Source: a virus (Duplodnaviria; Caudoviricetes). Taken from it: a stretch of DNA of 64,000 nucleotides. The stretch is from IMG/VR virus record IMGVR_UViG_2974512537_000001, positions 17,077 through 81,076 of that record, one strand, 5' to 3'. This document shows, one piece after another, positions 1-64,000 of the stretch. The notes under the pieces were generated by a model that saw only the letters and a program-made list of their open reading frames with translations, made no database searches and was not told the origin of the DNA. Each line of letters begins with the position of its first letter. Position 1 is the first letter of the stretch. A program made the position numbers and the translations under genes.

Positions 1-182
1 CATTGTCATCTGACCAATAGTCCTTGTTTTTGTCGAAAATTACAACGTCATCGGGGGACACATGCTTAAAACCAACGCTATCCAAATAATAAAATTCACC
101 GTCCAGCTTTACAATCTTTCGGTTAAGTTCTGTTTCACCATAGAAAGCGAAGAAACTTTTAATGTCCACAACAGATAAAACC

Positions 183-422
183 TTATTTCCTTTTCTTGTG
201 TAACCAATCATTTTTTGTTCTCTCCTTATCCTTATAAAAAATCTGACGTGTTTCACCGACTTCTGTGATGGCATACTTCACGTCATCGCCGGCCTTAGCT
301 TTCAATCCATCAATCGGATTATAATTACAGCTTTTCCAATAATTAGTGTACCAAGTCAGTTGGTTTGTCTGTGCCCAAGCTTTTGATTCACCAAGTGTTT
401 TGAATTTCTTTATTTCATTCAT
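183..422 (-). CDS. hypothetical protein
   Basis: 79 aa ORF, start overlaps the upstream gene end, same strand as neighbours. Confidence 0.6.
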   Translation of the reverse strand: MNEIKKFKTLGESKAWAQTNQLTWYTNYWKSCNYNPIDGLKAKAGDDVKYAITEVGETRQIFYKDKERTKNDWLHKKRK

Positions 423-747
423 TAAATTCCACTACCCCAGTAATTAGGAATGCTGTTGCTACGATTGCTACTAACCAAGCGGCACCATTACTAAAACCTG
501 CACCTGCACAGATAGCGAAACCAGCAACCCCAATTGCATAGAAAATCATGGCTGGAATGCTGAAAGTCAAACTGAACGTTTCTTTATTGATGGCCGACAA
601 CAAATACGTGTACAGTGTTGTCAAGACAATCATGAACACTGCGTGCTTAAATCCGGGGCCTTTTAGAATATCAGTATATTGGTATACAGTGTACAACACA
701 ATCCAGTAAGAAGCAAGTAGTGCAATCATTTTTAATAGTTTATTCAT
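415..747 (-). CDS. small multi-pass membrane protein
   Basis: About four hydrophobic segments; start moved to ATG 747 behind GAGGTG SD. Confidence 0.65.
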   Translation of the reverse strand: MNKLLKMIALLASYWIVLYTVYQYTDILKGPGFKHAVFMIVLTTLYTYLLSAINKETFSLTFSIPAMIFYAIGVAGFAICAGAGFSNGAAWLVAIVATAFLITGVVEFNE

Positions 748-1120
748 GGTAATCACCTCGATAGATAGTCGTATTAACGTCATAGCCGTGGTCTAACAGC
801 ATTTTCTTACCTTCGTCTGACATTACTGTGTAGCCACTGTTGATTTTGTGCGTGATGTAAAAGTAATTATAGAAAACCGAGGTTAACAAAATTCCCAAGA
901 TATTAATAAATGGATTAAAACCAGTAAAAACGTAAATCGCTAAAATTAATAGGAACCCTAGAAAATCACCTCGGAATAACGGAGCAATTGGCCCAAAGAA
1001 TGTAACCGTGAAAGATAGCCCTGATGGTGCCGATTTTGTCTTGCCTGTTCGTGGATTGAATAAATAAACTTTTCGGTTGGTATCATCAAATACCGTGCTT
1101 AGATACTTTTTAATCTTCAT
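740..1120 (-). CDS. membrane protein (DUF2628-like)
   Basis: GLSFTVTFFGPIAPLFRGD followed by TM helices; AGGAGG SD before ATG 1120. Confidence 0.6.
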   Translation of the reverse strand: MKIKKYLSTVFDDTNRKVYLFNPRTGKTKSAPSGLSFTVTFFGPIAPLFRGDFLGFLLILAIYVFTGFNPFINILGILLTSVFYNYFYITHKINSGYTVMSDEGKKMLLDHGYDVNTTIYRGDYHE

Positions 1121-1132
1121 TTTCAATTCCTC

Positions 1133-1306
1133 CTATAAACGTGTTTTAGCTTCAATTTTGTCTACACAATCTTTCGGGACGTTCGTAACCTGACCACAGA
1201 TAGAACAGTGCAAAACTGATAAACCTCCGAATGTTTTTAGCCAAGGCTGGTCAGTTACCAAAACCCAATGGTGTTTGTGTAATTTTGTTGGTTTCCTAAA
1301 TTTCAT
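1133..1306 (-). CDS. 57 aa putative Zn-binding protein (not in ORF track)
   Basis: Hand-translated MKFRKPTKLHKHHWV...LHCSICGQ...; GGAGGA SD upstream; HxH and CxxC motifs. Confidence 0.6.
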   Translation of the reverse strand: MKFRKPTKLHKHHWVLVTDQPWLKTFGGLSVLHCSICGQVTNVPKDCVDKIEAKTRL

Positions 1307-1309
1307 GAT

Positions 1310-1630
1310 TTATTTCCTCCAATCAACAGTTAAAAAGTGTTGTTCGCAAGGAATCCAAGCGGCCGGAAATAATTCGACCTTATAACCAAGTGATTTTAAC
1401 CACTTTTTGATTTCCTTGTAGTTCTTCAACAGTAAATCTTCTGGCTCAAAATATCCTTGACAATCTTGGTTTTTGTAGACAGAAATTGTGACATCAAAAC
1501 CAAAACCAGTCAGCGAAAGAATATCTCTCATTACCTTTTGTTTATCATCGTCTAGGCTACCCAGATTGCTTTTAGTTGCTTTACTTCTAACAGATAATTC
1601 GTAAGCCTCTGCTTGTGTTAGCTCTCGCAT
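1310..1630 (-). CDS. hypothetical protein
   Basis: AAGGAG SD upstream; preceded by a TTGACA-17-TAAAAT promoter. Confidence 0.65.
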   Translation of the reverse strand: MRELTQAEAYELSVRSKATKSNLGSLDDDKQKVMRDILSLTGFGFDVTISVYKNQDCQGYFEPEDLLLKNYKEIKKWLKSLGYKVELFPAAWIPCEQHFLTVDWRK

Positions 1631-1754
1631 TACTATCACTCCTTTTTTCTTATCACACTCTGTATTTTACCTGAATACATCGTCTATGTCAACCATTATT
1701 TAAAATAATCTTGATTTTTCATTCATATTACCTCTTCCCTTTAATTTATGAATC

Positions 1755-1785
1755 AATTATACTGCGTATTCTACCAAATGTCAAC
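1755..1785 (-). promoter_or_regulatory. sigma-A-like promoter
   Basis: TTGACA-17 nt-TATAAT on the minus strand. Confidence 0.75.
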
Positions 1786-1833
1786 ACTTTTTAAAAAATG
1801 CAAAAATAAAAAAGAGCATTTCTGCTCTTAATT

Positions 1834-3576
1834 TTAGAAGATGAAGTTATCTTTATTAACCCCGACCTCAACACCATCACTTTTAACTAATTTCTCAACA
1901 GTCAATGTCGGAATCGGTCGTCCAGTCCAGAAATTAAACCCTGCCGAACAAATAAAACTAAAACATTTATCGCCGAAGCCAGACTCGACATATCGTTTGA
2001 TTTCCTCATCAGCATTAAAGTCGTTAACTATAATATCCCCCAATGTGATTTTCAACCAATTATTCTTTAATGTGATATTTTGTTTCTCAACCTTTAGTCC
2101 AAGCACAGCTATAAGTGGCTCGTCTTTTGCGCCACGGAACGTTTTGGAACTTTGATAGATTGCTCTAATTTCTGCTACACTTGGCAATTCGTTAACTAAC
2201 GCTTCATCAACACGATAAACATAATCAGGAGCGTCATTGACGGCTATTCCAATCGCTTCTGAAACATCGTCAAACTGGTTAGCCTTAAAACCAACACCGA
2301 ATGCCTGCTCATGACCTGCGGCGAAAGCATTAACGCCTTGTAACAGTTGCAATCCATTAATTGTCACTGGAAAGCGTCCAGAACCGTCTAGGCGCTCACC
2401 GTTGCGTTTTACTACCAATGTTGGTTGCTTAGTATTGCCGAGCATTTTGTTCGCGACTAAACCAGAAATCCCTTTGTCGTATTTCTTGTCTAATACAGCT
2501 ACGTTGAAATCATCATTTCTGTTAGTGAGAAACTCAACGTCCCTTAGGGCCTTTTTAACAAGCCTATCTTGACGTCCTTTTACTTTATCCAGTGTTCGTT
2601 TTGCACGCTCGTATACGTCCATTTTGACGGTTTCTGTGTGGAATTTACCATCTTGTCCTTTATGACGAACACTCACGGGTTTTAATTCATCTTGGTCAAT
2701 CAAAGCGTCAAAGATAAGTTCGCGGTCTTCGTGTTCACCAATTCGTGACACAGCATTGATACGGGGTATTAAACTAAATTGCAAGTGTTTAACCGTAAGA
2801 AGTTCTAGGTCATCTTCAAAGAAAGTCGTCAACATTTTGCTGTTCATATTCGCTAACCCTTTTTGAACAATTTCCCAAATGTCTTTATCGTCCAGATTAC
2901 TCATATCTGCAATCTGTCCCAAGGCCGCCAAGTCATAATTAAGCTCAATATCGTACTTCTGCTTCCAGAGTTTAGTAACCAGTAATGCCATACCCGCACC
3001 AGTCAAGTTACGGTCTAATTCCGAATCTTGATATTGATTGCTACAAATCAAGAACTTGTCGGGGTTATCCAATAGATACGATTCCTGTTCCAGAATATGA
3101 TGGTCAATTACAATGCACTTTGTCCCATTCTTTTCCAGCTCTGCAATCGTGTGTAAATCGTTAGCTGAACTATCAGGCAAGAATAGATAATCATAATCTT
3201 TCTTGACCAAGTCAATGTTTGCTTTAATACCATGCAACTTAGCATTCGGAAGCAAAGTATCAATATCCAGCTTATTATTAATGGCTTTCAATGCCTTGTA
3301 AATAATTGCCGCAGAACAGAAACCATCAACGTCCACGTCCACTAGGATAGCTGTTTTTAGGTCGTGTCCGTGCAAGTCATCGGCTATCTTGCCCAACTTG
3401 TCTTTGTATGGCAAATCCTCAACATCAACAGAGCCATCGCTCGTGTTCCAGACGTTTTTCTTGCGGTATTCAATCGCTTGTTCAACAATATCGCCGACAT
3501 TTTTAGGTATAATTTCAATATTGAAACCATCAATTTGGTCGTTTGCTAAATCTTCATCACTTTTTACAATTCTCAT
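1834..3576 (-). CDS. recJ: RecJ-like ssDNA exonuclease (DHH family)
   Basis: DVDVDG, DHH, ADM, and GGH-equivalent AGHEQAFG motifs. Confidence 0.85.
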   Translation of the reverse strand: MRIVKSDEDLANDQIDGFNIEIIPKNVGDIVEQAIEYRKKNVWNTSDGSVDVEDLPYKDKLGKIADDLHGHDLKTAILVDVDVDGFCSAAIIYKALKAINNKLDIDTLLPNAKLHGIKANIDLVKKDYDYLFLPDSSANDLHTIAELEKNGTKCIVIDHHILEQESYLLDNPDKFLICSNQYQDSELDRNLTGAGMALLVTKLWKQKYDIELNYDLAALGQIADMSNLDDKDIWEIVQKGLANMNSKMLTTFFEDDLELLTVKHLQFSLIPRINAVSRIGEHEDRELIFDALIDQDELKPVSVRHKGQDGKFHTETVKMDVYERAKRTLDKVKGRQDRLVKKALRDVEFLTNRNDDFNVAVLDKKYDKGISGLVANKMLGNTKQPTLVVKRNGERLDGSGRFPVTINGLQLLQGVNAFAAGHEQAFGVGFKANQFDDVSEAIGIAVNDAPDYVYRVDEALVNELPSVAEIRAIYQSSKTFRGAKDEPLIAVLGLKVEKQNITLKNNWLKITLGDIIVNDFNADEEIKRYVESGFGDKCFSFICSAGFNFWTGRPIPTLTVEKLVKSDGVEVGVNKDNFIF

Positions 3577-4610
3577 AAACTCATTACCTTTCTAGTCTTC
3601 ATTAGTTTTAAAAATGTTTCTTTCCCACAATCAGTGGGGCTGTCCTTGTAACCAAGTAAACCGTCCACATCATCAAAAATAACTGTCACGTTGAATCTAA
3701 GCAATAGTTTGCTAAACATCTTCACAATCAAGTTGGCATGAATATTGTAGCCAACATCGTCTTTGTAGTCCTTATCAAGCCCGACAACTACTTCGTTGAT
3801 GTCCAGCTTCATCAACTCGCTTATCTGCCAATCAGAAATGCTTGACCCAGAAAGCGCTAAGCCATTACCGTGCCCGTTCATCATCGTATCTAACTGCATA
3901 ACCGACTTTTCAGATTCAAAGATAATCACCTGTTTTGTCCTCATGATTGTTTCCTTGTTCTGGAATAAACCATACCAGTTAAGGCTGGTCGGGAACGACA
4001 ATGTCTTACCCCTAAATGTTACTGGCCGATACTTACCATACATTTCAACCTCATAATCATCTAAGCTTCGCCCACGAATCCCAATCAATTCACCATATTT
4101 ATCGACTTGTGGGATTATCACTTTATTATCAGGGATTGAGAACCGAATGCCGAACTTTGCTTGCGTTTCAGCACTAATCCCCTCATTCACCCAGCCCTCA
4201 TAGGCATAATTGCTATAAGAACTTAAAATCTCAGCACTCAGCCTTTTTATGTCAGCAGAGCTTTTGTTCTCATGCCTCTTTTCAAGTTGCTTTGCTGGAT
4301 TATATAGCTCCTGTGCCACAAAACCAACTTGATGGCGCCTACCAACAATCATGTCAAGTTCATTCTGGGCTGTATGGTAATCGCAATTTTTGTAGTGCAT
4401 AATTAATCCGACCAAGCTCATAGAACCGCAACTTGAATAACAATAGAGATTAACGGAATCGTCATCATCAAAATAAGCATACAATTTAAAGTTACCACTC
4501 CCATCAGGGTGGTGGCAGTAAGTTCTCAATTGATAATTTCCGTTTCCCTCCCGATAATCAAGACCATAATAATCAATGACTTTGTTTAAATCACTCTTAA
4601 AATATTTCAT
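3573..4610 (-). CDS. DNA primase (Zn-binding + TOPRIM)
   Basis: CHH...CYSSC Zn domain; IFESEKS and GLDKD TOPRIM motifs; adjacent to helicase. Confidence 0.85.
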   Translation of the reverse strand: MKYFKSDLNKVIDYYGLDYREGNGNYQLRTYCHHPDGSGNFKLYAYFDDDDSVNLYCYSSCGSMSLVGLIMHYKNCDYHTAQNELDMIVGRRHQVGFVAQELYNPAKQLEKRHENKSSADIKRLSAEILSSYSNYAYEGWVNEGISAETQAKFGIRFSIPDNKVIIPQVDKYGELIGIRGRSLDDYEVEMYGKYRPVTFRGKTLSFPTSLNWYGLFQNKETIMRTKQVIIFESEKSVMQLDTMMNGHGNGLALSGSSISDWQISELMKLDINEVVVGLDKDYKDDVGYNIHANLIVKMFSKLLLRFNVTVIFDDVDGLLGYKDSPTDCGKETFLKLMKTRKVMSL

Positions 4611-4621
4611 TTTTCATACCT

Positions 4622-6226
4622 CTAAAAGACTAAATCTTCATCGACACCGAACTTTCCATCACTACCAACTGTGATTTTAGTTCTCGGCACATCGACCAAG
4701 TTATAATTATAATCAGTCACGAACAACGGATAGCTATATAGCGTACCTAGGTTTGTGTACGTCCAAATAACTACCGATTTCTTTCCAAGACGGTTCTTGT
4801 AGATAAAGTGTCCCATGTTTGGTTCTAAACCGTAAGGGTTAACGTCTGAATTATTAATCAGGTTTTCCAAATTCTTTAAGTCTTTTCCGTTTGCCTCTGC
4901 TGAAATTACGCCAACGTCAATCTTATCAGCAATTGATTTGGAATCACGTAAGGCACGTTCTGTACGTGAGTATTCGTAATCCAGCTCACCAGATGGGCTA
5001 ATCTGCGTTGCTGATTGAATAAAAATATCGAGTTCCTTAGCCTTGGAACGAAGCTTGTCAGTCAAAGCTAACAAGATACGGTCGTCACGAATATCGCGTC
5101 CGCCGTAAAGTTCGGAACCAGTCCGCAATAGCTTAGGAACTGCTTGGATATAATCAAAGTTGACATATTTCACATCATAGTTAAAAACATATTCGTCAAT
5201 AATTGACATGACATCGTCAATACTGAAATCTTGGATTTCCTTGAAGTGCATTGGCGAATCGTGCAAAACCTTAGCGGCATGAGCAATGGTCTTCTTGGTT
5301 ATCGGGTCGTAGTTACCACGCCGAATAACTTCTGGTGTTAAATTAGTGATTGCCGACAACAGAATCATTTGAATTTCATGTTTATCCAACTCTGTTGAGA
5401 TAAATAAAGATGGCTCAACGTCATCATTTTTAACCCACTTTTTAGTATGCCAATTGTATTGTTCTGTGATGGACACGTTAATCAGGTCTGTAAGCCCTAA
5501 ACGGGTCTTCCCACCACCAGTTTTCATTGAACGCAAGAATAGCTTTCCGAGTTGCATACCACCCGTTAGAGAGTTCATGAAACCATCTTTAAAGCCGTAA
5601 CCATATTGAGGGGCGTCATTGATATGTTCAATAAAGTCCTCAATATCATCGCCAGCAGAGAAAGATGATGAATTATTTTGCCAATCTGAAACTTCATTTC
5701 TAATACCACTGACGATTTGAGTAAAGTGGTTGACAATGTCTTCCTCCGATAATTGACTAAGCCGTTTTTGTTGGTCTTCCAACAGCTTAACGTCCTCAGT
5801 GTGAATATCATAAATATCGCTAATGTCGATACCTTTTTCTGCAAACTTACGAAGCACCGTCATCTTCTTTAGATAATGGTAGTTTGAGTTAAACGTACCA
5901 ACGTTGGCGTTGTCTTTTGCCGATTGAATGTAATCAATCCCCTTAGCAGAAGTAAAGATTGAATGATACTGTTCAAACTGCGTCAAGTACGTGTCAACGT
6001 CAATTGCTGATATTTCTTTTAAGTGTTGCGATTCTTTAATAATATTGTTGATTGCAAAGAAGATAATGCGGTGAACTTTGTTCTGAAAATCTTCTTTGTC
6101 CAAGCATACGTTATCTGAAAGTAATTTTTCCGGGTTATTTAATAGGACACCCAAAACTCCAAAAATCTGGCTTTGTGGGATTAATGCCTTTAATTCGTTT
6201 TGGTTAATCAAATAAATCATCTCCAT
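4622..6226 (-). CDS. DnaB-like replicative helicase
   Basis: Walker A TGGGKT; FISTEL, FDYIQ, ATQI and DKID motifs of SF4 helicases. Confidence 0.85.
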   Translation of the reverse strand: MEMIYLINQNELKALIPQSQIFGVLGVLLNNPEKLLSDNVCLDKEDFQNKVHRIIFFAINNIIKESQHLKEISAIDVDTYLTQFEQYHSIFTSAKGIDYIQSAKDNANVGTFNSNYHYLKKMTVLRKFAEKGIDISDIYDIHTEDVKLLEDQQKRLSQLSEEDIVNHFTQIVSGIRNEVSDWQNNSSSFSAGDDIEDFIEHINDAPQYGYGFKDGFMNSLTGGMQLGKLFLRSMKTGGGKTRLGLTDLINVSITEQYNWHTKKWVKNDDVEPSLFISTELDKHEIQMILLSAITNLTPEVIRRGNYDPITKKTIAHAAKVLHDSPMHFKEIQDFSIDDVMSIIDEYVFNYDVKYVNFDYIQAVPKLLRTGSELYGGRDIRDDRILLALTDKLRSKAKELDIFIQSATQISPSGELDYEYSRTERALRDSKSIADKIDVGVISAEANGKDLKNLENLINNSDVNPYGLEPNMGHFIYKNRLGKKSVVIWTYTNLGTLYSYPLFVTDYNYNLVDVPRTKITVGSDGKFGVDEDLVF

Positions 6227-6677
6227 TTATTTCCTTGATTTGCTTATGTCTGCGTTCTGGCTTAGCTATTACTACGACCGCTTCTCTCCCAGTTGCTTGA
6301 TTGTCATTCTTGCTATCCTCTTTATAGCTAGAACAACTGTCATAGTAATGCTTAATTAGGCCAATTCCGTATTTTCTTTCAAATACAATTCCTTTTTCCT
6401 TTTTAAGCCACGTTGCCGTGCGATACATGCCCTCATATGTCATACCAATTTTACGATATTTCTTGATTTGGTTCTCAACAATCGCTGGAAGATAAGGACT
6501 GCCCTTATAATCTCCTAGCAATAATATTGTGAGTGACGTCCTGAACTCATAATCACTCATCACTTCATTTAAACATTTATCACAATAGTTTTTGCCGTGA
6601 AACTCTGTTAATTCGTCTTTAGGGTGTTTAATTCCTTGCTTGTAGCAATTAGGCCCGTAGCAAGTTATTAATCTCAT
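6204..6677 (-). CDS. hypothetical Zn-binding replication accessory protein
   Basis: CYGPNC...CDKC; coupled to the helicase gene. Confidence 0.6.
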   Translation of the reverse strand: MRLITCYGPNCYKQGIKHPKDELTEFHGKNYCDKCLNEVMSDYEFRTSLTILLLGDYKGSPYLPAIVENQIKKYRKIGMTYEGMYRTATWLKKEKGIVFERKYGIGLIKHYYDSCSSYKEDSKNDNQATGREAVVVIAKPERRHKQIKEINGDDLFD

Positions 6678-6761
6678 GTACCATCAATCCTTTCTTTTAC
6701 TATACAAGTATTATAACACAAAAAAACACGCCTTGCAAGCGTGTTTTCAAACTTTTTAATT

Positions 6762-6962
6762 CTATTCGTCTGATGATGGTGAACAGAAAATCATTGGAGC
6801 CACAATCGACAGGATATAACCAGTGACTCCAGCTCGGAGTGCTAGAGCAAGCGAAACATTAAAGCCCCATAATGCGCCAAGAACTGCCGCTACGATACCG
6901 TAGAATACTACCATCAATGCCGCTACCAATAAGAAAGTCAAAATATTAATTAAAGTGTCCAT
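6762..6962 (-). CDS. small membrane protein
   Basis: Two hydrophobic helices. Confidence 0.6.
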   Translation of the reverse strand: MDTLINILTFLLVAALMVVFYGIVAAVLGALWGFNVSLALALRAGVTGYILSIVAPMIFCSPSSDE

Positions 6963-7669
6963 TATTTTAAAACTCCTCGCTTCTCTCGTGTATTTTTAAT
7001 TTCGTCAAATTCTGAATCAGTCAAGTAACCTAAATCAACTAACGTTTTTTCAATCGTGTCTAAAACAATAATCCTATCTTCGGTGCTGTTCACAAAGTCG
7101 TACTTGTTTCTGTCGATTCTAACAATTGGTGCTTCGCTGTAAGAATCAGCCCAGTTCTTAAAACCATCATTAATTGAGTGGTAGTATTCAATCAGTGCCG
7201 GGTCAGTCGTTTCCATTGTACGATTGCGTTCTAAGATACTCTTAATCTCATTCTCTGGGGAAATATCTAAGAACACATATAAGTCTGGATAATGTCCTTT
7301 TGGTTCCGCACTAACTGAATCTAACATGTGGCGCAATAACTTCAAATATAAGAAATATTCTTGGTCTGTCGTTTCGCCACGGTCGTGAATAACTTTGTAG
7401 ACAATCGAATCCGCAACCAAATTGGAGTCCATGACAGCACGGTCTTGCACGACAGCTTCTCGTAGTTGTGAGAAACGTTCATCGAGCCATGCGATTTGCA
7501 AAGGAAAACCATACTTCTTACGAGTTTCTTTACCACCAGAATAATAATCCTTTAGAATCGGAATAGCATATGGGTCTTCCAAATATTTTTTTGCACTCAA
7601 ATCTTCGCCTAAAATTTTTACCAACGAGCTCTTTCCAGCCCCGAATGCGGCCATAATATTGATTAACAA
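6962..7669 (-). CDS. deoxynucleoside kinase
   Basis: P-loop AAFGAGKSS, YLEDP, LQIAWLDERF, PDLYVFLD and R-x-R lid typical of the dNK family. Confidence 0.85.
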   Translation of the reverse strand: MLINIMAAFGAGKSSLVKILGEDLSAKKYLEDPYAIPILKDYYSGGKETRKKYGFPLQIAWLDERFSQLREAVVQDRAVMDSNLVADSIVYKVIHDRGETTDQEYFLYLKLLRHMLDSVSAEPKGHYPDLYVFLDISPENEIKSILERNRTMETTDPALIEYYHSINDGFKNWADSYSEAPIVRIDRNKYDFVNSTEDRIIVLDTIEKTLVDLGYLTDSEFDEIKNTREKRGVLK

Positions 7670-7687
7670 ATTGATTCCCTGTCCTTT

Positions 7688-8185
7688 CTATTTTCTGATT
7701 GAGATTTCCAAATTAACAAACTTATCATTACTGCACGTGTTAAAGAACTTCATCAATTGCTTCTTAGAATAGCAAACAGGCTGGTCAGTGCAAACAATAA
7801 AGTTTAGTGAATTAATATATGCCGGAACGCCATCTAAGGTTAAACGACACGTATCACTATCTTGTACAGCCTCATCAACATACATGGCAATCTGCTGACC
7901 ATCGTAATAACGTTGTTTGAATTGAAGCATACGGTCAAAACCATCTTGTTTTCTTAATGACTGTTCAAATTGCTTCCAGCGTTCAGCATACTGGGTAATT
8001 TTGTCAAGTTCTAAAATAATATCATCTTTGCGTCCAGCTCTGGTAGCGTACTTCATAACGTTAAAACGGTAAGCGCCACGCATTTCGTCTTCTGGTAAGA
8101 TATGTTCAAGGTGCGACAACAAGTCCTGACCATCTTTTTGATAGTGTGCTGGAACCGCACTTTCATTACTGAATTTTAATTTCAT
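7688..8185 (-). CDS. DUF3310-like protein
   Basis: PAHYQ...GAYRFNVMKYATRAGRKD..ELDK signature. Confidence 0.7.
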   Translation of the reverse strand: MKLKFSNESAVPAHYQKDGQDLLSHLEHILPEDEMRGAYRFNVMKYATRAGRKDDIILELDKITQYAERWKQFEQSLRKQDGFDRMLQFKQRYYDGQQIAMYVDEAVQDSDTCRLTLDGVPAYINSLNFIVCTDQPVCYSKKQLMKFFNTCSNDKFVNLEISIRK

Positions 8186-8450
8186 AATCGTCCAACCCCA
8201 TTTCTTTAGTTTGTCCATCTTCTTTAAATCCCTCTAGCGCAATTGCTTTACCACTACCATAGATAGTTGTCACTCGTTCGTAGCCCTCATCGACCAATTG
8301 CTTCGATAATACTATGGATAAAATTGAAGTTTTATTCAGAATTACATCTTGTCCCTCTATCTTAAAAAGCGACATAAAGTATTCAAGACGGTTTGAATCA
8401 GCTTCTAATTCCTCATATTCGTCTGGACTCATAATGATTCGCTTTTCCAT
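8166..8450 (-). CDS. hypothetical protein
   Basis: GGAGGA SD; first gene behind the minus-strand promoter at about 8485-8515. Confidence 0.65.
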   Translation of the reverse strand: MEKRIIMSPDEYEELEADSNRLEYFMSLFKIEGQDVILNKTSILSIVLSKQLVDEGYERVTTIYGSGKAIALEGFKEDGQTKEMGLDDYEIKIQ

Positions 8451-8617
8451 CGCTATTTCCTCCTTTTTTGAATGTGACTATATAATAGCATGATTCTAAC
8501 ACAAAGTCAATAGTAAATTGCAAAAAAAGATAAAAATATTTTTTAGTTGACAAGAAAAGACCGTTGTGATAAGGTGATACCGTAGCGCAAAAAAGTTTAA
8601 AAAGCTAGTAAAAACTC

Positions 8618-8646
8618 TTGACAAACTTGAAAAAATGTGCTATTGT
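8618..8646 (+). promoter_or_regulatory. sigma-A-like promoter driving the large ncRNA candidate
   Basis: TTGACA(8618)-17 nt-TATTGT(8641). Confidence 0.7.
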
Positions 8647-8652
8647 ATAGAC

Positions 8653-9445
8653 ATAAAATAAATGAAAACTTAATAAGCACCAGATATTCAGCGCAGAAAA
8701 CCTACTGCGTTACTAACAAATAGGTAAGTGCCGGTATTGCTTTAGGAGATTTGAAGTAATACTGGTTGCGTCAAGGGGTAAAATTTCCGAAGCCTCTAAT
8801 CGTATGATGAAAGCTAAGTCCTTATGAAATGGATATGCTAAAGACGGAATGGAAAAGGGTCAGGGTTCGGCTGGCTTGTACGCAAATAGGCTCTGGTAGA
8901 TATGAGTTCTACGAAGTTTCCTACTAATCGGCAACAGCACTTAACTCACTCTGTAAGGCAAACTAGAATAATGCGAAAGCTAAGCTACTTGGACAGATGA
9001 CGTAGTAGTAGAAAGCTAGTGATTAGTTGAAATACTAATCAAGGATAAATCTCCCGTGAGGCGACACTATCAGCGTTGCGAACAACTCACAGTCTTTTGT
9101 TTCTTAGTCAGTGTATTAGTCTACACTTTTTACATGAGCTAAGGCAAAGGACTGTTCAGCTCAACAAATCGCATTACAAACAGCGGTGAATCATAACTTG
9201 TTCTAACTAGAAATTACATCAAACAAATCAAACAACGTCAATCTAAATATTAATTGGTTTTGGGTTTTCGGGTTGGTGACACATATGTGTGTGTCACAGT
9301 TGGTGCTGGACTAATAACGCTTATCATATACTAGCGTGACGTAGCCCGAAACACATTTTGAAAGCTGACTCTACGGCAGGAACGCTATTCAGTTGACATA
9401 CACCAGACATGAGCGGTTTCTAAGCGAAAGCGTAGTGTACAATAC
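8653..9445 (+). ncRNA. large structured ncRNA candidate (GOLLD/ROOL class; family not confirmed)
   Basis: No ORF >=60 aa; own promoter and terminator; many stems with G-U pairs and GNRA loops (8731-8765, 9021-9040, 9089-9155, 9263-9352, about 9399-9439). Confidence 0.7.
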
Positions 9446-9494
9446 TTAATAGAAAAGACACATGATTTTTAATACAATATGATACATAACTAAC

Positions 9495-9549
9495 CAGCAT
9501 ATCCATAGATACGAATATACAATCGTATTTTAAGGTATGCTGTTTTTTT
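9495..9549 (+). terminator. intrinsic terminator
   Basis: CAGCATATC...GGTATGCTG stem followed by a T7 run. Confidence 0.65.
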
Positions 9550-9648
9550 ATTATCACCTCAATAACATATTAACAGTAAAAAACACTTGCAATCTTATTT
9601 ATTTTGTGCTACAATATATAATATAGAAACGCAATAAATGATAAAGGA

Positions 9649-9840
9649 GTGATTATCTTGTTTTCTGTTGGTGATTTTGTTAAAGTTAAAAATACAGATA
9701 TTTATGGAGTTGTAGTCGCACTAATCAATGTATTCGATGTAGCTCAACATACAGACGATATGTTGGCTATTTCTATTACTGGTTCCACCGAAACAAAGTT
9801 ATTTAATCGAAGCAGTGTAGAAAAAATCTTACCAGAATAA
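9649..9840 (+). CDS. hypothetical protein (small beta-barrel-like)
   Basis: AAGGAG SD; FSVGDFVKVK pattern; promoter upstream. Confidence 0.6.
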   Translation: MIILFSVGDFVKVKNTDIYGVVVALINVFDVAQHTDDMLAISITGSTETKLFNRSSVEKILPE

Positions 9841-9912
9841 TTTAAAAAATCTTGACATAAAAGTCACTTTTTGTTATAATGTATTTATAAATGATAAGGA
9901 GTTGGAAATTCA

Positions 9913-10155
9913 ATGAGAGAAATTAAGAATAATACTGTCAACATTGGTGGCAGAGAATTGTGTTTATCAGATTTGTGCCAGGTAGTATCAGTTAGTGATG
10001 ATATGCCGCTTCTTATCACGCAATGGTTCGACTTTATCGGAAGCCGTGATGAATGCTGGGATATGGTTAATACTACCGATGTTGTTCCACAGAAAGGTTC
10101 TCATCTGTCTGTCGTGACAAGTAAATGGAGTACGGTAGAACGGGAGGATTGGTAA
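9913..10155 (+). CDS. hypothetical protein
   Basis: AAGGAG SD; TTGACA/TATAAT promoter at about 9852. Confidence 0.65.
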   Translation: MREIKNNTVNIGGRELCLSDLCQVVSVSDDMPLLITQWFDFIGSRDECWDMVNTTDVVPQKGSHLSVVTSKWSTVEREDW

Positions 10156-10156
10156 T

Positions 10157-10591
10157 TTGGGTTTACAACATTATGGTAATAAAATTAAAGAAAATGGTAT
10201 TACGTTTGATTCTCAAAAAGAATATGATTTCTATGATAGGTTTTTGAGGAACTCTGATGTTGAATCAATCACTATACATGAGAAGTTTAATTTATTAGAA
10301 AAGAACGTTATTAACGACAAAATCACATTGCGTGGCATTACCTACCGACCAGATTTCGTGGTACGAGATAAAGGAATTATTAAACACGTATATGACGTAA
10401 AGAACGGATTCACACCTTATGCGATTGACCGTGGAGCAGGAATTGTATTCAAACTATTCGCCAAGCAATATGGTATTCCTGTTGAAGTCGTTGTTGTAAG
10501 GAAACATGATTTTAAAACAAAGGTTCTTGGTACAACTAAAAAATATGATATTAAGATTCACGAAAATATAAAATACGACTGGAGCGAATAA
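10157..10591 (+). CDS. DUF1064-like PD-(D/E)XK endonuclease
   Basis: GITFDSQKE, YRPDF, YDVKNG motifs. Confidence 0.75.
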   Translation: MGLQHYGNKIKENGITFDSQKEYDFYDRFLRNSDVESITIHEKFNLLEKNVINDKITLRGITYRPDFVVRDKGIIKHVYDVKNGFTPYAIDRGAGIVFKLFAKQYGIPVEVVVVRKHDFKTKVLGTTKKYDIKIHENIKYDWSE

Positions 10592-10593
10592 AA

Positions 10594-10911
10594 ATGTTTA
10601 GACGATTTGAAGGGGCGTTAAACGGCGTCACTTTATTTGACTTAAAAAAGATTTTCTTTGAAAACTACTATGACCAAACGCACAATGCAGAACAGCGTGT
10701 TGCAGACTGCAAAAAGTTCCTTGAAGAACAAAGCAATGGATTTTTCGGTGAATATTTCAGCTCTCAATTCTTAGTGTCTACCCCTAAAGACCAAGTTGAG
10801 TCTGAAAACGACAATGTTTCTCACTTCCTAGAGGTTGTAGCGACCTACGTTATCTTAGGTGATAGTGAAGATTATCCTTTGGATAAAGAATTATTTGCAA
10901 GAAATTTGTAA
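10594..10911 (+). CDS. hypothetical protein
   Basis: ORF coupled to the upstream gene. Confidence 0.6.
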   Translation: MFRRFEGALNGVTLFDLKKIFFENYYDQTHNAEQRVADCKKFLEEQSNGFFGEYFSSQFLVSTPKDQVESENDNVSHFLEVVATYVILGDSEDYPLDKELFARNL

Positions 10912-11123
10912 AAATGGTTGACTTTTTAATAAGAAAGTGTTAATATATAATCGTAATAAGATAAATATAAGGAGTGATAATGATGGTTAAAGAACCTGTT
11001 GCTTAAAAGCTGGATAATCGGTTAGTCGAAAAATAAATTTAAAAAGTGCTTGACTTATGTTTTAATCAATGTTATAATTATGAAGTAAAGTTGAATAAGA
11101 AAAAATATTGGGAGGAATTTTAT

Positions 11124-12107
11124 ATGACTGAACTTAAAGAATTAAAGGGCAATCAACTTTCAGTAACTGGTACTTTAGCTGAAAAATCACTTGAATTATC
11201 AACTGACCGTGATGGTAATGAAATTATTAAGGGATATATTCGTGTTCAAGTAGAACAAAACAATCGAGTAAACGTAGTTACTTTCAACGTATACAACCGC
11301 AAGTTCACTCGTAGTGGTTCTGAAAATAAATTGTTTGCTGGTTTTGTTACTGTTATGAATCAATACAAATCCTTACAGGACACTAACGGCAACAAAGACG
11401 AAGCAGACCGAGTTCAAATTATCGGTGATTTATCATACAACGTTTATTCATCTGATGGTGAAACCGTTCGTGAATCAAATCGTTTCCGTGCAACGACATG
11501 CCACCGTGTAAATGGTCAAGATTTAGAAGATGACACTTACGGTAGCATTCCGGCAGTTATTGAAAGCTATGACGAAGACCTTGACAAGGACGGAAATCCA
11601 ACTGGTTTATGGAAAGTTAAAGCATTCACTGTGGGTTATAATGGTCGAGTTGGTCGTGTAATGGACTTAAAGATTGCTAGTGAATTGGCGTCTGAAATGC
11701 AAGGTGCATTCCCAGAAGGAACTACCGGCGTACTTTACTACAATATTTTGAACTATGTTGTCGTTAAGAAGCAAAATGTTGACAATGATGGCGGTGGTTC
11801 ATTTGGTCAAATTCATGCAGTTGTTCAATCAAATTCTTATGTTCGTCAATTGTTAATCGTTGGTGGTGCACCGTTAGAAAATGATGAATTAGCACTTACG
11901 GAAGACCAAATCCAAAAGGCTCACGAGGAATTACGCAAACAACGTACAGAAGCAATTTCACGTGCAAACAACAAGCCAACTGCCCCTGTTAAAAACACTC
12001 AACCAGTTCGTCAAGGCGGATTTGGTAGCGCAGTAAAGAACGAATCAAACCCGTTTGCTAACAGTGGTGCAGGATTAGAAATTTCTGACGATGACTTGCC
12101 ATTCTAA
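11124..12107 (+). CDS. single-stranded DNA-binding protein
   Basis: OB-fold-like body and acidic tail ending DDDLPF; GGGAGGA SD before ATG 11124. Confidence 0.75.
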   Translation: MTELKELKGNQLSVTGTLAEKSLELSTDRDGNEIIKGYIRVQVEQNNRVNVVTFNVYNRKFTRSGSENKLFAGFVTVMNQYKSLQDTNGNKDEADRVQIIGDLSYNVYSSDGETVRESNRFRATTCHRVNGQDLEDDTYGSIPAVIESYDEDLDKDGNPTGLWKVKAFTVGYNGRVGRVMDLKIASELASEMQGAFPEGTTGVLYYNILNYVVVKKQNVDNDGGGSFGQIHAVVQSNSYVRQLLIVGGAPLENDELALTEDQIQKAHEELRKQRTEAISRANNKPTAPVKNTQPVRQGGFGSAVKNESNPFANSGAGLEISDDDLPF

Positions 12108-12167
12108 GATTTGATTGCGATGTTAATGTCCAAGCATAGTTTTTAAAAATAGGAGGAAAACACGATA

Positions 12168-13211
12168 ATGATTGATTTAACGAAGATTGAACCTAACAAA
12201 GTTTCTACTGACCCTTCAAGTTACAGCTTATTGCTGTACGGGCCGTCTAAGATTGGTAAGACGACCTTTGTGCAAGAACTGTTCCCTAAAGTGCTTCATA
12301 TCATGACTGAAAAGCGTTACGGCGCTTTAGATGGTGCGATGGTTCAATATGTGTCTAGCTGGAGTGAATTTAAACAAGTTCTATCGCAGTTAAAGCGTAA
12401 AGAAGTTCAAGAAATGTTTGACGCCATCTCAATTGACACAATCGAAAACCTGTACCGTTATGCAGATAAATTCACGGCTTCTCAATTTGACGAATTTAGT
12501 GTTGGTGATGGTAATGTTGGATATGGGCGTGACCATACACGCCTAAACGAAGTTTGGTTCCGTGGTTTGAAAGAATTAGAATCATTACCTTACACGAATA
12601 TCTTTGTTTCGCACTCAATTGAAAAGATTGTAAAAATGCCGTATATCAACTCTGCTGAATTTAATTCAATTCCTGACGCTGTCGTATCACAAGAAAGCGA
12701 TGGAACAGAAATGGTTGAATTTACAAAGATTGTTCCTGACTTGAAAGAAAAAGCATTGGGGCCGGTTACTAAGATGGTTGATAACGTATTGTACGCTGAA
12801 AACAACTTAGTAAACGGTAAAGAACAACGGGTATTACACTTACGTGGAACGCTTCAATATGAAGCTGGTACAACATTCAAAGGTGTTAAACCGATTATTC
12901 CATTCACTGCCGAATCGTATAAAGAAGAAGTTAAACGGGTTCTCGGTGGCAACTATGAAAAGACAACTGACAAGAAAGTCTTACACGCTGACACCAAGGA
13001 CGTTGAATATGACTTTGATGACTTGCTAGAAAAGACCAAAGAAGTCGCAATCTTGTTCCAAAAGAACAACGACATTAAGACTTTGACAACAATTGTTGAA
13101 AAGACCTTAGGTAAAGGTAACAAGGTTAACGATTTAAACGAGGGTCGTGTTGAAGACCTAGCAATCATCTTGGCAGACTTGACCGAAGCCGCAGAAAAGA
13201 AAGGATATTAA
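12168..13211 (+). CDS. AAA-family NTP-binding protein (Sak4-like)
   Basis: YGPSKIGKTT Walker A, ISIDTI Walker B, IFVSHS; adjacent to SSB. Confidence 0.75.
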   Translation: MIDLTKIEPNKVSTDPSSYSLLLYGPSKIGKTTFVQELFPKVLHIMTEKRYGALDGAMVQYVSSWSEFKQVLSQLKRKEVQEMFDAISIDTIENLYRYADKFTASQFDEFSVGDGNVGYGRDHTRLNEVWFRGLKELESLPYTNIFVSHSIEKIVKMPYINSAEFNSIPDAVVSQESDGTEMVEFTKIVPDLKEKALGPVTKMVDNVLYAENNLVNGKEQRVLHLRGTLQYEAGTTFKGVKPIIPFTAESYKEEVKRVLGGNYEKTTDKKVLHADTKDVEYDFDDLLEKTKEVAILFQKNNDIKTLTTIVEKTLGKGNKVNDLNEGRVEDLAIILADLTEAAEKKGY

Positions 13212-13217
13212 AAACTA

Positions 13218-14450
13218 ATGGCAACTTACACAGACAACAAAGGCAAAACGCATGAAATTGACGATATTGGGCTGGAAACAGCCTCTCGGTATAAGACTGA
13301 ATTACAACGTGAAAACGGACGGGCTAACTGGGGCAAAGTAGCCCGTTTGTTGCGACAAGATGGTTATGACGCAAAGCAATGCGAAGGGTTGCGACAACTG
13401 GTAAAGAAATATCAACGTAGAACTGGCGTATTAAAGTCATCTAAGGAACAGCGTTCCTTGGAATTAGACCACAAACGTAATGCTCTTGATAAAGAAATTG
13501 ATGAAATGTTGCTGGAAAAGCGTGAATTACAATTAATGCGGCGTGAATTTAATAAGAGTCGCCGTGACTATGCTGATATGGAATTATTCAAGCGTGACGT
13601 AAAGCGGTCATTAAAAGATGGCATTACAGTCGTTCCTAACGAACTGGATTACCCTGTTGTAAAACCGCTAAGTGACGGAAGCGTATTAATTGTTGCGTTG
13701 TCAGACCTCCATATTGGAGCTAAAGTTGATGTAGATGGTTACAAATATGATGAAGACATTGCTAAAGATAAATTATCTGAATATGCAGACAAGGTAATTC
13801 GATATGCTAGTTTTTCTAAGTTCGGTGCGATTTACATTGAGAACTTAGGCGATTCTATCGAAGGTGCCTACATGAGAAACAATCAATCATACGAAATTAC
13901 GATGAAGCTGTCTGAACAAATTAATACGGCGATTAAATTGGTTTCAGAATTTGTTGTCAATATCGCTAAGAACACTGGCATTCCAGTTATTTATTCGGGT
14001 ATCTTAGGCAATCACGACCGTGCCAACGGTAATAAAAAGGATAACTTGCCTGATGATGGCTTTTCAACAGTGCTGAATGAGGCCATTAAGCTGATTGCAG
14101 AACAAACTTCTTATGATATTACCGTAAAAGAGCCTGATAAAGTTACCGAAGACCATTTGAGTGTCAATGGAAACAATATCAAGTTCGTACACGGCGACCT
14201 TCATAACCTTGCTAAAGCTGAAACATTGGCAACGTCTTCACAATTCGACAGCATGTTATATGACGCAATTTTAGGTGGACACTTCCACAGTATGTCGATA
14301 CGTGAGGAATCTGGGCTAGTTATTCAATCTGGTAGCGTCATTGGCCCTACGAGTTATTCAGAACGACTGCACTATCGAGCCTCACGCTCACAAGTTATGT
14401 TAGATGTAAGTAGTGATGGAACGGTTACTCCGTTACCAGTTATTTTATAA
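13218..14450 (+). CDS. calcineurin-like metallophosphoesterase with N-terminal helical region
   Basis: SDLHIG, LGD, GNHD, HGD and GHFH motifs all present. Confidence 0.8.
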   Translation: MATYTDNKGKTHEIDDIGLETASRYKTELQRENGRANWGKVARLLRQDGYDAKQCEGLRQLVKKYQRRTGVLKSSKEQRSLELDHKRNALDKEIDEMLLEKRELQLMRREFNKSRRDYADMELFKRDVKRSLKDGITVVPNELDYPVVKPLSDGSVLIVALSDLHIGAKVDVDGYKYDEDIAKDKLSEYADKVIRYASFSKFGAIYIENLGDSIEGAYMRNNQSYEITMKLSEQINTAIKLVSEFVVNIAKNTGIPVIYSGILGNHDRANGNKKDNLPDDGFSTVLNEAIKLIAEQTSYDITVKEPDKVTEDHLSVNGNNIKFVHGDLHNLAKAETLATSSQFDSMLYDAILGGHFHSMSIREESGLVIQSGSVIGPTSYSERLHYRASRSQVMLDVSSDGTVTPLPVIL

Positions 14451-14489
14451 AAACTGATAGAACACAAAATAGAAAGAGGTATAAAAACT

Positions 14490-15227
14490 TTGGAAAATAA
14501 AAATTTAAGTTACAATCCAGAATCTGTTAGTCGAGTATTTAATTGGCATTGGTACAAAGACCAGATGACCGGCTGGACAAAATCCAGCTATGTCTTGCTG
14601 GTAATTGGTTGGCTGTTCCTATTATATGTTGGTCTTGGTCATGGAATTACTGGTTTGGGAGTAACTTCAACGATTGCCGGGTTGATTGGTTTTACTTGTA
14701 CGTTAAGTATCACGAATGGACGTCCTATCAACGGTGTTCTGGGCTTCGTTTCTGCGGCTATGCTGATTTACGTGGCATTAAAGACAGGGAACTTCTCTGA
14801 TATTGTTATGCAAGGCTTCTATATCTTCCTGTTGGACTTGCCGGTGCTATTTAATAAGACTTGGAATAATGGTAAAGATTTAGAACCTCGTAAGATGAAC
14901 TCCAAGTTCGCTTTGCAGACAGCATTAACTTTCGTTGGTTTCTTTATCGTGACATACGGTCTTGATACGGTTATCTTAACGAGTCCTCGTCCGTTTATTG
15001 ACGCATTTGCCGCTACTATCGGTCTTACTGGGGCAATCTTAACCGTTCGCCGTTTCCGTGCTTCTTACTACTTCTGGTTTGCACAAGGTCTTAGTTCAGT
15101 CGCATTGTGGTTGGTAACTGCTATGCAAGGAGAAGCTGTTTGGGTTCTGTTCTTTACCTACATGCTATATATTATGAACGACCTTGTAGCGTTCTTTGAC
15201 AGTAAGTGGTTTGCAAAGAAAAAATAA
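14490..15227 (+). CDS. pnuC: PnuC-family nucleoside/nicotinamide riboside transporter
   Basis: About seven TM helices; G.FSD..MQ.FY, DA....IG..GAIL, WF.Q....V.LW pattern. Confidence 0.8.
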   Translation: MENKNLSYNPESVSRVFNWHWYKDQMTGWTKSSYVLLVIGWLFLLYVGLGHGITGLGVTSTIAGLIGFTCTLSITNGRPINGVLGFVSAAMLIYVALKTGNFSDIVMQGFYIFLLDLPVLFNKTWNNGKDLEPRKMNSKFALQTALTFVGFFIVTYGLDTVILTSPRPFIDAFAATIGLTGAILTVRRFRASYYFWFAQGLSSVALWLVTAMQGEAVWVLFFTYMLYIMNDLVAFFDSKWFAKKK

Positions 15228-15305
15228 AAATTGAATAATTGTGGTTGTAAAACCTCCTTATCTGATGTATAATATAGTTACATTAAAGATGAGGAGGTTT
15301 TTTGT

Positions 15306-15821
15306 ATGGAAAAAGAAGTTTGGAAGCCAATATTGGGTTATCCTAATTATGAAGTATCTAGCCTTGGTAGGGTTAGGTCAATTACTAGAAAAGTTAAAAC
15401 AAGAGGAAACGGAACCAGAACCGTCAAGTCTAAAATAATCTCACAAGACACAACTGGAAGGTATCATATGGTGACGCTATACAAAAATGGCGTGCCAAAA
15501 AATGTATCTGTTCATAGACAAGTAGCTCTGGCTTTTATTGATAACCCAGACAATAAGGAAACTGTTGACCATATTGATAGAAATAAAGATAATAACAGGG
15601 CGTCCAATCTTAGGTGGGCGAGCAGGCTAGAACAAGAGAAAAACAAGACATTCCCACAAAGAGAAATATATGCAATCAAAGATAATAGAAAAATGAAATA
15701 TTCTGGGGTTAATGATTGTGCAAGAAGACTTGGACTTAGCGCCTCAAAAATAAGTGCTTGTTTGAGAGGTAGAAGAAATACACATGGTGGGTATCACTTT
15801 TGCGAGTGCAACAAGAAATAA
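15306..15821 (+). CDS. free-standing HNH homing endonuclease (NUMOD4-HNH-NUMOD1)
   Basis: EVWKPI.GYPNYEVSSLGRVRS; VHR.VA.AF, VDHIDRNK.NN...NLRW; C-terminal HTH. Confidence 0.9.
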   Translation: MEKEVWKPILGYPNYEVSSLGRVRSITRKVKTRGNGTRTVKSKIISQDTTGRYHMVTLYKNGVPKNVSVHRQVALAFIDNPDNKETVDHIDRNKDNNRASNLRWASRLEQEKNKTFPQREIYAIKDNRKMKYSGVNDCARRLGLSASKISACLRGRRNTHGGYHFCECNKK

Positions 15822-15914
15822 AAATAATTTAATTATGGGCTTGACTATAAGCACAAATCATGATATAATTACAGATGTAATAAGGATTTGAAAAAGAAAG
15901 GAAAAGTGATTGTG

Positions 15915-16256
15915 ATGGGTAATGAAGAAGAATATATTAGAGAGCTAGAACAACAGGTTGATGACCTTGAAGCTGAAAATGATTCACTTGGCACTGAGCT
16001 TGATAATAGCGAGATTGATAACCAAGAATTATCACGAGAATATGATTCTCTTGAACAAGACTATGATGATTTGTATAAGGAAAACGTCAAATTAAGAGAA
16101 AGGCTTGAAAACTCTAATGTACCTGAAATTATCAATGATATTCATTCCATGATTGGTAATGGTATTTCTTACACAGAATTTAAGAAGATTGCAGATATGT
16201 TGTCAATTAAGTATTCTATTAAGGAGCCAATATTTGGTTTAGATTATGGTGAATAA
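15915..16256 (+). CDS. acidic coiled-coil protein, paralog 1
   Basis: Heptad repeats; C-terminal IGNGI...FKKIADML...YSIK.PI.GLDY shared with the next gene. Confidence 0.7.
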   Translation: MGNEEEYIRELEQQVDDLEAENDSLGTELDNSEIDNQELSREYDSLEQDYDDLYKENVKLRERLENSNVPEIINDIHSMIGNGISYTEFKKIADMLSIKYSIKEPIFGLDYGE

Positions 16257-16327
16257 TACAGACGTTAACCGTGTTAAAATGTATTCGCAATGAGGATAAT
16301 GTTTGAAAAGAAAGGAAAGTGTTAAAA

Positions 16328-16678
16328 ATGACCGATAAAGAGCGAATTGTAAAGTTGGAACGCCAATTGGCTGACGCTACTGCTGACATTAAAATTTTAG
16401 AGGAAGAAAATGAAAGCCTCCAAAACGAAGTTGAAGACGTTGAAAAAGACAATCAAGCGTTGAGCGTCTGTTATGAACTTCTGGGGCAAGACTATGACGA
16501 CTTATACCGTGAATACGATGAATTAGCTAACGGTGATAATCGCACTGTACATGTAATTATTGATAAGATTCATGAACTAATTGGTAATGGTATTACGGCA
16601 GGTGATTTCAAACGTATTGCCGATATGCTGGCAACCGAATATTCTATTAAGGGGCCTATCTGCGGCCTAGATTATTAA
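16328..16678 (+). CDS. acidic coiled-coil protein, paralog 2
   Basis: Clear tandem paralog of 15915-16256. Confidence 0.7.
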   Translation: MTDKERIVKLERQLADATADIKILEEENESLQNEVEDVEKDNQALSVCYELLGQDYDDLYREYDELANGDNRTVHVIIDKIHELIGNGITAGDFKRIADMLATEYSIKGPICGLDY

Positions 16679-16691
16679 AGAGGTGGCTGAC

Positions 16692-16850
16692 ATGGAAGAC
16701 AGTAGGTTGGAATTAGCTCAACAGCTATGGTATTATCAAGACAGAGTTGCTGAACTAGAGGAACAATTAGATGAGCTTAAACTAGAAAACGATGACTTGC
16801 GTTATGAATTGTATGAATTAATGAAAGGTGATAAAAATGGAAAAAAATAA
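16692..16850 (+). CDS. 52 aa acidic coiled-coil protein (not in ORF track)
   Basis: Hand-translated MEDSRLELAQQLWYYQDRVAELEEQLDELKLENDDLRYEL...; GAGGTG SD. Confidence 0.6.
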   Translation: MEDSRLELAQQLWYYQDRVAELEEQLDELKLENDDLRYELYELMKGDKNGKK

Positions 16851-17154
16851 AAAACAGATTCGAGTAGATTTATATACTAAGAAAAACTGCGGTCAATGTC
16901 GAATGACAAAGAAACTTCTCGACCACTACGATATTGCTTACTTTGAAACCGACATTTCAGCCTTGTCAGAAGATGAAATTAACAACTTAAAGGACGAGGG
17001 ATTCTGGCAGGCTCCTATTGTTTCATTTCGTTATTTGGAAACTGGCAAGAGTGCTCGGTGGTCACAGACTGGTATGTGGGGAGGCTTCCAACCAGACGCA
17101 ATTAAAAAGTTAGCAGTCCTATATGGTACTAAACGTAATAAGGCGGTGGAATAA
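16837..17154 (+). CDS. nrdH: NrdH-like glutaredoxin
   Basis: LYTKKNCGQC, QAPIV, WGGFQPDAI. Confidence 0.85.
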   Translation: MEKNKKQIRVDLYTKKNCGQCRMTKKLLDHYDIAYFETDISALSEDEINNLKDEGFWQAPIVSFRYLETGKSARWSQTGMWGGFQPDAIKKLAVLYGTKRNKAVE

Positions 17155-17156
17155 TA

Positions 17157-17486
17157 ATGAGCGTGAAAGATTATTTGTTAGATAATTTTGATGATATTGC
17201 CGGCGATGGCGACTTTGTTGTTGTGTTAAACAAGCCGGGATATAACAAACTAATTTCTGTAATCATTGCCAAACAAGACGCCGATACGTTTATGAAAGAC
17301 ATTGAGGATTTTACAGACGATGATTTGGTCTTCAATGATAATACGGCACTTCTGGCGATTGCACGGCTGACAGATGGTAGTTCGTCAGTTGATTCTATTA
17401 CTGACGATTATCAAGATTTCATTGAATATGGAACGTTGCCATCAATTTACGCCTTGATGAAGTTCAGCGAAGATTTTGGAAATTGA
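17157..17486 (+). CDS. acidic hypothetical protein
   Basis: Coupled ORF, very Asp-rich. Confidence 0.65.
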   Translation: MSVKDYLLDNFDDIAGDGDFVVVLNKPGYNKLISVIIAKQDADTFMKDIEDFTDDDLVFNDNTALLAIARLTDGSSSVDSITDDYQDFIEYGTLPSIYALMKFSEDFGN

Positions 17487-17505
17487 GATAAAATAGGGGG
17501 TAGCA

Positions 17506-18120
17506 ATGAATAAAAAGAAGTTATTACTTGGAGCACTTATGATTTCGCTTGCAGTTGTTTTAGGAGGCTGTCAATTTGCAGATAGCTGGTTATCGGACTT
17601 TAAGCAACAAACCTATGGATTGCCTATGACGGTACAAACATATGACTACAATGCACAAAAAATTGACACTATACACGGGAAATCATTGTCGATTGCACGA
17701 GATAAAGAGTTTGACCAAGTAAATGAAAATGGCGAAACATCTAAGGCTTCATCTGTGCTTAATATTACATTAGGCGGAAAACAAATCACTCACGTAGGCA
17801 GTAGTTTAATCGCCTACCAAGATGGATTGACTAACGTACTTGACAAATATCCAAAGCGATATAACGTTACTAACAATAATAGTTCAGTTCCGTTTATGAA
17901 CCGCTTTGTAAACAAGTATCAGAACTATTTTACAGGTTCTAGTAAGGTTGTTCTTATTCGCTCACAAGCCGGCCAGCCAATTGCTACTTTCGCTGGTGAT
18001 ACAGTTAGTTATAAGTCAACAGAGGTTCCTAGTAGCACGTCACTTTTGATTGATGGCAAGCGACTATTTATCTACCGTTGCGATTATACTATCTACACAA
18101 CCAACACATTACTAAAGTAA
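17506..18120 (+). CDS. lipoprotein (DUF5052-like)
   Basis: Basic N-terminus, hydrophobic core, lipobox LGGC. Confidence 0.7.
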   Translation: MNKKKLLLGALMISLAVVLGGCQFADSWLSDFKQQTYGLPMTVQTYDYNAQKIDTIHGKSLSIARDKEFDQVNENGETSKASSVLNITLGGKQITHVGSSLIAYQDGLTNVLDKYPKRYNVTNNNSSVPFMNRFVNKYQNYFTGSSKVVLIRSQAGQPIATFAGDTVSYKSTEVPSSTSLLIDGKRLFIYRCDYTIYTTNTLLK

Positions 18121-18186
18121 CTGGTCATCAACAGGAATGCGAATAAGGCAGAACACGGACAAACTTAGTAAACAGGAGGAAATACA

Positions 18187-18381
18187 ATGTACCAATACAA
18201 AGATGGGCCTTTGGGTATCACGATTATTTTAGGACACGTTACTAGTGTCTTCTATAATAAATTTGCAGATACATTTGATGTTTATTTAACGGATAATGAC
18301 GAACCAAATGAAATTCCAAATAAGTTTTATGACGACTTTATGAATAATCTTAATTTATATATTCAAAGTCAGGTCAAGTAA
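18187..18381 (+). CDS. hypothetical protein
   Basis: AGGAGG SD. Confidence 0.65.
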   Translation: MYQYKDGPLGITIILGHVTSVFYNKFADTFDVYLTDNDEPNEIPNKFYDDFMNNLNLYIQSQVK

Positions 18382-18400
18382 AAGGAAAGAGGCAATTAAT

Positions 18401-18640
18401 ATGGTTAATAAAGATGAAGCATGTATGGCTATGCCGGACACCGAGCATTCAGACCGTGAAAAGTTAGCTCGTAGCCGTGAAATTAGACATAATAAACAAG
18501 ACGAAGTTCTATCTAAGATGGGCTACACTTGGAACTCGAACGTTAAGGCTTGGTGGTCAGACAACTTAGAGTCATTACCGCTACTTAAAGATAGCGAAGC
18601 ACGTGCTCTAGCAGATGAAATTATTGATTTTGTAATTTGA
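18401..18640 (+). CDS. hypothetical protein
   Basis: GAGG SD, in operon. Confidence 0.6.
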   Translation: MVNKDEACMAMPDTEHSDREKLARSREIRHNKQDEVLSKMGYTWNSNVKAWWSDNLESLPLLKDSEARALADEIIDFVI

Positions 18641-18732
18641 TAACTATAAAGCTTGACAAAGCATATCAGAAATGGTATGCTTTTTACATAGAAAGAAGGA
18701 ATAAAAATGAAAATGTTTGGTGGTTATGAACA

Positions 18733-18921
18733 GTGAACTGGTTTAATAGAAATAAAAAATGCCCGTATTGCACTCAAACAATGCCTTTCATGAATAGAAA
18801 AGGGGTTGAGTTGAGAATTGTATATGGGAACAAACTATTTACAAGTGACGAAAGTAAGCAGGTTAATATCACTATTAACTATTGCCCGATGTGTGGCAGA
18901 AAGCTGAGAGGGGTTAAATGA
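18733..18921 (+). CDS. Zn-ribbon protein
   Basis: CPYC...INYCPMCGRKL; GTG start overlaps the stop of a 9-codon uORF. Confidence 0.6.
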   Translation: MNWFNRNKKCPYCTQTMPFMNRKGVELRIVYGNKLFTSDESKQVNITINYCPMCGRKLRGVK

Positions 18922-18960
18922 TGGAAAATGAAATCTATATTTTGGATAGGAAGTGAAATC

Positions 18961-19188
18961 ATGGAGCCGTTTACCACAGCATGGTATTTAGTGTTACTAG
19001 GAGTGTTTGTTGCATTCGTGTTGGTTGTCATTATTTCCATTGGAATTATGACATCGGAAACAGAAGACGGCGAGCCACTATTCCTAGCTGGGTATTTGTT
19101 ATTGTTTAGCCTTGGAGCGATTTTGGGCTGGGGCGTAGCCGGAGGATTATTAGCTATGTTTGAACATTTTATACTACGCATGGTATAA
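18961..19188 (+). CDS. small membrane protein
   Basis: Two TM helices. Confidence 0.6.
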   Translation: MEPFTTAWYLVLLGVFVAFVLVVIISIGIMTSETEDGEPLFLAGYLLLFSLGAILGWGVAGGLLAMFEHFILRMV

Positions 19189-19205
19189 AAAATGTATTTT
19201 TTAGC

Positions 19206-19234
19206 TTGACAAAAACTGTTTCTGGACGTATAAT
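19206..19234 (+). promoter_or_regulatory. consensus promoter for mazF
   Basis: TTGACA(19206)-17 nt-TATAAT(19229). Confidence 0.8.
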
Positions 19235-19267
19235 GTAATTACAAAATATCAAGGAGGAATTATTACG

Positions 19268-19630
19268 ATGTTAGTAAATAATGAGAGAATTGAACGAGGA
19301 AATGTATACTACGCAGATTTGGGCGAACGGCAAAACAGCCGTGACGCTGTACAGAGAGGACGCCGCCCCGTGTTGGTTGTGTCAAATAACTTGGCAAACA
19401 AATACTCACCAGCAATTACGATTGTGCCGTTGACTACTCGCAACAAGCACCATTTACCAACTCATGTCGAATTTGAATTACCAAATCACGGTGAAATGGT
19501 TTCAAACACGGCGCTTTGTGAGCAAGTTAGAACGATTAATGTTGACCAATTATATTTCAAGATTGGTGTTTTGGACGATGATATTATGAAAGAAGTCAAT
19601 AAGTGTTTGGGGGTGGCATTATCGCTGTGA
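19268..19630 (+). CDS. mazF: MazF/PemK-family endoribonuclease, no adjacent antitoxin
   Basis: RGNVYYADLG...Q.G.RPVLVVSN..ANKYSP.ITIVPLTT, ALCEQVRTI; catalytic Arg and Thr equivalents of B. subtilis EndoA retained. Confidence 0.9.
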   Translation: MLVNNERIERGNVYYADLGERQNSRDAVQRGRRPVLVVSNNLANKYSPAITIVPLTTRNKHHLPTHVEFELPNHGEMVSNTALCEQVRTINVDQLYFKIGVLDDDIMKEVNKCLGVALSL

Positions 19631-19956
19631 AAGTTTATCTTACTTATTATAAAGCAAGTGATGGTGTTAGAGTTGCATATGCCTGTGCGGGCGATTACTG
19701 GGTGAACTTCTATTTTCGGAGATTCGATAAGAGCAACACTGAAAAAGATGTCCTTAATTATATCATGAGCTTTGCAGACAAGAGTAATGAGAAAGTCTTC
19801 ATCATCTCAAATAATCAAAAGATGATTAGAATTATGCAGAAAATGGAAGATACAGACAACGTGTCATTCATTGGTAGATATGAAAGCGAACAGACGCGTG
19901 ACATTTTCGTCAAGCTTCAAGTAGCACTGACAAAAAAGGAGAATTATAATGATTAA
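19627..19956 (+). CDS. hypothetical protein coupled to mazF
   Basis: GTG start overlaps the mazF TGA (GTGA). Confidence 0.65.
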   Translation: MKVYLTYYKASDGVRVAYACAGDYWVNFYFRRFDKSNTEKDVLNYIMSFADKSNEKVFIISNNQKMIRIMQKMEDTDNVSFIGRYESEQTRDIFVKLQVALTKKENYND

Positions 19957-20482
19957 TCGGAACGAAATCTTGGCTTATTCCAGAAGTGAGCATTTTAAGA
20001 AAAGAGCACGTCAGAGATTTGGGATTTCCAAGTCGCTTATGCAACCTTGGTTGCTTAATATTGTTTCCCACGGTATTTTCAGCAAGACGAATCAAGACGG
20101 TATTTGGTTCTTAGACGTTGATGAAATTCGTGTCGTGGTTGACGTTCACAACAGAAGCGTAGTTACCACATACTCGCTTCACGATATTGTATGGATTTCT
20201 AAACGGGCCGGCGATGAGCTAATAAATAAGGGGGTGATTGATGAAGTCATTGATGGACTAACTGGGGCATTCGATGGTATGCTTCGTAAACAAAATAAGA
20301 AAATCAATAGTATCATTAAAGCATTAGATGAACTTCAAGATGTTCATAATGTCACTAAGCGCAAAGATTATTACCTAGAGCAAGAAGATAAGATTTGTGA
20401 AATTGAAAAAGCATTAACTGCTGAATTGAATAACAAGCGAGAATTAATTAAAATTCAAGCAAATGTACTTTGTAAAGAATAA
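19949..20482 (+). CDS. putative RelE-like/DUF4258-like nuclease domain plus C-terminal coiled coil
   Basis: SEHFKKRARQRFGI...IRVVVD...VVTTY pattern, recognised by eye. Confidence 0.45.
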   Translation: MINRNEILAYSRSEHFKKRARQRFGISKSLMQPWLLNIVSHGIFSKTNQDGIWFLDVDEIRVVVDVHNRSVVTTYSLHDIVWISKRAGDELINKGVIDEVIDGLTGAFDGMLRKQNKKINSIIKALDELQDVHNVTKRKDYYLEQEDKICEIEKALTAELNNKRELIKIQANVLCKE

Positions 20483-20559
20483 GTAATTCCGCTGTAACGG
20501 TTTTGAAACAATTATATGTTATAATATGGTTATCAAATAAAGAAAGAGGTTTTTTATTT

Positions 20560-21249
20560 ATGAAAAAAGCATTGGTAGCAAGTTCAATGGTACTAGGTTT
20601 AGCATTCGGAGTTCAAGTGGCCAACGCAGACACTTACACTGTCCAAGCTGGAGATACTGTTAGTAAAATTGCTTACCAGCACGGGACGACTGTTAATGAT
20701 ATTGTTGCACAGAACCAATTGAGCAACCCAAACTTGATTTATGTTGGCGACAAGTTGGAAATCAGCGCACCGGCAGTTAACTACCAAACTTATACGCAAG
20801 CACCTGTTAAGGAGCAGGCACAAACGCCGGTCGAGCAACCTAAAGCGACACAGGTGCAACAACAGCAAACACAACCAGTTCAATCAGCACAACGACAAGT
20901 ACAGAAGCCACAAGTGCAACAACCACAGGAACAACAACAAGTACAACAACCACAAAGTAATCAGAGTTCTGTTATGTCTAAAACTTCTGGTCAGTTGAGT
21001 CAAGCGGAAATTAATCAAGTGGCACAGGAAATGAGTTCACGTACTGGCGAATCGTCAGCAACATGGTCGATGATTATTAATCGTGAATCCCGTGGCAATG
21101 TCAATATTTCAAATTCGCAAGGGAGCGGAGCTTTTGGCTTATTCCAAAACATGCACATTAGTAGCGGTAACGTTGGTACACAGGTTGATAAAGCAGTTCA
21201 GCTCTATCATGCACAAGGAATCCAAGCTTGGCAACAAACAGCATATTAA
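20560..21249 (+). CDS. secreted LysM + lysozyme-like (SLT/SceD/Apf-type) protein
   Basis: Signal peptide ending ANA-D; LysM YTVQAGDTVSKIA; Q/P-rich linker; IINRES.G.....GAFGLFQ. Confidence 0.8.
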   Translation: MKKALVASSMVLGLAFGVQVANADTYTVQAGDTVSKIAYQHGTTVNDIVAQNQLSNPNLIYVGDKLEISAPAVNYQTYTQAPVKEQAQTPVEQPKATQVQQQQTQPVQSAQRQVQKPQVQQPQEQQQVQQPQSNQSSVMSKTSGQLSQAEINQVAQEMSSRTGESSATWSMIINRESRGNVNISNSQGSGAFGLFQNMHISSGNVGTQVDKAVQLYHAQGIQAWQQTAY

Positions 21250-21254
21250 AAATT

Positions 21255-21278
21255 AAGGCGCTTAGGCGCCTTTTTTAT
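21255..21278 (+). terminator. intrinsic terminator
   Basis: AAGGCGC-TTAG-GCGCCTT followed by a T run. Confidence 0.85.
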
Positions 21279-21339
21279 TTGCATTTTGAAGCCGATTATG
21301 GTAGAATTAGGTTGTAAATTAAAAAAGGAATGATGGAAA

Positions 21340-21702
21340 ATGGAAAATGATTTGTTTACAGAATTACGTGGGTCGGCCAAAAGAACAATTGAAGAAAAAG
21401 GCAAGCCTGACTACTGGGACAAACTGGTTGAATTTATGCGAAGCTCTGCAAAAAATGGTCATTATTGTTTGGAGCTTCAAGGGCGGTTGTATAATGACCA
21501 AGAACCGAGCGATAGTTCAGCAAAGTTATTGAAAGATATTCTCAAAAATCAAGAGTTGTATGCGGCCAACTTGCGAGAGAATAGACTGGAAATAGAGATA
21601 ACTACGCAGGTCAATCTCTTGCCATCTAGCCAATTTATTGACCGAGGCCATTATCTTACAGAAGTGCATTTGAAAATTGATTGGGGCGATGATAATGAGT
21701 GA
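21340..21702 (+). CDS. hypothetical protein
   Basis: ORF behind a promoter-like element. Confidence 0.65.
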   Translation: MENDLFTELRGSAKRTIEEKGKPDYWDKLVEFMRSSAKNGHYCLELQGRLYNDQEPSDSSAKLLKDILKNQELYAANLRENRLEIEITTQVNLLPSSQFIDRGHYLTEVHLKIDWGDDNE

Positions 21703-22009
21703 ATTTATGAATGCTAAAGAGGCACAGGAATTAGTTAAAAAGAATAAGCAGAAGCGTATTGAATATTATCTTGATAGAATTGGCCAAGACAGGAAAGCCA
21801 ACATGATTAAAAGAGCGATTGAAAAAGCTGTGGTTGATGGAGAAAATTGTGCTTATGTAAAATTCCACACCAAAACAGACGATGATAGAATCACAGCTAT
21901 TGAGGAATACTTTACTAAACTCGGTTACGACATTTTCTTTGATAGAAAGTGGTGTCGAGTCAAACTATTTAAAAGAAATTTCCCGAAGCCACCAAAAATT
22001 AGCCGCTAA
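21695..22009 (+). CDS. hypothetical protein
   Basis: ATG overlaps the upstream gene end. Confidence 0.6.
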   Translation: MSEFMNAKEAQELVKKNKQKRIEYYLDRIGQDRKANMIKRAIEKAVVDGENCAYVKFHTKTDDDRITAIEEYFTKLGYDIFFDRKWCRVKLFKRNFPKPPKISR

Positions 22010-22250
22010 AATAGTAATTCTGAAAAAATAGTCTTGTGAGAGTTCGTTAGAGTGATTTTAAAAAATCTCATGGCTTATTATACTAGGCACCCAGTAAAAT
22101 CGCTTAGAATCCATCTGACAGGCGTATATTGGATTATAGCGATTATTTGGTCAAAAATGACGAGTAAAATCCCGATTTTATTCAAAAATTGTTGACTTTT
22201 GGATAAAAGGTGATATAATAGAATCATAATAAGGAAATGGAGGAATGTAA

Positions 22251-22514
22251 ATGAAACGTTATTTGGCGAAAGTAAATTATAATACGCCAGATGGAAAGCA
22301 TGTGACTACGTTGTACAAGTTGTTGGAGGCAGAGAACGAAATTGACGCTCAATTAAAAGTAATTTTCGACAAGACTTCTAGCGGTGAATTAAATCTTTAC
22401 GACCAATACTTTGCAGATGGCATGTATGAAAAAGAGATTGTCGGGGTTTACGAAATTGATGAAAATGGCGAAGCCTTTGAAGATTGGCCTGAATCGAAAG
22501 TTGGTGATGAATAA
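22251..22514 (+). CDS. hypothetical protein
   Basis: GGAGGA SD; TTGACT-17-TATAAT promoter at about 22192. Confidence 0.7.
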   Translation: MKRYLAKVNYNTPDGKHVTTLYKLLEAENEIDAQLKVIFDKTSSGELNLYDQYFADGMYEKEIVGVYEIDENGEAFEDWPESKVGDE

Positions 22515-22810
22515 TGGCTTTAGAAATTAAGCTATCGCCATCTTGGGTGATTATTGGTAACGATTATTCGCCAAGCGGAGTAATCTTGTTACACAAAGTA
22601 AGGTCAAAGAGCAGTTCAAAAGTTCGTGAAGAACGCACGTACCACTCGGATTTGGCATATGCGCTAAAGTATTATGCTAAAGTGGCGATTGCTAAGAAAG
22701 AGAAGAAAGTCAAAAGCATTAGAGATTATATTGATGAATACGAAGTGATTTTCAATGAGGGAGTTGAACGAATTGAAGAAGCAATTAAAGCACAAGACAC
22801 CGACAAATAA
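22514..22810 (+). CDS. hypothetical protein
   Basis: TAATG coupling. Confidence 0.65.
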   Translation: MALEIKLSPSWVIIGNDYSPSGVILLHKVRSKSSSKVREERTYHSDLAYALKYYAKVAIAKKEKKVKSIRDYIDEYEVIFNEGVERIEEAIKAQDTDK

Positions 22811-23114
22811 CATCTATAAACGGTATTACGCCGTCTTTCACGGCGACCAGCCTCGTAGCCGCTGGAACCACGCCCACGGTAATCACAAGACTCCGACTGG
22901 CGAGAGCTTTGCCACGTTCTATAATAGCCCTAAATTTAGTGCAATTGCCGTTGATTTAGGACAAGGATTTTCAGTTGCGGGTACGGGAACACCAGTTAAG
23001 TCTTACGCTGAAAAAGATGTCCTTGCCATTTATGCAGTATTACAAGCTGTCGGTTTCAATGATGATGAAGTCAGCCACATTATTGATGAACATATGAAGA
23101 AATTAAAATCATAA
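22755..23114 (+). CDS. hypothetical protein (start uncertain)
   Basis: ORF ending at a terminator; 56 nt overlap makes the start doubtful. Confidence 0.5.
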   Translation: MRELNELKKQLKHKTPTNNIYKRYYAVFHGDQPRSRWNHAHGNHKTPTGESFATFYNSPKFSAIAVDLGQGFSVAGTGTPVKSYAEKDVLAIYAVLQAVGFNDDEVSHIIDEHMKKLKS

Positions 23115-23121
23115 TTATTAC

Positions 23122-23149
23122 AAACAGTCGTTTTTACGACTGTTTTTTA
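23122..23149 (+). terminator. intrinsic terminator
   Basis: AAACAGTCG-TTTTTA-CGACTGTTT followed by T run. Confidence 0.8.
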
Positions 23150-23209
23150 TTTAGGCTTGCAAAATTAAGCAACATGTGCTATTATAATAGTATCGAAGGA
23201 GGAATTATT

Positions 23210-24598
23210 ATGAACAAAGAGGAATTAATTAAATACGGTTACGGGAATCTTCACGGCCACACAGACTTATCAAGTAACCTACGCCTGTTAGATAGTTCAA
23301 TCACAGTTAAGGAAATGTTGGATTACGCTAAAGAGATTGGATTAAAGGCGGTATCGTTCACAGGACACGAAGCATTGAGTGACCATATCAAGGCGGAACG
23401 CTATTACCATGCCAATAAAGATAAGTTCAAGGACGTTAAACTTGTTCTCGGTAACGAAATCTACTTGGTCAAAAAAGGCGATATGGAAAAGGCAGAGGAA
23501 GCTGGCGAACCTTTTAAGTTCAACCATTTCCTGCTGAATGCCTTAGATAAGAAAGGCCACGAGTTCTTGCAGAAGCAAAGCTCATTGGCGTGGTCACATT
23601 ACCACGTATATCACGGTATGGAACGTGTTCCAAGCTTCTACGGCGAAATCGAAGCACTTATGAAAAGCGGTGATTACAAAGGCCATGTCATTGCCAGCAC
23701 AGCTTGTCTTGGAGGATATGTAGCACAGGAACTTCTCGCTTACGAAGATGATAATGACAAAATTCATCTCGACAAGGTAAAAGGCATGATTAACTGGTCG
23801 ATTAAAGTGTTCGGTAAAGATAACTTCTTTCTTGAACTCATGCCTAGCCATCACAAAGAACAGATTGTCGTCAACAACTGGTTGAAACGGATTAGTGAAT
23901 CACTAGGCGTTCCGTTTATTATTACAACCGATTCTCATTACTTGAATGAAGCTCAACGTCCAGTACACAGTGCTTTATTGCGCTCACGTAATCAAGACCG
24001 AGATTTATCAGTATACGATACAGCGCATTTGTTCAGTGTAGAGGAACTATTTGAGTTCTTTGATGATGATACATTGACAAAAGCGTTCACCGCACTACAT
24101 TCGATTATTGACCGTGTTCAAGATTATTCATTGGAACATACGCCAATTGTTCCAAAAGGACGTATTCCAGAGTTTGATAAGCCAACTTACGAAGACTTCT
24201 ACCACGGTGAAGATTTACCAAACATTAAGGTTATGGTTGAAAGTGAACACGAAACTGATGGCTATTTGATGAAGTTAGCTCTCGGTGGTCTTAAAAAACA
24301 CGGGCTACTGGATAAAAATGATTATCTAAAGCGCCTTGATTTGGAAGTTGGAGAACTTGTCAAAATCACTGAAAATATCGGCCAACCAATGAGCTCTTAC
24401 TTTATTGCACAGCATGACTTTGTTGATATTATGTGGAGCCAAAGCTTAGTTGGCCCCGGCCGTGGTAGTTCATCGTGCTGGTTGTTAAACTATTTGATTG
24501 GATTGACACAAGTTGACGCTTTGAAGTACGACTTGCCGCACTACCGTTTCCTTTCAGCAGAACGGGTTACTGAAAATACTGCTTCTAACTATCCAGAT
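23210..24598 (+). CDS. dnaE: DNA polymerase III alpha (DnaE-type), exon 1
   Basis: PHP domain (HGHT, GHE, TACLGG, TDSHY), GPGRGSS, ends FLSAER...NYPD. Confidence 0.9.
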
Positions 24599-25608
24599 GA
24601 ACTTTAATCAACGTCTGGCTTGGTGGTGACACCTCGAAATAATTCCTAGTGAACGATTAACAATCGGTGTGAGAATAGCTTAAAATGTATCTGGTAGGAA
24701 ATGACCAGTTAATATTCTTGCTAACAGGGAAACCCTTAAAGGGCAATCGCTGTGCTAAATTTAATGTCGTGTGTATATCGTCTTATAGGAGGTAAGATAT
24801 GAGAGGGATATATGCACATGTGAATAAAATCAATGGGCGTGTGTTCTATGTTGGTCAACAAAGGGTCAACAATAACAGAGCATATGATTTTAAAACCCAG
24901 AGAAATGATGAGTATAAAAAGTATGTTGAAAAAATTGGTGTTGAAAATGTCGATGTAGTTTGGCTATACGAGTCTGCTAACTATAACGAAAATCTTTTTA
25001 CAGCAGAGTGGGTATACCAAAACAAATATTATCAAAACGGGTTCTTAAAAACAAAAGAGCTTATATTTAATGGTAAAAATAATCCAAATTATAATAACCA
25101 TTGGAATGAAAAACAACGCAAGCTCATGTCTGAAAAGATGAAAAATCGTTATGATGGTAAGCGTAATCCAAACTACGGAAACAGATGGGACGATGAAAAG
25201 AGAGAAAAAGCTAGAGAAAGAGCTAAAAAACAGGGCGAGTTTTCTGGCACTCACAATCCTAAAGCTTCTCCATGTGTTCTTTATGGCCCAAATGGATTTG
25301 AAAAGAAATTTGAGCTATTAAAAGAAATGTCTAAATGGGTATCTGATAATATAATTCATGGAGAACTAAAGGATATTACGTCAATCAATCGTAGCCATCA
25401 CATTAAAAAAGAGTATAAAGTATTAGATAATTGGAGCTACAAAACATACACACGACATTAATAAATGTGAAACGACCATCGAAAACACACATCAATGATG
25501 TGGAAGTGAGTAGAGTACACCTTAGCTTGCGGGCTATGTGTGGAAGCGCTAGGCTCTGACGAATAGTCAGATGAAGATATGGTCTACCCTCATGGCAACA
25601 TGAGAGTG
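24599..25608 (+). mobile_element. group I intron in dnaE
   Basis: Exon CCAGAU pairs with GUCUGG (24613-18) with a U.G splice pair; P7 GACCA(25474)/UGGUC(25580); terminal G 25608; splicing restores PD|IDTD in frame. Confidence 0.9.
24799..25461 (+). CDS. intron-encoded GIY-YIG homing endonuclease with NUMOD3-like repeats
   Basis: GIY...YVG; G.xNPNY repeats; lies in a loop closed by a perfect 16-bp inverted repeat (24761-76 / 25446-61). Confidence 0.88.
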   Translation: MRGIYAHVNKINGRVFYVGQQRVNNNRAYDFKTQRNDEYKKYVEKIGVENVDVVWLYESANYNENLFTAEWVYQNKYYQNGFLKTKELIFNGKNNPNYNNHWNEKQRKLMSEKMKNRYDGKRNPNYGNRWDDEKREKARERAKKQGEFSGTHNPKASPCVLYGPNGFEKKFELLKEMSKWVSDNIIHGELKDITSINRSHHIKKEYKVLDNWSYKTYTRH

Positions 25609-28080
25609 ATTGATACAGATACAGAAGCCTCGAAGCGTGAAAAGATTATTAACAAAGTTAAAGAAGTATATGGAAAAGATAAGGTTCTCAACTTTGCAAC
25701 TTTCACGACAATTGGCACACGTGCGGCCATTAAGTATGCTGGCCGTGGCTTAGGGATTGATAATAACGAAGTTAATTATATTGTTTCCTTGCTACCGGCA
25801 GACGGACATGACGAGTGGCCGATTACTGACGCCTTGCTTGGTAACGATAAAAAAGACAGAAAACCATCTAATAAACTGTTGTCAGAAGTGAACAAGTACC
25901 CTAATATGAAAGAAACGATTCTTGGTTTGTTCGGATTGGTTGTCGGCCGTAGCGAACATGCTTCTGGTGTGTTGGTTGCTAACAATGGCTATACAGAACA
26001 TAATGCCGCAATGTTCACACCAAACGGAATTGCCGTTACTCAATTTGACGCTGACGACTCTGAATATGCCGGCATGATTAAGTTCGATTTCTTGTCATTA
26101 TCAGCTCTGGATAAAGTTCATTGTGCAATTGATATGCTGATTAAAGATGGTCTAGTTGATGAACAAGGCACGTTGCGTGAAATCTACATGAAATATTTTG
26201 GCCCAGAAGCACTGGACATGACTAATCATGAAATGTACAAAATGCTGTTTGACGGGAAGGTCATTGACGCTTTTGAATTTAGTTCGTCAGTTGGTTATAA
26301 GACGTTGCGTAAGCTAAACGCTCGTGATTATATGGCTTTGGTATCTGCCAATGGTCTTATGCGACTGACTGGTGGTGACAGCGATGAACTAGCGCTTGAC
26401 CGTTTTATTCGCTATCAGAACAACCCCGGCGACTGGGATAGGGACATGAACAATGCTGGACTTAATGACAACGAAAAGCAATTAATGCACGAACTGCTTG
26501 ATGATTATAAAGGGGTCAACAACTCACAGGAACGCTTAATGCAAATGGTGTTAAAGATTGCTGACTACTCATTACAAGAGGCAAACAAGTTGCGAAAGTC
26601 AATTGCTAAAAAGGACAAAAAGAAGCAAGAGGAACAACACGTATTCTTTTTGAAAAAAGCTAAGGAACACGGTCTTAGAGATGAGTTTGCAAAATACGTC
26701 TGGGACGAACAAATTGCTATTCAATCGGGGTACGCGTTTAGCGTCAGCCACTCATTGCCATATACGTTGATTTTGATGGTTGAAATGAATATCTGCTACC
26801 GATTCGACCCAATTTATTGGCAAACCGCTGTATTATCGGTCAATGCCAAGACGTATGGTGATGAAATGGCAAATCCAGACTACAATAAACTCGCAACAGC
26901 GATTGGTCAACTTCCAAAAGGATTAGTGACCTATCCAGATATTAACCGTAGCGAAGTAGGGTTCGTCCCTAAGATTACCGAACAGTCTAAAAATATTCTG
27001 CTGGGACTGAATGCCATTTCTGGTATCGGTACTAATGAAATTGAAAGTATTATGAACAATCGCCCTTATAGTTCATTAGATGATTTCATGGAAAAGAATA
27101 AAGAAGTCTTCTCAATTAAGAAGATGATTCTCTTAATTAAATCCGGGGCGTTCAATTGCTTTGAAAGTGACCGCAGAAAGCTCATGATTGATTATATTTC
27201 CAAAGTAACAGAACCAAAAGCAAAACTAACCACGGTTCAGATTAAAAAGATTAAAGATAAGATTCCAGATGAATATGAGCTACAAAAGAATGCTTATCTA
27301 ATGAAAAAGCATGTCAAGGACAATGACGTTAAACTTGATAGTCCGATTGGTCGCTGGTTCCTCAATACCGTTGAACCTTTAATCGTAGAATACGAGAGCG
27401 GATTAAAGAAGACCCCAGAGGATAGCTTATGGAGCATTGATGATGAGCGTCTTGTCATTGATACAAAGCGTTATAACAAATGGTTTAATGTGTTTGCAAA
27501 ACCATTAAAAGAGTGGCTGAAAACTCCAGAGGCGGTTGAAATTGAGCGGAAAAAACGTTGTGCTGAATTATGGACTAAGGAATGCAAAGGGAATCCAGAA
27601 CACTGGGCTTTTGAGGCGTTAAACTTCTACCCTGAAAAGCATGAACTTGAAGTGTCAACGCTTGGAACAATGCTCAATTATCAGGCGTTTAACGATTTAG
27701 AACCAGAACCAAAAGTCATTAAAGAAGTGACTAGCCGGAACGGACGCAAGTTCTCAATCTATGAAAACCATATTATTGCAGGAACTATTGTAGCAAAGAA
27801 TAATATTAAATCAACGGTTAGCCTATTAACACCAGATGGGTTAGCAATTGTGTCCTTAGGACGTCAATTGTACGCAAAACTTGGTAAAAAAGAAATGGTC
27901 GGCCAAGGTAAGAATCGTCATTGTGTTTCAGACAGTTGGCTGGAAAGAGGTAATAAGTTGGTAGTAACCGGCTATCGTCAGCAAGATTCGTTTAGATTAA
28001 GACGCGACCATAACCTTAGCACAACGGCAATGTTGATTAACGGATATGGCAGTAAAGTAAGATTGGTTTTCGACAAATAA
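25609..28080 (+). CDS. dnaE: DNA polymerase III alpha (DnaE-type), exon 2
   Basis: IDTD, SEHASGV, KFDFL.L, GYAFS.SHS..Y, HhH motif L..I.GIG, OB domain. Confidence 0.9.
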   Translation: MDTDTEASKREKIINKVKEVYGKDKVLNFATFTTIGTRAAIKYAGRGLGIDNNEVNYIVSLLPADGHDEWPITDALLGNDKKDRKPSNKLLSEVNKYPNMKETILGLFGLVVGRSEHASGVLVANNGYTEHNAAMFTPNGIAVTQFDADDSEYAGMIKFDFLSLSALDKVHCAIDMLIKDGLVDEQGTLREIYMKYFGPEALDMTNHEMYKMLFDGKVIDAFEFSSSVGYKTLRKLNARDYMALVSANGLMRLTGGDSDELALDRFIRYQNNPGDWDRDMNNAGLNDNEKQLMHELLDDYKGVNNSQERLMQMVLKIADYSLQEANKLRKSIAKKDKKKQEEQHVFFLKKAKEHGLRDEFAKYVWDEQIAIQSGYAFSVSHSLPYTLILMVEMNICYRFDPIYWQTAVLSVNAKTYGDEMANPDYNKLATAIGQLPKGLVTYPDINRSEVGFVPKITEQSKNILLGLNAISGIGTNEIESIMNNRPYSSLDDFMEKNKEVFSIKKMILLIKSGAFNCFESDRRKLMIDYISKVTEPKAKLTTVQIKKIKDKIPDEYELQKNAYLMKKHVKDNDVKLDSPIGRWFLNTVEPLIVEYESGLKKTPEDSLWSIDDERLVIDTKRYNKWFNVFAKPLKEWLKTPEAVEIERKKRCAELWTKECKGNPEHWAFEALNFYPEKHELEVSTLGTMLNYQAFNDLEPEPKVIKEVTSRNGRKFSIYENHIIAGTIVAKNNIKSTVSLLTPDGLAIVSLGRQLYAKLGKKEMVGQGKNRHCVSDSWLERGNKLVVTGYRQQDSFRLRRDHNLSTTAMLINGYGSKVRLVFDK

Positions 28081-28112
28081 AAAAGGACACCCAATTTCGG
28101 GTGCCCTTTTTG
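28079..28112. terminator. bidirectional terminator between convergent operons
   Basis: AAAAAAGGACACCC-AATTTC-GGGTGCCCTTTTT. Confidence 0.8.
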
Positions 28113-28117
28113 TTTGA

Positions 28118-28366
28118 TTATTTTACTAGATAACCGATTTTTACGCCATAATAATCATATTCAGTAATATCCATCTTTTTAACCATTGCGTTGTATTTTC
28201 GCTTATTAATCTTATTGTCATCTTTGTTGGCTTTATAGTATAGTAATTCAAGGTAGTCGTCCAAGTCACGCTTCGCGAGGAATGCTGACATACCTTTCGC
28301 TCGGCAATCGAATAGGACTGCCCGTGTTAAAGTTGCTTCGCCATCTTGTACTTCTACTGTATTCAT
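28118..28366 (-). CDS. hypothetical protein
   Basis: GGGG SD; last gene of the late operon. Confidence 0.6.
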   Translation of the reverse strand: MNTVEVQDGEATLTRAVLFDCRAKGMSAFLAKRDLDDYLELLYYKANKDDNKINKRKYNAMVKKMDITEYDYYGVKIGYLVK

Positions 28367-28383
28367 AATTTAAAACCCCTTTA

Positions 28384-29355
28384 TTAAATTTCAATTCCGA
28401 ATGCGTCACTCAATTTGTCATCATCATGGTCTTGTAGATAACCTTGCGTGGTTTCAGAACTTGAATGATGAGCAACCAGTTTCAGCACTTCCAAAGGTAA
28501 TGCGTCCTTATCTGCTTCCTTTAATACGTGATGAACACCAGTAGAGTAGTTTTCAAGACCAGTACGTCTGAAATCGTGAGGGTGAACAGTAACTTCATGG
28601 CCGGTGAGTTTTGTTAAAATACGACCGAATTGGTTGCACCATTCATAGAATACGGAGTAGTTAATTGCGTGGCGTTCGTCACCGTAGTCTGAAATCCATA
28701 AACTATCAATGTCATCATCGCCCCGTTGCTTTAAATAAAGGTCAGCGATTTGTTGAGTGCGCTTGAAGTAGATTAATTTAAAGCGTTTTGCACGCTTACC
28801 AATAACGGTGTTTGTTTGATTTGATTCTACGAATTTATCCTTTTTAACTTGTAGAATTTCATTTCGCCGACCACATGACTCATAAGCAAGGCTGACAAAT
28901 AAAGCCTTTTCGTATTTCTTACGGCGAATTAAATAATCTAGCAACATGTTAACTTCGCCATCTGTTAAATAGGTGTGTGTTTTAACAGGTTCTTTGATAA
29001 GACCCTTAATGGCGTGCATTTGGTTTACTTCGTAATCGTAGTCTTCGCTGATTGTCAGATATTCCAAAAAGTTTCTAAGACTACTTTGAAAGCGATTGAT
29101 ACGCGCATGGCTGGTTCCGTCACGTTGCATTAATAAAAAGAAATTACGGAAGTCTTTACGCTTTAATTGCGTTACGGTCTTCTTAGGATATTTCTGATTT
29201 GAATAGCACAAAAATCCACGAATATCAGCTTTGTATTGGTAACGGGTCTTAACAGCACGACCGTTAGCTTCCAATTCCAATAAGTAATCTTCTAGGGCTT
29301 CTTTGTCTTCGTCTTTCACTTTCGTGTCCCAAATTTCTTGATTAAACAGTTCCAT
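28384..29355 (-). CDS. tyrosine recombinase (XerC/D-like)
   Basis: SAM-like N-domain; catalytic R (CGRRNEI), HxxR (HDFRR), H and Y (HHSSSETTQGY). Confidence 0.85.
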   Translation of the reverse strand: MELFNQEIWDTKVKDEDKEALEDYLLELEANGRAVKTRYQYKADIRGFLCYSNQKYPKKTVTQLKRKDFRNFFLLMQRDGTSHARINRFQSSLRNFLEYLTISEDYDYEVNQMHAIKGLIKEPVKTHTYLTDGEVNMLLDYLIRRKKYEKALFVSLAYESCGRRNEILQVKKDKFVESNQTNTVIGKRAKRFKLIYFKRTQQIADLYLKQRGDDDIDSLWISDYGDERHAINYSVFYEWCNQFGRILTKLTGHEVTVHPHDFRRTGLENYSTGVHHVLKEADKDALPLEVLKLVAHHSSSETTQGYLQDHDDDKLSDAFGIEI

Positions 29356-29418
29356 TGTTTCTCACCATTCCTTTTTATTGTTTTTGATATGTACCCCACA
29401 CAATGTGTGGGTTGTTAA

Positions 29419-29889
29419 CTAATTCTTGTCGATAGGTGCTTGTGAAGCAACGGGTGCTTCCGAACTAGCACTTGCTTGTGAGGTTACAGGAGCGCTCGAA
29501 CTAGCGCTCTCTGGTAACTTATCAGCCGGTTGTGATTCGTTAACGTGCTTCTTTGCTTCTTCTAGCGTTTTTTGAGCCTCAACCAATTTATTCAACAGGT
29601 CTTGTTCGCTCTTTGTTAGGCTATCAGAGTTGCTCTTAATATCGTTACCGACATGTTCAAGGATAGAGTTATCCGTGACAGTACCGACAAATGTAAGCAC
29701 AGAACCAACAATGGTGAATACCATCAATACTTCACTATTGTCAATTTTCAATCCAAAGAATGCCGAACCAACAGCTAAGCCAATGATAAAGATAGAACCA
29801 ATGACTTGTAACCAGTAGCTAGGCTTGTCCTTGTTAGCTTCATACGTTTTTACGAACTGTGAAATAAAGTTGTTAAATGCAGTTTTCAT
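29419..29889 (-). CDS. holin-like membrane protein
   Basis: Two TM helices, charged/low-complexity tail, in the lysis cassette. Confidence 0.65.
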   Translation of the reverse strand: MKTAFNNFISQFVKTYEANKDKPSYWLQVIGSIFIIGLAVGSAFFGLKIDNSEVLMVFTIVGSVLTFVGTVTDNSILEHVGNDIKSNSDSLTKSEQDLLNKLVEAQKTLEEAKKHVNESQPADKLPESASSSAPVTSQASASSEAPVASQAPIDKN

Positions 29890-30215
29890 TTTTTGTTTTG
29901 CCCCTTCCATAGTGACCGTAACTCTTCATCATGTCTTGCGATTGTGACTTTGATTTCACCAATCTCTTCTGAGTGTTCTTTCAACGCGTTTGTAAACATT
30001 GTAGAACTTTCTTGTTGTGACGCCGATAATCGGTTAATTGTTTCACCTAAGTCGCTGATTTTATCCATCAACGGGTCAACGATGACTCGTTTAAACAACC
30101 AAGATATTAATGATACAAAAGCGCTTATGATGGCAATTAATTCCACCCACTCGTTTAAATTATATCCGAGGATAACATGTGGAGGAACCGTAGCAATAAT
30201 GTTACCTAACAGCAT
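29886..30215 (-). CDS. single-TM + coiled-coil lysis-cassette protein
   Basis: TM LIAIISAFVSLISWLF followed by heptads; between lysin and holin. Confidence 0.6.
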   Translation of the reverse strand: MLLGNIIATVPPHVILGYNLNEWVELIAIISAFVSLISWLFKRVIVDPLMDKISDLGETINRLSASQQESSTMFTNALKEHSEEIGEIKVTIARHDEELRSLWKGQNKK

Positions 30216-30230
30216 AGTGTTCCTCCTCCA

Positions 30231-31625
30231 TTATTTGATAATCAGTCTTTGGCCGGGATAAATCGTGCTATACATTGAAATTCCGTTTAGGCTAGTGATG
30301 TTGCTGATAGTAGTTCCGTGGTTGTTGGCAATCTTCCATAGGCTATCACCAGACTTAACTGTGTAATAGGTATGAGAAGCACCAACAACACGCTTGCCGT
30401 AGCTTTGACCACCGTTTACGCCTAATGCGATATAACCATAACGGCCGTTAGAACGTGAATATCTCGCCCAGACATAATCAGACTTGATAATCACTTGATT
30501 GTACTTAACACTTTCACCCTTGTAATAGGTCGCTACCTTAGCGTAGTTAGTACCGGCACCTGTACGGACGTTTAAAGTCGTGTTAGGATAGAACGTACCA
30601 TTTTGGTTGTAGGTTTGGCTAGTAGCCTTGTGGCTGTTAGCTGGTTTAGCGTGTGAGCTAACATTTTGTTTTGCAACGTATTCAGCTAACGTCCAGCCAA
30701 TGACGGTTTTGCCGTTCTTTAATAATACCATTTGGTTAGATTTACCTTGCGTTACTTGCTTGATTTGACCAACGGTGTAGGTCTTCTTTAAAGCAGAACT
30801 AGCAACTGAAACCTTAGAATCGCCAACGTTCCATTTAGCTCCACTGGACTTAATCTTGACCTTATCGCCAACCTTAAATCCACCAACGTAATATTTCTTT
30901 ACGTTTTGTTGACTCGCGGAACCAGAACCAATCCACCATTTAACAGGGTGCTTAGCTGTGATGACCTTGCTGGTATCTACGCCTCGTCCAAGACTGGTTG
31001 AGTAACCAGAATCCGTGTACTGCCACATGGAAGTGTTGCCGTTGAGGTAGCGGTTACTATAATTGGCTTCCCAGAAAGCGTCATAGTTGGCCATGCTTCT
31101 AATATAGCTGTTGTAGAAGTAGCTACCAGAATACAGGATAACTGGACGACTCGTTAAACGTTGCATTTCTGCGCCCCAAGACTTAACGGCACTGGCATAG
31201 GAACCACTGGTAGTAGTATATTCTTCGGCGTCATTAACAAAGAATTTGGCGTGCTTAGCACGGTTATAAAGGTCACGGGCTTCTTGCTTGGCGTCAGAAG
31301 CGTTCACATACCGTGAGTATGAATAAACGCCATATGGCGTCCCAGCCTTTTCTAGGTTAGCGATTGTGTTCTGGTATTGAACATCTTTATAATTAGAGCC
31401 ATACTGAACACGCACAATCACAAATGACGTTTCAGACTTCAAGGCTAAGGCTTTTTGGTAGCTTACATAGCCTTGCCATTCTGAAATATCAATGACCTTT
31501 TTAACAACAGCGCCGTGACTGGTGTTAGCGGCACTAGCGTTTTGTGGACTGACAGCAGAGGCAGATAATCCTAACGATAATGCCAAAGCAGTACCACATA
31601 ACAAATGCTTTAGTTGTTTTTTCAT
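30231..31625 (-). CDS. endolysin: signal peptide, GH25 muramidase, SH3b, LysM
   Basis: VIDISEWQG, DAEE, MWQYT; LNVRTGAGTNY SH3; YTVKSGDSLWKIA LysM; start at ATG 31625. Confidence 0.9.
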   Translation of the reverse strand: MKKQLKHLLCGTALALSLGLSASAVSPQNASAANTSHGAVVKKVIDISEWQGYVSYQKALALKSETSFVIVRVQYGSNYKDVQYQNTIANLEKAGTPYGVYSYSRYVNASDAKQEARDLYNRAKHAKFFVNDAEEYTTTSGSYASAVKSWGAEMQRLTSRPVILYSGSYFYNSYIRSMANYDAFWEANYSNRYLNGNTSMWQYTDSGYSTSLGRGVDTSKVITAKHPVKWWIGSGSASQQNVKKYYVGGFKVGDKVKIKSSGAKWNVGDSKVSVASSALKKTYTVGQIKQVTQGKSNQMVLLKNGKTVIGWTLAEYVAKQNVSSHAKPANSHKATSQTYNQNGTFYPNTTLNVRTGAGTNYAKVATYYKGESVKYNQVIIKSDYVWARYSRSNGRYGYIALGVNGGQSYGKRVVGASHTYYTVKSGDSLWKIANNHGTTISNITSLNGISMYSTIYPGQRLIIK

Positions 31626-31746
31626 TTTGTCGTCCCCTTTTGTGTTTTTGTGTTTTTGTTTATTGATAGTTTTAAAAATAAAATTCAAATTTTATTCTAA
31701 ATTAAGATGAGTGCCTTTAACTTGTGCTTATTCAATTGTCTACCTC

Positions 31747-32259
31747 CTATTTTAATATGTCTTCTGGTGCCAGTGAGTATGGCGTTGCAGTGGTTCCTTT
31801 CTCTAATTTCAAGAACCTAACATATACGTCCATTGTTCCATAAAAATCAAAAGCATATCCTTTGCTATTAAATGAAGTCGTTCTTGAAACCCGTTGCCAA
31901 TCATTAGTTGGAGTCATGCTGGCCATCTGTTCGGGGTCTTCCCAATTTTCCCAGCCTAGTCTGCTAACTATACCGGTTCCTTTAACCTCGGCCGAGATAA
32001 CATACTTTCCGGTTGTTGGAAAATTAAACCACCTATAAAATCCTGAACTATTGCTAGTGCCAATGACATGTAGCGCTACTTCACCACTGTCCATTGTGAC
32101 TTTCTGGATTGTACCGCCCGAGTTATTAGTAATGCCACCAAATGAAAAATCATATGAACCACTAATCAGATTTCGCCCGTAAACTTGCTTGCCATTGCTG
32201 AAAACCTTGTCAACTGCCTTGCCATCTTTAATCCATGCACCATGTGTTATATCTGCCAT
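31747..32259 (-). CDS. tail accessory protein with carbohydrate-binding-like domain
   Basis: GRNLI... and LKLEKGT.ATPYS.APED CBM-flanking motifs. Confidence 0.65.
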   Translation of the reverse strand: MADITHGAWIKDGKAVDKVFSNGKQVYGRNLISGSYDFSFGGITNNSGGTIQKVTMDSGEVALHVIGTSNSSGFYRWFNFPTTGKYVISAEVKGTGIVSRLGWENWEDPEQMASMTPTNDWQRVSRTTSFNSKGYAFDFYGTMDVYVRFLKLEKGTTATPYSLAPEDILK

Positions 32260-32264
32260 TTAAA

Positions 32265-32771
32265 TCACCCCTGAATCACGTATAAACCAGTTTTGTCGGT
32301 TAATGAATCATACTGTTCTTGGGTAACGATTTTAACAGTATTGGCAACAATAGTATTAAATTTATTAACAAAATCATCAAAAGAAATCGTAGTAATCGTG
32401 CTACCATTAGCGCTCTGAATGTTATTATTGATTGTGAACCCTGTTAAAGCACCACTAGGGTAGATAGCGACCCCACTATCATAAGTTACCCAAACCTCTA
32501 ACAAGTAAGAACCTGCTGGAAGCCCACTCATAAAATCAGAGTCAAACTTAATGACTACTTTACCAGACAATGGGTCTTGAATATTATCAGATGTAATTGT
32601 TTGCGATTTTAGGTAGCCCGTGCTGTTACCTAGCTTGGCAACAATGCTCTTTGCGTTAGTGAGGTCAACAGGATTGCTATCTTCACCCAATACCATCACA
32701 AAACTGGTAGTCGTGTCGCCAATTTTTACGGTTTGAGCGGAAGTGTCAGTAAATTCTAATGTTTTTGCCAA
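32265..32771 (-). CDS. BppU-like baseplate protein
   Basis: VDLTNA, G.V.I.F, LPAGSY.LEVWV...G..IYPS. Confidence 0.7.
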   Translation of the reverse strand: MAKTLEFTDTSAQTVKIGDTTTSFVMVLGEDSNPVDLTNAKSIVAKLGNSTGYLKSQTITSDNIQDPLSGKVVIKFDSDFMSGLPAGSYLLEVWVTYDSGVAIYPSGALTGFTINNNIQSANGSTITTISFDDFVNKFNTIVANTVKIVTQEQYDSLTDKTGLYVIQG

Positions 32772-32787
32772 ACTAAATCATTCCTTT

Positions 32788-33210
32788 CTACCGCTTGTCA
32801 AAGTCAACGTCTAACGCTTCACATAACGCGTCATAACACATTGCTTCATCACCAGACACGTTAATGTCGGCATGTAACAAAAAGTCTTGACAGTCTTCTT
32901 TATGGTGTGAATAAGTGGCCTTTTCAATTTCGCCGTTTTCCATCATCAGTTCAAAATAAGCATTTTTGAAGGCTTCCCCGTTTTCCGGGGTAAATTGATA
33001 TTGGTCGTTTTTGACAATCAATTCGCCATTGTCATCTTTTGAAGCGTATTCCTTAATCATGTCGGCTTGAAGACCGGCAATTTCCTCGTTTTTGTCGGCC
33101 AACATTTTAATCAGTCGTGTTCGAGCGATTGATTGATAACCAGCAAGTGGCAACCGTTTTAAAAATTCAATTGATGGTGCAACGAATTGATTTTGTAATT
33201 CAAATTTCAT
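32788..33210 (-). CDS. DUF1617-like phage protein
   Basis: SIARTRLIK, YA.KD.NGE signature. Confidence 0.65.
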   Translation of the reverse strand: MKFELQNQFVAPSIEFLKRLPLAGYQSIARTRLIKMLADKNEEIAGLQADMIKEYASKDDNGELIVKNDQYQFTPENGEAFKNAYFELMMENGEIEKATYSHHKEDCQDFLLHADINVSGDEAMCYDALCEALDVDFDKR

Positions 33211-33223
33211 AATTTAAACCCTC

Positions 33224-33445
33224 CTATTTTGCTTCATCGGTCGGTCTTAATGCTGTTAAACTGTCAATTAATGTGTTCAACACTTTTAGTTTAACATTAT
33301 CAACACCACCCACAATAGCAGTATTAAACTCGTCCATGGCAATGCTTACTTGTGAACTGATTGCTAGACTATTAATCTGAATACTAATGGTCATGATATT
33401 GTTCGTATAATCTGGTTTATAGTTCGTAATCAAAATGTTATCCAT
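33224..33445 (-). CDS. hypothetical tail-region protein
   Basis: Coupled to the tail fibre gene. Confidence 0.6.
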   Translation of the reverse strand: MDNILITNYKPDYTNNIMTISIQINSLAISSQVSIAMDEFNTAIVGGVDNVKLKVLNTLIDSLTALRPTDEAK

Positions 33446-36400
33446 TTAATTTTGCCTCCAATTCTAATAAATGTCCGTTTAGCTTATCAATTTCCTTTTG
33501 TTGTTCTTGTATAGTTGCTAACATAGCATTTTGAAGTACGATATTCTCAATACCGGATAGCTTTCCATCTTCATCACGTGCAACAAAGATGTCTGGTAGA
33601 TTCCATTGCTTGTCCTCGTTAACATCATCAACAATCCCTGATAGTCTAAGGTTGCTGGTATTATCATCATCTTTATACTGGTAGGTTGCTAGGTCGATTG
33701 AGTTAACTAACTGCGCCCAATAAGCTGTATCAGTCTTTTTAACGCCCTTCTTCTCAGATAACAGCGATTTAGATACAGACCCCTGATAGTTTAGACTAGC
33801 TACATTTAAGTCAGCTCTTCCACCTTTACCTGAGTTGATATAAAGTCCCTTACCATCTTGCATAGTAATAGAATGAGCGGTGTTAATACCAATATTACCA
33901 ACCTGTATATTACGTTTAAATTCAGTGTAGTTTGAACCAGCCTTGTCAATACCAAAGTTAATAATCTGATTGCCGTTAACGTCACCAATCCGCCACCAAG
34001 CAGAATCAGATTGTCCACGTATGTTACCATACGCGTCCATAGTCATTCCGTTGCTACCAATATTACCGGATTTACCAGCGAAGTTTATTTGTTGTGTTGG
34101 CCCATATAGATAGATTCCTGTGGCTGGCGTCACATCAACATAACCCGTGATTGTTTGCGGCTTATTGAAGTCTGAATCCTTAGATGTTGTATATCCAGAC
34201 TGTGAGTGGAATCCTTGACCGTCCAATGCCGAATTATAAGCGGTGAAGTGTCCGTCACTACCGGCTACCATTGAGCGGAACTTGTGTTGCAACCCCCCAG
34301 ATTCGATGATTGATTGTAACCCAACCATCTGGTCGTAGAACGTTGTCTTGTATGTTCCGTTAGACTCAATGGTCATTGGATAAAAATGAGAAGTGTTGTG
34401 TTGGTTATTGATAACGTCCCCACCGTGGAAAGTTGCACCGTTGATGGTTACGCCGGTAATTGTACCGGCATTTATTGTTGGCGAATACAATTTACCGCCG
34501 TTAAGCGTCATATCCTTAGCCGTTATCGCACCATTTTGGCTTACCGTAAAAGTTCCATTGTTGGTCGTGAAAGTGTTAGCCGCAATATCAGCCGCTGTCA
34601 ATTTTTTGCCAACAAGGAGCGTGTCGATATTAGCACTTTTCATAATAACGGGGTTAGCACTATCAAGGAAAACGCTATTGGCAGACAATGTCAGTTGACC
34701 ACTAGATGAAATCAAAGTTTTACCAGCTTGAAGATTAATCTGGTCAAGCAAACCATCTTTAGTAACTCTAAGATTAATATTATCAGACATCTGAGAAATC
34801 ATTGAATCTTGACCACCATATACATAAGGTGTCGCAGTGTCACCGGGTTCCATCTTTAGTTCAGTAAAGAACAAACCAGAAGAAGCTCCGTTATTAGAAC
34901 CTATATTATCGACCCTGATATAACCTTCATTATCATTGGCCCCAGTTGTAAATGTAACTGTGTACTGGTCAATGTGCGATGGAGAAGTCACTAAACTCGT
35001 GAATAGTCCGTGAACGGTGTCGTAGTCTTTAGTAGAACCATAAGCACGTGATAAGAAATATACATTAGCTCCAACAACGTTAGACGAGGCAAATGCTTTA
35101 AATTGGAACGTATATTTAGTGTTTGGTAATACTGAAAAGCGCAATGAACCAGCGGCAGAAGTTGCATTTTGTGCTGTATAGAGTTGTAATAGCTTTCCAG
35201 TTCCATTTTGATAGAAGTTATGGGTCACTGCTAATAGTTGCTTATCAGTTGCGCCCCACGCCATTAACTGCCAACCTTCTAATGAATCTGAAAAATTACT
35301 AGAGTAAGGTATTAAATTAACATTGTTAGCGTCTTTCTTAGAAACCTTGCTTAAAATCGCGTTATCAGTTTGCGATTTATATGAATTAAAGTCCGTAGAT
35401 GTAACTTTCGAGGCAATCTGTTGAGCAGTTGTAGTTTGATAAGCCTCAAAGTCTTTGGTAGCTACCTTTTGAGAAATTAAATCAGCCGTTTGTGATTTGT
35501 AAGTTGAAAAATCGCCGTTACTTACTTTTTCGGCAATTAATTTATCCGTCTGTGTCTTATAGGTATTAAAGGCGCCATTGCTTACCTTATCTGCAATTTG
35601 GTTAGCGGTTTGCGTCTTATCTGATTGATAAGTGCCATTATCGACCTTAGAATCAATCAATTTATCAGTCTGCGTTTGATAAGTCTTGAAGTCATCGGAG
35701 GACACTTTAGAAGCGATAGCGTTAGCCGTCTGTGTTTTATCGGATTGATAAGTTCCATTATCGACTTTAGACGCAATCAATTCTGCGGTTTGATTTTGGT
35801 AAGTCTTAAAAGCACCATTATCAACTTTCTGTCCGATTAACTCATCGGTTTGAGTTTTGTAAGAATTAAAGTCGCCGCTACTTACTTTTTGGTCTATCTG
35901 ACCACTCAACTGTGTGATTTGAGAGTTAGTAGCTTGGTCTTCGGGGTTGACCGAATAATCAGTAGCTACACTACCTTTTTCAAACTTAGCTTTAAAATCA
36001 TTATATTTTCTAAAAGATACTCTAACATATGCCGTGGCAGAAGTGGTGGTTAAAGTTTTAGATACATGTTCTGTTGTATCCGCAGATTGCGTAGCCCCAG
36101 CTCCAGAAGGCCGTGAAATAAATTTTTTGTCAGAGTCGTATTGTCCAATGCCATACCAGTAGTAGTTTCCTTTCGGAGTAGTGCCCCACATTTGAAAAGT
36201 GTAGGCAGAACTAGCACTCACCGGAATATAATCAGACGCTATTTCATTCTGGAAAGAAGAAGCTGGGTCAACATTTCCAGTTCCACTATCTATATACCCA
36301 GATGTAGCCGTTGATTGCGAAAACAGGTTGGTTCCAACTGTGCTATTATTCACCTGTGTTTGCAATGTTTGAAAATCCTTAGATTCAACCTTACTAATAA

Positions 36401-37877
36401 TTGCTTTATCAGTTTGTGACTTATATGAATTAAAGTCGGCAGAAGATACTTTTGAGGCAATTTGGTTTGCTGTCTGTGTCTTATCTGACTGATAGGTGCC
36501 ATTATCAACCTTTGAGTTAATTAATTCGGCAGTTTGTGTCTGATAGGTCTTAAAATCGCCATTATCGACCTTGCTTCCAATTAACTCGTCAGTTTGTGTT
36601 TTATATGTTGAGAACTCGCCATTGCTTACTTTGTCTGCAATTTGACTGGCGGTTTGTTCTCTGTCAGATTTGTAATCGGAACTCGAAACTTTGCTTGAAA
36701 GTGCCTTATCAGTTTGGGCTTGATAAGTTTCAAACTCACCAGAGGAAACCTTAGAAGCAATAGCTTCGGCAGTTTGTGTTTTATCAGTTTGATAGGTTCC
36801 GTTGTCAACCTTGGATTCAATTAACTCGCTGGTTTGAGTTTGGTAAGTTTTAAAGTCGGCTTCCTTAACCGTTTGAGCAAACTGACTGGCGGTTTGTGTT
36901 TGATATGAATCGAACGTGTCATTAGAAACCTTTGTGCCCAAACCATCTTCTAGTTGTGCAATGGTTACGGTTGAGCCGCCCCTTAACTTCACAATTTCAG
37001 CGTTAGCACCGTTAGCCGTGTCAAGAGCACTGTTGGCTTTTGATGAAGCTTCGGCGGCAGTTTTAGAAACTTCTGACACAGCACTTGCCTGTGAAGCAAT
37101 CTGTTCATCGGTGTAATCAGCGGCTGATTGTGCTTTATCAAGAGCACTGGTAGCCGCTTCCTGTGCTTTAGCAGTGGCCGCAGATTGTTTAGCGATTTCA
37201 GCGCTAGTCTTGCCGTCAACCTCTTCGGCCTTAGCAAGAGCGCTATCGGCCGCACTTTGAGCTTTAGCGGTAGCTGTGGACTGCGCGGCTATTGCTGAAT
37301 CGGCTTGACTACCAATCACTTGGGCTTGGCTAAATGCGCCGTCAGCGGCACTTTGAGCCTTAGCAGTAGCTGTTGATTGTACAGCTATCTCTGAATTGGC
37401 ATAAGTGTAGGCACTATCTGCGGCTGATTTAGCAACATTAGCTGTTGAGGCCGCTTGACTTATGGCACTCGCGGCACTGGTGAATTTATCGTTTGTGTTA
37501 TTTTGTAAAGCGTTTTGAAGCTTTGCTAATTCTTCATTGTAAGCGTCTTGATACTTTTTGTATCTTGCACGGTCAATATCACTAGCATGGTCAGGGTCTG
37601 CCAGAATATCGGCCATAAATATGTTTAAATTGTTATATGCCGTAGTTACGGCGGTTATATCAATTCCCTCATCTTTAGCGTTCTGAACGAGAACGTTATA
37701 TTGAGATGTTAAACCGGCGAATTGTACGATATTGTTTTGTTTTTCAATGACGTTCATCATATTAGGGTCATTTAAGTTTTCAACGCCCCTAACCGCCTTG
37801 TCGGCAGTATCCTGTGAATCTTGCGCTAGTCTAGTAGGGTTGGTGATATTAACTTCAACGAATGCGCTTCGTGACAT
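33438..37877 (-). CDS. tail fibre / host-specificity protein
   Basis: Ala-rich coiled coil, ~18 aa F.TYQTQTA..IASKV repeats, two CBM-like inserts, C-terminal S74-like chaperone (SLLSEKK.V...YQYK). Confidence 0.8.
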   Translation of the reverse strand: MSRSAFVEVNITNPTRLAQDSQDTADKAVRGVENLNDPNMMNVIEKQNNIVQFAGLTSQYNVLVQNAKDEGIDITAVTTAYNNLNIFMADILADPDHASDIDRARYKKYQDAYNEELAKLQNALQNNTNDKFTSAASAISQAASTANVAKSAADSAYTYANSEIAVQSTATAKAQSAADGAFSQAQVIGSQADSAIAAQSTATAKAQSAADSALAKAEEVDGKTSAEIAKQSAATAKAQEAATSALDKAQSAADYTDEQIASQASAVSEVSKTAAEASSKANSALDTANGANAEIVKLRGGSTVTIAQLEDGLGTKVSNDTFDSYQTQTASQFAQTVKEADFKTYQTQTSELIESKVDNGTYQTDKTQTAEAIASKVSSGEFETYQAQTDKALSSKVSSSDYKSDREQTASQIADKVSNGEFSTYKTQTDELIGSKVDNGDFKTYQTQTAELINSKVDNGTYQSDKTQTANQIASKVSSADFNSYKSQTDKAIISKVESKDFQTLQTQVNNSTVGTNLFSQSTATSGYIDSGTGNVDPASSFQNEIASDYIPVSASSAYTFQMWGTTPKGNYYWYGIGQYDSDKKFISRPSGAGATQSADTTEHVSKTLTTTSATAYVRVSFRKYNDFKAKFEKGSVATDYSVNPEDQATNSQITQLSGQIDQKVSSGDFNSYKTQTDELIGQKVDNGAFKTYQNQTAELIASKVDNGTYQSDKTQTANAIASKVSSDDFKTYQTQTDKLIDSKVDNGTYQSDKTQTANQIADKVSNGAFNTYKTQTDKLIAEKVSNGDFSTYKSQTADLISQKVATKDFEAYQTTTAQQIASKVTSTDFNSYKSQTDNAILSKVSKKDANNVNLIPYSSNFSDSLEGWQLMAWGATDKQLLAVTHNFYQNGTGKLLQLYTAQNATSAAGSLRFSVLPNTKYTFQFKAFASSNVVGANVYFLSRAYGSTKDYDTVHGLFTSLVTSPSHIDQYTVTFTTGANDNEGYIRVDNIGSNNGASSGLFFTELKMEPGDTATPYVYGGQDSMISQMSDNINLRVTKDGLLDQINLQAGKTLISSSGQLTLSANSVFLDSANPVIMKSANIDTLLVGKKLTAADIAANTFTTNNGTFTVSQNGAITAKDMTLNGGKLYSPTINAGTITGVTINGATFHGGDVINNQHNTSHFYPMTIESNGTYKTTFYDQMVGLQSIIESGGLQHKFRSMVAGSDGHFTAYNSALDGQGFHSQSGYTTSKDSDFNKPQTITGYVDVTPATGIYLYGPTQQINFAGKSGNIGSNGMTMDAYGNIRGQSDSAWWRIGDVNGNQIINFGIDKAGSNYTEFKRNIQVGNIGINTAHSITMQDGKGLYINSGKGGRADLNVASLNYQGSVSKSLLSEKKGVKKTDTAYWAQLVNSIDLATYQYKDDDNTSNLRLSGIVDDVNEDKQWNLPDIFVARDEDGKLSGIENIVLQNAMLATIQEQQKEIDKLNGHLLELEAKLNG

Positions 37878-37889
37878 TTAAAAACCTCC

Positions 37890-40277
37890 TTAGTCGTTAT
37901 CTGTGCCATCATCACCATCACCGCCACCACTGATAACTGGCATTTCTGGCCGGTAAATAATGTCCGTAACATATTGCATTTGTCGCTTCGGTGGCTGACT
38001 GTTTGATGGAGTGACGCTAAATGAATGAACTAAAGTTCTTTTACCGTTAATTGTTGCGAATGATAGACTTTCTGGTTCAATTATTTTGTCAGTTGGCAAT
38101 CCTAGACCGATTAACGGGTCGTAATACGGGTGAATAACTTCGCCACGGTGTAAAATGTTTACACAGTAGAAAGAACATGTTTTGGCTAGATATTGGTTAC
38201 CAACGCTCCAATAAACGTATGGAAAATCTAATGCTTGTCCCTGAAAAATATCGGAGTCACCGTTAAAATCATAATCAAGCATGTCGATTGAATACAGAAC
38301 TGTTTTAACGCCGGATAATAGGTCGCCTACGTCCAATATAAAGAACTTGTAACCACCACTACTGTAACCCATCATATTATGAGCTCGGTCAAAACTAACA
38401 CGAGGATAGCCACCGGGAGTTAATAAGTGTTCTGTGTCGTTAATGTCTAGCGTCTTGCCAGCTTTAAATTGGAATCTAACAATATCCCAGTTACCTTGAC
38501 TGTTTCTTTGGTTAGTAATAATCCACGGTTCACCATTTTGATACATGACGCCAAACGAAGTGCCGTGTCCGCCACCTTTTAAAACCATTTTATCAATGAG
38601 CTTAAAGTCTTTATCACGGTGCATATAATTGCAATCATCACCGGAAGTTGCGGCTGACACGTACCAAGTACCATCGTCCAACTGTTCGAGGTGTTGTGCA
38701 ATACGGTGAACGTCACTATCATACGGGTCAAACTCCCCAATCTTCTTGTAACCATTCGGGTCAACCGTTAACTCTGGTTCGTCCGAGATATAGTCACCAT
38801 CAATATACGCTCTAATGTTACCCATCAAAGATGGTGTCACACTAACTAGATTACCAGTTGCTTCCCAGTTCGGGTCGATTGAACCGTCTGTGTTAATGTG
38901 TCGCCATGCAAAACCTTTTTTGTCAACATATGTGCTGATGTTTTGCTTTCCGACAAATGCACTTAATAATAGACGTTTTGAAGTTTCGCCCTGTGCAAAG
39001 TCAAGGCCATCTGGGTGTGACAATACTGGGGTAATAGCCGTAGCGTCATTGATAGCCTTAGCAACAGCGTCCGATAATGCTGATTGATAATTAGTCAACC
39101 ATGCTGGGGTAGCTACTGGAACGGTTACGAACTCACCAAAGGCAATGGAACTTGAATATGGCGATGAGAAGCTGATTGTTCTTTGAATAACTCGTCCAGT
39201 GGCGTTTAACGCTGGTGTAATGTGTTCGTCTTTAAAACGAATCGTAGCACCTAATGGCGGTAAAAATCCGGGGACAACATTGACTTCGTAATAAGTTCTA
39301 GGGTGGTTGAATAGTTTCAACATCTGTTTAGCCCAAGACTTTAACCCAGCGTTATCATTAATCTGGTTCGCAGAAATAACACCCTCTAGGTATTTGCCCT
39401 CTAATGACCCCTCATAATTATATTTTTCATTAGCGTCATCATCAACAATATAGGTAGCTCCATTGTTGTTAGGAGCCATTGTTGAACCGTTTGAACCATA
39501 AGCGTATAGTTTAGTAATAGGAGCTGAAACCGTAACACGTTTAATGTTTGTAATGTTTGTGCCAAATACGGCCTCTTGGTAAACAATACCAGAAGACAAT
39601 TCGTCTGCTACTTCTACTACTTTTTCTACGATTTTACCTTGTGTGTTGATTTCAACATAAGCGTCAATTTCAACGTCAAACATTTGTAGTGCATTTTGTA
39701 GTAGAACAGTACCTTTTGTTTTACCGTCAAAAGAATCTGAATCTACTAAGGACACGCTATTTGTATTATACTTTACTTGCCAACCAGAATTTTGAAAGAC
39801 CTTACTAAAAACTTGTTGTACATTCTGCTTTGTGACTGTTGCTTTTAATGGAACTGTAAAAGCCAAATCTCTTAACATCATATTGCATACATACGCAACT
39901 GTGTTTACAGAAGTTGTTGCGGTTGATTCTTCCGATGTTGAATAAATGTACATAACGTACCAGCGGTTAAGGTAGTCGTCATGATATGCTAAATAGTTAC
40001 CAGATACTACTTTATCACTGTCTGGTTGTCCTTGTGGAACCGTAATAGTACCGCTGTGGTCATATTTCTTTGATTGTGCGTTAAGGTTGGTCTTGCCATC
40101 AAAACTATCTTGCGTACCAACACTAACGTCATCATCATATTGTGTATTTTGTTGGTCTGAATCCGCCAACTGCATAGTAATGGAGTCGTTAGTAAATTTT
40201 GTAGCTCCATCAACAGTCAATAGGCCGACATTGTTAAAATGTGAATCCAAAATGAGATATTGATTACCTAATGACAT
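37890..40277 (-). CDS. Tal-like baseplate hub with C-terminal beta-propeller
   Basis: ITKLYAYG and Y.V motifs of the Tal family; GGGHGTSFGV propeller motif; follows Dit. Confidence 0.75.
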   Translation of the reverse strand: MSLGNQYLILDSHFNNVGLLTVDGATKFTNDSITMQLADSDQQNTQYDDDVSVGTQDSFDGKTNLNAQSKKYDHSGTITVPQGQPDSDKVVSGNYLAYHDDYLNRWYVMYIYSTSEESTATTSVNTVAYVCNMMLRDLAFTVPLKATVTKQNVQQVFSKVFQNSGWQVKYNTNSVSLVDSDSFDGKTKGTVLLQNALQMFDVEIDAYVEINTQGKIVEKVVEVADELSSGIVYQEAVFGTNITNIKRVTVSAPITKLYAYGSNGSTMAPNNNGATYIVDDDANEKYNYEGSLEGKYLEGVISANQINDNAGLKSWAKQMLKLFNHPRTYYEVNVVPGFLPPLGATIRFKDEHITPALNATGRVIQRTISFSSPYSSSIAFGEFVTVPVATPAWLTNYQSALSDAVAKAINDATAITPVLSHPDGLDFAQGETSKRLLLSAFVGKQNISTYVDKKGFAWRHINTDGSIDPNWEATGNLVSVTPSLMGNIRAYIDGDYISDEPELTVDPNGYKKIGEFDPYDSDVHRIAQHLEQLDDGTWYVSAATSGDDCNYMHRDKDFKLIDKMVLKGGGHGTSFGVMYQNGEPWIITNQRNSQGNWDIVRFQFKAGKTLDINDTEHLLTPGGYPRVSFDRAHNMMGYSSGGYKFFILDVGDLLSGVKTVLYSIDMLDYDFNGDSDIFQGQALDFPYVYWSVGNQYLAKTCSFYCVNILHRGEVIHPYYDPLIGLGLPTDKIIEPESLSFATINGKRTLVHSFSVTPSNSQPPKRQMQYVTDIIYRPEMPVISGGGDGDDGTDND

Positions 40278-40329
40278 TCCATTACCTCCAAATCGTTATT
40301 TTATGTACCGAGGGTTTCCCCTCGTGAAA

Positions 40330-42108
40330 TTAAAGTTTTCGTGGTAGATATTTTAATACCATCTTGGAATCTTCCAAGTCACCAACCATGTTAAGTGAGT
40401 TAACACCCGGCTTTAATTTAGGATAGCTGGTAGACCAAACTGGATAAGCGATTCTACCACCAATTGTTGTCCGTTGCGCTTCTGAATCCATGACAATTTC
40501 AGAACCAGCACTAGCGACATATGTTGGTGTTGATGAGCTTGGTACGTCATTGTGCTTCCATAAGTCAATGCTAGTCAAGGATAAATAAGGCGCCCGATAC
40601 TTAATGTTTTTATCGTCCTCGGTGATAGAGTGCTTTAAGAACATGACCCCAAAACCACCCAATGCTGTTTGGTACTTATCGCCAGTATTAATTGGTTGTT
40701 GTGAATGAGCAATCAAATATTTGTTAGGGTTGGTATATGGTTGTCCGTTGTCAAGGTTATATTGGACAACTGACCAGCTCCATGTATTACCGACATGTTG
40801 TAAATCCATTTTAATCCAGCCGTCAGTCAAAGCACCAGTTTCTTGACGGTTCCACACAGTAACATAAGTGTCTACCTTTTGGTTGATAGTTTTCTTTGTT
40901 ACCTTACCATTTCTTGAACGAGTTCTGATTGTTTTCCTAACCGTCTTAGTACCAGTTTTAATCTTAATTGCCATATCTCTCTTATTTGTAAAAGCTCCGC
41001 TAGGCCCAGTTGTGGTTAATAAATCACGATGTTTTCCATCGTGAGGAGCGAACGTTGAACCCGGCTGACAAATTTGTAACCGGCACCGCGGCCGACCGCC
41101 ACCTCCGGGGTCAACGATACAGAAGTTACCGATTGTCTTACCGTTAGTATCAGTCCATTGGAACTGAACCGCACCCATAGCACGTTGGTCGTGTGTGCTG
41201 TTATAGCGTCCGTGATGAATACCGACTTTTAAGCGCCAATCAGTAAGTGATTGTGTTAAACCAGTATACCTTAAAGCTGGGCCATACCAACCTGATTGAT
41301 GAGTCCCGAATTGTTGATTGTAACCACCGGGGTCACGCTTAACTGTCATGGCGGAAGTATCACTCTTAATCATCGCTTCTCCTTGGAATACGGTATAGTC
41401 ACCGCCATTAGGCCCAACCAAACCACCAATAGCACTTGCATCATTCGTCCACATTGCCATTGTTTCAACAGGGTCGCCCAACACCTTTTCCCACTCTTGA
41501 ACAGCCTGTTCTTGTTCCATCGGGTCTTCTGGGCCGATACCGTAGTTACCACCATTAAGAGTGTAGCCCACGTATCTTAGTGCCCTCTTAGGGATAATCT
41601 GAATGACTGGCTCTGTTTGTGCTGTACCGTCAACCGTGATAACATTTAGCCCCGGCTTTAAGTCAACCTCAACTTGCGGTAAAGTCGCTCGTGGGTCAGA
41701 CATTACGAACGTAATCGTAGAAGTAGAATCCCAAGTGCCCTCTTGCGTTACTTGCGGGTCGCTAATTGCGGTGATATGTCCCCAATAAGTTAAATCTGGT
41801 TGGAAGCCAAAGACCAACGGAATTTCTTGGTCATTGTCTGGTTCATCTGTTAATAACAGTCCAGCCAAAGTTTGTGCATATTCAACGTATGATTTCGAGT
41901 TATGTGGTGCCATAATTGTAATTGGAATATTAATTGTTTTTGTGGTATAATCAATACCACCGAAATGAACCCCGTATTTTGCCGGAATGTCGGTTGATAG
42001 TTCCGACATTGTCGGCGCAATCGGTGGGAGCACCATTCCCATGATAACATGTAAGTCTGTGCGACTGTTAAGGCCGCCCAAGCTAAATTCATCTTCTTTT
42101 AATGCCAA
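40330..42108 (-). CDS. distal tail protein (Dit) with insertion
   Basis: F.LGGLNS, L.F..QPD..YWG, F..SDP, L.PG.N.L. Confidence 0.8.
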   Translation of the reverse strand: MALKEDEFSLGGLNSRTDLHVIMGMVLPPIAPTMSELSTDIPAKYGVHFGGIDYTTKTINIPITIMAPHNSKSYVEYAQTLAGLLLTDEPDNDQEIPLVFGFQPDLTYWGHITAISDPQVTQEGTWDSTSTITFVMSDPRATLPQVEVDLKPGLNVITVDGTAQTEPVIQIIPKRALRYVGYTLNGGNYGIGPEDPMEQEQAVQEWEKVLGDPVETMAMWTNDASAIGGLVGPNGGDYTVFQGEAMIKSDTSAMTVKRDPGGYNQQFGTHQSGWYGPALRYTGLTQSLTDWRLKVGIHHGRYNSTHDQRAMGAVQFQWTDTNGKTIGNFCIVDPGGGGRPRCRLQICQPGSTFAPHDGKHRDLLTTTGPSGAFTNKRDMAIKIKTGTKTVRKTIRTRSRNGKVTKKTINQKVDTYVTVWNRQETGALTDGWIKMDLQHVGNTWSWSVVQYNLDNGQPYTNPNKYLIAHSQQPINTGDKYQTALGGFGVMFLKHSITEDDKNIKYRAPYLSLTSIDLWKHNDVPSSSTPTYVASAGSEIVMDSEAQRTTIGGRIAYPVWSTSYPKLKPGVNSLNMVGDLEDSKMVLKYLPRKL

Positions 42109-42176
42109 TGGTCAAACCCCCTATAAAATGTGTTTTTTATTGCGAATATGTACACGAGGGTTGCCCCTCGTATAAC

Positions 42177-45100
42177 CTAGTTAATCAAGTTGTTGTATCT
42201 TGCTTTAGCTAGGCGTTGTGCTTCAACAGCGTCTACGACACTTTGAGAAGCAACGTAAGCAACGTTTGGCGTATTGTTTGATGACAAGATAGCTTGCAAT
42301 AATGCGTTCGTTTGCTGGATAGCGACCGCAATCTGGTCGAGCTTTTCGCTATCAGCAGACTTTACATTTTGAGTATCTACGGTAGTAGCAACGTTCCCGC
42401 TTTCGAGATAACTAATTGATTGCTTCAATTGACGAATTGCGGCGTCTTTGTTGGTCAAAGACACAACCATTTCTGGTTTGTTGTGTTCCGCAATGTTAAT
42501 CATTTGAGCTTTGTCAACAAGTCCGCCATGTTCCATACCCTTAATGTAGCGGTATACAGCAGAGGCGTTCCGCAGACGAGCACCACCAGAAGCGTCCATG
42601 TTACCACCGGATTCCCAAGTTGCAAAGAATCTTTGAGCGGCGGCAGTAGGATTTGTCATTCTCAATACGGATTTTAACATGCCGTTTGCGCCGGGTTCAT
42701 TTAAGGCATAGCCAATCTGACCAGCGGCAGAGTTCCATGCGTAGCCATGTCTTCTTAACCAGTTACGTAGCCCAGTTTCACGAGTGAACGTCCACTGACC
42801 CAAACCAGTACCGTGGTCACTGGCGTTGACGGCGGAAGGGTTCAAGTTGGATTCTTGAATCCAGTTACCTAAGATACCGGCAATACCACCGTTATTTGAA
42901 GCTGGATAAGCCTTTTTGAACGCTTTAGCTAACGCCCGTGCGCGTGAAGCAACGCTACCACCGAGCTTGACGTTACCGACAAGTTGTTCATCTTGGCCTG
43001 CTTTTAACATCTTTTTGAACCAGCTAGTAAGGGAGTGGATAACAATATCACCAGTCATACCAACAGCTTTAGCGGCGATACCACCACCCTTTGCCAGAGC
43101 GTTTAATGGTGAGGCAATCATAGCTGATAAATACTTAGCAGGTGATTTAATCATCTTACCTAAGTTATCAATAAGTTTAGAAGCTTTAGTTTTAACTCCA
43201 GAGAACCAGTTACCAACGCCATGAACGGCGCCGCCAATAGCGCTACCAATACCATCTAACCAACCAGTTGCAGAAGCGAATGCTGGGATTTTACCACCAT
43301 TGTGTTCAAGGTAAGGCTGGATTACTCTAGCGTCTTCACCTTTGGCGATTTCCGTACCTTTTGGCAAGTTTACAATGATATTGCGCTTGTTAGGGAACAT
43401 ACCCATGCGGCCATCTGGTAGCTTATAAGCTTCACGCCAGTAACGTGACTTGGCGTCATTTACTAACGCTGGGCCTCCCGGCGTACCTTTAGCGTAGGTG
43501 CTTAGCTTAGCCGAACCGTAACTAGCTGTGCTAAGTCTAAAGCTCTTGCCAACACCGATTTTCTTTTCGACACCGTTAATGGCTCCGGCAACGGCATTCC
43601 AACCTTTAACAACAGGGTGAATAACACCATTGTTAACAATTCCGGCCATTGCGTTCCAGATACCATGCCATGCACCTTTTAGTGCGCCGGAAATCCGACC
43701 CGGCAACTTCTTAAAGAAACTTGCCATGTTATTACCGAATTTAGAGATATTTTTCCAAATACCCTTAATCCAGCCGCCGATGGTGTTAGATACATTTTTC
43801 CATGCTTTGGCAACCGGTGATAGCAAGTTTCTGAACCACTTAGTCACATTTTTGTAGATTTTTTGAGCCCAACTACCAATCGCATTAGAGATAGATTTCC
43901 ACCATCTACCAGCAGTTTTGGAAATTGATTGCCAAGCCTTAGCTACGGGGCTTAACAGCCTTCCGACCCACTTAGTAGCAGTTTTGTAGAGATTATGAAC
44001 CCAGCGACCAACAGTTCCTGATATGTTCTTCCACCATTTTTCAGCAGTTTTAGAGATGGAATGCCAAGTTTTAGCCAATGGACTTACTAATTTTCCAATC
44101 CATTTAGTGGCGGTGTGGTACATATCCTTAACAAATTTTGTGACAGTTTTTAAAGCGCCACTCCATGCCTTAGAAATGCCTTTACCGATTTTACCCATCG
44201 TTTTTTGAATTGGTTTGACCATATTGTCAATGGTCTTACGAACGTCCTTGGCCCATCTTCCAATTGTCTTGCCGACCTTAGAGAAGATTTTGCCCATGCT
44301 TCCGAGAGCCTTACCAATTCCCTTAAATAACTTGACTAAACCGATTGCGGCTAACTTTCCGGCAATTGCTCCTAGGGCGGCAATAAACTTGCCAATACCC
44401 TTAACCACACCGGCAATATCCTTGCCAATCGTTACAATTGACTTACCAACTGGGCTGGTCTTAAACCACTTACCAATTTTCTTAAAAGGTGTTTGAATTG
44501 CCTTAACTGCTGGAGCAAAGAACTTACCAATCCCCTTAGCCCAGCCTGACATGGTTTTACCGACACCGGCCAGCATTTTAGAGATTGATTTTCCGATACC
44601 TGTTTTGCCAAGACCAGAGAACATCTTACTAAATGCTGAACTGATTGATTTGCCAAGACTACTTAAACTAGGCATTTTAAGCCCTTTGAACAATCCGCTA
44701 AACCACTTACCAATTCCACTAATTTTAGGCAGTTTAAAGTTCTTAAACATTTTGCCAAAGTTAGGCATTTTAAAGCCTTTGAACATTTTATCAAAGTGAA
44801 TACTTGGTAGCTTTAGCTTACTAATCCACTTACCAATGCCACCAAACCAATCACCGATTGATTTTTTAATAGTGGACATTTTAGGCATTTTGAAGTGTTT
44901 CATGGACTTCTGGATTTTTTTACCTAGTTTTCCGCCCCAGTCGCCACCTTTGTCACCACCGATAAAGTTACCGGCAAGTCCACCAACGGTAGAACCAATC
45001 TTAGCACCGGCTACTGTCCCTGCCGGGCCAAAGAAAGTACCAAGTCCACCACCGACTAGACCACCAACACCAGTACCGATAGCACCAGCGCCGACTGAAC

Positions 45101-47840
45101 CGGCCAATTGGCCAACAGTAGAACCAATCTTTTCGCCAGAATTATGTTTATTCATACCGATGAGGTTAGTTGCGGCAAAGGCAGTTTGGAGCCAAGGAAC
45201 ACGTTTAAGGAGGCCGCCAGTACCCCGTGCTAGTTTACCAAGCTTGGAGCCGGTAGTACCAATCCTACCAACTCTTGATGAGATAGATTCGGCGTCTTCT
45301 GTGGTCGTTTGACCTTTAGCCATACGCTTTAGGACAGACAATTTAGACCGAGATTTCTTGGCCGCCTTGTATTCCTCACGGGTTCCAACAGATTCTATCG
45401 TGGAACCACCTTTTCCGCCCCGTCCTTTAGAACCGCCACCGACACCAGCTCCGGCTTCTGACGCTTCTGCTCCAGCGGCTTCTCCGGCCTCGCCCCAAGC
45501 CGCCGCAAGAGCTTTAACAGCGGCCGTTTGTTCGTTAATTGCGGCTATGGCAGATTTACTTGAACTGGCAGTTTCAATCTTAGACTTGCTGAATAGTTTA
45601 GAAATAACGGTAGCGATTGTTCCTGAATTACGAATGAAAGCGGCAATTACACCAGTAACAGCACTAATTGCTGGAACCAATAGAAGCGTTGCTCCGGCGG
45701 CTTTTTTAGCGGAAGGACTTAGCTTATCAAACTTATCCATTAATCCGGTCAGCGCCTTAGCGCCTTTGGTTAAATATGGAAGTAATACGTTTGCAAACTC
45801 AATCTCTAAAGCTTGAAAAGTGACCTTAAACTTGTTAAACTGGTTTTGCGCAGTTTCCATGTTCTTTGCAGATAGACCACCAATGTAGTCATTTTTTGCA
45901 GACCTAGCAACCTCGTCATTAAGTTTTCCAAGTGATTTATAATTATCAGTTAAGATACCACCGGCTTGTTGACCAGTCGTACCAAAGATTGCATGGAACA
46001 CGTCAGTACGGTCATGACCAGATAAGCCCTTCATGTGACGGTTCAAAATGCCGAAGATTTCCGACATTGACTTCATCTTACCGTTCTTATCTGTAAAACT
46101 ACTTGTTGATAATCCTAATTTCTTCAAAGCGCCAGTAGCGTTATCAGTAGGAGATACCAATGAGTTAATCGTCTTACGTAATCCAGTACCAGCCTTGTCA
46201 GATTCCAAACCGTTGTTGGATAAAATACCCATGGCACTAGCAGTTTCGGAAATACTAAATCCAGCTTGGTGAGCTGTGTTACCAACGTATTCCATACCTT
46301 TACCTAAACTCTGGAAGTCGGTAGCCGTCATATCAGCGGCGTAGGCCATTTCATTAACGACCTTAGCCGTATTCTTAGCCATTTTACCGGTGGTATTCGC
46401 TCTTAGACCGAATGATTCCAAAGTCTGCGTAGAAACGGCTGTGACGTCATTAAAGTCATCACCAGTGGCGATAGCACCTTTAACCAACGTCTTCATCGCG
46501 CCTACCGCCTGTGATGAACTATAACCACGTTTGATTAAGTCTTGATAGCCATCAGCAATTTGTTTTTGCGTCAAACCATATTCCTTAGAATAAGCTTTGG
46601 CGTTTTCTTTCATTTTAGCGAGGTTACGATTAATCTCTTTGGTTCCTTCTGTGTTAGACTGAACGATTAAGTTCTTAGTCTTTGTAAAAGAAGCCTGTAA
46701 TGAGGTTGCCATCGTAACGCCTTGCTTAGTCACAGCGGCAAGCCCTAAGGTTGCATAACCAGTACCACGAGAAACAGCAGACATCGCAGTGGCAACGCCA
46801 GAATATTTTTTCTGCATACCACCAATTTTGTCGCTGAATGAGTTTATCGCTGTACCAGATAGGCCAACACGCTTGTTTAAAGAACGGATTTTTGATTCCG
46901 TTGCCCCAATTTTCGCACCTAGTTCGTTGACCTTTTTAGCTTGCGTTGAATAAGCCGCACTTGTTTCGCCGGAACGTCTTTTGACTAACGCCAATTCAGA
47001 CGCTTCGGTCTTGTATTGAGCCATTAACCCTTTACGAGAACCAATTAATGACTTCAATTCTACCGCCATTGCAGAGTAATTCTTGCCCTCTGCTCGCAAT
47101 CTTGAAGCAAGCGACTGCGATATTTCCGCAGTTGACTTAGAATACTGCTCCATCTTGTGTAGGCCAGTAGAATACTTACGCTGTTCCTCACGGGCTTTAG
47201 CGTAAGCTTCACGAGCTTTTGATACAACGGCAGACTGTTTGTTAATATCAACGTTAGATGAACTAGCGCTAGATTTTAACGCCTTGAATGCCTTTTCCTC
47301 ACGACCGAGTTCATCTTTTAAAGCAGATGTCTTGGCCGCCAAGAGTTGTTTATGTTTGGCGCTTGCTTGTTCCTCTTTGCCCTCTGCTAGTAAAGCCTTT
47401 TCGTTTGCCTCAATCGCACTGGTATAAGCTTTATGCGAGGTTTTGGCCTTGTCGATACCAGTTGAGAATCTGATTTCGGCGGCACGTGCACTTGCCAATT
47501 CGCTTTGACGCCGTTTCAACGCCGCATTACTTCGGGTTAATTCGTTCGTCCAGCGCATAACCGCAAGTTTTTCCTTGTCAGTTTGAGCATTGGCATGTTT
47601 TAAGGCGTCAGCTAAACGCTTGTTATAATCAGATTGTAGCTCAATTTCTTTGTTAAGTCCTGTTATCTTGGCTTCCAGAGCACTTGCACTGTCACCAGCG
47701 GCTTGCATTGCAGAAGCGTTAGAGCGCCATTCGTGGCCTGTGGAGCGAATAGCTCCTTTTAACGTACGCAGGCTTGATTGAGCCTTGGTATCGTTAATAT
47801 TAACATTATATGTTAAGCTACCATATGCGGCCTGTTTCAT
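42177..47840 (-). CDS. tape measure protein with C-terminal lysozyme-like domain
   Basis: 1887 aa; TP901-type core; W/F periodic repeats; GILGNWIQES...GLGQWT. Confidence 0.92.
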   Translation of the reverse strand: MKQAAYGSLTYNVNINDTKAQSSLRTLKGAIRSTGHEWRSNASAMQAAGDSASALEAKITGLNKEIELQSDYNKRLADALKHANAQTDKEKLAVMRWTNELTRSNAALKRRQSELASARAAEIRFSTGIDKAKTSHKAYTSAIEANEKALLAEGKEEQASAKHKQLLAAKTSALKDELGREEKAFKALKSSASSSNVDINKQSAVVSKAREAYAKAREEQRKYSTGLHKMEQYSKSTAEISQSLASRLRAEGKNYSAMAVELKSLIGSRKGLMAQYKTEASELALVKRRSGETSAAYSTQAKKVNELGAKIGATESKIRSLNKRVGLSGTAINSFSDKIGGMQKKYSGVATAMSAVSRGTGYATLGLAAVTKQGVTMATSLQASFTKTKNLIVQSNTEGTKEINRNLAKMKENAKAYSKEYGLTQKQIADGYQDLIKRGYSSSQAVGAMKTLVKGAIATGDDFNDVTAVSTQTLESFGLRANTTGKMAKNTAKVVNEMAYAADMTATDFQSLGKGMEYVGNTAHQAGFSISETASAMGILSNNGLESDKAGTGLRKTINSLVSPTDNATGALKKLGLSTSSFTDKNGKMKSMSEIFGILNRHMKGLSGHDRTDVFHAIFGTTGQQAGGILTDNYKSLGKLNDEVARSAKNDYIGGLSAKNMETAQNQFNKFKVTFQALEIEFANVLLPYLTKGAKALTGLMDKFDKLSPSAKKAAGATLLLVPAISAVTGVIAAFIRNSGTIATVISKLFSKSKIETASSSKSAIAAINEQTAAVKALAAAWGEAGEAAGAEASEAGAGVGGGSKGRGGKGGSTIESVGTREEYKAAKKSRSKLSVLKRMAKGQTTTEDAESISSRVGRIGTTGSKLGKLARGTGGLLKRVPWLQTAFAATNLIGMNKHNSGEKIGSTVGQLAGSVGAGAIGTGVGGLVGGGLGTFFGPAGTVAGAKIGSTVGGLAGNFIGGDKGGDWGGKLGKKIQKSMKHFKMPKMSTIKKSIGDWFGGIGKWISKLKLPSIHFDKMFKGFKMPNFGKMFKNFKLPKISGIGKWFSGLFKGLKMPSLSSLGKSISSAFSKMFSGLGKTGIGKSISKMLAGVGKTMSGWAKGIGKFFAPAVKAIQTPFKKIGKWFKTSPVGKSIVTIGKDIAGVVKGIGKFIAALGAIAGKLAAIGLVKLFKGIGKALGSMGKIFSKVGKTIGRWAKDVRKTIDNMVKPIQKTMGKIGKGISKAWSGALKTVTKFVKDMYHTATKWIGKLVSPLAKTWHSISKTAEKWWKNISGTVGRWVHNLYKTATKWVGRLLSPVAKAWQSISKTAGRWWKSISNAIGSWAQKIYKNVTKWFRNLLSPVAKAWKNVSNTIGGWIKGIWKNISKFGNNMASFFKKLPGRISGALKGAWHGIWNAMAGIVNNGVIHPVVKGWNAVAGAINGVEKKIGVGKSFRLSTASYGSAKLSTYAKGTPGGPALVNDAKSRYWREAYKLPDGRMGMFPNKRNIIVNLPKGTEIAKGEDARVIQPYLEHNGGKIPAFASATGWLDGIGSAIGGAVHGVGNWFSGVKTKASKLIDNLGKMIKSPAKYLSAMIASPLNALAKGGGIAAKAVGMTGDIVIHSLTSWFKKMLKAGQDEQLVGNVKLGGSVASRARALAKAFKKAYPASNNGGIAGILGNWIQESNLNPSAVNASDHGTGLGQWTFTRETGLRNWLRRHGYAWNSAAGQIGYALNEPGANGMLKSVLRMTNPTAAAQRFFATWESGGNMDASGGARLRNASAVYRYIKGMEHGGLVDKAQMINIAEHNKPEMVVSLTNKDAAIRQLKQSISYLESGNVATTVDTQNVKSADSEKLDQIAVAIQQTNALLQAILSSNNTPNVAYVASQSVVDAVEAQRLAKARYNNLIN

Positions 47841-47851
47841 TTAAAAACCCT

Positions 47852-47885
47852 CCTTGCAAAAAACAAGCCCGCCAAAGCGAACTTA
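47852..47885 (-). terminator. intrinsic terminator-like hairpin before the TMP gene
   Basis: AAGTTCGC-TTTG-GCGGGCTT then GTTTTTT. Confidence 0.55.
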
Positions 47886-47914
47886 ACTAACAAAAATAAG
47901 TAAAAACAATAACA

Positions 47915-48136
47915 TTACCCCTCGGCAATGTTATCTTCTAACCAGTACCCTAAAGGAACTACCTCATCGTCAGAACCAGAACCATCGCTGTTGTCATCAA
48001 CAGATAGCATTTCTAGTAAATCAAAATAATTGGTTTCCTCTAGGTTGTTGAACGTGTCTTGCTTTTGAGCAACTAATGCTTTTTCAAGACGATTAATCTC
48101 GTCCAGCGTTTCCTGAAACGTCTGCGGTTCCGCTGG
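47915..48136 (-). CDS. tail assembly chaperone C-terminal extension (gpT-like), no own start
   Basis: TFNNLEETNYFDLLEML gpT-like motif; +1 frame overlapping the end of the chaperone gene; no SD-supported start. Confidence 0.6.
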   Translation of the reverse strand, partial: PAEPQTFQETLDEINRLEKALVAQKQDTFNNLEETNYFDLLEMLSVDDNSDGSGSDDEVVPLGYWLEDNIAEG

Positions 48137-48491
48137 GCGTACTGTCGTCTTCGTCACCGTCCACAATCTGGTCAATGTGCATAACCTTTTGAATGATTTG
48201 AGCGAACAACTCATCGGTCTTATCTGAATCCAAGTCTTCAAGTTTATCAATTTGTGATTCTGATAAACGCAACATGTCAGCAATATATTCGGTGGTTGCT
48301 TCGTTAGCTTCGTACTGGTTCTTTAAGAACGCACTGTAAGCTTCTTCATCGGTCATGTTTTCGGCGTCAATGTTACCTAACGCTTCTAACTTCATTTGCA
48401 CCTTTAACGTCTTTTTGATATTTTTGTTAGTTTCGTTTACTTCAACGGGCTTGCGAATACCTAAGTCTTTTGCATTGATTTTGACAGTCAT
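48093..48491 (-). CDS. tail assembly chaperone (gpG-like)
   Basis: Between MTP and TMP; GAGGAG SD before ATG 48491. Confidence 0.8.
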   Translation of the reverse strand: MTVKINAKDLGIRKPVEVNETNKNIKKTLKVQMKLEALGNIDAENMTDEEAYSAFLKNQYEANEATTEYIADMLRLSESQIDKLEDLDSDKTDELFAQIIQKVMHIDQIVDGDEDDSTPSGTADVSGNAGRD

Positions 48492-48620
48492 GTGAATCTC
48501 CTCGTCTTTCATCTAATATTTTATTTTTGGATATGTACACACACACCCCAGACGGGGCATGTAGGTGATTATTCAGCCTCAATTGTTACATTACTCACAC
48601 TAGGAGCAACCTGAGCTAAT

Positions 48621-49238
48621 TTAGGCTTGGCCGCCGCTACTCGCAACAGCATTACCCGGAAATACGAAGTTAGTCCAATCTTCAATTTTGAAAGTGTCCT
48701 TGGCTTCGTCACCTTTAGCATAAGCGGCCTTATCAGATTGACGGTTAACACCAGTAAACGTTAATGAGTCTGGTGCCAATTGTTCTGATTCGGTGTTCGT
48801 TTGCATGTTGTGTTCTTCCAGACCGAAAGTACCTTTCAATAAGGCGAAGTGTAACTTGTTGTTCAAACGGCCGTGGGTGATAAATTCAATAACTGAATAT
48901 GGCGCACGGGTGTCTGACGTAACAACAGAGAAACCTTTTTCATTGTCAACACCAGTAATAGCGTCAATGATGTCTTCTGGAATATCGTTAGCACCAACAG
49001 TTGCTTGAACAGACCCAACACCTTTACCAGACGTTTCAACGACCATGTCAGAACCGTAAATCTTAGTCATCGTTGGAGTAAGACCAGTAATATTACCGAC
49101 CGTCATACCTTGTGCGGTAGTTGAGTCTAACGTGTACACACCAGTCGTACCAATTGCCGTGTTTGTCGTATCAACTTGTTCCTTGTCTGTTTCAAAGATA
49201 GCAAGCCGAGCGCTATCAATACCTTTGGTTTTTGCCAT
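48621..49238 (-). CDS. major tail protein
   Basis: Position; ITGL.P, YS.IEF, FALLKG.F pattern of phi13-type MTPs. Confidence 0.85.
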   Translation of the reverse strand: MAKTKGIDSARLAIFETDKEQVDTTNTAIGTTGVYTLDSTTAQGMTVGNITGLTPTMTKIYGSDMVVETSGKGVGSVQATVGANDIPEDIIDAITGVDNEKGFSVVTSDTRAPYSVIEFITHGRLNNKLHFALLKGTFGLEEHNMQTNTESEQLAPDSLTFTGVNRQSDKAAYAKGDEAKDTFKIEDWTNFVFPGNAVASSGGQA

Positions 49239-49257
49239 TATTGATTACCTCTTTCTT

Positions 49258-49635
49258 TTAATAAATAGTTTTCTTAAAGTGATAGGTTGAGTAAAGTTGT
49301 GAAGTCTTTGGCTCACGGTCAACACCGCCACCAATTGTTTGATACCAACCGTTATGTCGTAGCATGTTACGAACAGGGCGCTCATATAAAGCTGTGACAT
49401 CACCCTTGATACTTAGTGGGTAAAAGAACTGTACCTGTACCGTACCATCGTCAGCGATTATATCATCGCTACCGAATTTGCTAGGAATCCGTGAAATATC
49501 ATTTACTAAAATGACTATTTTATTCTTAACTGACGCCTTAATATGGTCAGGAAGACCATACGCAAAAACGTATTTAGGGTCGATTCCATCAATGTTAGCG
49601 TCCCTGATTAATTGTTTAACGTCATTTGAAATCAA
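49258..49635 (-). CDS. tail terminator / completion protein
   Basis: Position; VQVQFFY, D.EP.T. Confidence 0.7.
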   Translation of the reverse strand: MISNDVKQLIRDANIDGIDPKYVFAYGLPDHIKASVKNKIVILVNDISRIPSKFGSDDIIADDGTVQVQFFYPLSIKGDVTALYERPVRNMLRHNGWYQTIGGGVDREPKTSQLYSTYHFKKTIY

Positions 49636-49638
49636 ATC

Positions 49639-50091
49639 TTACAACCCCTTTGCCTTAAAAATAGCCTTAGCTGTTTGAGTTTGCGCGGCAAAGATTTGGT
49701 CATACGGCATGGTTTCAACGGACTTTTCAAACCAGAACTGTGCAGGCTGACGATATGTTCCCCAATCAGTCCAAACGGCAATTGGATAAGCCTTTTGCTC
49801 AAACCCTAATTCAGTGCCGCCATCAATAAATTGGTTCGGTTTATGCGTGATATGGTCACGCAAGTGCCCGATTGATTTTCCATATAGTTTTTTATTACGA
49901 ACATCTTCAAATTCATCATAAGGTGTGCTATCATATAGGTGCTTTTCAGCAATCGGGATAGCGGCTTCAACAATAGCTGAACGTTCCTTACGGGTTAATT
50001 TGAGCTTATCTAACTGCCTTAATAGTTCGTCTTCACCAGTTACCTCAATTGAACCTAATCCGCTAGTGACCAATTGTTTTTTAGTCGCCAA
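49639..50091 (-). CDS. HK97 gp10-like tail component
   Basis: HLRD.I, GT..Q.AQ.WF; TTG start at 50091. Confidence 0.7.
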   Translation of the reverse strand: MATKKQLVTSGLGSIEVTGEDELLRQLDKLKLTRKERSAIVEAAIPIAEKHLYDSTPYDEFEDVRNKKLYGKSIGHLRDHITHKPNQFIDGGTELGFEQKAYPIAVWTDWGTYRQPAQFWFEKSVETMPYDQIFAAQTQTAKAIFKAKGL

Positions 50092-50500
50092 ATGCGCCAC
50101 CCCCAAATGAATCGGAAATACCAGACGAGCCACCGTTCTTAATGACTGATTTCAACGATAATAAGTCATACGATACGATTGCGGCGGTATCTGGTACGAT
50201 GTAGGTTACGATATAATACTTCTTTCTGAATCTAGCTCGGTAACTATCATAGTCAAAGTTTGGTCTGTGTTTAACGGCAACTACGATTGTATCTTCGTCA
50301 TTCATTCCGTCAACACTCGTAATATTCCTATCTGATACTCGATATTGTGCGCAATGAAAAGTATACTTAACATCAAATGTATCGTCATTAATATCCGCTC
50401 CAGAGTTGATAATATTTCCGTTGTCAAGCTCTACCCACGAGTCGTTTGTGCCGAGTTCTAATTTTTCTTTGTAACGCCATAGGTCAACCTTATTTGCCAT
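50081..50500 (-). CDS. head closure / head-tail adaptor
   Basis: Position; DTI.VAV.H pattern. Confidence 0.7.
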   Translation of the reverse strand: MANKVDLWRYKEKLELGTNDSWVELDNGNIINSGADINDDTFDVKYTFHCAQYRVSDRNITSVDGMNDEDTIVVAVKHRPNFDYDSYRARFRKKYYIVTYIVPDTAAIVSYDLLSLKSVIKNGGSSGISDSFGGGAFGD

Positions 50501-50516
50501 CTTATCACCCCACTAA

Positions 50517-50804
50517 CTAGATTGAGAAGTTTCTACCATAATTCATAATGGTTTCTAGTGAGGAGGAATTAACAGTGCCACTGACGGGTGCTCCGTCACG
50601 TTTCAAGTATAGGGTCGTAGCAACTTCTAATACGGCTCTATCTACGATAGCCTCAAATTGTTTTTCACGAACACCCTCGAATTGACCGGCAACTCTTGAC
50701 ACGTAAAAATTGACGTAGTCAACAGCATGGTTAAAATATAAATCAACATCTTCATCAGAATCTGCGTTAATTTGATTCTTAAAGTCATCAATTGTCACTG
50801 ACAT
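50517..50804 (-). CDS. head-tail connector (gp6-like)
   Basis: FKNQIN.D..ED, AV...A..LY..R. Confidence 0.75.
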   Translation of the reverse strand: MSVTIDDFKNQINADSDEDVDLYFNHAVDYVNFYVSRVAGQFEGVREKQFEAIVDRAVLEVATTLYLKRDGAPVSGTVNSSSLETIMNYGRNFSI

Positions 50805-50846
50805 CTATTACAACACCTCCTATGTACGCCCCAAAACGGGGCAAGA

Positions 50847-51323
50847 TTATTGAGCTGGTTTTTGAGATGGAGCAACTGGAGTTCCTTTTGCTTCATCTGA
50901 TTTTTCAGAGTCGCCAGCGGCGTTTGTGCATACACCTTGCAGTGTATATTCAGTACCATTTGTTAAGCCGTCAACCGAGCCGGTTAATGACGTACCGAAA
51001 TCGGCAGTGCCGTTGTTCCCATCTGCTGTTTTCCAGTAAACAGTGCGCTTAGTGACCGCTGTACCGACATTCTGACCGTCAGAGAAGGTGACATCTAATT
51101 TACCATCACCAGCGCTAACCGCTAATGACGGCTTGCCGGGCACTTGGTTAGTGGTTGTAAAGTCACCAATCGTTGTCTTTGCACTTTCACCAGTATAGGC
51201 AATCTTATAACCAGAATACTTAGTGGCTGGAGTGAGTCCATTGATAGTAACTGGGGACGGTTGATTAGTTACAATCTTCTTATCCGTGTTGTCGTAAACA
51301 TCAAAATTCTTTGTCAAGGACAT
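50847..51323 (-). CDS. FN3-domain virion accessory protein (truncated FN3 + complete FN3)
   Basis: GLTPATKY and GLTNGTEY FN3 signatures; domain 1 starts at the strand-C equivalent. Confidence 0.75.
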   Translation of the reverse strand: MSLTKNFDVYDNTDKKIVTNQPSPVTINGLTPATKYSGYKIAYTGESAKTTIGDFTTTNQVPGKPSLAVSAGDGKLDVTFSDGQNVGTAVTKRTVYWKTADGNNGTADFGTSLTGSVDGLTNGTEYTLQGVCTNAAGDSEKSDEAKGTPVAPSQKPAQ

Positions 51324-51445
51324 TTCCTCCTTATCTTTGTAAATATGTACGCCCCCTCAAAAGAGGGGGTTGTTATCAAGTTTATTCGGCCGCAACTTTT
51401 ACGCTACTCACATCTGGAGTAACCTTAGTGACCTTTGGTGACGGA

Positions 51446-52735
51446 TTAATTACTCGCAGGCTTAGCAACCACGAATGCGTCAGGGTTGGTAACAGCACCG
51501 TCCATGTAGCCGTCAAGAACAACCAAATGACCACCAGCAAGCGCTTGTTGCGTATCAGCAGTAACGTGAGTTAAACGCAACCCTTGTTTAGTCATAATAG
51601 TGTAACCAGCGCTAAAGTTACCTAAAACGATTTGACCATCTGCGTTACCGTTCAATTGGTCAGATACGAACACAGGAATGCCTTGGAATGAGAATCCCGG
51701 CCGAACAGCCACAGCACCAGCAATAGTGTTTTGCATTTGTGGCTTGAAGATTAAGTGTTCGTTGTCATCATCTTTCATCTTTGATAAAGCGTTGAACACT
51801 TCACGAGATACAACAAATACGGCACGGTCTAAATATGCTGGATTAATTGAAGCTGTTAATTCAATCAATTCGTCCAACGTAGGAGTTGCACCGGCCAATT
51901 GAACAACTTGAACACCGTTATCTGCGGCAACAACTGGACGGAAAGTCTTTGAAGCGGCTTCTGGAGTCTTAGCACCAACTAATACGGCACGTTCGATAGC
52001 TTTAGCCAATGAACGACCTAAACGACCAACAGCGTAGCCAACAATGTCAGGAGCACCATCGTTAATCATCATGTTCGATAATTGCATTGAAGCACCGACA
52101 CGCTTTTGAGTTAATTCAACATACTTCAATGATGGAGTTTGTGCTTTTACTTCTTCAAGTTCACCAACGAAACCATCATCGGAAGTATCACTTTCACGGA
52201 CAACCCGTAAGTTACCAGTTACAGAACCAATCTTGTTTGACAATGCAAACACTGGTGAAGTTTCTTGTAACTTTTCAACAATGGTGTCAGCAACGGTCGT
52301 AGGAACGAGAACACCGCCGTTAGCTTTTTGACCATCAACGGCTTGTCCCCATGACAAACCATTGTCTGGTAATGCACGGTCTTCTACATCAAGACCTTCA
52401 TCATGTTCTTTTACGGCTTCAATATAGTCACGAACCGCTTTGCTACCTTGCATGTTGTCACGGAATAAATCTGCGGCCGCCCGCTTTTCAAGTTTCTTTA
52501 AATCTGCCATGTCTTTTTCAGCTCCTCGTGTATTATGTTGTGTAGGAATGGCGCTACTGCGTTGTTCATCTAAACTTGCGATTTCGTCATTGATAGAAAC
52601 AATATCTGACTTGATAGAACGCATTTCTTCTAATTGTTCGTCAGTAATAGTGCCATCTTCAATAACTGGTTTAAAGTCGTTCAGCTTGCTCTTTAAAGCC
52701 GAGCGCTTTTCCAAAAGACCTTTCTTTGTTTTCAC
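51446..52735 (-). CDS. major capsid protein, HK97 family
   Basis: Coiled-coil delta domain, GGVLVPTT, G.P.F, GNFS.GY, D...V..P.AF. Confidence 0.92.
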   Translation of the reverse strand: MKTKKGLLEKRSALKSKLNDFKPVIEDGTITDEQLEEMRSIKSDIVSINDEIASLDEQRSSAIPTQHNTRGAEKDMADLKKLEKRAAADLFRDNMQGSKAVRDYIEAVKEHDEGLDVEDRALPDNGLSWGQAVDGQKANGGVLVPTTVADTIVEKLQETSPVFALSNKIGSVTGNLRVVRESDTSDDGFVGELEEVKAQTPSLKYVELTQKRVGASMQLSNMMINDGAPDIVGYAVGRLGRSLAKAIERAVLVGAKTPEAASKTFRPVVAADNGVQVVQLAGATPTLDELIELTASINPAYLDRAVFVVSREVFNALSKMKDDDNEHLIFKPQMQNTIAGAVAVRPGFSFQGIPVFVSDQLNGNADGQIVLGNFSAGYTIMTKQGLRLTHVTADTQQALAGGHLVVLDGYMDGAVTNPDAFVVAKPASN

Positions 52736-52738
52736 TAA

Positions 52739-53959
52739 TTAGACCTCCAAATCATTAATTTCTTTTAATAATTCACGTGCTTCCATACTGCGCTTTTCAG
52801 CGTTTTTGCAAGCTCTAGTGTCATCTTCCGACCCGTCTTCATTATTACCTTTAGAATCGGTTTTTGATTTATCGTTAGGTTTACCATCTGATTCGCCAGT
52901 GTTTTCACCATTATCTGGTTTATCGTCACGTTTTTTTGGCTTTACGATAACTTCGTTTGCCGGAAGCTTTGCGCGCTTATCTGATTTCATTGAGTCAGTT
53001 TCAGTGTCATCATCTGGCATATCAGAACCGTCTGGTTCAGGAACATCGCCCTCACCATCGCGTTTAGCTAACGAAGTTTTAATACCTTCCAAGATAGAAG
53101 CGACAATACGGTCTGTCAATTCATCAATGTCAATAGTTTGTGACGGAGCTTGTGCGTCTTCTGATTCTACTTGGCCGTCATCGGTTAAATCATCATCAGA
53201 TGGTTCATCATCACGCTTTTTCGGTTTCACAATTACTTCATTGGCTGGAAGTTTACCACGTTTTTTTGGCTTTACGATAACTTCATTTGCCGGAAGCTTT
53301 GCGCGCCGTTCTAATTCAGCGAATAAATCTTTAGTTTCTACATCTCGTAGTTCCAAGTTGTTTCCCTCCTTAATATTAACAACTTCCGATACGCTATTAA
53401 TACCCCTATGTTCAAGTTCTTTTAACTCTTTAAGACCACGAGCTTCAATACTTGAACTTAGATAAGCAGGGAAACGTACCGCAGATACTTCTTTTAAGCT
53501 AATTTCTTTGACGGTTCGTAGCGGAATACCGTCATCAAATCGGCCACCAGACCTATCCCACTCATCATCAAGGACGATAAATCCAAAACTCATACTCGTA
53601 ATAACACCGCTCTTGATAAGTTCATAGGTGTCACGACCATCATTCGTGTCTAGGATTTGTGCTTCCATATACAGGCCGTCATCGTCTGCACGGAGTGTCA
53701 ATGAATGATTAACAGTGGTTGCTAGTAGCTTTTGAGCGTCATGCTCCGCATAAAAATCAATCGGGTCTTTTGTTTTAACGGCTTCAACAAATGCTTGCGG
53801 CAAAATAGTTTCACGGAAAGGGGCACCATCGGCAGACATTACTTGGCTGTAAGAACCAGCTCTGTTAACATAACCAGATACCTTTAGAGATTTATCATCA
53901 AAAGATAAATCCCGTGTTTCAAAACTAAGTGTCCGTAATTCTTTTTGTTTAATCGTCAT
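52739..53959 (-). CDS. HK97-family prohead protease with long acidic repeat tail
   Basis: EHD, DDDGL, MSFGF, EVSAV.FPAY; 3x KLPANEVIVKPKKR. Confidence 0.9.
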   Translation of the reverse strand: MTIKQKELRTLSFETRDLSFDDKSLKVSGYVNRAGSYSQVMSADGAPFRETILPQAFVEAVKTKDPIDFYAEHDAQKLLATTVNHSLTLRADDDGLYMEAQILDTNDGRDTYELIKSGVITSMSFGFIVLDDEWDRSGGRFDDGIPLRTVKEISLKEVSAVRFPAYLSSSIEARGLKELKELEHRGINSVSEVVNIKEGNNLELRDVETKDLFAELERRAKLPANEVIVKPKKRGKLPANEVIVKPKKRDDEPSDDDLTDDGQVESEDAQAPSQTIDIDELTDRIVASILEGIKTSLAKRDGEGDVPEPDGSDMPDDDTETDSMKSDKRAKLPANEVIVKPKKRDDKPDNGENTGESDGKPNDKSKTDSKGNNEDGSEDDTRACKNAEKRSMEARELLKEINDLEV

Positions 53960-55403
53960 TACCTCCTAACATATTATTGTCAGCCTTTGTTTGGTGGCTG
54001 TCATCTTGATTCTTTTGGTTAGGAGCTTTTTGAATACCTTTCGATTCCCCAGAGGAAACGTTATCTAACGTTTGGTTCTTAGGAGTAATCTTTGTGGGGT
54101 CGCCAGAACTCTGTGTAGCACCGCCAGCGACACCTAAGTTAGGAATCTTCATCTCACCAGTCTTAGGATAGTAGAGAACAGAACCAAGACTAAGGTTGAT
54201 GAAGTCTTCACCCTCGATATTACTAAAGCCAAACTTGTTACGGAACTCATCGTAAGTGATAAGCCCTTGCTTGTATAAGGCGCCATATGCGGCAACTTTT
54301 TCTTTGAAAGTGTTTTGCATAATGGTGTCGGTATCAAACTTAAAGAAGTAGCCTTGCTCTTTTTCAGATTCTAACAACAATTCCTTGTTGATTGCGGCTT
54401 CAAAACTTGCTAAAATAGGCTTTAGACAATACTGGAAAAATTGTAGGTTATTTTGCTCGTTAGAATTATACTTGTTAGCACCAGCGTTGATAAGTGTTTC
54501 TGGCAGATTAAACATACGAGCAATCTCACCTAACATGCTTTTCTTACTAGAATCCAATTGCATGTTATCTGGATTAGTACTGATTTGTTGGTAAGATAGA
54601 CCACCTTCCAAAAACAGCGTCTTACCAGAATTACCAGCTCCGGCGTAAGTCGAAGCGAACTGTTGCTTCAATCTGGCAAGAACTTCTGGTGCAACTGCTC
54701 TATCAGAACGTACGGCACCAACAGGAACCGCACCGTTAGATAACAGGTTCTTTTCATAATCGCGTTGTGCTAACGCCAGTTGGAGTGTTCCAGTGTAGTT
54801 TGCCATAATGCCGTCTGCTGTAATACCATCTTGCGAATCGGAAATAACGTTCATCAAGTCTTCCTCATCGTACTCGAATGAACCAGCTTCTGAATTATAG
54901 GTGTAAACACCATAATATTTATAGCCACCGTAAGTGTAAACCTCGGTAGTCATATAACGAGAAGCTAAAGGATAGATGGCATTAATTTTACCATCGTTTG
55001 TTCGCTCAATGTAAGTCAACGAGCGACCATACAATAGCAAGTCTTTAACGACTGAACGTTTATACGTGAAAGCAGACATTTCCTCATTCGCTTGCTTATT
55101 AAGCATTGCGATTCGTTCGTCATCTTTAACAGGAAGTGGGACACCTTGGTCGCTTGTCTTCATCAATAAAATATCAAGAGAAGCTACCGTATCAGCAACC
55201 AACGCTAACGCCGCACTGAATGCCGGAATTTCCATAACCGTATCTTCGGTGATAGGTCTGTCATCACCAGTGAAAGATAACGGCCCTGTACCAGTCTGTG
55301 ACCGAACAAAAGTACCGCCACGACTGTCCTGTCCCGGCTGTTGTTGGCTAAATGGAATCTTAAAAATGTTTTTTAAAGACCATTTGTTTTTTGTATTAGC
55401 GAT
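53949..55403 (-). CDS. portal protein, HK97 family (proposed ATC start at 55403)
   Basis: LL.GRS, EIARMFNLP, NEQ..LQF, RNKFG; frame open 56 codons above the first ATG, up to an ATC 8 nt after AGGAGG. Confidence 0.85.
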   Translation of the reverse strand: MANTKNKWSLKNIFKIPFSQQQPGQDSRGGTFVRSQTGTGPLSFTGDDRPITEDTVMEIPAFSAALALVADTVASLDILLMKTSDQGVPLPVKDDERIAMLNKQANEEMSAFTYKRSVVKDLLLYGRSLTYIERTNDGKINAIYPLASRYMTTEVYTYGGYKYYGVYTYNSEAGSFEYDEEDLMNVISDSQDGITADGIMANYTGTLQLALAQRDYEKNLLSNGAVPVGAVRSDRAVAPEVLARLKQQFASTYAGAGNSGKTLFLEGGLSYQQISTNPDNMQLDSSKKSMLGEIARMFNLPETLINAGANKYNSNEQNNLQFFQYCLKPILASFEAAINKELLLESEKEQGYFFKFDTDTIMQNTFKEKVAAYGALYKQGLITYDEFRNKFGFSNIEGEDFINLSLGSVLYYPKTGEMKIPNLGVAGGATQSSGDPTKITPKNQTLDNVSSGESKGIQKAPNQKNQDDSHQTKADNNMLGGNDD

Positions 55404-55418
55404 TTTGAATCCCTCCTT

Positions 55419-57131
55419 TTAAAGTAATGTGATGTTGCTTGCACCACCCATAATATTGGAAAATTCCTCGATTTCCCATAGGGACATAGCGTCAACAACT
55501 GCGGCGGCCATATCAATTTTACCGCTTGACTTTTTCTTGTTTAAGAAGTATGATAGATTACTGTCAGTGACCATCTTAGCATTTAAGAAGTTCTGACGTA
55601 ACATATCGTTTTTATCGTAAGCAAAATTTCCGTTTTGTAAGGCTTCGCGTAGAAGCTTCGTGCCCGGATATAGGCCACGTGCGTTCTGTGGAATTTCAAC
55701 GCCGTCATAACCACTAGCCATGAACTTGGCGACCGTAGAACGTGCATTCCACTTATCGTAACCGAAACCTTTAATCTTAACGCCATACTTTGATTCAAGA
55801 TTGAAAAAGAAATCTTCTACAAATCCATAATCAATCGTTTCGTGACCAGAGGAATATCCCCAGCCCTCATTTTCGGTGTGTTGATAATCCCAGCCCTCAA
55901 CCTTAGTCTTAACAGCGATTCGGTCTGCTGGGAAAAACGACCATGCTTTAGCAACATATTTCTGATGGTCTTCATCGAAAGTGACCATAGCTAAACCAAA
56001 GTTATCGTGACTTTCGGCAAAGTCAAGACCGACAAATACGTCACGACCGTACCAGTCAAGACCTTGTGGTAATTCGGCTCTGTCGAGTTCATCTTCGGTT
56101 GTGAATTGCTCACCTTCATCACCGTCAACGAAGATATTCATGTACTTTGTTAAGAAGTTTTGACGCTTATCTTCATAATTAACGGCGTCTTCTCGCTCGT
56201 TTAATAAACGTTCTTTAACCTTTGGTATTTCTTGTGATAGTGGGTTGACTTTTATCAGTTCTTCATCATTTGTAGCCCACTCTTTAGGTTTATCTGGTCT
56301 ATAAATCAATGCGAAATACGTGGGGTCATATAAATCACCGTCAGCAATCTTATCAGTGGCACGTTTAATTTCCTGTGTCATTGGATTATCGAGAGAGTCA
56401 TAAGCAGTTGAAATGATGATACCTAATGGGTTATCAACTAGTGTTTGACCAGATTTCATGGCGTTAACTGGATAACTGTTAGGTAAAGCACCAACTTCAT
56501 CGGCCAAAAACGCTACTGGTTCACGAGCGTCAAGACGATTATTACTATTCGCTAGTGGTTTGTAGCTGTTTTTGGTCAATAAACACGTAATATCCTTATT
56601 GTTGACTTTAAAGAAACGTGACAATTCAGGTGAACCGTCAATCAAAGAGTCAATTTGTGTTTTTAGCATTGAAGATAACTCTAAATCTGGCGCTACGGAA
56701 TAAAACTTTGAATATTTCGGCTCCAGAATAAGCAACAAAATAAAGATAATTGCAGAAATGAAAGTTTTCCCGTTCTTTCTGGGTATTAACATCGTTGCTG
56801 TGTTGTATCTTCTTAGCTTGTGATTGTCCTTATGACGCCAACAAAAGATATTGACAAAGAAAAACCACTGAAAACCAGCCAGCGAATCGTATGCACTCTG
56901 ACCCCGTCTGGGGCCAGTTGCCATAATAATTAATTTTAATAGCTTAGAAACACGATTAAGTGCATTAATATCAAAATAATAGTCACCTTTACCAGCAAGG
57001 CTCTCGTCAACTTCTCTGATAAACCTATCACAGACGAGTTTGACATCTTTGTTAGCTAAGGCTTCACCATTATGAATCTTTAAAGCATATTGATAAGCTG
57101 GGTGGTTGAAAATATCTTTTTCTTTCAACAT
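55419..57131 (-). CDS. terL: terminase large subunit
   Basis: PRKNGKT Walker A, ADEV Walker B, ISTA, GLDFAE..D, GYDKWN, KIDMAAA. Confidence 0.95.
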   Translation of the reverse strand: MLKEKDIFNHPAYQYALKIHNGEALANKDVKLVCDRFIREVDESLAGKGDYYFDINALNRVSKLLKLIIMATGPRRGQSAYDSLAGFQWFFFVNIFCWRHKDNHKLRRYNTATMLIPRKNGKTFISAIIFILLLILEPKYSKFYSVAPDLELSSMLKTQIDSLIDGSPELSRFFKVNNKDITCLLTKNSYKPLANSNNRLDAREPVAFLADEVGALPNSYPVNAMKSGQTLVDNPLGIIISTAYDSLDNPMTQEIKRATDKIADGDLYDPTYFALIYRPDKPKEWATNDEELIKVNPLSQEIPKVKERLLNEREDAVNYEDKRQNFLTKYMNIFVDGDEGEQFTTEDELDRAELPQGLDWYGRDVFVGLDFAESHDNFGLAMVTFDEDHQKYVAKAWSFFPADRIAVKTKVEGWDYQHTENEGWGYSSGHETIDYGFVEDFFFNLESKYGVKIKGFGYDKWNARSTVAKFMASGYDGVEIPQNARGLYPGTKLLREALQNGNFAYDKNDMLRQNFLNAKMVTDSNLSYFLNKKKSSGKIDMAAAVVDAMSLWEIEEFSNIMGGASNITLL

Positions 57132-57250
57132 ATCACCTCATTATATGCTATAATGTAGACTGTAAAATCTACATTTTATGTACTCTCGGCCTAAAATAAC
57201 ATGGAAAGAAAACACCGAGAAGCGTTTTGCTTTATTGTGATTAAGCTACA

Positions 57251-57323
57251 AACTCCCAGCCAGACTCGAACTGGCATTGCAAGATTAGAAGTCTAGTGTG
57301 TTATCCGGTTACACCATGGGAGC
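57251..57323 (-). tRNA. tRNA-Arg(UCU)
   Basis: Cloverleaf GCTCCCA/TGGGAGT, loop CT-TCT-AA, TTCGAGT; CCA not encoded. Confidence 0.8.
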
Positions 57324-57324
57324 A

Positions 57325-57520
57325 TAGTCCTAGCTTGGGCCACACTGTTAGGAGGTGTGCTAGGTGCAATTATGTATGGGGTCGGATAAGTAGACGTCAC
57401 TTATCGGGACTGGCGGTCAGATACAAAGCCTCTGCCGAGCAATATGGTGACCCTCCAACCATATTAATGCAAAAGTGCTGTTTATAAGGCCCGTTTAGAA
57501 GACGCGAGCGCGTTTAACTT
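57325..57520 (-). ncRNA. structured non-coding segment
   Basis: Stems AATATGGT/ACCATATT, GATAAGT/ACTTATC, CCTAGC/GCTAGG, CACAC/GTGTG; no credible ORF. Confidence 0.5.
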
Positions 57521-57522
57521 AA

Positions 57523-57615
57523 CGTGATTGGTGTGGAATCGAACCACACGCGGTAGCTAACCTCCTGACACAGCCATTGCCTTATTCTAGGTCTTACTTG
57601 CCATGCTTCAACCAC
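57523..57615 (-). ncRNA. tRNA-like RNA B (non-canonical)
   Basis: 7-bp acceptor GTGGTTG/CAATCAC, 6-bp T stem with TTCGATT loop, no canonical D or anticodon arm. Confidence 0.55.
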
Positions 57616-57688
57616 ACGCCGACTTCCATTTTTAGTTTAATGGTAACTAACGTTTTTTGACGTACACGCCATCAGTCGCTCACTGTAA

Positions 57689-57795
57689 TGTGCTTGGTAG
57701 GGATTTGCACCCCACACAAGATATGAGTACCTTTCAATCACGTATGGCCTGAGAACCCCACACAATCTAGCGTCTACCTATTCCGCCACAAGCAC
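57689..57795 (-). ncRNA. tRNA-like RNA A (Leu-like D arm, branched anticodon region)
   Basis: GTGCTTG/CAAGCAC acceptor, GCGGAATAGGTAGACGC D arm, 6-bp T stem, about 50 nt in place of the anticodon arm. Confidence 0.6.
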
Positions 57796-57809
57796 TTTTT
57801 TACGTATTA

Positions 57810-58034
57810 TTAGTTATTTCTTGGTTCATTCATCATGACAGAACTTTTTAATTGAGAATCTAAACATGTGAGCAAAGCCATTGCCTTATCATATTCTTCC
57901 CATGATAATACACGAGCGTCTAATGATGAAACAACGCCTTCAAGCCTATCTAAAATATCTTGATTACGATAAACTTCTTCTCGTTCTGTTTTTAAATCAT
58001 TAACAACCTTTTCATTAGGTACTAATTCAGACAT
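57810..58034 (-). CDS. small helical protein inside the tRNA cluster
   Basis: AGGAGG SD; 74 aa. Confidence 0.6.
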   Translation of the reverse strand: MSELVPNEKVVNDLKTEREEVYRNQDILDRLEGVVSSLDARVLSWEEYDKAMALLTCLDSQLKSSVMMNEPRNN

Positions 58035-58063
58035 ATTATCATATCCTCCTACAACAACGGTTA

Positions 58064-58147
58064 TGGCTTTGGTAGGATTCGCGCCTACTCAGTCTTTCGA
58101 CAACGGTTTTACAGACCGCCACAGCTCTCTAACTCTGTCGCAAAGCC
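58064..58147 (-). tRNA. tRNA-Tyr(GUA)
   Basis: GGCTTTG/CAAAGCC, loop CT-GTA-AA, long variable arm; atypical T loop CGCGAAT. Confidence 0.8.
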
Positions 58148-58163
58148 ATTTTAAAGTAAACTA

Positions 58164-58238
58164 TTGCGAGTGGCAGGAGTCGAACCTGCTATTTAAAGGT
58201 TATGAACCTTTCGTGATTTTCCGTTTCACTCCACCGCA
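58164..58238 (-). tRNA. tRNA with CAU anticodon (Met or Ile2)
   Basis: AAAGG-TTCATAA-CCTTT arm, canonical T arm, acceptor stem with a one-nt bulge. Confidence 0.65.
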
Positions 58239-58239
58239 A

Positions 58240-58322
58240 TGCTCTAGGTAGGACTCGAACCTACACGTCTTACGACACAAGATTCTAAATCTTGCGTGCC
58301 TGCCAAATTACACCACTAGAGC
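58240..58322 (-). tRNA. tRNA-Leu(UAG)
   Basis: GCTCTAG/CTAGAGC, loop TT-TAG-AA, variable arm GTC-GTAA-GAC. Confidence 0.88.
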
Positions 58323-58328
58323 TTATTA

Positions 58329-58402
58329 TCGGGATAGCTGGATTTGAACCAACGACATCTCGGTTCCAAACCGAGTGAACTACCAAACTGTCCTATATCC
58401 CG
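58329..58402 (-). tRNA. tRNA-Pro(UGG)
   Basis: CGGGATA/TATCCCG, CTCGG-TTTGGAA-CCGAG, TTCAAAT. Confidence 0.9.
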
Positions 58403-58408
58403 TTAATA

Positions 58409-58480
58409 CTGCTCGGGCTGGAATCGAACCAGCGACCTCTTGATTAACAGTCAATTATTCTACCGCTGAACTACCGAGCA
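58409..58480 (-). tRNA. tRNA-Asn(GUU)
   Basis: TGCTCGG/CCGAGCA, loop CT-GTT-AA, TTCGATT. Confidence 0.88.
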
Positions 58481-58484
58481 ATGA

Positions 58485-58742
58485 TTATGTATGCCCGACA
58501 CACTGGCACCCTAAGTGTCATGTTATCAGGGCTTTATCTATCTCAACCGAGGCTAGACCAGACAGATTTGGTTTTTCTACTAGTAAAAGAATGCTTGCCT
58601 CCAAAGGCTACTCCATTATGGAACTTTTACTTTCGGGTGCGCGCTTCTCGGAACTTAAATCACTATGTACATAAGTCGGGTACAAACTACCCCGCTCTTA
58701 ATTTTAATCAGATATATGTACTTCCAGCCGATTAAGACTGGA
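58485..58742 (-). ncRNA. structured non-coding segment between terS and tRNA-Asn
   Basis: Stems TTCCAGTC/GGCTGGAA, GTACATA/TATGTAC, GGGTA/TACCC, GTAAAAG/CTTTTAC, GCCC/GGGC, GACAC/GTGTC. Confidence 0.5.
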
Positions 58743-58747
58743 ATTAA

Positions 58748-59254
58748 TTAATCTTCGCTATTAATAATACTTTCAAGTGCGCTAGTACCTTTGCTTCTAT
58801 CTTCAATGGTTAATGCACTTAGCTGTGCCCGGCTTGATGGTGATAATCCATACTGCGTTGACAACACCCTGAACCTATCAAAGAATTTAAGGTGAGTTTT
58901 GATGTACGGATTCTCAACCGTCTTAAAACCATTTTTGGTTTCAACGGTAATCATCAATTTATTACCGTTTTCTGCCATAGCCTTATTTGACTCTTCCATA
59001 CGAGCAAGACATTCAGCTAAGGCCGCTACACCGAATCTATCTAAGTTAGAAAGAATATCAGACTCTTCAAGTAGGTCACAAATGTAAAAGTAATACTTTT
59101 CGGCCGCTTCCCAGCCCCTGATAAACTCTGGTGGCACACGCACTTCATCGGTAGCGCCTTTCAGCCGTTCCTCGTCTTCCATTCTTCGTCTTAAAGATGA
59201 AGCCGATTCGTTGTGGCCTTTAACCAGCGCCGCGGGCTTTCTAGCGTTAGGCAT
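58748..59254 (-). CDS. terS: terminase small subunit (P27-like)
   Basis: M..ARKP, L...D...L..YC-like helix, NPY.K, QYGLSPSSRA. Confidence 0.85.
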   Translation of the reverse strand: MPNARKPAALVKGHNESASSLRRRMEDEERLKGATDEVRVPPEFIRGWEAAEKYYFYICDLLEESDILSNLDRFGVAALAECLARMEESNKAMAENGNKLMITVETKNGFKTVENPYIKTHLKFFDRFRVLSTQYGLSPSSRAQLSALTIEDRSKGTSALESIINSED

Positions 59255-59266
59255 ATGTTCACCCCC

Positions 59267-59707
59267 TTAGAAATGAAGTGTATCATCTAGGTTTATTGTC
59301 GCTTTTGTTGTATTCCAGTCGAAATCAATACCATTTAAACCCATGGCTAAATTGCATTCACGACAAAGCGTAACGCAATTTGATTCGTCATACATCAGCT
59401 CTGGGTGATTGACACGCGGCTGAATATGGTGTACAGTTAAATCATCATACGTGTGCTTGTGTAGCTTTATTAAGCAACGCTGACACTCACCACCATCTCT
59501 CAAAATGATTTTCTTTCTAAAAGAACGCCATCTTTGAGAAGTCAGAGCTTTTTCTGTAATTGTTCGATTTTGGCGTGCTATCCTTGCGTTATGATTGTTA
59601 CGTTTCCTTTTTACAGGACAATCATGCGTACTCTTGTCAACAATCATTCCGCAGTAAGGACACACAGACAAATCTCTACCCGATTGTGTATTCTTCAAGG
59701 TTATCAC
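59267..59707 (-). CDS. packaging-associated HNH endonuclease
   Basis: CPYC...H.CP; RD.G.CQRC, VHHI.P, N...LC..CN; directly upstream of terS. Confidence 0.85.
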   Translation of the reverse strand: MITLKNTQSGRDLSVCPYCGMIVDKSTHDCPVKRKRNNHNARIARQNRTITEKALTSQRWRSFRKKIILRDGGECQRCLIKLHKHTYDDLTVHHIQPRVNHPELMYDESNCVTLCRECNLAMGLNGIDFDWNTTKATINLDDTLHF

Positions 59708-59807
59708 CGTCTACTTCAAGTAGACAACCACAATACGGACAAACAACATAGTCATCTTTTTTATCTATTTCAACTGGAGTCGAACATGACGGACAATTTT
59801 GTGTCAT
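59676..59807 (-). CDS. 43 aa Zn-ribbon protein (not in ORF track)
   Basis: Hand-translated MTQNCPSCSTPVEIDKKDDYVVCPYCGCLLEVDGDNLEEYTIG; GAGGAG SD. Confidence 0.7.
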   Translation of the reverse strand: MTQNCPSCSTPVEIDKKDDYVVCPYCGCLLEVDGDNLEEYTIG

Positions 59808-60022
59808 GTTAAAAACTCCTCTCTGGTTTTGTTATTTACAGTCCCGATAGAAAAAGGCATAGGAAAACATTGCGGGACATCGCAGTTGTGCGCCGAACAG
59901 CGGTTTTTTTAGATAATAATTATCTGCCACACCGAGTATATATGTAGAGAGAGAAATTAATCTCTCACAGGAGGAAAGTGTATGAATAAGGAAAATGAAA
60001 ATGAATGAATTAAAGGAGAGGT

Positions 60023-60223
60023 TTAGTCGTCAGACAGGCTTTTGATAATATCTCTGGTTTCAACGGATAAGTCGTCTAGCCAAGGTTTTTGAGATTCAAT
60101 ATTTGGCTCTTTATCCCAGCCGTGAATCAAGTGGCGAATCGCATTGAGCTTTTCGTCTTCTGTAACACAATCACTTGCATACAGGATAGCTTTAATAAGA
60201 GTTAATTTGTGATTGTTCGACAA
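60023..60223 (-). CDS. hypothetical protein
   Basis: AGGAGG SD before TTG. Confidence 0.6.
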   Translation of the reverse strand: MSNNHKLTLIKAILYASDCVTEDEKLNAIRHLIHGWDKEPNIESQKPWLDDLSVETRDIIKSLSDD

Positions 60224-60817
60224 TATCGTGAAACCTCCTTTGTGAAATAACTTAAATTATATGCTTTCAATATAGGTTGAAAAAGACGAATAGTGATGGT
60301 TGTTGAAACTTATTTTCGACAAATAAAGTGACTAATGAAAATTTTTTTATTTATCTTTAGGATATTTTGGTGCTTAAATATGTTAAACCATACCTTTTAT
60401 CCTTATTAGGTAACTCGCTTCGCTTCGTAACTCACAGTAGCTCGCTTACGCTTCGCACTGTGAGCAACTCTATCATCAAACATACTAATTATGTACAACT
60501 ATCAATCACACCAAGTGACAAGCTAGGTGACACATCACAGACACGTCGAGCCATTTACTAGGTGACTATGCTGGGCAAGCCCAGACCCCTCACCCCCAGC
60601 CTACGTGTCGACTCAGCTAAAGCTTCGTCAACACTCCGTCCCCCTCTCATCACTCTACGTTACACTATATGCTGAATCAGACGTTTGCTGTTTGTGAAAA
60701 AATAAAAATTTCTACACATAAAATATCTCTCATTAAATTCTAATTTAAAAAGTTTTGGCGGTGGCTAGAAACGTTGATATAACGGCATTCTTGATTTTTG
60801 ACACAAATAAAAAAGAT

Positions 60818-60846
60818 TTGACAGACTCGACTTTACATTGTATAAT
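60818..60846 (+). promoter_or_regulatory. consensus sigma-A-like promoter
   Basis: TTGACA-17 nt-TATAAT. Confidence 0.8.
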
Positions 60847-60878
60847 ATAGTTACAAATTAAGAAAGGAATGATTTTTT

Positions 60879-61481
60879 ATGTTGGCAGGAAAGTATGAAT
60901 TAGACGAGAATAAACTTATCGCCGGTTACAACGGTGATGATTCGCTAAGCTACGATGAGGGTGTAATTAAGAGTTTGGAGTCGGTCGATGATATTCTGAA
61001 ATATAATATGTTGGTGCCATATTCTGATGACGCCCAAAAGCTGGCCATTATCATCTATAAGATTCGTAATGACCAACCCGTTTCTGATGAGGAGTCCGAC
61101 TTCCTAGATACAATAAATTCGAGATTCATTGTCCACTCTCAACGAAACGATTTGACTAAACGTGAGATTTTTTGCCTGTTCATGAACCAATACTGGGATT
61201 GGTCAGCATTGGAACTACCAAAAACCAAAGACGTTGATGTTAGTTTCAAGGCGCTATTCTCGGCTTACGCACAGTTTTGCAGTGATAATCATTTCGACCG
61301 AGCTACTCGCCGATTGAAAAGAACAGAATTTGAATCGTATTTGAGTCACTACGGCTACATTAAGCGCACACAGAGAATTATTGCAGGCAAGAAACGTGCT
61401 GTCAAAGTAATTCTTGACTTACCAAGTTACAAGCAGGGGATTGAGATTCCTAAGTTTGATTTACGAGAATATTACAAATAA
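60879..61481 (+). CDS. hypothetical protein with C-terminal winged-helix-like region
   Basis: LFSAYAQFC...FESYL resembles the C-terminal wHTH of D5/P4-type primase-helicases (by eye). Confidence 0.6.
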   Translation: MLAGKYELDENKLIAGYNGDDSLSYDEGVIKSLESVDDILKYNMLVPYSDDAQKLAIIIYKIRNDQPVSDEESDFLDTINSRFIVHSQRNDLTKREIFCLFMNQYWDWSALELPKTKDVDVSFKALFSAYAQFCSDNHFDRATRRLKRTEFESYLSHYGYIKRTQRIIAGKKRAVKVILDLPSYKQGIEIPKFDLREYYK

Positions 61482-61553
61482 AAATAAAAAAGTGCTTGAC
61501 TTTTACCGCCTCGTGCGGTAAGATACATATATAAATTAAAGGAGGTGATAAAA

Positions 61554-61721
61554 ATGGTTTACGGACTTATTCGCTTTATTATTATGGTAACTGTCGGTAC
61601 AGTGATTGCTATCACTCTCGCTTTAGGTGTTGGATTTATCGTAGGTACACCAGTTATTTGGAAGTGGGTAGTTGGCGTTTTAATCATTGTATTTGGGGTG
61701 ATTGATAGAGTAGTTCGATAG
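61554..61721 (+). CDS. 55 aa membrane protein (not in ORF track)
   Basis: AGGAGGTG SD; two hydrophobic helices. Confidence 0.65.
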   Translation: MVYGLIRFIIMVTVGTVIAITLALGVGFIVGTPVIWKWVVGVLIIVFGVIDRVVR

Positions 61722-61734
61722 GAGGAAATTAAAA

Positions 61735-61962
61735 ATGGAAGAAATCAAAATTCTAGTTGAAGCTGACAAGGACGGTAACAATGACTTAACCGTGATTCAA
61801 CCAAGTCAGGGTGTACGGGCTTCTGATGTGATGACTGTTATAAGCGCACCTCTCATGGACGTGGTTCTTGATATTTGCGATAACAGTCAGGGTGAAGCAG
61901 TTGACTTACTAATTTTTATGTTAAAAGGCTATGCAAAAGCTAATAATATTGATTTAAAATAG
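61735..61962 (+). CDS. small early protein, paralog 1
   Basis: TAGGAGGAAATTAAAAATG leader; similar to the next ORF. Confidence 0.7.
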   Translation: MEEIKILVEADKDGNNDLTVIQPSQGVRASDVMTVISAPLMDVVLDICDNSQGEAVDLLIFMLKGYAKANNIDLK

Positions 61963-61974
61963 GAGGAAATTAAA

Positions 61975-62199
61975 ATGATTAAGATTTTAGTTGAACAACA
62001 AATTGATGGCAACGGGAACAAAGCAACAATTATTGAACCGAAAGATGGCTTAAAAGCTATTGACGCACTGACGACACTGGCTTCACCTGTGGTTAACTTA
62101 ATCCTCGAAGCTACCGATAACGACCGTGAGAAGTCGATTGAAGCTCTAACAGCGTTGTTAGATAGTTATATTGAAGCCAACGACATTGAAACACGATAG
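61975..62199 (+). CDS. small early protein, paralog 2
   Basis: IKILVE...G..A.D..T..A.P......AN.I shared with 61735-61962. Confidence 0.7.
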   Translation: MIKILVEQQIDGNGNKATIIEPKDGLKAIDALTTLASPVVNLILEATDNDREKSIEALTALLDSYIEANDIETR

Positions 62200-62205
62200 G
62201 AGGAA

Positions 62206-62400
62206 ATGAAGATGAAAGACAAAATGACGGGCAACATTGCAATTGAAGTTACTGATGACCAAGTTAAATTTAAATCTGAATTGGACGAACAAACCACGTG
62301 GGGGTTCATTATCGTATCTTTAATCAACCTATCAAAACGACTCGACCTTGATGAAGATGAATTATTAGAAATGGTAAAATACACTTGGAAAGAGATGTAA
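62206..62400 (+). CDS. hypothetical protein
   Basis: TAGGAGG SD. Confidence 0.65.
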   Translation: MKMKDKMTGNIAIEVTDDQVKFKSELDEQTTWGFIIVSLINLSKRLDLDEDELLEMVKYTWKEM

Positions 62401-62416
62401 AATTAAGGGGAAGAAA

Positions 62417-62749
62417 ATTAAAATAACTGGGAATGGAATCTTTGAAGTAAACTTAGCAACTTTGGAAGCGCAGTGGCGTGAATCATGGGCAGAAGCTTCA
62501 CGAGAGTTAGGAATCAGCACGTCAAACATCAATGACGTTATTGATGGTCGAGCGCGTTCAGCGCTAGGCTACTGGTTCGTAAATGACGATGATGAAGCGG
62601 TTGAAAATGTCCATAAGAAGTTTCATGGTGCTCAAAAAGAAGGGCTATGGTTTACGGAAACTGGTGACAAAGAAGTAGACAATAAGTTAATGAACTTTGT
62701 TGTTGGAGCGCACCATGATAGTAATGCTATTTTAAAGGTTGAAATTTAG
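62417..62749 (+). CDS. stand-alone NUMOD1/IENR1-like HTH protein (start uncertain, possibly ATT)
   Basis: WRESWAEASRELGIS.SNI..VI.GR...A.GYWF; frame open upstream of TTG 62462. Confidence 0.55.
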   Translation: MKITGNGIFEVNLATLEAQWRESWAEASRELGISTSNINDVIDGRARSALGYWFVNDDDEAVENVHKKFHGAQKEGLWFTETGDKEVDNKLMNFVVGAHHDSNAILKVEI

Positions 62750-62761
62750 GGAGTGATAATA

Positions 62762-63502
62762 ATGGAAAATGAATTGGTAATCATGCACGACCGACAGGCG
62801 GTGACGAGTAGCTTGCAAGTGGCAGAAACGTTTGAGAAGCAACACAAAAATATCATCAGAGATATTGATAAGTTACTGGAATCTGGTGGCTCAAAATTGA
62901 GCCGCGAGATGTTTTCCAAAGGTGCTTATGCAAATCGTGGTAAGCAATACCCAATGTATTACATGAACCGTGATGGTTTCACGTTGTTGGCCATGGGCTT
63001 CAATGGCAAGAAAGCAATGCAATTCAAGTTGAAGTATATTGAAGCATTTAATTCTATGGAGAAGCAACTTTCAGTTAAGACTGACAGTTACATGATTCAA
63101 GACCCTATTAAACGAGCGGAACGTTGGATTGAGGAGCAGAGGGAACTGAAAGAAGTCCGAAAGGAGTTGGAAATCACTAAACCTAAAGCACAATTCGCAG
63201 ACGCTGTATCTACCAGTAAAACGAGTATTTCGATTACTACTCTTGCTAAACTGCTCAAACAAAACGGCGCTGATATTGGACGGAACCGATTGTTTGCTTG
63301 GTTGCGTAATAACAACTATTTAATCAAATCAGGTAACGACCGCAACACGCCAACACAACGTTCAATGGAGCTAGGGTTGTTTGAAGTAAGAGAAAAGACT
63401 TATTTTAACGATTATGGTGACACTGCACTTAGCAAGTCTTCACGAGTTACTGGTAAAGGACAACAATATTTCATTAACAAATTTTTAAAGGAACAATATT
63501 AA
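62762..63502 (+). CDS. Rha-family + KilAC antirepressor-like protein
   Basis: TSSLQVAETFEKQHKNIIRDI, MNRDGFTLLAMGF; KPKA.FAD.V, GRNRLF.WLR, VTGKGQQYFINKF. Confidence 0.88.
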   Translation: MENELVIMHDRQAVTSSLQVAETFEKQHKNIIRDIDKLLESGGSKLSREMFSKGAYANRGKQYPMYYMNRDGFTLLAMGFNGKKAMQFKLKYIEAFNSMEKQLSVKTDSYMIQDPIKRAERWIEEQRELKEVRKELEITKPKAQFADAVSTSKTSISITTLAKLLKQNGADIGRNRLFAWLRNNNYLIKSGNDRNTPTQRSMELGLFEVREKTYFNDYGDTALSKSSRVTGKGQQYFINKFLKEQY

Positions 63503-63516
63503 GGAGGAATCGAAAG

Positions 63517-63825
63517 ATGACAACAATTAATTTTGACAACACAATCAAAGCAACGGAAGATTATAAAGTAGGCGACTGGTTAATGCGAGTTATGAATGAA
63601 CGAGTTAACGATAACTACGTTGACGACAACCATATTTATCATGTGACAAGTATTGCGATTAATGACAGTACCAAGAAATATGTTCTAATTCCAGTTAGTG
63701 AGCACCCCATCTTAGCGGCAGAACCAATGTTTGACACGCTGTATGAAATGGCGAGCTATTATTTCGCACAGAACATTAAACTTGTTAAGGTTGACGTTAA
63801 CATGAACGTTAAGTTGAGTGAATAG
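63517..63825 (+). CDS. hypothetical protein
   Basis: AAGGAGG SD. Confidence 0.65.
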   Translation: MTTINFDNTIKATEDYKVGDWLMRVMNERVNDNYVDDNHIYHVTSIAINDSTKKYVLIPVSEHPILAAEPMFDTLYEMASYYFAQNIKLVKVDVNMNVKLSE

Positions 63826-64000
63826 AGGTTATTTAGTCGTCAAAAAATTTGGCGGCTTTTTTGTAAATATGGCTTGACAGATTTTGAAAAAGTGTTATCA
63901 TGAGAACATGAAAGGTTGATGATTATGATTAAAATGGATAAGTATGCCAAAACTGCCCAAAAAATATTTTTCCAAAAAATGCTGAACTAGGATTTTGTGC

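What the first reader, a model, noticed from the sequence alone, without database searches (positions are those of the whole stretch)
1..64000. Strand-specific exclusion of TACATA from all sense coding sequence
My manual scan found 15 sense-strand TACATA, all non-coding: (+) 9483, 18685, 61523; (-) 29388, 40302, 42147, 48532, 50821, 51344, 57177, 57371, 58486, 58664, 58715, 59941. I found none in sense CDS. The same hexamer does occur antisense inside genes (e.g. + strand 31464, 34821, 39888, 39949, 44119). UACAUU, UACAUC and UACAUG occur in sense CDS (e.g. 29690, 32590, 32067). So the avoidance is strand-specific and needs the sixth base, which argues for an RNA-level target, not a restriction site and not the 5-nt UACAU of known Firmicute MazFs. 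Assuming about 62% AT, a naive expectation is a few tens of CDS hits. The scan was by eye and could have missed sites.
Basis: partly seen in the sequence, partly recalled or inferred. Interest (0 to 1): 0.8.

Follow-up and report, generated by a model that had tools for sequence, protein, structure and literature searches.

The report
MazF cut-site avoidance in phage genes
The hexamer TACATA is missing from all coding mRNA of this Lactiplantibacillus phage because UACAUA is the known cut site of the MazF/EndoA RNase; the host and its other phages avoid it too, and this phage keeps it only just after RNA hairpins between genes, probably as deliberate mRNA processing points.

Summary
The whole 81-kb phage genome (Tybeckvirinae, close to Lactobacillus phage P1) has 0 sense-strand TACATA in 70 kb of CDS. 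Expected counts are 10 to 13 by codon shuffles and 5.5 by a frame-aware Markov model. There are 12 antisense copies, as expected, and 16 sense-oriented intergenic copies against 4.3 expected.

U^ACAUA is the published strict 6-nt cleavage motif of Bacillota MazF/EndoA, so this is the known MazF site and not a new target.

The avoidance is not special to this phage:
- Three Tybeckvirinae genera: 6 observed, 39 expected.
- Six other L. plantarum phages, five of them without a mazF gene: 10 observed, 87 expected.
- 400 kb of a Lactiplantibacillus chromosome: 6 observed, 29 expected.

One-base variants and the antisense strand are close to expectation. An alr-linked EndoA-type mazF is present in 21 of 23 Lactiplantibacillus species genomes.

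The less ordinary part is the retained sites. They lie 0 to 3 nt after stable hairpins at late-gene junctions, or at the +1 of promoters. At least 11 positions are syntenic across three genera, with unrelated stem sequences. All five relatives examined, from three genera, also encode a divergent MazF.

Best reading: host-MazF-driven site avoidance (well supported), plus hairpin-UACAUA processing modules (inferred).

The parts
19268..19630 (+). Phage mazF (120 aa), PemK/MazF-family endoribonuclease
   Evidence: Pfam PF02452, E = 1.7e-22, 80 bits. Best solved homologues are S. aureus MazF and B. subtilis EndoA, E about 1e-19. It is 37% identical to the host-genus MazF. A homologue is present in all five relatives tested.
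19206..19234 (+). Consensus sigma-A-type promoter (TTGACA-17-TATAAT) directly upstream of mazF
   Evidence: 12 of 12 match in the promoter scan.
19627..19956 (+). 109-aa ORF overlapping the mazF stop by 4 nt; RNase H-like fold; function unknown
   Evidence: The mazF, ~107-116-aa ORF, ~177-182-aa ORF, LysM gene order is kept in all genera; sequence similarity of this ORF was found in P1 and 8014-B2, and in SA-C12 and Lenus only an ORF of like size and position. Alignment A1. AlphaFold model pLDDT 75.5. Foldseek top hits are RNase H1 and RT RNase H domains, E about 1e-3, TM about 0.5. No Pfam hit.
18653..18690 (+). Class I module. Promoter TTGACA-17-TATGCT whose spacer and -10 form an 11-bp inverted repeat, then TTT, then TACATA (18685-18690). 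It heads the operon of the 62-aa ORF, the 75-aa ORF and mazF.
   Evidence: Promoter scan 10 of 12 with TG. Hairpin -12.5 kcal/mol, z = -5.6. The same arrangement lies directly upstream of mazF in 8014-B2, SA-C12 and Lenus.
61496..61529 (+). Class I module: TTGACT-17-TAAGAT promoter with an internal hairpin; TACATA (61524-61529) overlaps the end of the -10
   Evidence: Sequence context. Hairpin -10.8 kcal/mol, z = -3.6.
29388..29411 (-). Class II module: 7-bp hairpin + G + UACAUA, 33 nt before the start of the integrase-like gene
   Evidence: -11.4 kcal/mol. Syntenic modules with different stems occur in P1, 8014-B2, SA-C12 and Lenus.
40302..40324 (-). Class II module at the Dit-to-Tal junction: hairpin + G + UACAUA, then the RBS
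   Evidence: -12.0 kcal/mol, z = -3.7. Syntenic in four relatives with unrelated stems.
42147..42174 (-). Class II module at the tape-measure-to-Dit junction
   Evidence: -16.5 kcal/mol, z = -5.0. Syntenic in four relatives.
48532..48563 (-). Class II module after the major tail protein gene; the stem has three G-U pairs
   Evidence: -16 kcal/mol, z = -2.1. G-U count and sense-versus-antisense stability. Syntenic in P1, 8014-B2, SA-C12, Lenus and the distant relative L126.
50821..50842 (-). Class II module: hairpin + G + UACAUA immediately followed by GGAGGUG (RBS) of the 95-aa gene
   Evidence: z = -2.3. Syntenic in P1, 8014-B2, SA-C12, Lenus, L120 and L122. The RBS starts right after the hexamer, which excludes a -10 promoter role.
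51344..51369 (-). Class II module after the major capsid protein gene
   Evidence: -15.3 kcal/mol, z = -4.2. At least four unrelated stems occupy this junction in relatives, including L126 at 56% MCP identity.
57177..57221 (-). Long-loop stem + UACAUA upstream of the large terminase gene; the same element occurs in the unrelated myovirus Semele
   Evidence: z = -2.65. The near-identical element is in P1, 8014-B2 and Semele at 132860.
57371..57410 (-). Hairpin, 4 nt, then UACAUA, 47 nt upstream of tRNA-Arg
   Evidence: z = -3.1. tRNA.
58486..58491 (-). UACAUA 4 nt upstream of tRNA-Asn (head of the tRNA cluster); no significant hairpin
   Evidence: z = +0.3. The SA-C12 site at 30819 has the same downstream sequence.
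58664..58743 (-). Two hairpin-UACAUA modules (58715 and 58664) downstream of the small terminase gene
   Evidence: z = -4.75 and -1.4. The paired modules are syntenic in P1, 8014-B2, SA-C12 and Lenus.
59941..59969 (-). Hairpin-UACAUA module upstream of the HNH/terS genes
   Evidence: z = -2.9. Syntenic in P1, 8014-B2, SA-C12 and Lenus.
9483..9488 (+). Sense-oriented intergenic TACATA without a hairpin, in the ORF-free region between the divergent arms
   Evidence: no structure.

Best explanation
TACATA on the coding strand is UACAUA in mRNA, the cleavage site (U^ACAUA) of the EndoA/MazF-type endoribonuclease of Bacillota.

Shown here:
1. The host genus carries the alr-linked EndoA-type mazF.
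2. The host chromosome and every L. plantarum phage examined, with or without its own mazF, have purged UACAUA from sense CDS about 5- to 8-fold. All three reading frames are affected. The antisense strand is unaffected and one-base neighbours mostly lie within 0.6-1.2 of expectation.
3. In this phage and its subfamily the surviving sites are enriched in sense-oriented intergenic RNA. They sit 0 to 3 nt after stable hairpins whose sequences differ completely between genera while the hexamer and its position stay fixed.

Inferred:
4. Selection against MazF cleavage of coding mRNA, mainly by the host enzyme, causes the avoidance.
5. The hairpin-UACAUA modules are places where cleavage is used. 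A cut would leave the upstream cistron ending in a protective 3' hairpin. The downstream RNA would start at 5'-OH-ACAUA just ahead of its RBS or tRNA. This would punctuate the long late transcript, much as RNase III sites do in T7.
6. At the promoter-type sites the predicted start falls inside the hexamer, so only read-through RNA would carry a full site.
7. The phage's own early-region MazF, which is divergent and has conserved catalytic Arg and Thr, plausibly supplies or reinforces this activity. Its specificity is untested.
For: Motif identity. U^ACAUA is a strict 6-mer for B. subtilis EndoA, where only UACAU followed by A is cut (PMC11780869). The same holds for Listeria and S. aureus MazF in reporters (bioRxiv 10.64898/2026.08.06.743204). 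S. aureus secondary motifs are UACAUN and UACNUA.

Avoidance, sense CDS observed/expected:
- Own genome 0/10.1, P1 0/10.0, 8014-B2 3/12.8, SA-C12 3/15.6, Lenus 6/16.2. Antisense is as expected.
- LP65 1/29.6, 8014-B1 0/3.2, phiJL-1 0/5.2, phig1e 0/5.4, Sha1 3/7.6, Semele 6/35.4.
- Host-genus chromosome 6/29.2.
- One-base neighbours mostly give ratios of 0.6 to 1.2. Secondary dips occur at TACATC (0.50), TACTTA (0.58) and TACGTA (0.32), which are the reported weak MazF sites.
- All three frames are depleted: 2/26, 5/37, 9/64.
- Pooled ranks are 5th and 2nd of 4096, and 1st for strand asymmetry.

Host nuclease. PF02452 at E <= 1e-25 in 21 of 23 Lactiplantibacillus species genomes. The gene is next to alr and matches EndoA and B. 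anthracis PemK at E about 1e-50.

Host dependence. Streptococcus and Lactococcus phages are depleted only to 0.51 (32/63).

Modules.
- TACATA is the commonest hexamer 0 to 3 nt after sense intergenic hairpins in each of three genera: 11, 8 and 9 cases, ahead of T runs.
- 55 to 70% of sense intergenic sites have such a hairpin, against 0% of antisense sites and 3 to 13% of random intergenic positions.
- 11 of 15 window sites have an upstream hairpin with z <= -2.1.
- Junctions are syntenic with unrelated stems.
- There are 27 G-U pairs; 37 of 58 stems are more stable as sense RNA, against 5 as antisense.
- None scores as an intrinsic terminator.
- At 50821 the RBS abuts the hexamer.

Phage mazF.
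Against: No cleavage data exist for this phage, this host or this phage's MazF.

The phage MazF is only 37% identical to the host enzyme. Its beta1-beta2 loop lacks the GSEQGG motif; the Glu of that motif was needed for activity in MazF-Da. It may therefore cut something else or act differently.

No MazE-like ORF lies between alr and mazF in the sampled host-genus genome, so how the host enzyme is regulated is unknown.

The actual host strain was not examined. The chromosome sampled is an unnamed Lactiplantibacillus species.

Streptococcus and Lactococcus phages still show a two-fold dip. A 2026 preprint lists Streptococcus as a genus without the conserved MazF. Part of the depletion may therefore have another cause, or other PemK-type toxins may act there.

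Hairpin-TACATA modules are not strictly tied to phage mazF. phig1e, which has no mazF, has one clean module. Perkons has mazF but no CDS depletion (97/65).

The sense-versus-antisense stability comparison is biased, because modules were selected on the sense fold.

Gene calls are my own ORF heuristics. Some CDS hits in relatives are visibly intergenic modules.
Confidence: 0.7

Rival explanations
1. The phage's own MazF, not the host's, is the selective agent. The phage cleans its genes of UACAUA so that its own nuclease can destroy host mRNA while sparing phage mRNA.
For: All five Tybeckvirinae tested carry mazF under a consensus promoter. Module-rich genomes (Tybeckvirinae, Semele, PMBT24) are mazF+.
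Against: L. plantarum phages with no PF02452 gene are just as depleted: LP65 1/29.6, and four small phages 3/21.4 in total. The host's own CDS are depleted five-fold, so host mRNA is a poor target. Perkons carries mazF without any depletion.
Confidence: 0.1
2. There is no nuclease involvement. The gap is a neutral or translational sequence-context bias (TA avoidance, rare ATA codon, codon pairs) that phages inherit by mimicking host composition.
For: The depletion is shared with the host. A frame-aware order-4 Markov model lowers the expectation in this genome to 5.5. Streptococcus and Lactococcus phages still show a ratio of 0.51.
Against: Synonymous-codon shuffles keep codon usage and protein sequence. 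All three frames are depleted. Most of the 18 one-base neighbours, including AACATA, TACAAA, TATATA and TACATG, are at 0.8 to 1.1. The reverse complement is unaffected. The hexamer equals a published nuclease site, and the secondary dips match that enzyme's weak sites.
Confidence: 0.08
3. TACATA is a DNA or transcription-level signal, such as a promoter initiation region, a late-promoter element or a regulator site. It is kept out of genes to avoid spurious internal starts.
For: Three sites in this genome and most Semele sites lie 0 to 4 nt after the -10 of TTGACA-17-TAnnnT promoters. Perkons has 65 sense intergenic copies in leaders.
Against: The late-junction modules have no -35 or -10 above chance. 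At 50821 the RBS starts right after the hexamer, so a start 7 nt downstream would lose it. The stems are unrelated in sequence, contain G-U pairs and fold better as sense RNA. Phages and a host genome that lack intergenic enrichment still avoid the hexamer in CDS.
Confidence: 0.07
4. A different, still unknown RNase or RNA-binding factor recognises hairpin + UACAUA.
For: The hairpin context is not a known requirement of MazF. The gene coupled to phage mazF encodes an uncharacterised RNase H-fold protein.
Against: The CDS avoidance needs no hairpin, and its specificity profile equals that of MazF. An exact match between a 6-mer and a nuclease encoded in both host genus and phage is unlikely by chance.
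Confidence: 0.05

Closest known systems
B. subtilis EndoA (MazF) and its Listeria and S. aureus orthologues: strict U^ACAUA cleavage, with UACAUA absent from rRNA and ribosomal genes of MazF-encoding Bacillota (PMC11780869; bioRxiv 10.64898/2026.08.06.743204; PMC7470975)
   Same: The hexamer is identical, acts on the RNA strand and needs the sixth base. The same weak secondary sites (UACAUC, UACUUA, UACNUA) are partly avoided. The host-genus gene is alr-linked and matches EndoA at E about 1e-50.
   Different: Those papers report avoidance only for 16S rRNA and ribosomal genes. Here avoidance covers the sampled host chromosome segment and the whole coding capacity of its phages. The preprint lists Lactobacillus (sensu stricto) as lacking MazF, whereas Lactiplantibacillus has it in 21 of 23 species genomes. 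No cleavage was measured here.
SPbeta / phi3T arbitrium phages and host MazEF (Guler et al., bioRxiv 10.1101/2023.04.27.537455; Zamora-Caballero et al., PMC10769878)
   Same: A Bacillota phage whose biology is shaped by the host UACAU(A)-specific MazF.
   Different: The strategy is the opposite. Those temperate phages are enriched in MazF sites and carry MazE-like inhibitors (AimX, YosL). This virulent phage family removes the sites from genes, keeps them at hairpin-marked junctions and carries a MazF, not an antitoxin.
Phage-directed mRNA processing: T7 RNase III sites between cistrons and T4 RegB (GGAG-specific phage endoribonuclease). This rests on established knowledge; the T4 review PMC3014915 surfaced.
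   Same: Intercistronic hairpin-associated cleavage that leaves a 3' hairpin on the upstream message (T7). A phage-encoded sequence-specific endoribonuclease acting in leaders and intergenic regions (RegB).
   Different: A different nuclease family (PemK/MazF fold) with a single-stranded 6-nt site next to the stem, not inside it. No experimental evidence exists here.
Restriction-site avoidance in phage genomes
   Same: Short words are missing far below expectation. This genome shows it strongly for GATC, GGATG, GAATTC, TTCGAA, CTGAAG and CTCAAG.
   Different: Those words are depleted on both strands and in non-coding DNA. TACATA is depleted only on the sense strand of CDS and is enriched in sense intergenic DNA.

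Membership tests
MazF/EndoA (U^ACAUA) target-site avoidance | The motif equals the experimentally defined cleavage hexamer, including the sixth base | tested here: met
   The literature gives U^ACAUA. Here the TACATA ratio is 0.12 to 0.22, against TACATT 0.8, TACATG 0.9 to 1.0 and TACATC 0.5.
MazF/EndoA (U^ACAUA) target-site avoidance | The effect is on the transcribed (sense) strand only | tested here: met
   Antisense observed/expected is 12/13.7, 13/17.2, 26/27, 45/40 and 63/54.5. TACATA ranks 1st of 4021 for strand asymmetry in six other L. plantarum phages.
MazF/EndoA (U^ACAUA) target-site avoidance | A MazF of the EndoA type is present in the host | tested here: met
   21 of 23 Lactiplantibacillus species genomes have one PF02452 match at about 128 bits, a level only B. 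subtilis reaches among the controls. The gene is alr-linked and matches EndoA at E = 2e-50. The exact host strain was not available. L. plantarum WCFS1 is listed with a MazF homologue in PMC3519753.
MazF/EndoA (U^ACAUA) target-site avoidance | RNA is actually cleaved at these sites in vivo | not testable with these tools
   This needs end-mapping of 5'-OH and cyclic-phosphate ends in infected cells.
PemK/MazF toxin family (window 19268-19630) | Pfam PF02452 above the gathering score, with the catalytic Arg and Thr of EndoA (R25, T48) conserved | tested here: met
   80.1 bits against a cut-off of 23.1. R33-P34 and T56 align with R25-P26 and T48; R33 and P34 are invariant and T56 nearly invariant (90% or more) among the 24 aligned homologues.
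PemK/MazF toxin family (window 19268-19630) | An adjacent cognate antitoxin (MazE/PemI-like) is present | tested here: inconclusive
   The neighbouring ORFs have no antitoxin Pfam hit. The upstream ORFs are not conserved between genera. The conserved, translationally coupled downstream ORF has an RNase H-like fold, not a MazE fold.
PemK/MazF toxin family (window 19268-19630) | UACAUA specificity of the phage enzyme | not testable with these tools
   It is only 37 to 40% identical to enzymes of known specificity, and its beta1-beta2 loop differs.
Restriction-site avoidance | The word and its reverse complement are both depleted, irrespective of coding status | tested here: not met
   The reverse complement TATGTA is 55 observed against 59.8 expected, and 137 against 126.5. 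Sense intergenic copies are enriched, 16 against 4.3.
Intrinsic (Rho-independent) terminators, for the hairpins | A GC-rich stem followed by a U tract | tested here: not met
   No module in 28000-47999 is called by the terminator scan. The tail is (G)UACAUA, not a T run. The only clear terminator is at 28080-28111.

The most novel reading that the evidence does not exclude
Tybeckvirinae, and perhaps other mazF-carrying phages such as Harbinvirus Semele and Enterocloster phage PMBT24, run a programmed mRNA punctuation system. A phage-encoded MazF, with or without the host enzyme, cuts at hairpin-UACAUA modules placed at cistron and operon boundaries. This would yield hairpin-capped stable messages, release tRNA precursors, insulate promoter units from read-through and feed back on the mazF operon itself. 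All coding sequence would be kept free of the site.
Probability: 0.35. Interest if true: 0.8.

Novelty: new variant of a known kind. Interest (0 to 1): 0.6.

Why it matters
Three points remain that the papers I could search do not report.

1. The MazF hexamer is purged from sense CDS of every L. plantarum phage tested and from the sampled host-genus chromosome segment. This is a clean evolutionary footprint showing that EndoA-type MazF acts on bulk mRNA in Lactiplantibacillus. It is also the opposite of the site-enriched SPbeta-type phages.

2. A family of virulent phages keeps the site only at hairpin-marked junctions that are conserved across genera.

3. The same phages carry their own MazF.

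If the modules are cut, this would be a toxin-family RNase used as a phage mRNA-processing enzyme. It would also offer a compact, portable intercistronic processing element for Gram-positive synthetic biology. In addition, the footprint method reads out a nuclease's in vivo specificity, including its weak sites, from genome sequence alone.

Tried and rejected
- A recA species primer recalled from memory found nothing in genome contigs. A 16S 19-mer then reached Lactiplantibacillus genomes but not a named L. plantarum, so the host sample is an unnamed species of the genus.
- The genome search does not draw relatives for a virus record.
- The word-indexed protein search with phage MazF returned only phage-like and distant homologues and did not reach a named host MazF.
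- MAFFT could not put the 30 modules in structural register: only TACATA aligned, with 43% mean column identity. No formal pair-covariation count was run. Stem turnover is shown by direct listing instead.
- Rfam finds only tRNAs in the window.
- Rejected: TACATA as a -10 element, on RBS position and the lack of a -35.
- Rejected: the hairpins as terminators, because there is no U tract.
- Rejected: phage mazF as the sole driver, because phages without mazF are equally depleted.
- Single-genome strand-asymmetry ranking lacks power (rank 175 of 3675). Only pooling shows the signal.

Full report
**Origin of the window.** The window is bases 17077-81076 of an 81,076-bp virus record. It is about 95% identical over the structural genes to Lactobacillus phage P1 and P2 (Maenadvirus), about 84% to ATCC 8014-B2 and Gut-P1, and about 74% to SA-C12, Lenus and Nyseid. 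All are Tybeckvirinae siphophages of L. plantarum or L. brevis. Genes run on the minus strand to about 8450, on the plus strand from 9650 to 28080 (replication and early genes), on the minus strand from 28118 to 60223 (late genes: terminase to lysis), and on the plus strand thereafter.

**Check of the observation.** An exact scan gives 24 TACATA on both strands, against 42.9 +/- 5.9 in dinucleotide shuffles. The four sites it missed are all antisense to local genes.

With my own ORF-based gene set for the whole genome (118 genes, 70.2 kb) the counts are:
- Sense CDS: 0.
- Antisense CDS: 12.
- Sense-oriented intergenic: 16.
- Antisense intergenic: 2.

Expected sense-CDS counts are 10.0 +/- 2.9 under synonymous-codon shuffling (none of 1000 shuffles reached 0), 13.1 under codon permutation, and 5.5 under the most conservative frame-aware order-4 Markov estimate. 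In this genome alone TACATA is only about the 71st to 83rd most depleted hexamer. The top places go to restriction-type words with zero copies: GATC-containing words, GGATG, GAATTC, TTCGAA, ACGACG, CTGAAG and CTCAAG. Intergenic copies number 16 against 4.3 +/- 2.2 expected.

**What the motif is.** A full-text search for MazF and UACAUA shows that the specificity of Firmicute MazF has been revised.
- In B. subtilis only U/ACAU followed by A is cut in vivo, and the signal disappears when ndoA is deleted (PMC11780869).
- A 2026 preprint shows with reporters that B. subtilis and Listeria MazF cut only UACAUA. S. aureus MazF prefers UACAUA, with weak activity on UACUUA and UACAUC. The preprint calls the 6-nt specificity conserved in Bacillota.
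- S. aureus nEMOTE data gave UACAUN and UACNUA.

The hexamer is exactly the known MazF site.

**Who else avoids it.** Using the same gene caller and shuffles, sense-CDS observed/expected values are:
- P1 0/10.0, 8014-B2 3/12.8, SA-C12 3/15.6, Lenus 6/16.2. Antisense counts are as expected. Several of the CDS hits in relatives are visibly intergenic modules that my caller mis-assigned.
- L. plantarum phages with no PF02452 gene: LP65 1/29.6, 8014-B1 0/3.2, phiJL-1 0/5.2, phig1e 0/5.4, Sha1 3/7.6.
- The mazF-carrying myovirus Semele: 6/35.4.

I reached the host genus through a 16S 19-mer. Of 23 Lactiplantibacillus species genomes, 21 hold one PF02452 match at about 128 bits, a level that only B. 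subtilis reaches among the control genomes. In one complete chromosome the gene follows alr and matches EndoA at E = 2e-50. No MazE-like ORF lies in the 420-nt gap. In 400 kb of that chromosome, sense-CDS TACATA is 6 observed against 29.2 expected, while TACATT, TACATC and TACATG are 89/100, 49/56 and 79/69.

Pooled footprints give TACATA ratios of 0.15 (three Tybeckvirinae genera), 0.12 (six other L. plantarum phages) and 0.22 (host). Most of the 18 one-base neighbours lie between 0.6 and 1.2. The secondary dips are TACATC (0.50 in both phage sets), TACTTA (0.58) and TACGTA (0.32 and 0.69). These are the weak sites reported for MazF. The depletion is present in all three reading frames (2/26, 5/37, 9/64), so it is not a single codon-pair effect.

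In all-hexamer rankings TACATA is 5th of 4096 in Tybeckvirinae. Apart from CAGGTG and, more weakly, GGATGA, it is the only word of the top 14 whose reverse complement is not clearly depleted. It is 2nd of 4096 and 1st of 4021 for strand asymmetry in the other L. plantarum phages, and has the 3rd lowest ratio in the host sample.

Phages of Streptococcus and Lactococcus show a weaker dip, 32/63.1, with antisense 78/74.6. The effect therefore depends on the host but is not all-or-none. The shared depletion carries the signature of the nuclease and not of a neutral bias.

**The retained sites.** In the window, 13 of the 15 sense intergenic sites follow a hairpin, and for 11 of them the fold z-score is -2.1 or lower. 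There are two classes.

- Class II sites lie between late genes: after the capsid gene, before the 95-aa gene, after the major tail gene, after the tape-measure gene, after Dit, before the integrase-like gene, after terS, before the HNH/terS genes, and upstream of terL and the tRNAs. Each consists of a GC-rich stem of 5 to 10 bp, 0 to 3 nt (usually G), UACAUA, and then 0 to 40 nt to the RBS.
- Class I sites are TTGACA-17-TAnnnT promoters whose spacer and -10 form an inverted repeat, with TACATA 0 to 4 nt after the -10 (18653-18690, 61496-61529 and one outside the window). A normal start would fall inside the hexamer, so only read-through RNA would carry a complete site.

An unbiased tally of hexamers starting 0 to 3 nt after every sense intergenic hairpin puts TACATA first in each of three genera (11, 8 and 9 cases), ahead of T runs. 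Between 55 and 70% of sense intergenic sites have such a hairpin, against none of the antisense sites and 3 to 13% of random intergenic positions.

The junctions are syntenic across Maenadvirus, Douglaswolinvirus, Lenusvirus and a metagenomic relative with 56% capsid identity, yet the stems are unrelated in sequence. After the capsid gene, for example, the stems are CCCCCUC/GAGGGGG, ACCUCCUC/GAGGAGGU, CCCCCA/UGGGGG and GAGGGC/GCCCUC. The stems contain 27 G-U pairs, and 37 of 58 are more stable as sense RNA, against 5 as antisense. This comparison carries a selection bias. None is called an intrinsic terminator, and no promoter-like match above chance coincides with the late modules. At 50821 the RBS GGAGGUG begins right after the hexamer, so the hexamer cannot be a -10 element there.

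**The phage's own MazF.**
- Window 19268-19630 is a PemK/MazF protein. It has a perfect TTGACA-17-TATAAT promoter.
- Its closest solved homologues are S. aureus MazF and EndoA. It is 37% identical to the host-genus enzyme.
- The catalytic Arg-Pro and Thr are conserved, but the beta1-beta2 loop differs.
- All five relatives carry it. In 8014-B2, SA-C12 and Lenus a class I module lies directly upstream of it, which suggests feedback.
- The cassette mazF, then an overlapping ORF of about 109 aa, then an ORF of about 177 aa, then a LysM protein, is conserved. The coupled ORF models as an RNase H-like fold. Whether it binds MazF could not be tested.

Module density is highest in mazF-carrying phages: 10 to 12 in Tybeckvirinae, 11 in Semele and 4 clean ones in PMBT24. 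It is low in LP65 (1) and the host sample (3, all terminator-like). However, phig1e, which lacks mazF, has one clean module, and Perkons, which has mazF, has no CDS depletion. The link between modules and phage mazF is therefore suggestive only.

**Conclusion.** The avoidance is real, strand-specific and hexamer-specific. It is best explained by selection against cleavage by EndoA-type MazF, principally the host's, and this selection acts on the host and on all its phages. That part belongs to a known kind of system. I found no report of genome-wide phage avoidance, and the known SPbeta/phi3T case is the opposite, being enriched in sites. The hairpin-UACAUA modules, and their coexistence with a phage-borne MazF, are the new element. 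A processing role is inferred from position, enrichment, conservation and stem turnover, not from cleavage data.

Noticed in passing
whole window and genome: Very strong two-strand avoidance of restriction-type words. GATC-containing hexamers, GGATG, GAATTC, TTCGAA, ACGACG/CGACGA and CTCAAG have 0 copies in 70 kb of sense CDS against 20 to 37 expected, and CTGAAG has 2 against 23 to 29. Pooled Tybeckvirinae also lack CTGCAG, TCTAGA, ATGCAT, AGTACT, TCCGGA and AGGCCT.
   Followed up: partly
window 19627-19956 (+): A 109-aa ORF overlaps the mazF stop by 4 nt. Sequence homologues follow mazF in P1 and 8014-B2, and a like-sized overlapping ORF holds that place in SA-C12 and Lenus. It has no Pfam hit. 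The AlphaFold model (pLDDT 75.5) has a beta-beta-beta-alpha-beta-alpha-beta-alpha RNase H-like fold, but there is no invariant acidic residue in strand 1.
   Followed up: partly
L058-L064 (Psychrobacillus phage Perkons, MT325768): This mazF-carrying phage does not avoid TACATA in CDS (97 observed, 65 expected). It has 65 sense intergenic copies against 9 antisense, typically 5 to 15 nt upstream of the RBS and without hairpins.
   Followed up: partly
L099:11591-12430 (Lactiplantibacillus sp. G013): The host-genus mazF follows alr after a 420-nt gap with no MazE-sized ORF. A TACATA lies 24 nt after the mazF stop codon. In L. carotarum (G001) the canonical mazF appears split into two frames.
   Followed up: partly
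window 57177-57240 (-) and Semele 132860 (-): The element UCGG(U/C)GUUUUCUU(U)CCAUGUU..UUUUA.GCCGAG.G + UACAUA upstream of terL is nearly identical in the unrelated Herelleviridae phage Semele. A 42-bp stretch (about 57326-57367, next to tRNA-Arg) is 100% identical in LP65 and Lpa804.
   Followed up: no
window 58165-58237 (-): Rfam calls a fifth tRNA (45 bits) that ARAGORN did not report.
   Followed up: no
window 23174-28080 (+): Phage P1 is annotated with one 1286-aa DNA polymerase. The window has ORFs of 477, 220 and 833 aa in the corresponding place (P1 has an HNH gene adjacent). The polymerase may be split by an inserted gene. Homology was not checked.
   Followed up: no
pooled Tybeckvirinae CDS: CAGGTG is depleted on the sense strand only (14 observed, 55 expected; reverse complement 16, 15.7). 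In this genome TACTTA is 6 against 23.7 on the sense strand and 23 against 20.1 on the antisense strand.
   Followed up: no
L065-L069 (Enterocloster phage PMBT24): An unrelated mazF-carrying phage of a clostridial host also shows sense-CDS depletion (6 observed, 30 expected). It has four clean hairpin-TACATA-RBS modules, one of them right after its major tail protein gene.
   Followed up: partly

Follow-up and report, generated by a model that had tools for sequence, protein, structure and literature searches.

A large pseudoknotted RNA, probably of a new class, encoded beside replication genes in phages of L. plantarum and L. brevis

To our knowledge, very few RNAs of bacteria or phages match the one considered here in size and intricacy, namely the rRNAs, group II introns, GOLLD, ROOL, OLE and a few others. 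GOLLD, ROOL and OLE have recently, it is reported, been found to form quaternary assemblies made of RNA alone, and their functions are said to be poorly understood or unknown; for ROOL we know of neither a protein partner nor a function. ROOL is large (about 580 nt), occurs in Lactobacillales and their phages, has many junctions and is transcribed from its own promoter. GOLLD is about 800 nt in length, is phage-borne and likewise occurs in Lactobacillales, and consists of one conserved and one variable half. The RNA described below is likewise large, phage-borne and rich in junctions, with a promoter of its own, and its 3' module, shared behind two different 5' regions, resembles the two-part build of GOLLD. 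The plasmid RNA ColE1 RNA II, of about 550 nt, is transcribed at a replication origin by the RNA polymerase of the host, and it is the folding of this RNA that decides its function; it differs from the present RNA in being built of simple stem-loops and in being subject to antisense control by RNA I, whereas the region under study shows neither an antisense promoter nor anything resembling RNA I.

The PE1-T transcript of the Ceduovirus phages c2, bIL67 and 923 is about 300–400 nt long, and resembles the present RNA in being a structured, non-coding early transcript at the junction of divergent gene blocks with two early promoters. The Ceduovirus origin is non-coding, free of ORFs and ribosome-binding sites, and lies between divergent blocks and between the first two promoters of one of them (PMC7150918). 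In the c2-type origin the structure of the non-coding transcript is needed for replication, and the c2, bIL67 and 923 origin types occupy one locus without any mutual similarity, the transcript template being the variable part (PMC7150918). In the staphylococcal Herelleviridae, phage K produces the abundant intergenic RNAs lnc001 and lnc002, of about 635 and 1154 nt, one of them from its own early promoter (PMC9241854), but neither structure nor covariation has been reported for them. The HEARO or IscB omega RNA is comparable in that a structured RNA adjoins an HNH-domain gene, but its Rfam model does not match here, and the HNH genes at the present locus are free-standing and missing in several phages. 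A 2023 survey of phage RNAs reported motifs of 29–151 nt only, and no paper describing the present RNA was found.

The source record (IMGVR_UViG_2974512537_000001) is a virus of 81,076 bp, of which a stretch of 64,000 nt (positions 17,077 to 81,076), here called the window, was analysed; coordinates are those of the window, and all features of the element given below are on its plus strand. The source phage infects Lactobacillus plantarum, and its nearest relative is Lactobacillus phage P1 (Tybeckvirinae, Maenadvirus), with 89% identity across the left part of the element. The element, at 25.7–26.6 kb of the genome, lies exactly at the boundary between a 25-kb run of genes on the minus strand, to its left, and a block on the plus strand, to its right. 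Its left neighbours are genes for a DUF3310 protein, a deoxynucleoside kinase (dNK) and a helicase; on its right are small ORFs, a DUF1064/resolvase-like gene and a gene for an SSB-like 'replication protein'. A preliminary description, made from the sequence alone, had proposed for 8653–9549 an ornate non-coding RNA, free of ORFs and more GC-rich than its flanks, with a promoter and a terminator of its own. All the features that it named, the listed pairings included, are present in the sequence; the longest ORFs within the region are only 32–45 aa, and the GC content is 0.40–0.42 inside as against 0.27–0.33 in the flanks.

When the region was compared by blastn with 50,697 phage records, it was matched solely in phages of L. 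plantarum and L. brevis. Homologues were found in the siphoviruses P1, P2, Gut-P1, SA-C12, Nyseid, Lenus and ATCC 8014-B2 (Tybeckvirinae) and in the myovirus LP65 (Herelleviridae), while myoviruses of the genus Harbinvirus (Dionysus, Bromius, Iacchus, Lpa804 and others) have the 3' part only. The homologous loci are unannotated in nearly all records, and the few annotated ORFs (SAC12_087, SAC12_088 and LVP1_g056) are not conserved. A scan with conserved motifs added six metagenome contigs, one of which is a new lineage with no more than 75% identity. The known family thus stands at about 15 distinct sequences, all from the phage world of L. plantarum and L. brevis; no genuine further homologue was found in IMG/VR or in 185,579 species genomes. 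One motif match in IMG/VR falls inside an ORF of 316 aa without any other similarity, and the eight loci returned by a second motif scan, three Peptoniphilus genomes among them, are ABC-transporter coding sequence, so that all of these are attributed to chance. A search of IMG/VR for loci related through the SSB-like protein returned already-known phages only. The complete genomes of Ldl1, ATCCB, LpeD and Dionysus lack the 5' core of the element; a gap of 1.2 kb upstream of the SSB-like gene in Ldl1 was considered, and contains small ORFs and a tRNA rather than this RNA. The patchy distribution of the core is as expected for accessory RNAs.

The evidence for an RNA comes from the fold of this core (8653–9190, about 530 nt), for which a consensus was obtained with RNAalifold from an alignment of 14 sequences with 68–98% pairwise identity and 568 columns. 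It comprises 95 pairs in 18 nested helices, H1–H18. A standard pair is formed in 96.7% of the cells concerned, compared with 30–45% if the partner is slid by one to three columns; changes on both sides are seen in 40 of the 95 pairs (3–9 in the slid controls), and the covariation score is 0.375 (0.04–0.08 when slid). None of 500 shuffles attained these values. Where a pair is G-U throughout the alignment, the opposite strand would have C-A in its place, from which it follows that the plus strand is the one transcribed. The folding energy of the whole region does not discriminate, since its advantage over shuffled sequence is modest and similar on both strands (z −2.9 on the plus and −2.4 on the minus strand), and the case therefore rests on covariation. 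As many as 206 of the 568 columns are invariant, and many of these are unpaired, which suggests tertiary contacts or a conserved partner.

The 5' leader (8653–8692), which contains AAAUGAAAACUUAAUAAG, is conserved (columns 10–27 of alignment A4) and apparently unpaired, and no partner for it was found in a scan of all pairs of columns. Two helices of the core are long-range, H2 (8722–8724 with 9160–9162) and H9 (8865–8870 with 9078–9083). Several pairings that had been picked out in the preliminary description recur in the consensus. That at 8731–8765 is helix H3, a long conserved hairpin (8730–8766) with double changes in 7 of its 12 pairs and, when folded alone, a dG of −19 kcal/mol (z −6.4). 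GAUUAGU/ACUAAUC (9021–9040) corresponds to hairpin H16 (UGAUUAGU/ACUAAUCA, 9020–9041), in which six of the eight pairs show double changes. The two GCGAAAGC tetraloops fared differently: the first (8973–8980) is hairpin H14, a GNRA tetraloop with an invariant GAAA loop on a stem whose two pairs both covary, but the second is not conserved. Likewise, the nested arm proposed at 9089–9155 is conserved at its base, where the pair counts support the 9 basal bp of H18 (9093–9151), but is variable in its apical part; folded alone, the H18 arm has a dG of −26.2 kcal/mol (z −5.6). For a core predicted to fold in this way the label 'ornate' is fair.

The scan of all pairs of alignment columns also revealed three helices beyond the nested structure. 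The first, PK1 (8745–9054), pairs the apical loop of H3 at 8745–8752 (GGAGAUUU) with 9047–9054 (AAAUCUCC) over 8 bp. It is 100% paired in the 13 sequences that cover it, with double changes in five pairs (for example GGGAAAUU/AAUUUCCC and GACAGAUU/AAUCUGUC), and with its eight consecutive perfect columns it stands far above the rest of the scan. PK2 (8785–8849), of 4 bp, joins UUCC in the loop of H4 (8785–8788) to GGAA at 8846–8849; it is also 100% paired, and all four pairs show double changes. PK3 (8856–8859, AGGG, with 9102–9105, UCUU; 4 bp) is the weakest of the three and is regarded as a candidate, being 96% paired with double changes in two pairs. Pooled, the three pseudoknots are 99.1% paired, compared with 41–65% when slid, and have double changes in 11 of 16 pairs, although some bias of selection attaches to these statistics since the helices were picked from the scan.

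On this evidence we put the probability that the region is a structured RNA gene at about 95%, and the probability that the RNA belongs to a new class, absent from Rfam, at about 85%. Its mode of action, unlike its fold, its transcribed strand, the signals for promoter and terminator and its distribution, has to be inferred: that it acts in trans as a folded particle is given about an even chance, there being no data on expression, partner, trans-action or multimers. According to this favoured reading, transcription by host RNA polymerase would begin near 8653, directed by a strong, conserved promoter of the sigma-70 type whose −10 is extended, and would end, in the source phage, at the intrinsic terminator at 9549. 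The 530-nt core, built of 18 or more helices with several multi-helix junctions and a GNRA tetraloop, would be locked into a compact fold by two or three long-range pseudoknots; it is followed by a low-complexity linker and then by an accessory 3' module of about 200 nt. The RNA would then work early in infection in the manner proposed for ROOL and GOLLD, by binding a conserved host component or by self-assembly, and its role would not be that of an mRNA, a leader or a DNA site. A trans-acting particle of the ROOL/GOLLD type is favoured because of the compensatory changes, the degree of conservation, the unrelated flanks, the patchy distribution and the invariant unpaired bases, taken together.

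Conservation of the RNA among the siphoviruses (72–74% at the nucleotide level) equals that of the best neighbouring genes, and in LP65 the RNA is the sole alignable segment. The flanking proteins of the siphoviruses and of the myoviruses are unrelated, so that it is evidently the RNA itself that has been exchanged and retained; a common initiator gene beside the RNA in both phage families was considered and is ruled out on the same grounds. The orientation of the element is identical in all the phages, with minus-strand genes just before it and plus-strand genes after it, and the genes that follow it are entirely different from phage to phage (HNH genes, small ORFs or pnuC/nadR). Helicase, dNK and SSB-like genes lie close to the element in the siphoviruses, and a helicase gene and an HTH/DnaD-like gene in the myoviruses.

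Because the element is placed at a divergent junction beside replication genes, a replication origin is a serious rival. The RNA would in that case be a folded early transcript acting in cis, as a pre-primer or as an organiser of an R-loop, on the analogy of the PE1-T and RNA II models; we hold this to be possible but not probable. An origin that relied on host enzymes could be swapped between unrelated phages of the same host. That the region behaves instead as the replication origin had been named at the outset as an outcome that would refute the RNA, and it remains a live rival that is not excluded; indeed, the divergent junction beside replication genes, found in every phage, fits an origin at least as well as it does a trans-acting particle. 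The layout equals that of the Ceduovirus origins (PMC7150918), in that the region lies at an exact strand switch, is flanked by promoters of the same block (positions 8618 and 9587/9852), and contains no ORF or ribosome-binding site. The cumulative GC-skew minimum falls at 8400–8700, and the presence in LP65 and in the Harbinvirus phages of two non-homologous large structured regions at one Herelleviridae locus is reminiscent of the unrelated Ceduovirus origin types. It is perhaps relevant too that deletion of ROOL reduced the copy number of a megaplasmid in L. salivarius (PMC5643018).

Other observations tell against an origin transcript. The region shows neither iterons nor DnaA boxes, and nothing that is clearly an AT-rich unwinding element; the change in GC skew coincides, and is thus confounded, with that in gene orientation. 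The phages carry replication proteins of their own, and the core is missing in related phages, though other types of origin are possible there. A primer would seem to need nothing nearly as elaborate as a fold of 18 helices and several pseudoknots. Finally, the template of the c2-type transcript is variable (PMC7150918), whereas the present RNA, of 530–900 nt and pseudoknotted, equals the best of its neighbouring genes in conservation. The trans-acting particle and the origin transcript cannot be separated without experiments.

Were the second of these to be correct, the ornate RNA would organise an origin, acting in cis with host enzymes and being traded as a host-specific 'origin cassette' among the unrelated siphoviruses and myoviruses of L. 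plantarum. This proposal, offered only tentatively, would provide the first concrete function for a giant ornate RNA, and would suggest a role in replication or copy number for ROOL-like RNAs. For the known ornate RNAs we are aware of no concrete hypothesis about function comparable to the one, an origin of replication, that is prompted here by a fixed position next to replication genes and by exchange between two unrelated phage families. The element is a real, strongly supported and previously uncatalogued large structured phage RNA, and it adds to the large ornate RNAs a class independent of the others in sequence, for which 14 sequences already provide strong covariation support in 18 helices and three pseudoknots. 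Since the phages are culturable and virulent and the host is tractable, direct testing by genetics and by cryo-EM is possible.

The status of the RNA as a new class would be lost if it were a very divergent member of ROOL or GOLLD, which we consider highly unlikely. It is of similar size to ROOL (a core of 530 nt, compared with 574 positions in the ROOL model), comes from phages of Lactobacillales, and has multi-helix junctions and, with the candidate PK3, three pseudoknots, features that in general terms are also described for ROOL (PMC5737381); a 3' module that stands behind differing 5' regions recalls the conserved 3' and variable 5' halves of GOLLD; and in LP65 the element has a cluster of tRNA genes 1.5 kb upstream of it. 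In the window, on the other hand, the tRNAs are at 57–58 kb, some 48 kb away from it, and the divergent junction beside replication genes also sets the present RNA apart from ROOL. It differs from GOLLD in that the 5' core makes up the large conserved part, while the 3' module can be dispensed with and the linker contains no tRNA; ARAGORN detected no tRNA-like element anywhere in the region.

Searches with covariance models point the same way. None of the 4227 models of Rfam 15, which include OLE, HEARO, raiA, group I and II introns, RNase P and tmRNA, gave a gathering-score match in the region or in eight homologous loci, and the sole such matches in the window are tRNAs elsewhere. The earlier reluctance to assign the RNA to GOLLD or ROOL was justified, since, apart from three chance matches (E 1.4–3.9) in a permissive search of the region, no Rfam family matches even at E≤10. 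The ROOL model RF03087 (threshold 99.1 bits) finds nothing on the region (E≤10), on six homologous loci (E≤1) or in the whole 81-kb genome (E≤10), whereas it scores 130.4 bits on the genuine ROOL of L. salivarius pMP118. In the reciprocal direction, our covariance model of the core (R1), run on the pMP118 ROOL with filters off, gave only noise with E>0.7, none of it on the ROOL strand, and nhmmer profiles of both domains gave nothing significant there. The GOLLD model RF02032 (threshold 150 bits) likewise detects nothing in the region, the six loci or the whole genome at E≤10; this result is without a control on a genuine GOLLD, and the signal in control genomes was weak. The preliminary description had proposed that the absence of an Rfam match, coupled with covariation among relatives, would indicate a new class, and this is the combination obtained, the covariation being very strong.

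The limits of the gene can be inferred from signals at either end. The promoter that had been proposed is borne out: TTGACA at 8618 is followed after a 17-nt spacer by TGcTATTGT ending at 8646, which makes a sigma-70 promoter with an extended −10 (8618–8646; 10 of 12 matches, plus the TG), with a start likely near 8653. Equivalent −35 and TGn −10 boxes align in P1, Gut-P1, SA-C12, Nyseid, Lenus and LP65. An intrinsic terminator (9495–9549) is also present in the source phage, in the form of a strong hairpin of 9 + 8 bp (9495–9542; dG −20 kcal/mol, z −6.6) followed by U7, which a simple scan had missed because of its long loop. The claim of a terminator holds for this phage alone: in the homologues the promoter of the next gene or an HNH gene takes its place, so that in the relatives the RNA may belong to a longer transcript. 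The absence of a terminator before the next genes in most homologues is what might be expected of a cis-acting leader or regulatory RNA for downstream early genes. There is very little room for this interpretation, however, given that the RNA is followed in the window by a strong terminator and by promoters separate from its own (those at 9587/9852, to the right of the element), that the downstream genes have nothing in common between phages, and that 530–800 nt with pseudoknots is far beyond known leaders. Four public runs labelled as RNA yielded low-depth fragments on the RNA and its flanks alike, which are probably DNA and are uninformative as to transcription and the ends of the RNA.

Beyond the core, a low-complexity linker (9191–9254) runs from A-rich sequence, with two copies of ATCAAACAA, into G/U-rich repeats (2.5 copies of GGTTTTCG) that open the 3' module. 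The module (9255–9455, about 200 nt) was characterised by an nhmmer profile and by scans for hairpins and helices, and contains the hairpin Ha (9276–9298), a CGCU/AGCG helix and the conserved blocks ACGU, GAGAA, UCUAAG and ACAAUAC. A profile of 9236–9470 finds a single copy in the source genome and copies in 15 distinct sequences; the module is absent from Lenus, from two metagenomic contigs related to Lenus (L025 and L028) and from LpeD. Ha is the GUGACAC/GUGUCAC hairpin already noticed in the preliminary description, and it folds in all 15 copies of the module with at least five different stem sequences, and in the 4-bp helix CGCU/AGCG is replaced in some copies by UGUU/GACG. The outer UUUCGGG/CCCGAAA pairing is real in the source phage, but it beats shuffled sequence only in the window and is not conserved, and the same lack of conservation applies to the terminal UACAC/GUGUA stem, though it too is present in the source phage. 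RNAalifold on MAFFT alignments of the module gave no consensus structure or almost none, which is put down to hairpins lying in shifted registers, and the structure of the module is thus resolved only in part.

In the Harbinvirus myoviruses the module stands behind a different structured region of about 650–900 nt, in which 35 of 199 predicted pairs are kept through double changes in the distant phage LpeD. The possibility that this region is a diverged homologue of the core was discarded, since model R1 finds nothing there. Possibly the 3' module functions as a unit in its own right. It has HNH genes behind it in P1, Gut-P1, SA-C12 and Nyseid, and in Lpa804 it is split by such a gene; these genes encode free-standing homing endonucleases of about 205 aa, annotated as I-HmuI-like, and are absent from the element in the window, Lenus, LP65 and 8014-B2. 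The enzyme of the myovirus Lpa804 has 84% protein identity to that of the siphovirus Gut-P1, and the DNA homology between them starts inside the module, from which we infer that such cassettes home here across phage families. This fits a module that is a conserved sequence common to co-infecting phages, and would account for its mosaic alleles. A reading of the locus purely in terms of DNA, for instance as a recombination hotspot or the target of a homing endonuclease, without any functional RNA, can for practical purposes be set aside, because the homing of HNH cassettes at the 3' edge of the element in both phage families leaves unexplained the compensatory changes and one-strand G-U pairs in 18 helices and the pseudoknots, and, homing endonucleases typically targeting conserved functional sequences, is itself compatible with an RNA gene.

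Between the module and the terminator hairpin lies a tail (9456–9494) that is not conserved in any homologue. As had been pointed out, it carries the sole TACATA of the element (9483–9488). The suggestion that the RNA is matured at its 3' end by cleavage at this UACAUA receives no support, one copy being about what is expected by chance and the tail being unconserved. Across the window as a whole, though without bearing on how this RNA is matured, TACATA is depleted, with 24 occurrences observed compared with 42.9 ± 5.9 expected.

Three siphoviruses, Gut-P1, SA-C12 and Nyseid, have an HNH homing-endonuclease cassette in common with the myovirus Lpa804 (2476-3337 of the Lpa804 locus, 3281-4042 of the Gut-P1 locus and 3178-4047 of the loci in SA-C12 and Nyseid). 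The Lpa804 enzyme is 84% identical in amino acid sequence to that of Gut-P1, and 62-63% identical to the others. The DNA homology begins within the 3' module of the structured RNA, and this points to homing between phage families, accompanied by co-conversion.

At the locus of this RNA the Harbinvirus and Elpedvirus myoviruses have a different non-coding region, of some 650–900 nt (1660-2440 of the Dionysus locus, L008; 2357-3000 of the LpeD locus; also in loci L015-L017). In LpeD, double changes preserve 35 of its 199 predicted base pairs, and when the Dionysus region, the only one scanned, was compared with Rfam there was no match at E≤1. It is probably a second large structured RNA, unrelated to that of the window. 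Certain open reading frames have been annotated inside the RNA region itself, namely the hypothetical proteins SAC12_087 and SAC12_088 of SA-C12 (2577-2988 of its locus) and LVP1_g056 of P1 (3330-3446), but none of the three is conserved in any relative, and they are probably mis-annotations.

Within the RNA, an 11-nt segment of the H6/H7 region of the core (window 8829-8839, AUGGAUAUGCU) is perfectly complementary to the terminator hairpin, in its 5' arm (9496-9506). The complement is limited to the window phage, and about 0.2 such pairs would be expected by chance, so that alternative pairing of the two segments is possible but unproven. The conserved 5' leader (8664-8677) and the 3'-terminal part of the 3' module (9441-9453) contain a similar motif, ACUUAAUA(A/G), of which Dionysus has related versions (its 3' copy is ACUUGAUAG). 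As the copies are repeated in direct orientation, they are not complementary to each other; they might mark ends or constitute a binding site. The hexamer TACATA is rarer than expected over the whole 64 kb window (it is found 24 times, counting both strands, where shuffled sequences give an expected 42.9 ± 5.9), a depletion that bears on the separate MazF finding and not on this RNA.

Immediately upstream of pnuC, the phage gene for a nicotinamide riboside transporter, a stretch of about 120–140 nt is some 84% conserved among LP65 (3797-3912 of its locus), Dionysus (2743-2882) and LpeD (3121-3261). No Rfam family matches this stretch at E≤1; it might serve as a promoter or act as a cis-regulatory element. 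The 353-residue 'replication protein' encoded at window 11046-12107 has no Pfam match and belongs to phrog_2367, a PHROG family without assigned function. Its relatives, 27–32% identical, are annotated as single-strand DNA-binding proteins, and come from siphoviruses of about 74–96 kb and two larger SPbeta-like phages, with Enterococcus, Staphylococcus, Bacillus and Lactobacillus as hosts. In phage Ldl1 (KM514685), a 1.2-kb annotation gap upstream of an SSB-like gene contains several small unannotated ORFs together with an unannotated tRNA (4423-4493 of the Ldl1 locus, 50.5 bits).

Follow-up and report, generated by a model that had tools for sequence, protein, structure and literature searches.

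MazF toxins have been studied as stress and defence switches of bacteria, and in phage genomes they are annotated as 'growth inhibitors', that is, as accessory genes. The described toxins with which the one considered here is best compared are EndoA of B. subtilis (MazF-Bs, encoded by ndoA) and the MazFs of S. aureus and Listeria. EndoA cuts only U/ACAUA, and the Listeria and S. aureus enzymes prefer this same site (PMC11780869; bioRxiv 10.64898/2026.08.06.743204). Among phages, T4 encodes RegB, a sequence-specific RNase whose GGAG sites lie in the intergenic and translation initiation regions of its own early mRNAs, and which inactivates these mRNAs at the ribosome-binding site. The mRNAs of T7 are processed by a host enzyme, RNase III, a double-strand RNase that cuts within stems at about ten or more intergenic sites, such that long transcripts are split and the units have hairpin-stabilised 3' ends. 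The arbitrium phages SPbeta and phi3T are Bacillota phages, like the one described here, with RNA related to MazF cut sites, but they encode inhibitors of MazF (the antitoxins AimX and YosL) and not MazF itself, and they are reported to be enriched in UACAU inside genes.

The window, that is, the whole stretch of DNA that was analysed, is a 64-kb part of a virus record of 81,076 bp. Its source is a virulent siphophage of Lactobacillus plantarum, a member of the Tybeckvirinae whose closest relatives are phages P1 and P2. Its gene blocks are arranged as follows:

183-8450, minus strand: arm
9649-28080, plus strand: block that includes mazF, with P1 counterparts annotated as exonuclease, Sak4-like annealing protein and DNA polymerase
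28118-59707, minus strand: late operon
from about 60.4 kb, plus strand: arm

In our main reading, to which we give a probability of about 0.48, the MazF encoded by this phage processes transcripts at sites made of a hairpin followed by UACAUA. The gene and its surroundings comprise:

19206-19234, plus strand: sigma-A type promoter of the mazF operon, TTGACA-17-TATAAT, identical to the consensus at 12 of 12 positions
19252-19257, plus strand: Shine-Dalgarno sequence AGGAGG, 10 nt 5' of the ATG, read directly from the sequence
19268-19630, plus strand: mazF, encoding a 120-aa MazF/PemK-family endoribonuclease (Pfam PF02452, PHROG 1936, PDB relatives)
19627-19956, plus strand: 109-aa ORF, translationally coupled to mazF (GTGA overlap with the mazF stop; PHROG 14545)
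19949-20482, plus strand: 177-aa ORF, third gene of the cassette, overlapping the preceding ORF (PHROG 5083)
20503-21272, plus strand: LysM/transglycosylase gene and terminator of the mazF operon (ORF list, P1 annotation, terminator scan)

As the earlier note had it, this MazF looks intact and has a consensus promoter and a Shine-Dalgarno sequence of its own; the intact gene with its signals is a direct observation. The protein matches the Pfam PemK_toxin profile (PF02452) with an E-value of 1.7e-22 and 80.1 bits, for a cut-off of 23.1 bits, its residues 9-116 aligning to profile positions 1-107 of 109 (a full-length domain), and it matches PHROG 1936, 'MazF-like growth inhibitor', at 2.4e-39. 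The promoter is the top scorer in a 4-kb promoter scan, and such a strong host sigma-A-type promoter suggests that mazF may be expressed early.

Among solved structures, S. aureus MazF and B. subtilis EndoA come closest (E ~1e-19). Residues R25 (the catalytic Arg), P26 and T48 of EndoA, whose roles are taken as cited in PMC8634880, align to R33, P34 and T56 of the phage protein. R33 and P34 are invariant among 16 sequences, and T56 is a T in at least 90% of 22 sequences; R33-P34, T56 and the LPTHVE and EQxRT motifs, all shared with EndoA and the S. aureus and Listeria toxins of the same Pfam family, are kept in at least 15 clusters at 60-95% identity, with 0 broken copies. Judged by these residues, the phage MazF looks catalytically competent. 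Its cleavage specificity is unreadable from sequence because the beta1-beta2 loop is altered: this loop is 3 residues longer than that of EndoA, and the substrate-binding residues G18 and E20 are not kept, the phage MazF reading N23 and R25 instead. A conserved D26, which follows these two positions, might substitute for the changed loop residues. The earlier note had inferred UACAUA as an extended recognition site. The hexamer is not an extension to be inferred, because it is the published strict site of the EndoA family; against its assignment to the phage enzyme stand the longer loop and the two changed positions.

The phage protein shares only 38-42% identity with MazFs that are recorded under the names EndoA/NdoA or S. 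aureus MazF, which counts against our main reading. Homologues at 60-95% identity form a single clade, all placeable members of which come from these phages or from phage-like contigs, and outside this clade identity falls from 60% to about 45% for all other proteins. A scan of genome contigs (MAGs) returned only relatives at 37-43% identity. In contrast to the EndoA-type toxins, this MazF belongs to a phage-only clade, its gene sits in a virulent phage and follows a consensus sigma-A-type promoter, and no MazE lies upstream.

The hexamer TACATA is present in 24 copies in the whole window, for 42.9 expected. In the sense strand of the CDS it is absent (0 in 78 genes, 56.8 kb), where synonymous-codon shuffling expects 8.9 copies (z -3.3; 0 of 300 shuffles reach zero) and the different estimates give 6 to 9, and in the 7.6 kb of intergenic DNA it occurs in 15 sense copies, a frequency that equals that of AGGAGG there. 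The statement of the earlier note, that the hexamer recurs at non-coding positions and is missing from sense CDS, is borne out by these directly observed counts. Eight antisense copies lie inside genes, and no depletion was found for the antisense copy, for the one-letter neighbours of TACATA or, in sense CDS, for TACAT followed by C, G or T. When hexamers were ranked by strand-specific depletion in four Tybeckvirinae genomes, ORF-calling artefacts being counted, TACATA came second of 3618, and no other ACA-containing hexamer stood out in these genomes. Many other hexamers are absent from the genome, but they are restriction-type words, missing on both strands, whereas TACATA is missing in sense only. 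Avoidance of restriction at the DNA level was considered as the cause of the loss, and rejected, given that the antisense copy is not depleted. By chance, the one strand-specific hexamer of the phage would coincide with the published MazF site in about 1 case in 4096.

In the window, 14 of the 15 sense intergenic sites are preceded, at a distance of 0-4 nt, by a hairpin of -8 to -16 kcal/mol that is devoid of a U-tract. This coupling is also observed directly in the whole genome, where the fold of the 32 nt upstream ranks no higher than the 5th percentile for random segments at 12 of 16 sense sites, and at 0 of 14 antisense sites. Four phages together provide 48 hairpin sites. Their stems have a median length of 8 bp, 42 of them leave 0-2 nt between stem and hexamer, and in 30 a ribosome-binding site lies 0-16 nt downstream; the median unpaired probability of the hexamer is 0.64. 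A stem that abuts the U could hinder access, which is a point against cutting by the phage MazF. Hairpin-linked sites are all co-oriented with transcription, and this in gene blocks of opposite orientation, which points to a role at the RNA level; co-oriented copies placed after a hairpin and before the next ribosome-binding site are what a hairpin-protecting processing site would look like. Searches of Rfam at the gathering threshold returned tRNAs only. The elements are:

18658-18690, plus strand: hairpin-TACATA in the promoter TTGACA-17-TATGCT (18653-18681), two genes upstream of mazF
29388-29411, minus strand: hairpin (7 bp), 1 nt and UACAUA (dG -11.4), between the ORF ending at 29419 and the ORF starting at 29355
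40302-40324, minus strand: hairpin, 1 nt and UACAUA (dG -12.0), at the Dit/tail protein junction, with orthologues in relatives
42147-42172, minus strand: hairpin, 0 nt and UACAUA (dG -15.6), at the tape measure/Dit junction
48532-48563, minus strand: hairpin, 2 nt and UACAUA (dG -15.0), at the major tail protein/chaperone junction
50821-50842, minus strand: hairpin, 1 nt and UACAUA fused to the GGAGG of the next gene
51344-51369, minus strand: hairpin, 2 nt and UACAUA (dG -15.3), directly after the major capsid gene
57177-57220, minus strand: long-loop hairpin, 1 nt and UACAUA, between tRNA-Arg and the large terminase gene, kept in P1, B2 and Lenus
57371-57410, minus strand: structured element, 4 nt and UACAUA, upstream of tRNA-Arg
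58486-58530, minus strand: structured element, 2 nt and UACAUA, ending 4 nt before tRNA-Asn
58664-58697, minus strand: hairpin, 3 nt and UACAUA, in a non-coding RNA/tRNA region
58715-58743, minus strand: hairpin (8 bp), 1 nt and UACAUA, after the ORF ending at 58748
59941-59966, minus strand: hairpin, 2 nt and UACAUA, close to the start of the late operon and likewise present in P1, B2, Lenus and SA-C12
61504-61529, plus strand: hairpin-TACATA overlapping a TTGACT promoter-like site

Both the hairpin-TACATA layout and the mazF cassette are kept in P1, 8014-B2, Lenus and SA-C12, the record of the latter naming L. brevis as host; this conservation of the two within the subfamily is again a direct observation. 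Orthologous junctions that keep the element are those of the capsid, the connector, the major tail protein, tape measure/Dit and Dit/tail protein, and the one before the recombinase/integrase-like gene (the ORF starting at 29355, after its P1 counterpart annotated recombinase/integrase). At these junctions the stems change in sequence and preserve their pairing: stem sequences at 29388-29411 differ among the orthologues of P1, B2, Lenus and SA-C12, and the element at 42147-42172 shows compensatory stem changes in P1, B2 and Lenus. In 8014-B2 and Lenus, mazF is immediately preceded by the orthologue of the element at 18658-18690; in P1 this orthologue stands before the 44-aa gp50 that precedes mazF.

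Could these elements be unrelated to MazF, acting as attenuators, start sites of a late mode of transcription or binding sites of a phage regulator that binds RNA or DNA, with MazF as an accessory toxin? At least four of them overlap TTGACA-17-(-10) promoters, and for some early elements embedded in this way the primary transcript would begin within TACATA; moreover, the mazF promoters of some relatives are without TACATA. We nevertheless consider this very unlikely. The hexamer would then be the published MazF site by mere coincidence, with the odds of about 1 in 4096 given above, the hairpins have no U-tract, the covariation of the stems points to RNA, and a promoter role leaves the avoidance in CDS unexplained. 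For the late copies of TACATA in particular, a promoter reading was rejected: they have no -35 element, TACATA does not provide the -7 T of a -10 hexamer, and the arrangement TACATAGGAGG at 50821, which is kept in P1, B2, Lenus and SA-C12, speaks against a -10 role, as the motif abuts GGAGG and a start there would remove the ribosome-binding site.

The distribution of the hexamer was also followed in mazF-less phages of the host species. LP65 is a myophage of the same host, with no PemK match in its whole record. Its sense CDS contain 2 copies of TACATA, for 12.6 expected under a Markov model or 23.8 under synonymous shuffling, and 37 copies are found in antisense for 33.5 expected. Similarly, the L. 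plantarum phage phiJL-1, also devoid of mazF, has 0 sense CDS copies for 3.9-5.2 expected. In the temperate, mazF-less Sha1, sense TACATA is not depleted under the Markov model. Avoidance in CDS can therefore not be credited to the phage enzyme, because LP65 and phiJL-1 avoid sense UACAUA too, and for the same reason a non-phage source of UACAUA-specific pressure exists; a host enzyme of the MazF type could be exerting this selection, or could even do the cutting. A few hairpin-TACATA sites are also present in Sha1 and LP65, without mazF, and count against our main reading. Dense hairpin-linked intergenic sites (14-22 per genome) are found only in the mazF-bearing Tybeckvirinae. The earlier note had named an unchanged motif distribution in phages lacking mazF as a refuting outcome, and this applies in part, namely to the avoidance in CDS. 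A further contrast is provided by Bacchae, which has a MazF of a different clade: it shows an extra depletion at the level of the pentamer UACAU (37 copies for 69.9 expected, P 1e-5) that is not seen in LP65, its mazF-less cousin, and this suggests that phage MazFs do shape the genomes that carry them. Intergenic TACATA sites, however, are few in the mazF-positive Bacchae, which counts against our main reading.

An alternative is then that a MazF of L. plantarum, cutting U^ACAUA, has shaped these genomes and cuts the sites, the elements being buffered, harmless cut points, and that the phage MazF has another role or specificity, such as shutting off the host, excluding competing phages or titrating a host regulator. 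Besides the hexamer-specific avoidance on the sense strand of LP65 and phiJL-1, the hairpin-TACATA sites that precede Dit and tail genes in Sha1 fit this scheme, as does the difference between the loop of the phage enzyme and that of EndoA, and for SPbeta and phi3T it is established that host MazF interacts with the RNA of the phage. As to the enzyme itself, a chromosomal orphan PemK/MazF is reported in the L. plantarum group, where L. pentosus KCA1 has a 130-aa protein and WCFS1 a MazF homologue (PMC3602190, PMC3519753), and orphan chromosomal mazF genes are known in enterococci. However, canonical MazF is reported to be absent from the genus Lactobacillus, in a report that does not mention Lactiplantibacillus, and a search of L. 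plantarum plasmids at E <= 1e-8 yielded no EndoA-like MazF. Dense intergenic enrichment, moreover, is restricted to a subfamily that always carries mazF. Altogether we hold this alternative to be unlikely.

Taking phage and host enzymes together, it is quite probable that a nuclease of the MazF type acts at the hairpin-UACAUA sites; that the cutter is the phage's own enzyme is plausible, at roughly even odds. Under our main reading, the processing would run as follows. The phage would produce its own endoribonuclease of the MazF/EndoA type, whose consensus host-type promoter may allow expression early in infection, and this enzyme would cut single-stranded U^ACAUA. We infer that the phage MazF shares this specificity, that it, rather than a host enzyme, does the cutting, and that the phage benefits from it. 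Its own reading frames would be immune, because the hexamer has been purged from the sense strand of all phage CDS. About 14 copies would have been retained at gene junctions, in 5' leaders and at tRNA flanks, each 0-4 nt past a stable hairpin, such that cuts would split the long transcripts into units. The 3' end of a unit would consist of the hairpin and a tail of 1-5 nt, and would resist 3' exonucleases, and its 5' end would be a 5'-OH ACAUA leader, usually short, followed by the next ribosome-binding site. Unprotected UACAUA in RNAs of the host or of competitors would be cut as a by-product.

Such an enzyme would resemble RegB in being a sequence-specific RNase of the phage itself. It differs by belonging to an unrelated family and by its sites, which lie before the ribosome-binding site, after protective hairpins and mostly in the late operon. 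With respect to T7, the sites would likewise split long transcripts, but here the putative target is a single-strand hexamer beside the stem, and the candidate enzyme is phage-borne. If true, a toxin would have been reused as a gene-expression enzyme, with the transcriptome of a virulent phage arranged around a six-letter MazF site, giving T4 RegB and T7 RNase III processing a counterpart in Gram-positives. The frequent occurrence of MazF in lytic Lactobacillus phages would then be explained. The idea of a toxin domesticated for phage gene expression, as the earlier note phrased it, draws strength from the enzyme, its published site and the layout of the elements, and is weakened by the avoidance in mazF-less phages and by the altered loop. 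More tentatively, the Tybeckvirinae could possess a self-contained system of mRNA maturation, in which an antitoxin-less MazF and 14-22 hairpin-UACAUA marks per genome would together give hairpin-capped units, release of tRNAs, immunity to host and own MazF, and decay of host and rival RNA. We found no published description of such a phage-encoded RNA-processing system in the literature. The avoidance in mazF-less phages also suggests that L. plantarum phages in general are under selection from UACAUA-specific cleavage, and this pressure bears on phage resistance in food fermentations.

RNA evidence consists of Logan contigs of relatives at about 90-97%, assembled from RNA libraries (four runs, three studies), in which true 5' and 3' ends are unreadable. 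Positions 48512-48564, which hold the 48532 element, are covered by none of the RNA contigs listed for these four runs and three studies: around this element, the contigs listed end at 48393-48511 and start at 48565-48572. They also stop short of the elements at 50821, 51344 and 58715, several of them without loose ends there, and beside the last of these, contigs of four runs start at 58753-58833. One contig, 48568-50798, equals a predicted transcript unit, and the contig of the capsid is about 5 times as deep as that of its neighbouring unit (run X15). Breaks of contigs at the sites are a weak hint of cleavage that equally fits termination or hairpin-related loss of coverage, and the steps in depth fit termination as well as processing, as the reading of the elements as attenuators would have it. 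The contigs being from relatives, their breaks may be effects of hairpins on coverage or of assembly, which also counts against cutting by the phage MazF.

There remains the question of an antitoxin. Searches of Pfam, PHROGs, NCBIfam and PADLOC gave no antitoxin family for any neighbour of mazF. The gene 5' of mazF varies by lineage: it encodes a membrane protein in the window and the 44-aa gp50 in P1, unrelated ORFs are found there in 8014-B2 and Lenus, and metagenomic relatives have a homing endonuclease. An adjacent upstream antitoxin of the MazE, RHH or AbrB type, as in type II mazEF systems, is thus not found here, in agreement with the earlier note, which had seen no recognisable antitoxin upstream. 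The same note had called this MazF an orphan. This label is right in that no known antitoxin family lies nearby, but it needs a caveat, because the conserved ORF downstream is translationally coupled to mazF.

This ORF (109-116 aa among relatives) starts with the GTG at 19627. Its family adjoins mazF in P1, P2, Gut-P1, 8014-B2, Lenus and metagenomic relatives, and occurs only beside these phage MazFs. An AlphaFold2 (AF2) model of moderate confidence (pLDDT 75.5) has a beta-beta-beta-alpha-beta-alpha-beta-alpha topology, that of an RNase H-like core, and Foldseek gave weak matches to RNase H and integrase cores (E ~1e-3, TMq 0.46-0.58). Strand 1 of the model lacks the Asp that is catalytic in RNase H-like nucleases, the invariant residue there being Y4. 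The 109-aa protein is therefore best described as a weakly supported RNase H-like fold in this model, and not as a known antitoxin fold.

Given its position, the 109-aa protein is a candidate inhibitor or partner of MazF. In a further alternative, mazF and the overlapping ORF, possibly with the 177-aa ORF, would form an unrecognised toxin-inhibitor module in reversed order, which would time or restrain MazF, or serve in superinfection exclusion; MazF would then be no true orphan. The GTGA overlap, the strict synteny of the three genes across all relatives next to variable upstream genes, and the restriction of the downstream family to these MazFs would all be expected of such a module. The protein, however, shows no similarity to any antitoxin family, and its predicted fold is not RHH, AbrB or any other known MazE type, so that we regard the module as somewhat unlikely.

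The cassette formed by mazF, the 116-aa ORF, the 177-aa ORF and the LysM gene is kept in all relatives examined, and in the terminator scan an intrinsic terminator at 21255-21272 closes the operon. For the 177-aa ORF, 25 homologue clusters were found, those that are named or on long contigs being phages, and a scan of viral contigs with this protein matched P1 and 8014-B2 only. Its AF2 model (pLDDT 66) shows a low-confidence N-terminal alpha/beta domain and a long coiled-coil hairpin. One protein cluster of the cassette bears the name of phage Maenad.

Among the virulent phages of Lactobacillus plantarum that carry no mazF, sense-strand copies of UACAUA, the published cut site of the EndoA/MazF family, are rare or absent within genes: LP65 (stretches L013 and L015) has 2, versus 12.6 to 23.8 expected, and phiJL-1 (L016) has none, versus 3.9 to 5.2 expected. 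This avoidance in phages devoid of mazF therefore implies that both are under a UACAUA-specific pressure at the RNA level, the source of which lies outside their own genomes. An ORF-poor part of LP65 (L013:255-3264, minus strand) contains repeated boxes resembling GGAG-TACATA-G. In the temperate, mazF-less phage Sha1, a hairpin, a U-run and TACATA follow one another immediately 5' of the Dit and tail-protein genes (L017:19004 and 20848), the same junctions as in Tybeckvirinae, to which the window phage belongs.

In Bacchae (Harbinvirus; L012 and L018), the mazF-positive cousin of LP65, depletion concerns the pentamer UACAU, beyond the effect of the hexamer alone (37 copies versus 69.9 expected). 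The MazF locus of this phage includes a possible MazE-like inhibitor:
L014:1486-2078: Bacchae MazF locus, with a very acidic 62-aa ORF immediately upstream of MazF

Downstream of mazF, the operon of the window phage encodes two proteins:
19627-19956, plus strand: small conserved 109-aa protein
19949-20482, plus strand: 177-aa protein

The first is known only beside the mazF of these phages, and an RNase H-like fold is weakly predicted for it, with a strand 1 devoid of Asp. The second had no match in a Pfam search; it carries an N-terminal motif, H-x3-R-x2-QR-F-G-I, which we take to be reminiscent of small RNase-toxin-like domains, and it has a long coiled-coil hairpin at its C-terminal end; the structure model as a whole is of low confidence. 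In the lineage of the related phage 8014-B2, the only clear in-gene sense UACAUA falls within this same 177-aa gene, where it could be an autoregulatory cut site:
8014-B2 record position 46114; L024:4219: in-gene sense UACAUA

Across the whole window and its relatives P1, 8014-B2 and Lenus, many restriction-type words are absent or strongly depleted on both strands, which suggests that these phages avoid many host restriction systems:
GATC-containing hexamers, GATATC, TCTAGA, GCTAGC, ATGCAT, CAGCTG
GAATTC, TTCGAA, CTGAAG/CTTCAG, CTCAAG/CTTGAG
GCAGC/GCTGC, GGACC/GGTCC, CCWGG, GGATG

The tRNA and non-coding RNA region differs from strain to strain, since in RNA-library contigs of relatives about 594 nt (window 57468-58063) are replaced by 26 other letters and the flank of tRNA-Asn (58408-58482) is rearranged. 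A fifth tRNA, missing from the ARAGORN output, is recognized by Rfam at 58165-58237 on the minus strand (45 bits).

What the first reader, a model, noticed from the sequence alone, without database searches (positions are those of the whole stretch)
29388..51370. Recurrent hairpin + (G)UACAUA element in late-operon intergenic spacers
Minus-strand TACATA lies 0-2 nt 3' of (or overlaps the base of) a stable hairpin with no U-tract at six spacers: 51344-49 (CCCCCTC-TTTT-GAGGGGG; capsid/FN3), 50821-26 (GCCCC-GTTTT-GGGGC; FN3/connector), 48532-37 (MTP/chaperone), 42147-52 and 40302-07 (near-identical CGAGGG-GNAA-CCCTCG on both sides of Dit), and 29388-93 (CCCACAC-ATT-GTGTGGG; holin/recombinase). 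The hairpin sequences differ but the geometry and motif are kept. This fits a cleavage site whose upstream product is protected from 3' exonucleases. It would set virion-protein stoichiometry, since the capsid, FN3 and MTP messages each end in such a hairpin.
Basis: partly seen in the sequence, partly recalled or inferred. Interest (0 to 1): 0.85.

Follow-up and report, generated by a model that had tools for sequence, protein, structure and literature searches.

The report
MazF cut sites punctuating phage operon
A Lactobacillus plantarum phage has removed the six-letter cutting motif of the RNA-cutting toxin MazF (UACAUA) from its genes, yet keeps it between genes just after a protective RNA hairpin, and it carries its own MazF gene, which looks like a built-in plan for cutting long messages into stable pieces.

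Summary
All six sites hold. In total, 14 of 14 sense-strand non-coding TACATA copies in the window follow a hairpin by 0-4 nt. TACATA is the top hairpin-adjacent hexamer genome-wide (10/30 against a 1.5% background, p=1.7e-11).

In five relatives (75-93% identical), TACATA is invariant at eight orthologous spacers, while the stems are replaced by different sequences.

UACAUA is the strict cut site (U^ACAUA) published for Bacillota MazF/EndoA. The phage encodes one intact orphan MazF (window 19268-19630). Sense coding sequence holds 1 copy against 10.7 expected; the antisense strand is not depleted.

The motif abuts a Shine-Dalgarno sequence at one site and lies 2-4 nt from tRNA 5' ends at others. 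No phage RNA polymerase or sigma factor was found, so a promoter reading is unlikely.

Best reading (about 0.6): programmed MazF cleavage between cistrons, with the hairpin protecting the upstream 3' end. No RNA ends were measured, and the stoichiometry claim is untested.

L. plantarum phages without MazF are also purged of UACAUA, so a host MazF may do some or all of the cutting.

The scan noted the same pattern earlier on another phage genome (e1-5767492). I found no published description.

The parts
51344..51369 (-). Hairpin (51369-51352) + CG + UACAUA (51349-51344) between the capsid gene and the FN3 gene. Predicted cut between U51349 and A51348.
   Evidence: conserved in 6 phages with 4 different stems
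50821..50842 (-). Hairpin (50842-50828) + G + UACAUA (50826-50821) between FN3 and the head-tail connector gene. The Shine-Dalgarno GGAGG follows the motif directly.
48532..48562 (-). Hairpin with two G-U pairs (48562-48541) + GUG + UACAUA (48537-48532) between the major tail protein and tail chaperone genes.
42147..42172 (-). Hairpin (42172-42153) directly followed by UACAUA (42152-42147) between the tape measure and Dit genes.
40302..40324 (-). Hairpin (40324-40309) + G + UACAUA (40307-40302) between the Dit and Tal genes.
29388..29411 (-). Hairpin (29411-29395) + G + UACAUA (29393-29388) between the holin-region gene and the tyrosine recombinase gene.
57177..57220 (-).
57371..57410 (-). Hairpin + CCCA + UACAUA, 48 nt upstream of tRNA-Arg.
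58486..58532 (-). Branched hairpin + A + UACAUA, ending 4 nt before the 5' end of tRNA-Asn (58481).
58664..58743 (-). Two hairpin + UACAUA modules (motifs at 58720-58715 and 58669-58664) just downstream of the small terminase gene.
59941..59966 (-). Hairpin + UC + UACAUA between a 66-aa ORF (60223-60023) and the next small late-arm ORF.
18658..18690 (+). Hairpin + U + UACAUA in the plus-strand arm. It is embedded in a promoter-like TTGACA-17-TATGCT-3 nt-TACATA arrangement.
   Evidence: same layout in phage Bacchae
61504..61529 (+). Hairpin + AGA + UACAUA in the plus-strand arm, overlapping a TTGACT-17-TAAGAT promoter-like site.
19268..19630 (+). Phage-encoded MazF/PemK endoribonuclease (120 aa). 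It has its own TTGACA-17-TATAAT promoter and no recognisable antitoxin. It is the candidate enzyme for the cuts.
   Evidence: Pfam PF02452 E=1.7e-22; best solved relatives are S. aureus MazF and B. subtilis EndoA, E about 1e-19; only copy in the genome; no MazE or RHH match

Best explanation
The hairpin-UACAUA modules are programmed cut sites for a MazF-type endoribonuclease, which cleaves U^ACAUA in single-stranded RNA. They act on the phage's long polycistronic transcripts.

Proposed sequence of events:
1. The phage makes its own antitoxin-less MazF from a host-type promoter in the replication-gene arm, before late genes are read. A host MazF homologue may contribute or substitute.
2. The enzyme cuts between cistrons, and between mRNA and tRNA segments.
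3. The upstream piece then ends in a hairpin plus 1-4 nt. That tail is too short for 3' exonucleases to load.
4. The downstream piece starts with 5'-OH ACAUA just ahead of its ribosome-binding site or tRNA.
5. Coding sequences have been purged of the motif, so only the intended sites are cut.

What is shown: motif identity, geometry, conservation, strand-specific purge, and presence of an intact MazF.
What is inferred: actual cleavage, which MazF does it, 3'-end protection, and any effect on protein ratios.
For: 1. Motif identity. B. subtilis EndoA/MazF cuts only U/ACAUA and leaves a 5'-OH (PMC11780869). Listeria and S. aureus MazF share this specificity (bioRxiv 10.64898/2026.08.06.743204).

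2. The enzyme gene. Window 19268-19630 is a full-length PemK/MazF. It is most similar to the UACAUA-specific S. aureus and B. subtilis enzymes. The catalytic Arg (RPV) and Thr are invariant (their role per PMC8634880). All Tybeckvirinae relatives carry it.

3. Geometry. 14 of 14 sense non-coding copies follow a hairpin by 0-4 nt. TACATA is the top hairpin-adjacent hexamer in this genome and in phages B2 and Lenus.

4. Conservation. At 8 orthologous spacers in 6 phages, TACATA is invariant while each site shows 3-6 different stems. 42 of 55 stem positions change on both sides.

5. RNA level. The sense-strand fold is more stable than the antisense fold at 50 of 73 sites (p=2.6e-4), which fits G-U pairing.

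6. Purge. Sense CDS holds 1 copy against 10.7+-3.1 expected under synonymous shuffling; the antisense strand holds 12 against 14.3.

7. Specificity fingerprint. UACAUA, UACAUC and UACUUA are depleted on the sense strand, while UACAUG and UACAUU are hardly or not depleted. The three depleted words are the on-target and off-target sites reported for S. aureus MazF.

8. Independent lineage. MazF-bearing Heliusvirales phages of Clostridia each carry 1-2 hairpin-UACAUA-AAGGAG-ATG modules.
Against: - No RNA-end data exist for this phage.
- The specificity of the phage MazF (about 40% identical to characterised enzymes) is inferred, not measured.
- L. plantarum phages without MazF are purged just as strongly (LP65: 2 against 30.7). 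So the purge does not need the phage enzyme, and the host may do the cutting.
- Phage Bacchae has a MazF but few clean hairpin modules. MazF possession and punctuation are therefore not tightly coupled.
- The co-occurrence within Tybeckvirinae is one evolutionary event.
- Two plus-strand copies sit inside promoter-like sites, which hints at a link to transcription starts that this model does not explain.
Confidence: 0.6

Rival explanations
1. The sites are real RNA processing or binding sites, but for a different factor. Candidates are another host or phage RNase such as RNase Y, or an RNA-binding regulator. On this view the match to the MazF hexamer is coincidence.
For: The hairpin-plus-motif geometry, covariation and sense-strand purge show an RNA-level signal. 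They do not identify the enzyme.
Against: - Only 8 of 4096 hexamers contain the older UACAU pentamer, and exactly one is the strict MazF site.
- The phage encodes precisely that enzyme family.
- The depletion fingerprint (UACAUA > UACAUC, UACUUA) matches published MazF on-target and off-target sites.
- RNase Y has only a weak consensus, a preference for G/A in AU-rich RNA (PMC11780869).
Confidence: 0.13
2. The module is a DNA-level late promoter. TACATA would act either as a -10-like box (as TATAAATA does for T4 late genes) or as an initiation site behind a hairpin promoter (as in phage N4).
For: - The late arm has no consensus sigma-70 promoters in its spacers.
- The sites precede many late genes.
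- At two plus-strand copies, and at several in Bacchae, TACATA sits 3 nt after a -10 box, that is, at the start site.
Against: - At 50821 the Shine-Dalgarno sequence abuts TACATA. tRNA 5' ends lie 4 nt (window) and 2 nt (phage P2) after it. A start 6-8 nt downstream of a -10 box would therefore delete the ribosome site or start inside the tRNA.
- The sequence upstream of TACATA is not conserved; only its pairing is.
- The pairing favours the sense strand, not the template strand.
- No sigma70 region 2 or region 4_2 domain and no T7-type polymerase match was found in the complete genome. The polymerase search had no positive control.
- A hairpin-dependent promoter would not explain why the bare hexamer is purged from ORFs, including in other L. 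plantarum phages.
Confidence: 0.08
3. The hairpins are the functional parts, acting as stabilisers or factor-dependent pause or termination signals. On this view UACAUA is merely tolerated next to them, because a cut there is harmless under attack by a host MazF.
For: - MazF-less L. plantarum phages are purged too, which points to host pressure.
- Phage Sha1, which lacks MazF, has three terminator-plus-TACATA spacers.
Against: - Mere tolerance does not explain why the hexamer is invariant at 8 spacers in 6 phages while the adjacent stems are completely replaced.
- It does not explain the fixed 0-4 nt spacing.
- It does not explain why 14 of 14 retained sense copies have the hairpin.
- There is no U-tract, so these are not intrinsic terminators.
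Confidence: 0.12

Closest known systems
MazF/EndoA cleavage at U^ACAUA in Bacillota (B. subtilis, Listeria, S. aureus)
   Same: The hexamer is identical and lies in a single-stranded context. The enzyme family is encoded in the phage. Depletion is strand-specific, with the same off-target words (UACAUC, UACUUA).
   Different: The known MazF is a chromosomal toxin held by the MazE antitoxin. It cuts scattered sites inside host genes. Here the gene is phage-borne with no antitoxin found, and the sites lie only between cistrons, each behind a hairpin.
RNase III processing of phage T7 polycistronic mRNAs
   Same: Intercistronic cuts in long phage transcripts leave a hairpin at the 3' end of the upstream message, which stabilises it (from established knowledge, not tested here).
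   Different: T7 uses host RNase III, which cuts inside long imperfect double-stranded stems. Here the stems are 5-10 bp, the cut would fall in single-stranded RNA just after the stem, and the signal is a fixed hexamer.
MazF interplay of SPbeta and phi3T (arbitrium phages)
   Same: A Bacillota phage whose biology is tied to MazF and to UACAU(A) sites in its own transcripts.
   Different: Those phages are enriched in sites inside genes and encode MazF inhibitors (AimX, YosL). Host MazF restricts them. This phage is purged of sites inside genes, places them between genes, and encodes the nuclease itself.
Earlier scan notes on other phages (e1-5767492, e1-5357365)
   Same: Intergenic UACAUA behind hairpins together with orphan MazF genes in a large gut phage. 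UACAUA beside ribosome sites in a Paenibacillus prophage.
   Different: These are different genomes and hosts. They are unchecked AI notes, used as leads only.

Membership tests
MazF/PemK endoribonuclease (protein at 19268-19630) | PemK/MazF domain over its full length | tested here: met
   PF02452 E=1.7e-22, profile positions 1-107 of 109; PHROG 1936 E=2.4e-39
MazF/PemK endoribonuclease (protein at 19268-19630) | Catalytic Arg (Arg25 of MazF-Bs, in the RPV motif) and Thr (Thr48) | tested here: met
   R33-P34 and T56 are invariant in the alignment of four phage MazFs and align with the RPV and Thr of S. aureus MazF. Their role is from PMC8634880.
MazF/PemK endoribonuclease (protein at 19268-19630) | Adjacent cognate antitoxin (MazE) | tested here: not met
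   No MazE_antitoxin or RHH_1 match in the whole genome. The upstream neighbour is an 86-aa membrane ORF. The downstream overlapping ORF belongs to an unknown family. The protein is a MazF homologue but not part of a recognisable TA pair.
MazF/PemK endoribonuclease (protein at 19268-19630) | Cleavage specificity U^ACAUA | not testable with these tools
   Inferred from about 40% identity to UACAUA-specific enzymes and from the genomic fingerprint.
MazF cut site (the RNA element) | Exact UACAUA hexamer on the transcribed strand | tested here: met
MazF cut site (the RNA element) | Motif single-stranded | tested here: met
   The motif is unpaired in the minimum-energy fold at the six sites and at nearly all of 73 sites.
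MazF cut site (the RNA element) | RNA ends at U^A with a 5'-OH | not testable with these tools
   Needs end mapping in infected cells.
Intrinsic (Rho-independent) terminator | GC-rich hairpin followed by a U-tract | tested here: not met
   The hairpin is present, but none of the six sites is called on the minus strand. The tails read CGUACAUA and similar.
Sigma-70 type promoter | -35 and -10 hexamers with 16-18 nt spacing at the six late sites | tested here: not met
   No promoter-like call at the six sites. Counts across the late arm are at chance level, 45 against 36+-5.7.
RNase III processing site (T7 type) | Long (about 20 bp or more) double-stranded stem containing the cut | tested here: not met
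   Stems are 5-10 bp and the conserved motif lies outside the stem.
N4-type hairpin promoter | Dedicated phage RNA polymerase, conserved stem and loop sequence, hairpin on the template strand | tested here: not met
   No polymerase or sigma domain found (the polymerase search had no positive control). Stem sequences are not conserved. Pairing favours the sense strand.

The most novel reading that the evidence does not exclude
A toxin-family nuclease has been domesticated by phages as a dedicated mRNA-maturation enzyme. On this reading the antitoxin-less phage MazF cuts the phage's own operons at hairpin-guarded UACAUA punctuation marks, giving stable units with defined 5'-OH ends. At the same time it destroys host messages that carry the motif. 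The layout recurs in unrelated MazF-bearing phages of Bacillota (Tybeckvirinae, Heliusvirales, and the gut phage of note e1-5767492).
Probability: 0.4. Interest if true: 0.85.

Novelty: new variant of a known kind. Interest (0 to 1): 0.78.

Why it matters
If true, this gives MazF, usually seen as a stress toxin or anti-phage defence, a constructive job in a virus: punctuating operons. It would be a Gram-positive counterpart, based on a sequence motif, to RNase III processing in T7.

It would also explain why many phages carry 'orphan' MazF genes. It offers a simple, portable RNA-processing module (a hairpin plus six bases) for tuning message stability. And it makes the idea directly testable in a harmless lactic acid bacterium.

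A separate result is that all L. plantarum phages examined avoid UACAUA in their messages. This points to MazF-type cleavage as a general selective force on phage genomes in this host.

Tried and rejected
- TACATA as a -10 box: rejected because the Shine-Dalgarno sequence and tRNA 5' ends lie 0-4 nt downstream.
- Intrinsic terminator: rejected because there is no U-tract.
- Avoidance of the pentamer UACAU: hardly seen beyond the hexamer. The count is 47 against 62.7 expected, and most of the deficit is the UACAUA subset. The signal is therefore the hexamer.
- 'The purge is caused by the phage's own MazF': not upheld. Four MazF-less L. plantarum phages (checked) are purged as well.
- The 79-aa acidic protein at 18401-18640 as a possible antitoxin: dropped. 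Its homologues occur in MazF-less LP65 and lie away from mazF in other phages.
- The small ORFs upstream of mazF in three lineages are not homologous to each other.
- Finding the host's MazF by exact peptide words: this found only distant Clostridia and one Limosilactobacillus. A prophage-like protein query found nothing. A family-wide search then showed homologues in 262 of 301 sampled Lactobacillaceae genomes, but genus names are not given, so L. plantarum itself is not confirmed. Yan et al. 2012 list a WCFS1 homologue.
- The preprint's statement that MazF is absent from the genus Lactobacillus does not fit. It probably reflects a stricter identity cut-off.
- ORF-based gene calling was unreliable for the 53% GC Clostridium phage, so its depletion statistics were discarded.
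- A complex prediction of MazF with the downstream ORF was not available for this window.


Full report
**What the window is.** The window is bases 17077-81076 of a complete 81,076-bp phage genome (CheckV completeness 100%). Over 12 kb of the late arm it is 75-93% identical to the Lactobacillus (Lactiplantibacillus) plantarum siphophages P2, P1, ATCC 8014-B2, Gut-P1, Lenus, Nyseid and SA-C12, subfamily Tybeckvirinae. Gene names used here (capsid, FN3 protein, major tail protein, tape measure, Dit, Tal, recombinase) come from those records' annotation and from Pfam. The late genes run on the minus strand from about 60250 to 28118 and end at a canonical bidirectional terminator.

Each lies 0-3 nt after the named hairpin, and each is unpaired in the local fold. 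None has a U-tract, and none is called terminator-like on that strand.

The element is also wider than reported. Eight more copies with the same geometry lie at 57177, 57371, 58486, 58664, 58715, 59941 (minus strand) and 18685, 61524 (plus strand). In total, 14 of 14 sense-strand non-coding copies in the window follow a hairpin by 0-4 nt.

Among all 4096 hexamers, TACATA ties for first as the word directly preceded by a hairpin. The count is 10 of 30 copies against a 1.5% background, p=1.7e-11. It is also first in phages B2 and Lenus. The G before the motif is only a preference.

**Comparative evidence.** In six phages I located eight orthologous spacers:
- small ORF / Zn-ribbon ORF
- TerS / tRNA
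- capsid / FN3
- FN3 / connector
- major tail protein / chaperone
- tape measure / Dit
- Dit / Tal
- holin / recombinase

TACATA is present at every one of them (the first spacer could be read in only five of the six phages). The hairpin in front has 3-6 different sequences per site, and it always ends 0-2 nt before the motif. Counting from the stem base, 42 of 55 stem positions differ on both sides between phages. Much of this is wholesale stem replacement rather than stepwise covariation. Either way, pairing is kept and sequence is not.

Folding each site on both strands shows the sense strand more stable at 50 of 73 sites (Wilcoxon p=2.6e-4). That is what G-U pairs give in RNA, but not in the complementary strand. 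The 73 sites are not independent, because orthologues are related.

**What the motif is.** Two sources state that B. subtilis EndoA/MazF cuts only U/ACAUA, a hexamer and not the older pentamer UACAU, and leaves a 5'-hydroxyl (PMC11780869; bioRxiv 10.64898/2026.08.06.743204). According to the preprint:
- Listeria MazF has the same specificity.
- S. aureus MazF prefers UACAUA, with weak cutting at UACAUC and UACUUA.

**The enzyme gene.** The phage carries a 120-aa ORF at 19268-19630 that is a full-length PemK/MazF domain (E=1.7e-22). Its best solved relatives are S. aureus MazF and B. subtilis EndoA (E about 1e-19). The catalytic Arg of the RPV motif and the Thr are kept (their roles from PMC8634880).

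The gene has its own TTGACA-17-TATAAT promoter in the replication-gene arm. It is the only MazF in the genome. No MazE-type or RHH antitoxin was found anywhere in the genome. Every Tybeckvirinae relative has the gene.

**Strand-specific purge.** Using transcription-arm-based gene calls:
- Sense coding sequence holds 1 TACATA against 10.7+-3.1 expected under synonymous codon shuffling. None of 300 shuffles was that low.
- The antisense strand holds 12 against 14.3 expected.

Pooled over three Tybeckvirinae genomes, the sense observed/expected ratios are:
- UACAUA 0.36
- UACAUC 0.49
- UACUUA 0.59
- UACAUG 0.99
- UACAUU 0.80

All antisense ratios are near 1. The three depleted words are the on-target and off-target words reported for S. 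aureus MazF. A bare hexamer that is avoided inside genes but kept behind hairpins between genes is what a hairpin-independent, sequence-specific RNA cutter would select for.

**Promoter reading.** If TACATA were a -10 box, transcription would start 6-8 nt downstream. Three observations argue against this:
- At 50821 the Shine-Dalgarno GGAGG follows the motif directly.
- At 58486 the tRNA-Asn 5' end is 4 nt away.
- In phage P2 the tRNA-Pro 5' end is 2 nt away.

If instead TACATA marked the start site behind a hairpin promoter, as in phage N4, one would expect a phage polymerase, conserved stems, and pairing on the template strand. None of these is seen. The T7-type polymerase search had no positive control, so it is weak evidence. 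Promoter-like and terminator-like calls across the late arm are at chance level.

One loose end remains. At 18685, and at several sites in phage Bacchae, TACATA sits 3 nt after a good -10 box, that is, at the expected start site. I cannot explain this. One possibility is that read-through transcripts get cut where the next transcript begins.

**Whose enzyme?** This part is open.
- Four L. plantarum phages with no MazF (checked) show the same sense-only purge: LP65 2 against 30.7, phiJL-1 0 against 5.1, ATCC8014 0 against 3.5, Sha1 3 against 7.7.
- In LP65, TACATA ranks 7th of 4096 among depleted hexamers, beside restriction sites and homopolymers.
- A UACAUA-directed activity therefore very likely exists in the host.
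- Homologues of the phage MazF (35-44% identical) occur in 262 of 301 sampled Lactobacillaceae genomes. A WCFS1 homologue is listed by Yan et al. (PMC3519753).
- Hairpin punctuation is rare in those MazF-less phages, although Sha1 has three terminator-plus-TACATA spacers.
- The MazF-bearing myophage Bacchae is purged (10 against 39.8) but has few clean modules.
- In an unrelated order, five MazF-bearing Heliusvirales phages of Clostridia each carry 1-2 clear hairpin-UACAUA-AAGGAG-ATG modules with differing stems.

**Model.** MazF cuts U^ACAUA between cistrons.
- The upstream product ends in a hairpin plus 1-4 nt. By general knowledge of PNPase and RNase R, which need a longer single-stranded tail, this should resist 3' exonucleases.
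- The downstream product starts with 5'-OH ACAUA ahead of its ribosome site or tRNA.
- The capsid and major tail protein genes each lie immediately upstream of such a hairpin.

I put this model at about 0.6. Which MazF acts is left open.

**Novelty.** I found no paper describing phage-encoded MazF as a processing enzyme, or this element in Lactobacillus phages. The scan reported a very similar layout in another gut phage (e1-5767492). I reached the MazF link from the relatives' annotation and tested it here. Those notes are not independent evidence.

Noticed in passing
whole genome, sense CDS; also phages LP65, Bacchae, phiJL-1, ATCC8014, Sha1: All L. plantarum phages examined, with or without MazF, avoid UACAUA (and partly UACAUC) on the sense strand only. 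Example: LP65 has 2 copies against 30.7 expected. This points to a host UACAUA-specific RNase as a general pressure on phages of this host.
   Followed up: partly
window 18658-18690 (+) and 61504-61529 (+); Bacchae 91910, 107181, 137047, 138598: A recurring layout of TTGACA, 17 nt, a -10 hexamer, 3 nt, then TACATA, in which the -10 forms the 3' arm of a hairpin. A transcript starting there would begin at or near ACAUA, the same 5' sequence that a MazF cut would leave.
   Followed up: partly
Heliusvirales phages PV036444.1 (38507, 30876), PV036437.1 (9916, 19404), PV036436.1 (48191, 38757), PV036442.1 (6496): Unrelated MazF-bearing phages of Clostridia carry 1-2 hairpin-TACATA-(A)AAGGAG-ATG modules each, with different stems at orthologous places.
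   Followed up: partly
window 19603-19956 (+): A 117-aa ORF of unknown family (PHROG 14545) overlaps the end of mazF and is kept next to it in the relatives. It may be an inhibitor or partner, but no antitoxin domain was found.
   Followed up: partly
window 23174-28080 (+): The DNA polymerase III alpha gene is split into a PHP part (23174-24607) and a core part (25579-28080), with a 220-aa ORF (24799-25461) in between. The same split is seen in ATCC 8014-B2. Lenus, P2 and Gut-P1 have one 3.86-kb gene. This suggests an inserted mobile element.
   Followed up: no
window 47864-47885 (-): The only terminator-like hairpin with a U-tract inside the late arm lies just upstream of the tape measure start. 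It may act as an attenuator.
   Followed up: no
whole genome, sense CDS: Several hexamers are completely absent against 23-30 expected: GGATGA, GATCAA, CGACGA, ACGACG and GAATTC. The palindrome TACGTA is depleted on both strands. This looks like restriction-site avoidance.
   Followed up: no
window 58664-58673: Here the motif is part of a perfect 10-bp palindrome, TATGTACATA, so it reads TACATA on both strands.
   Followed up: no
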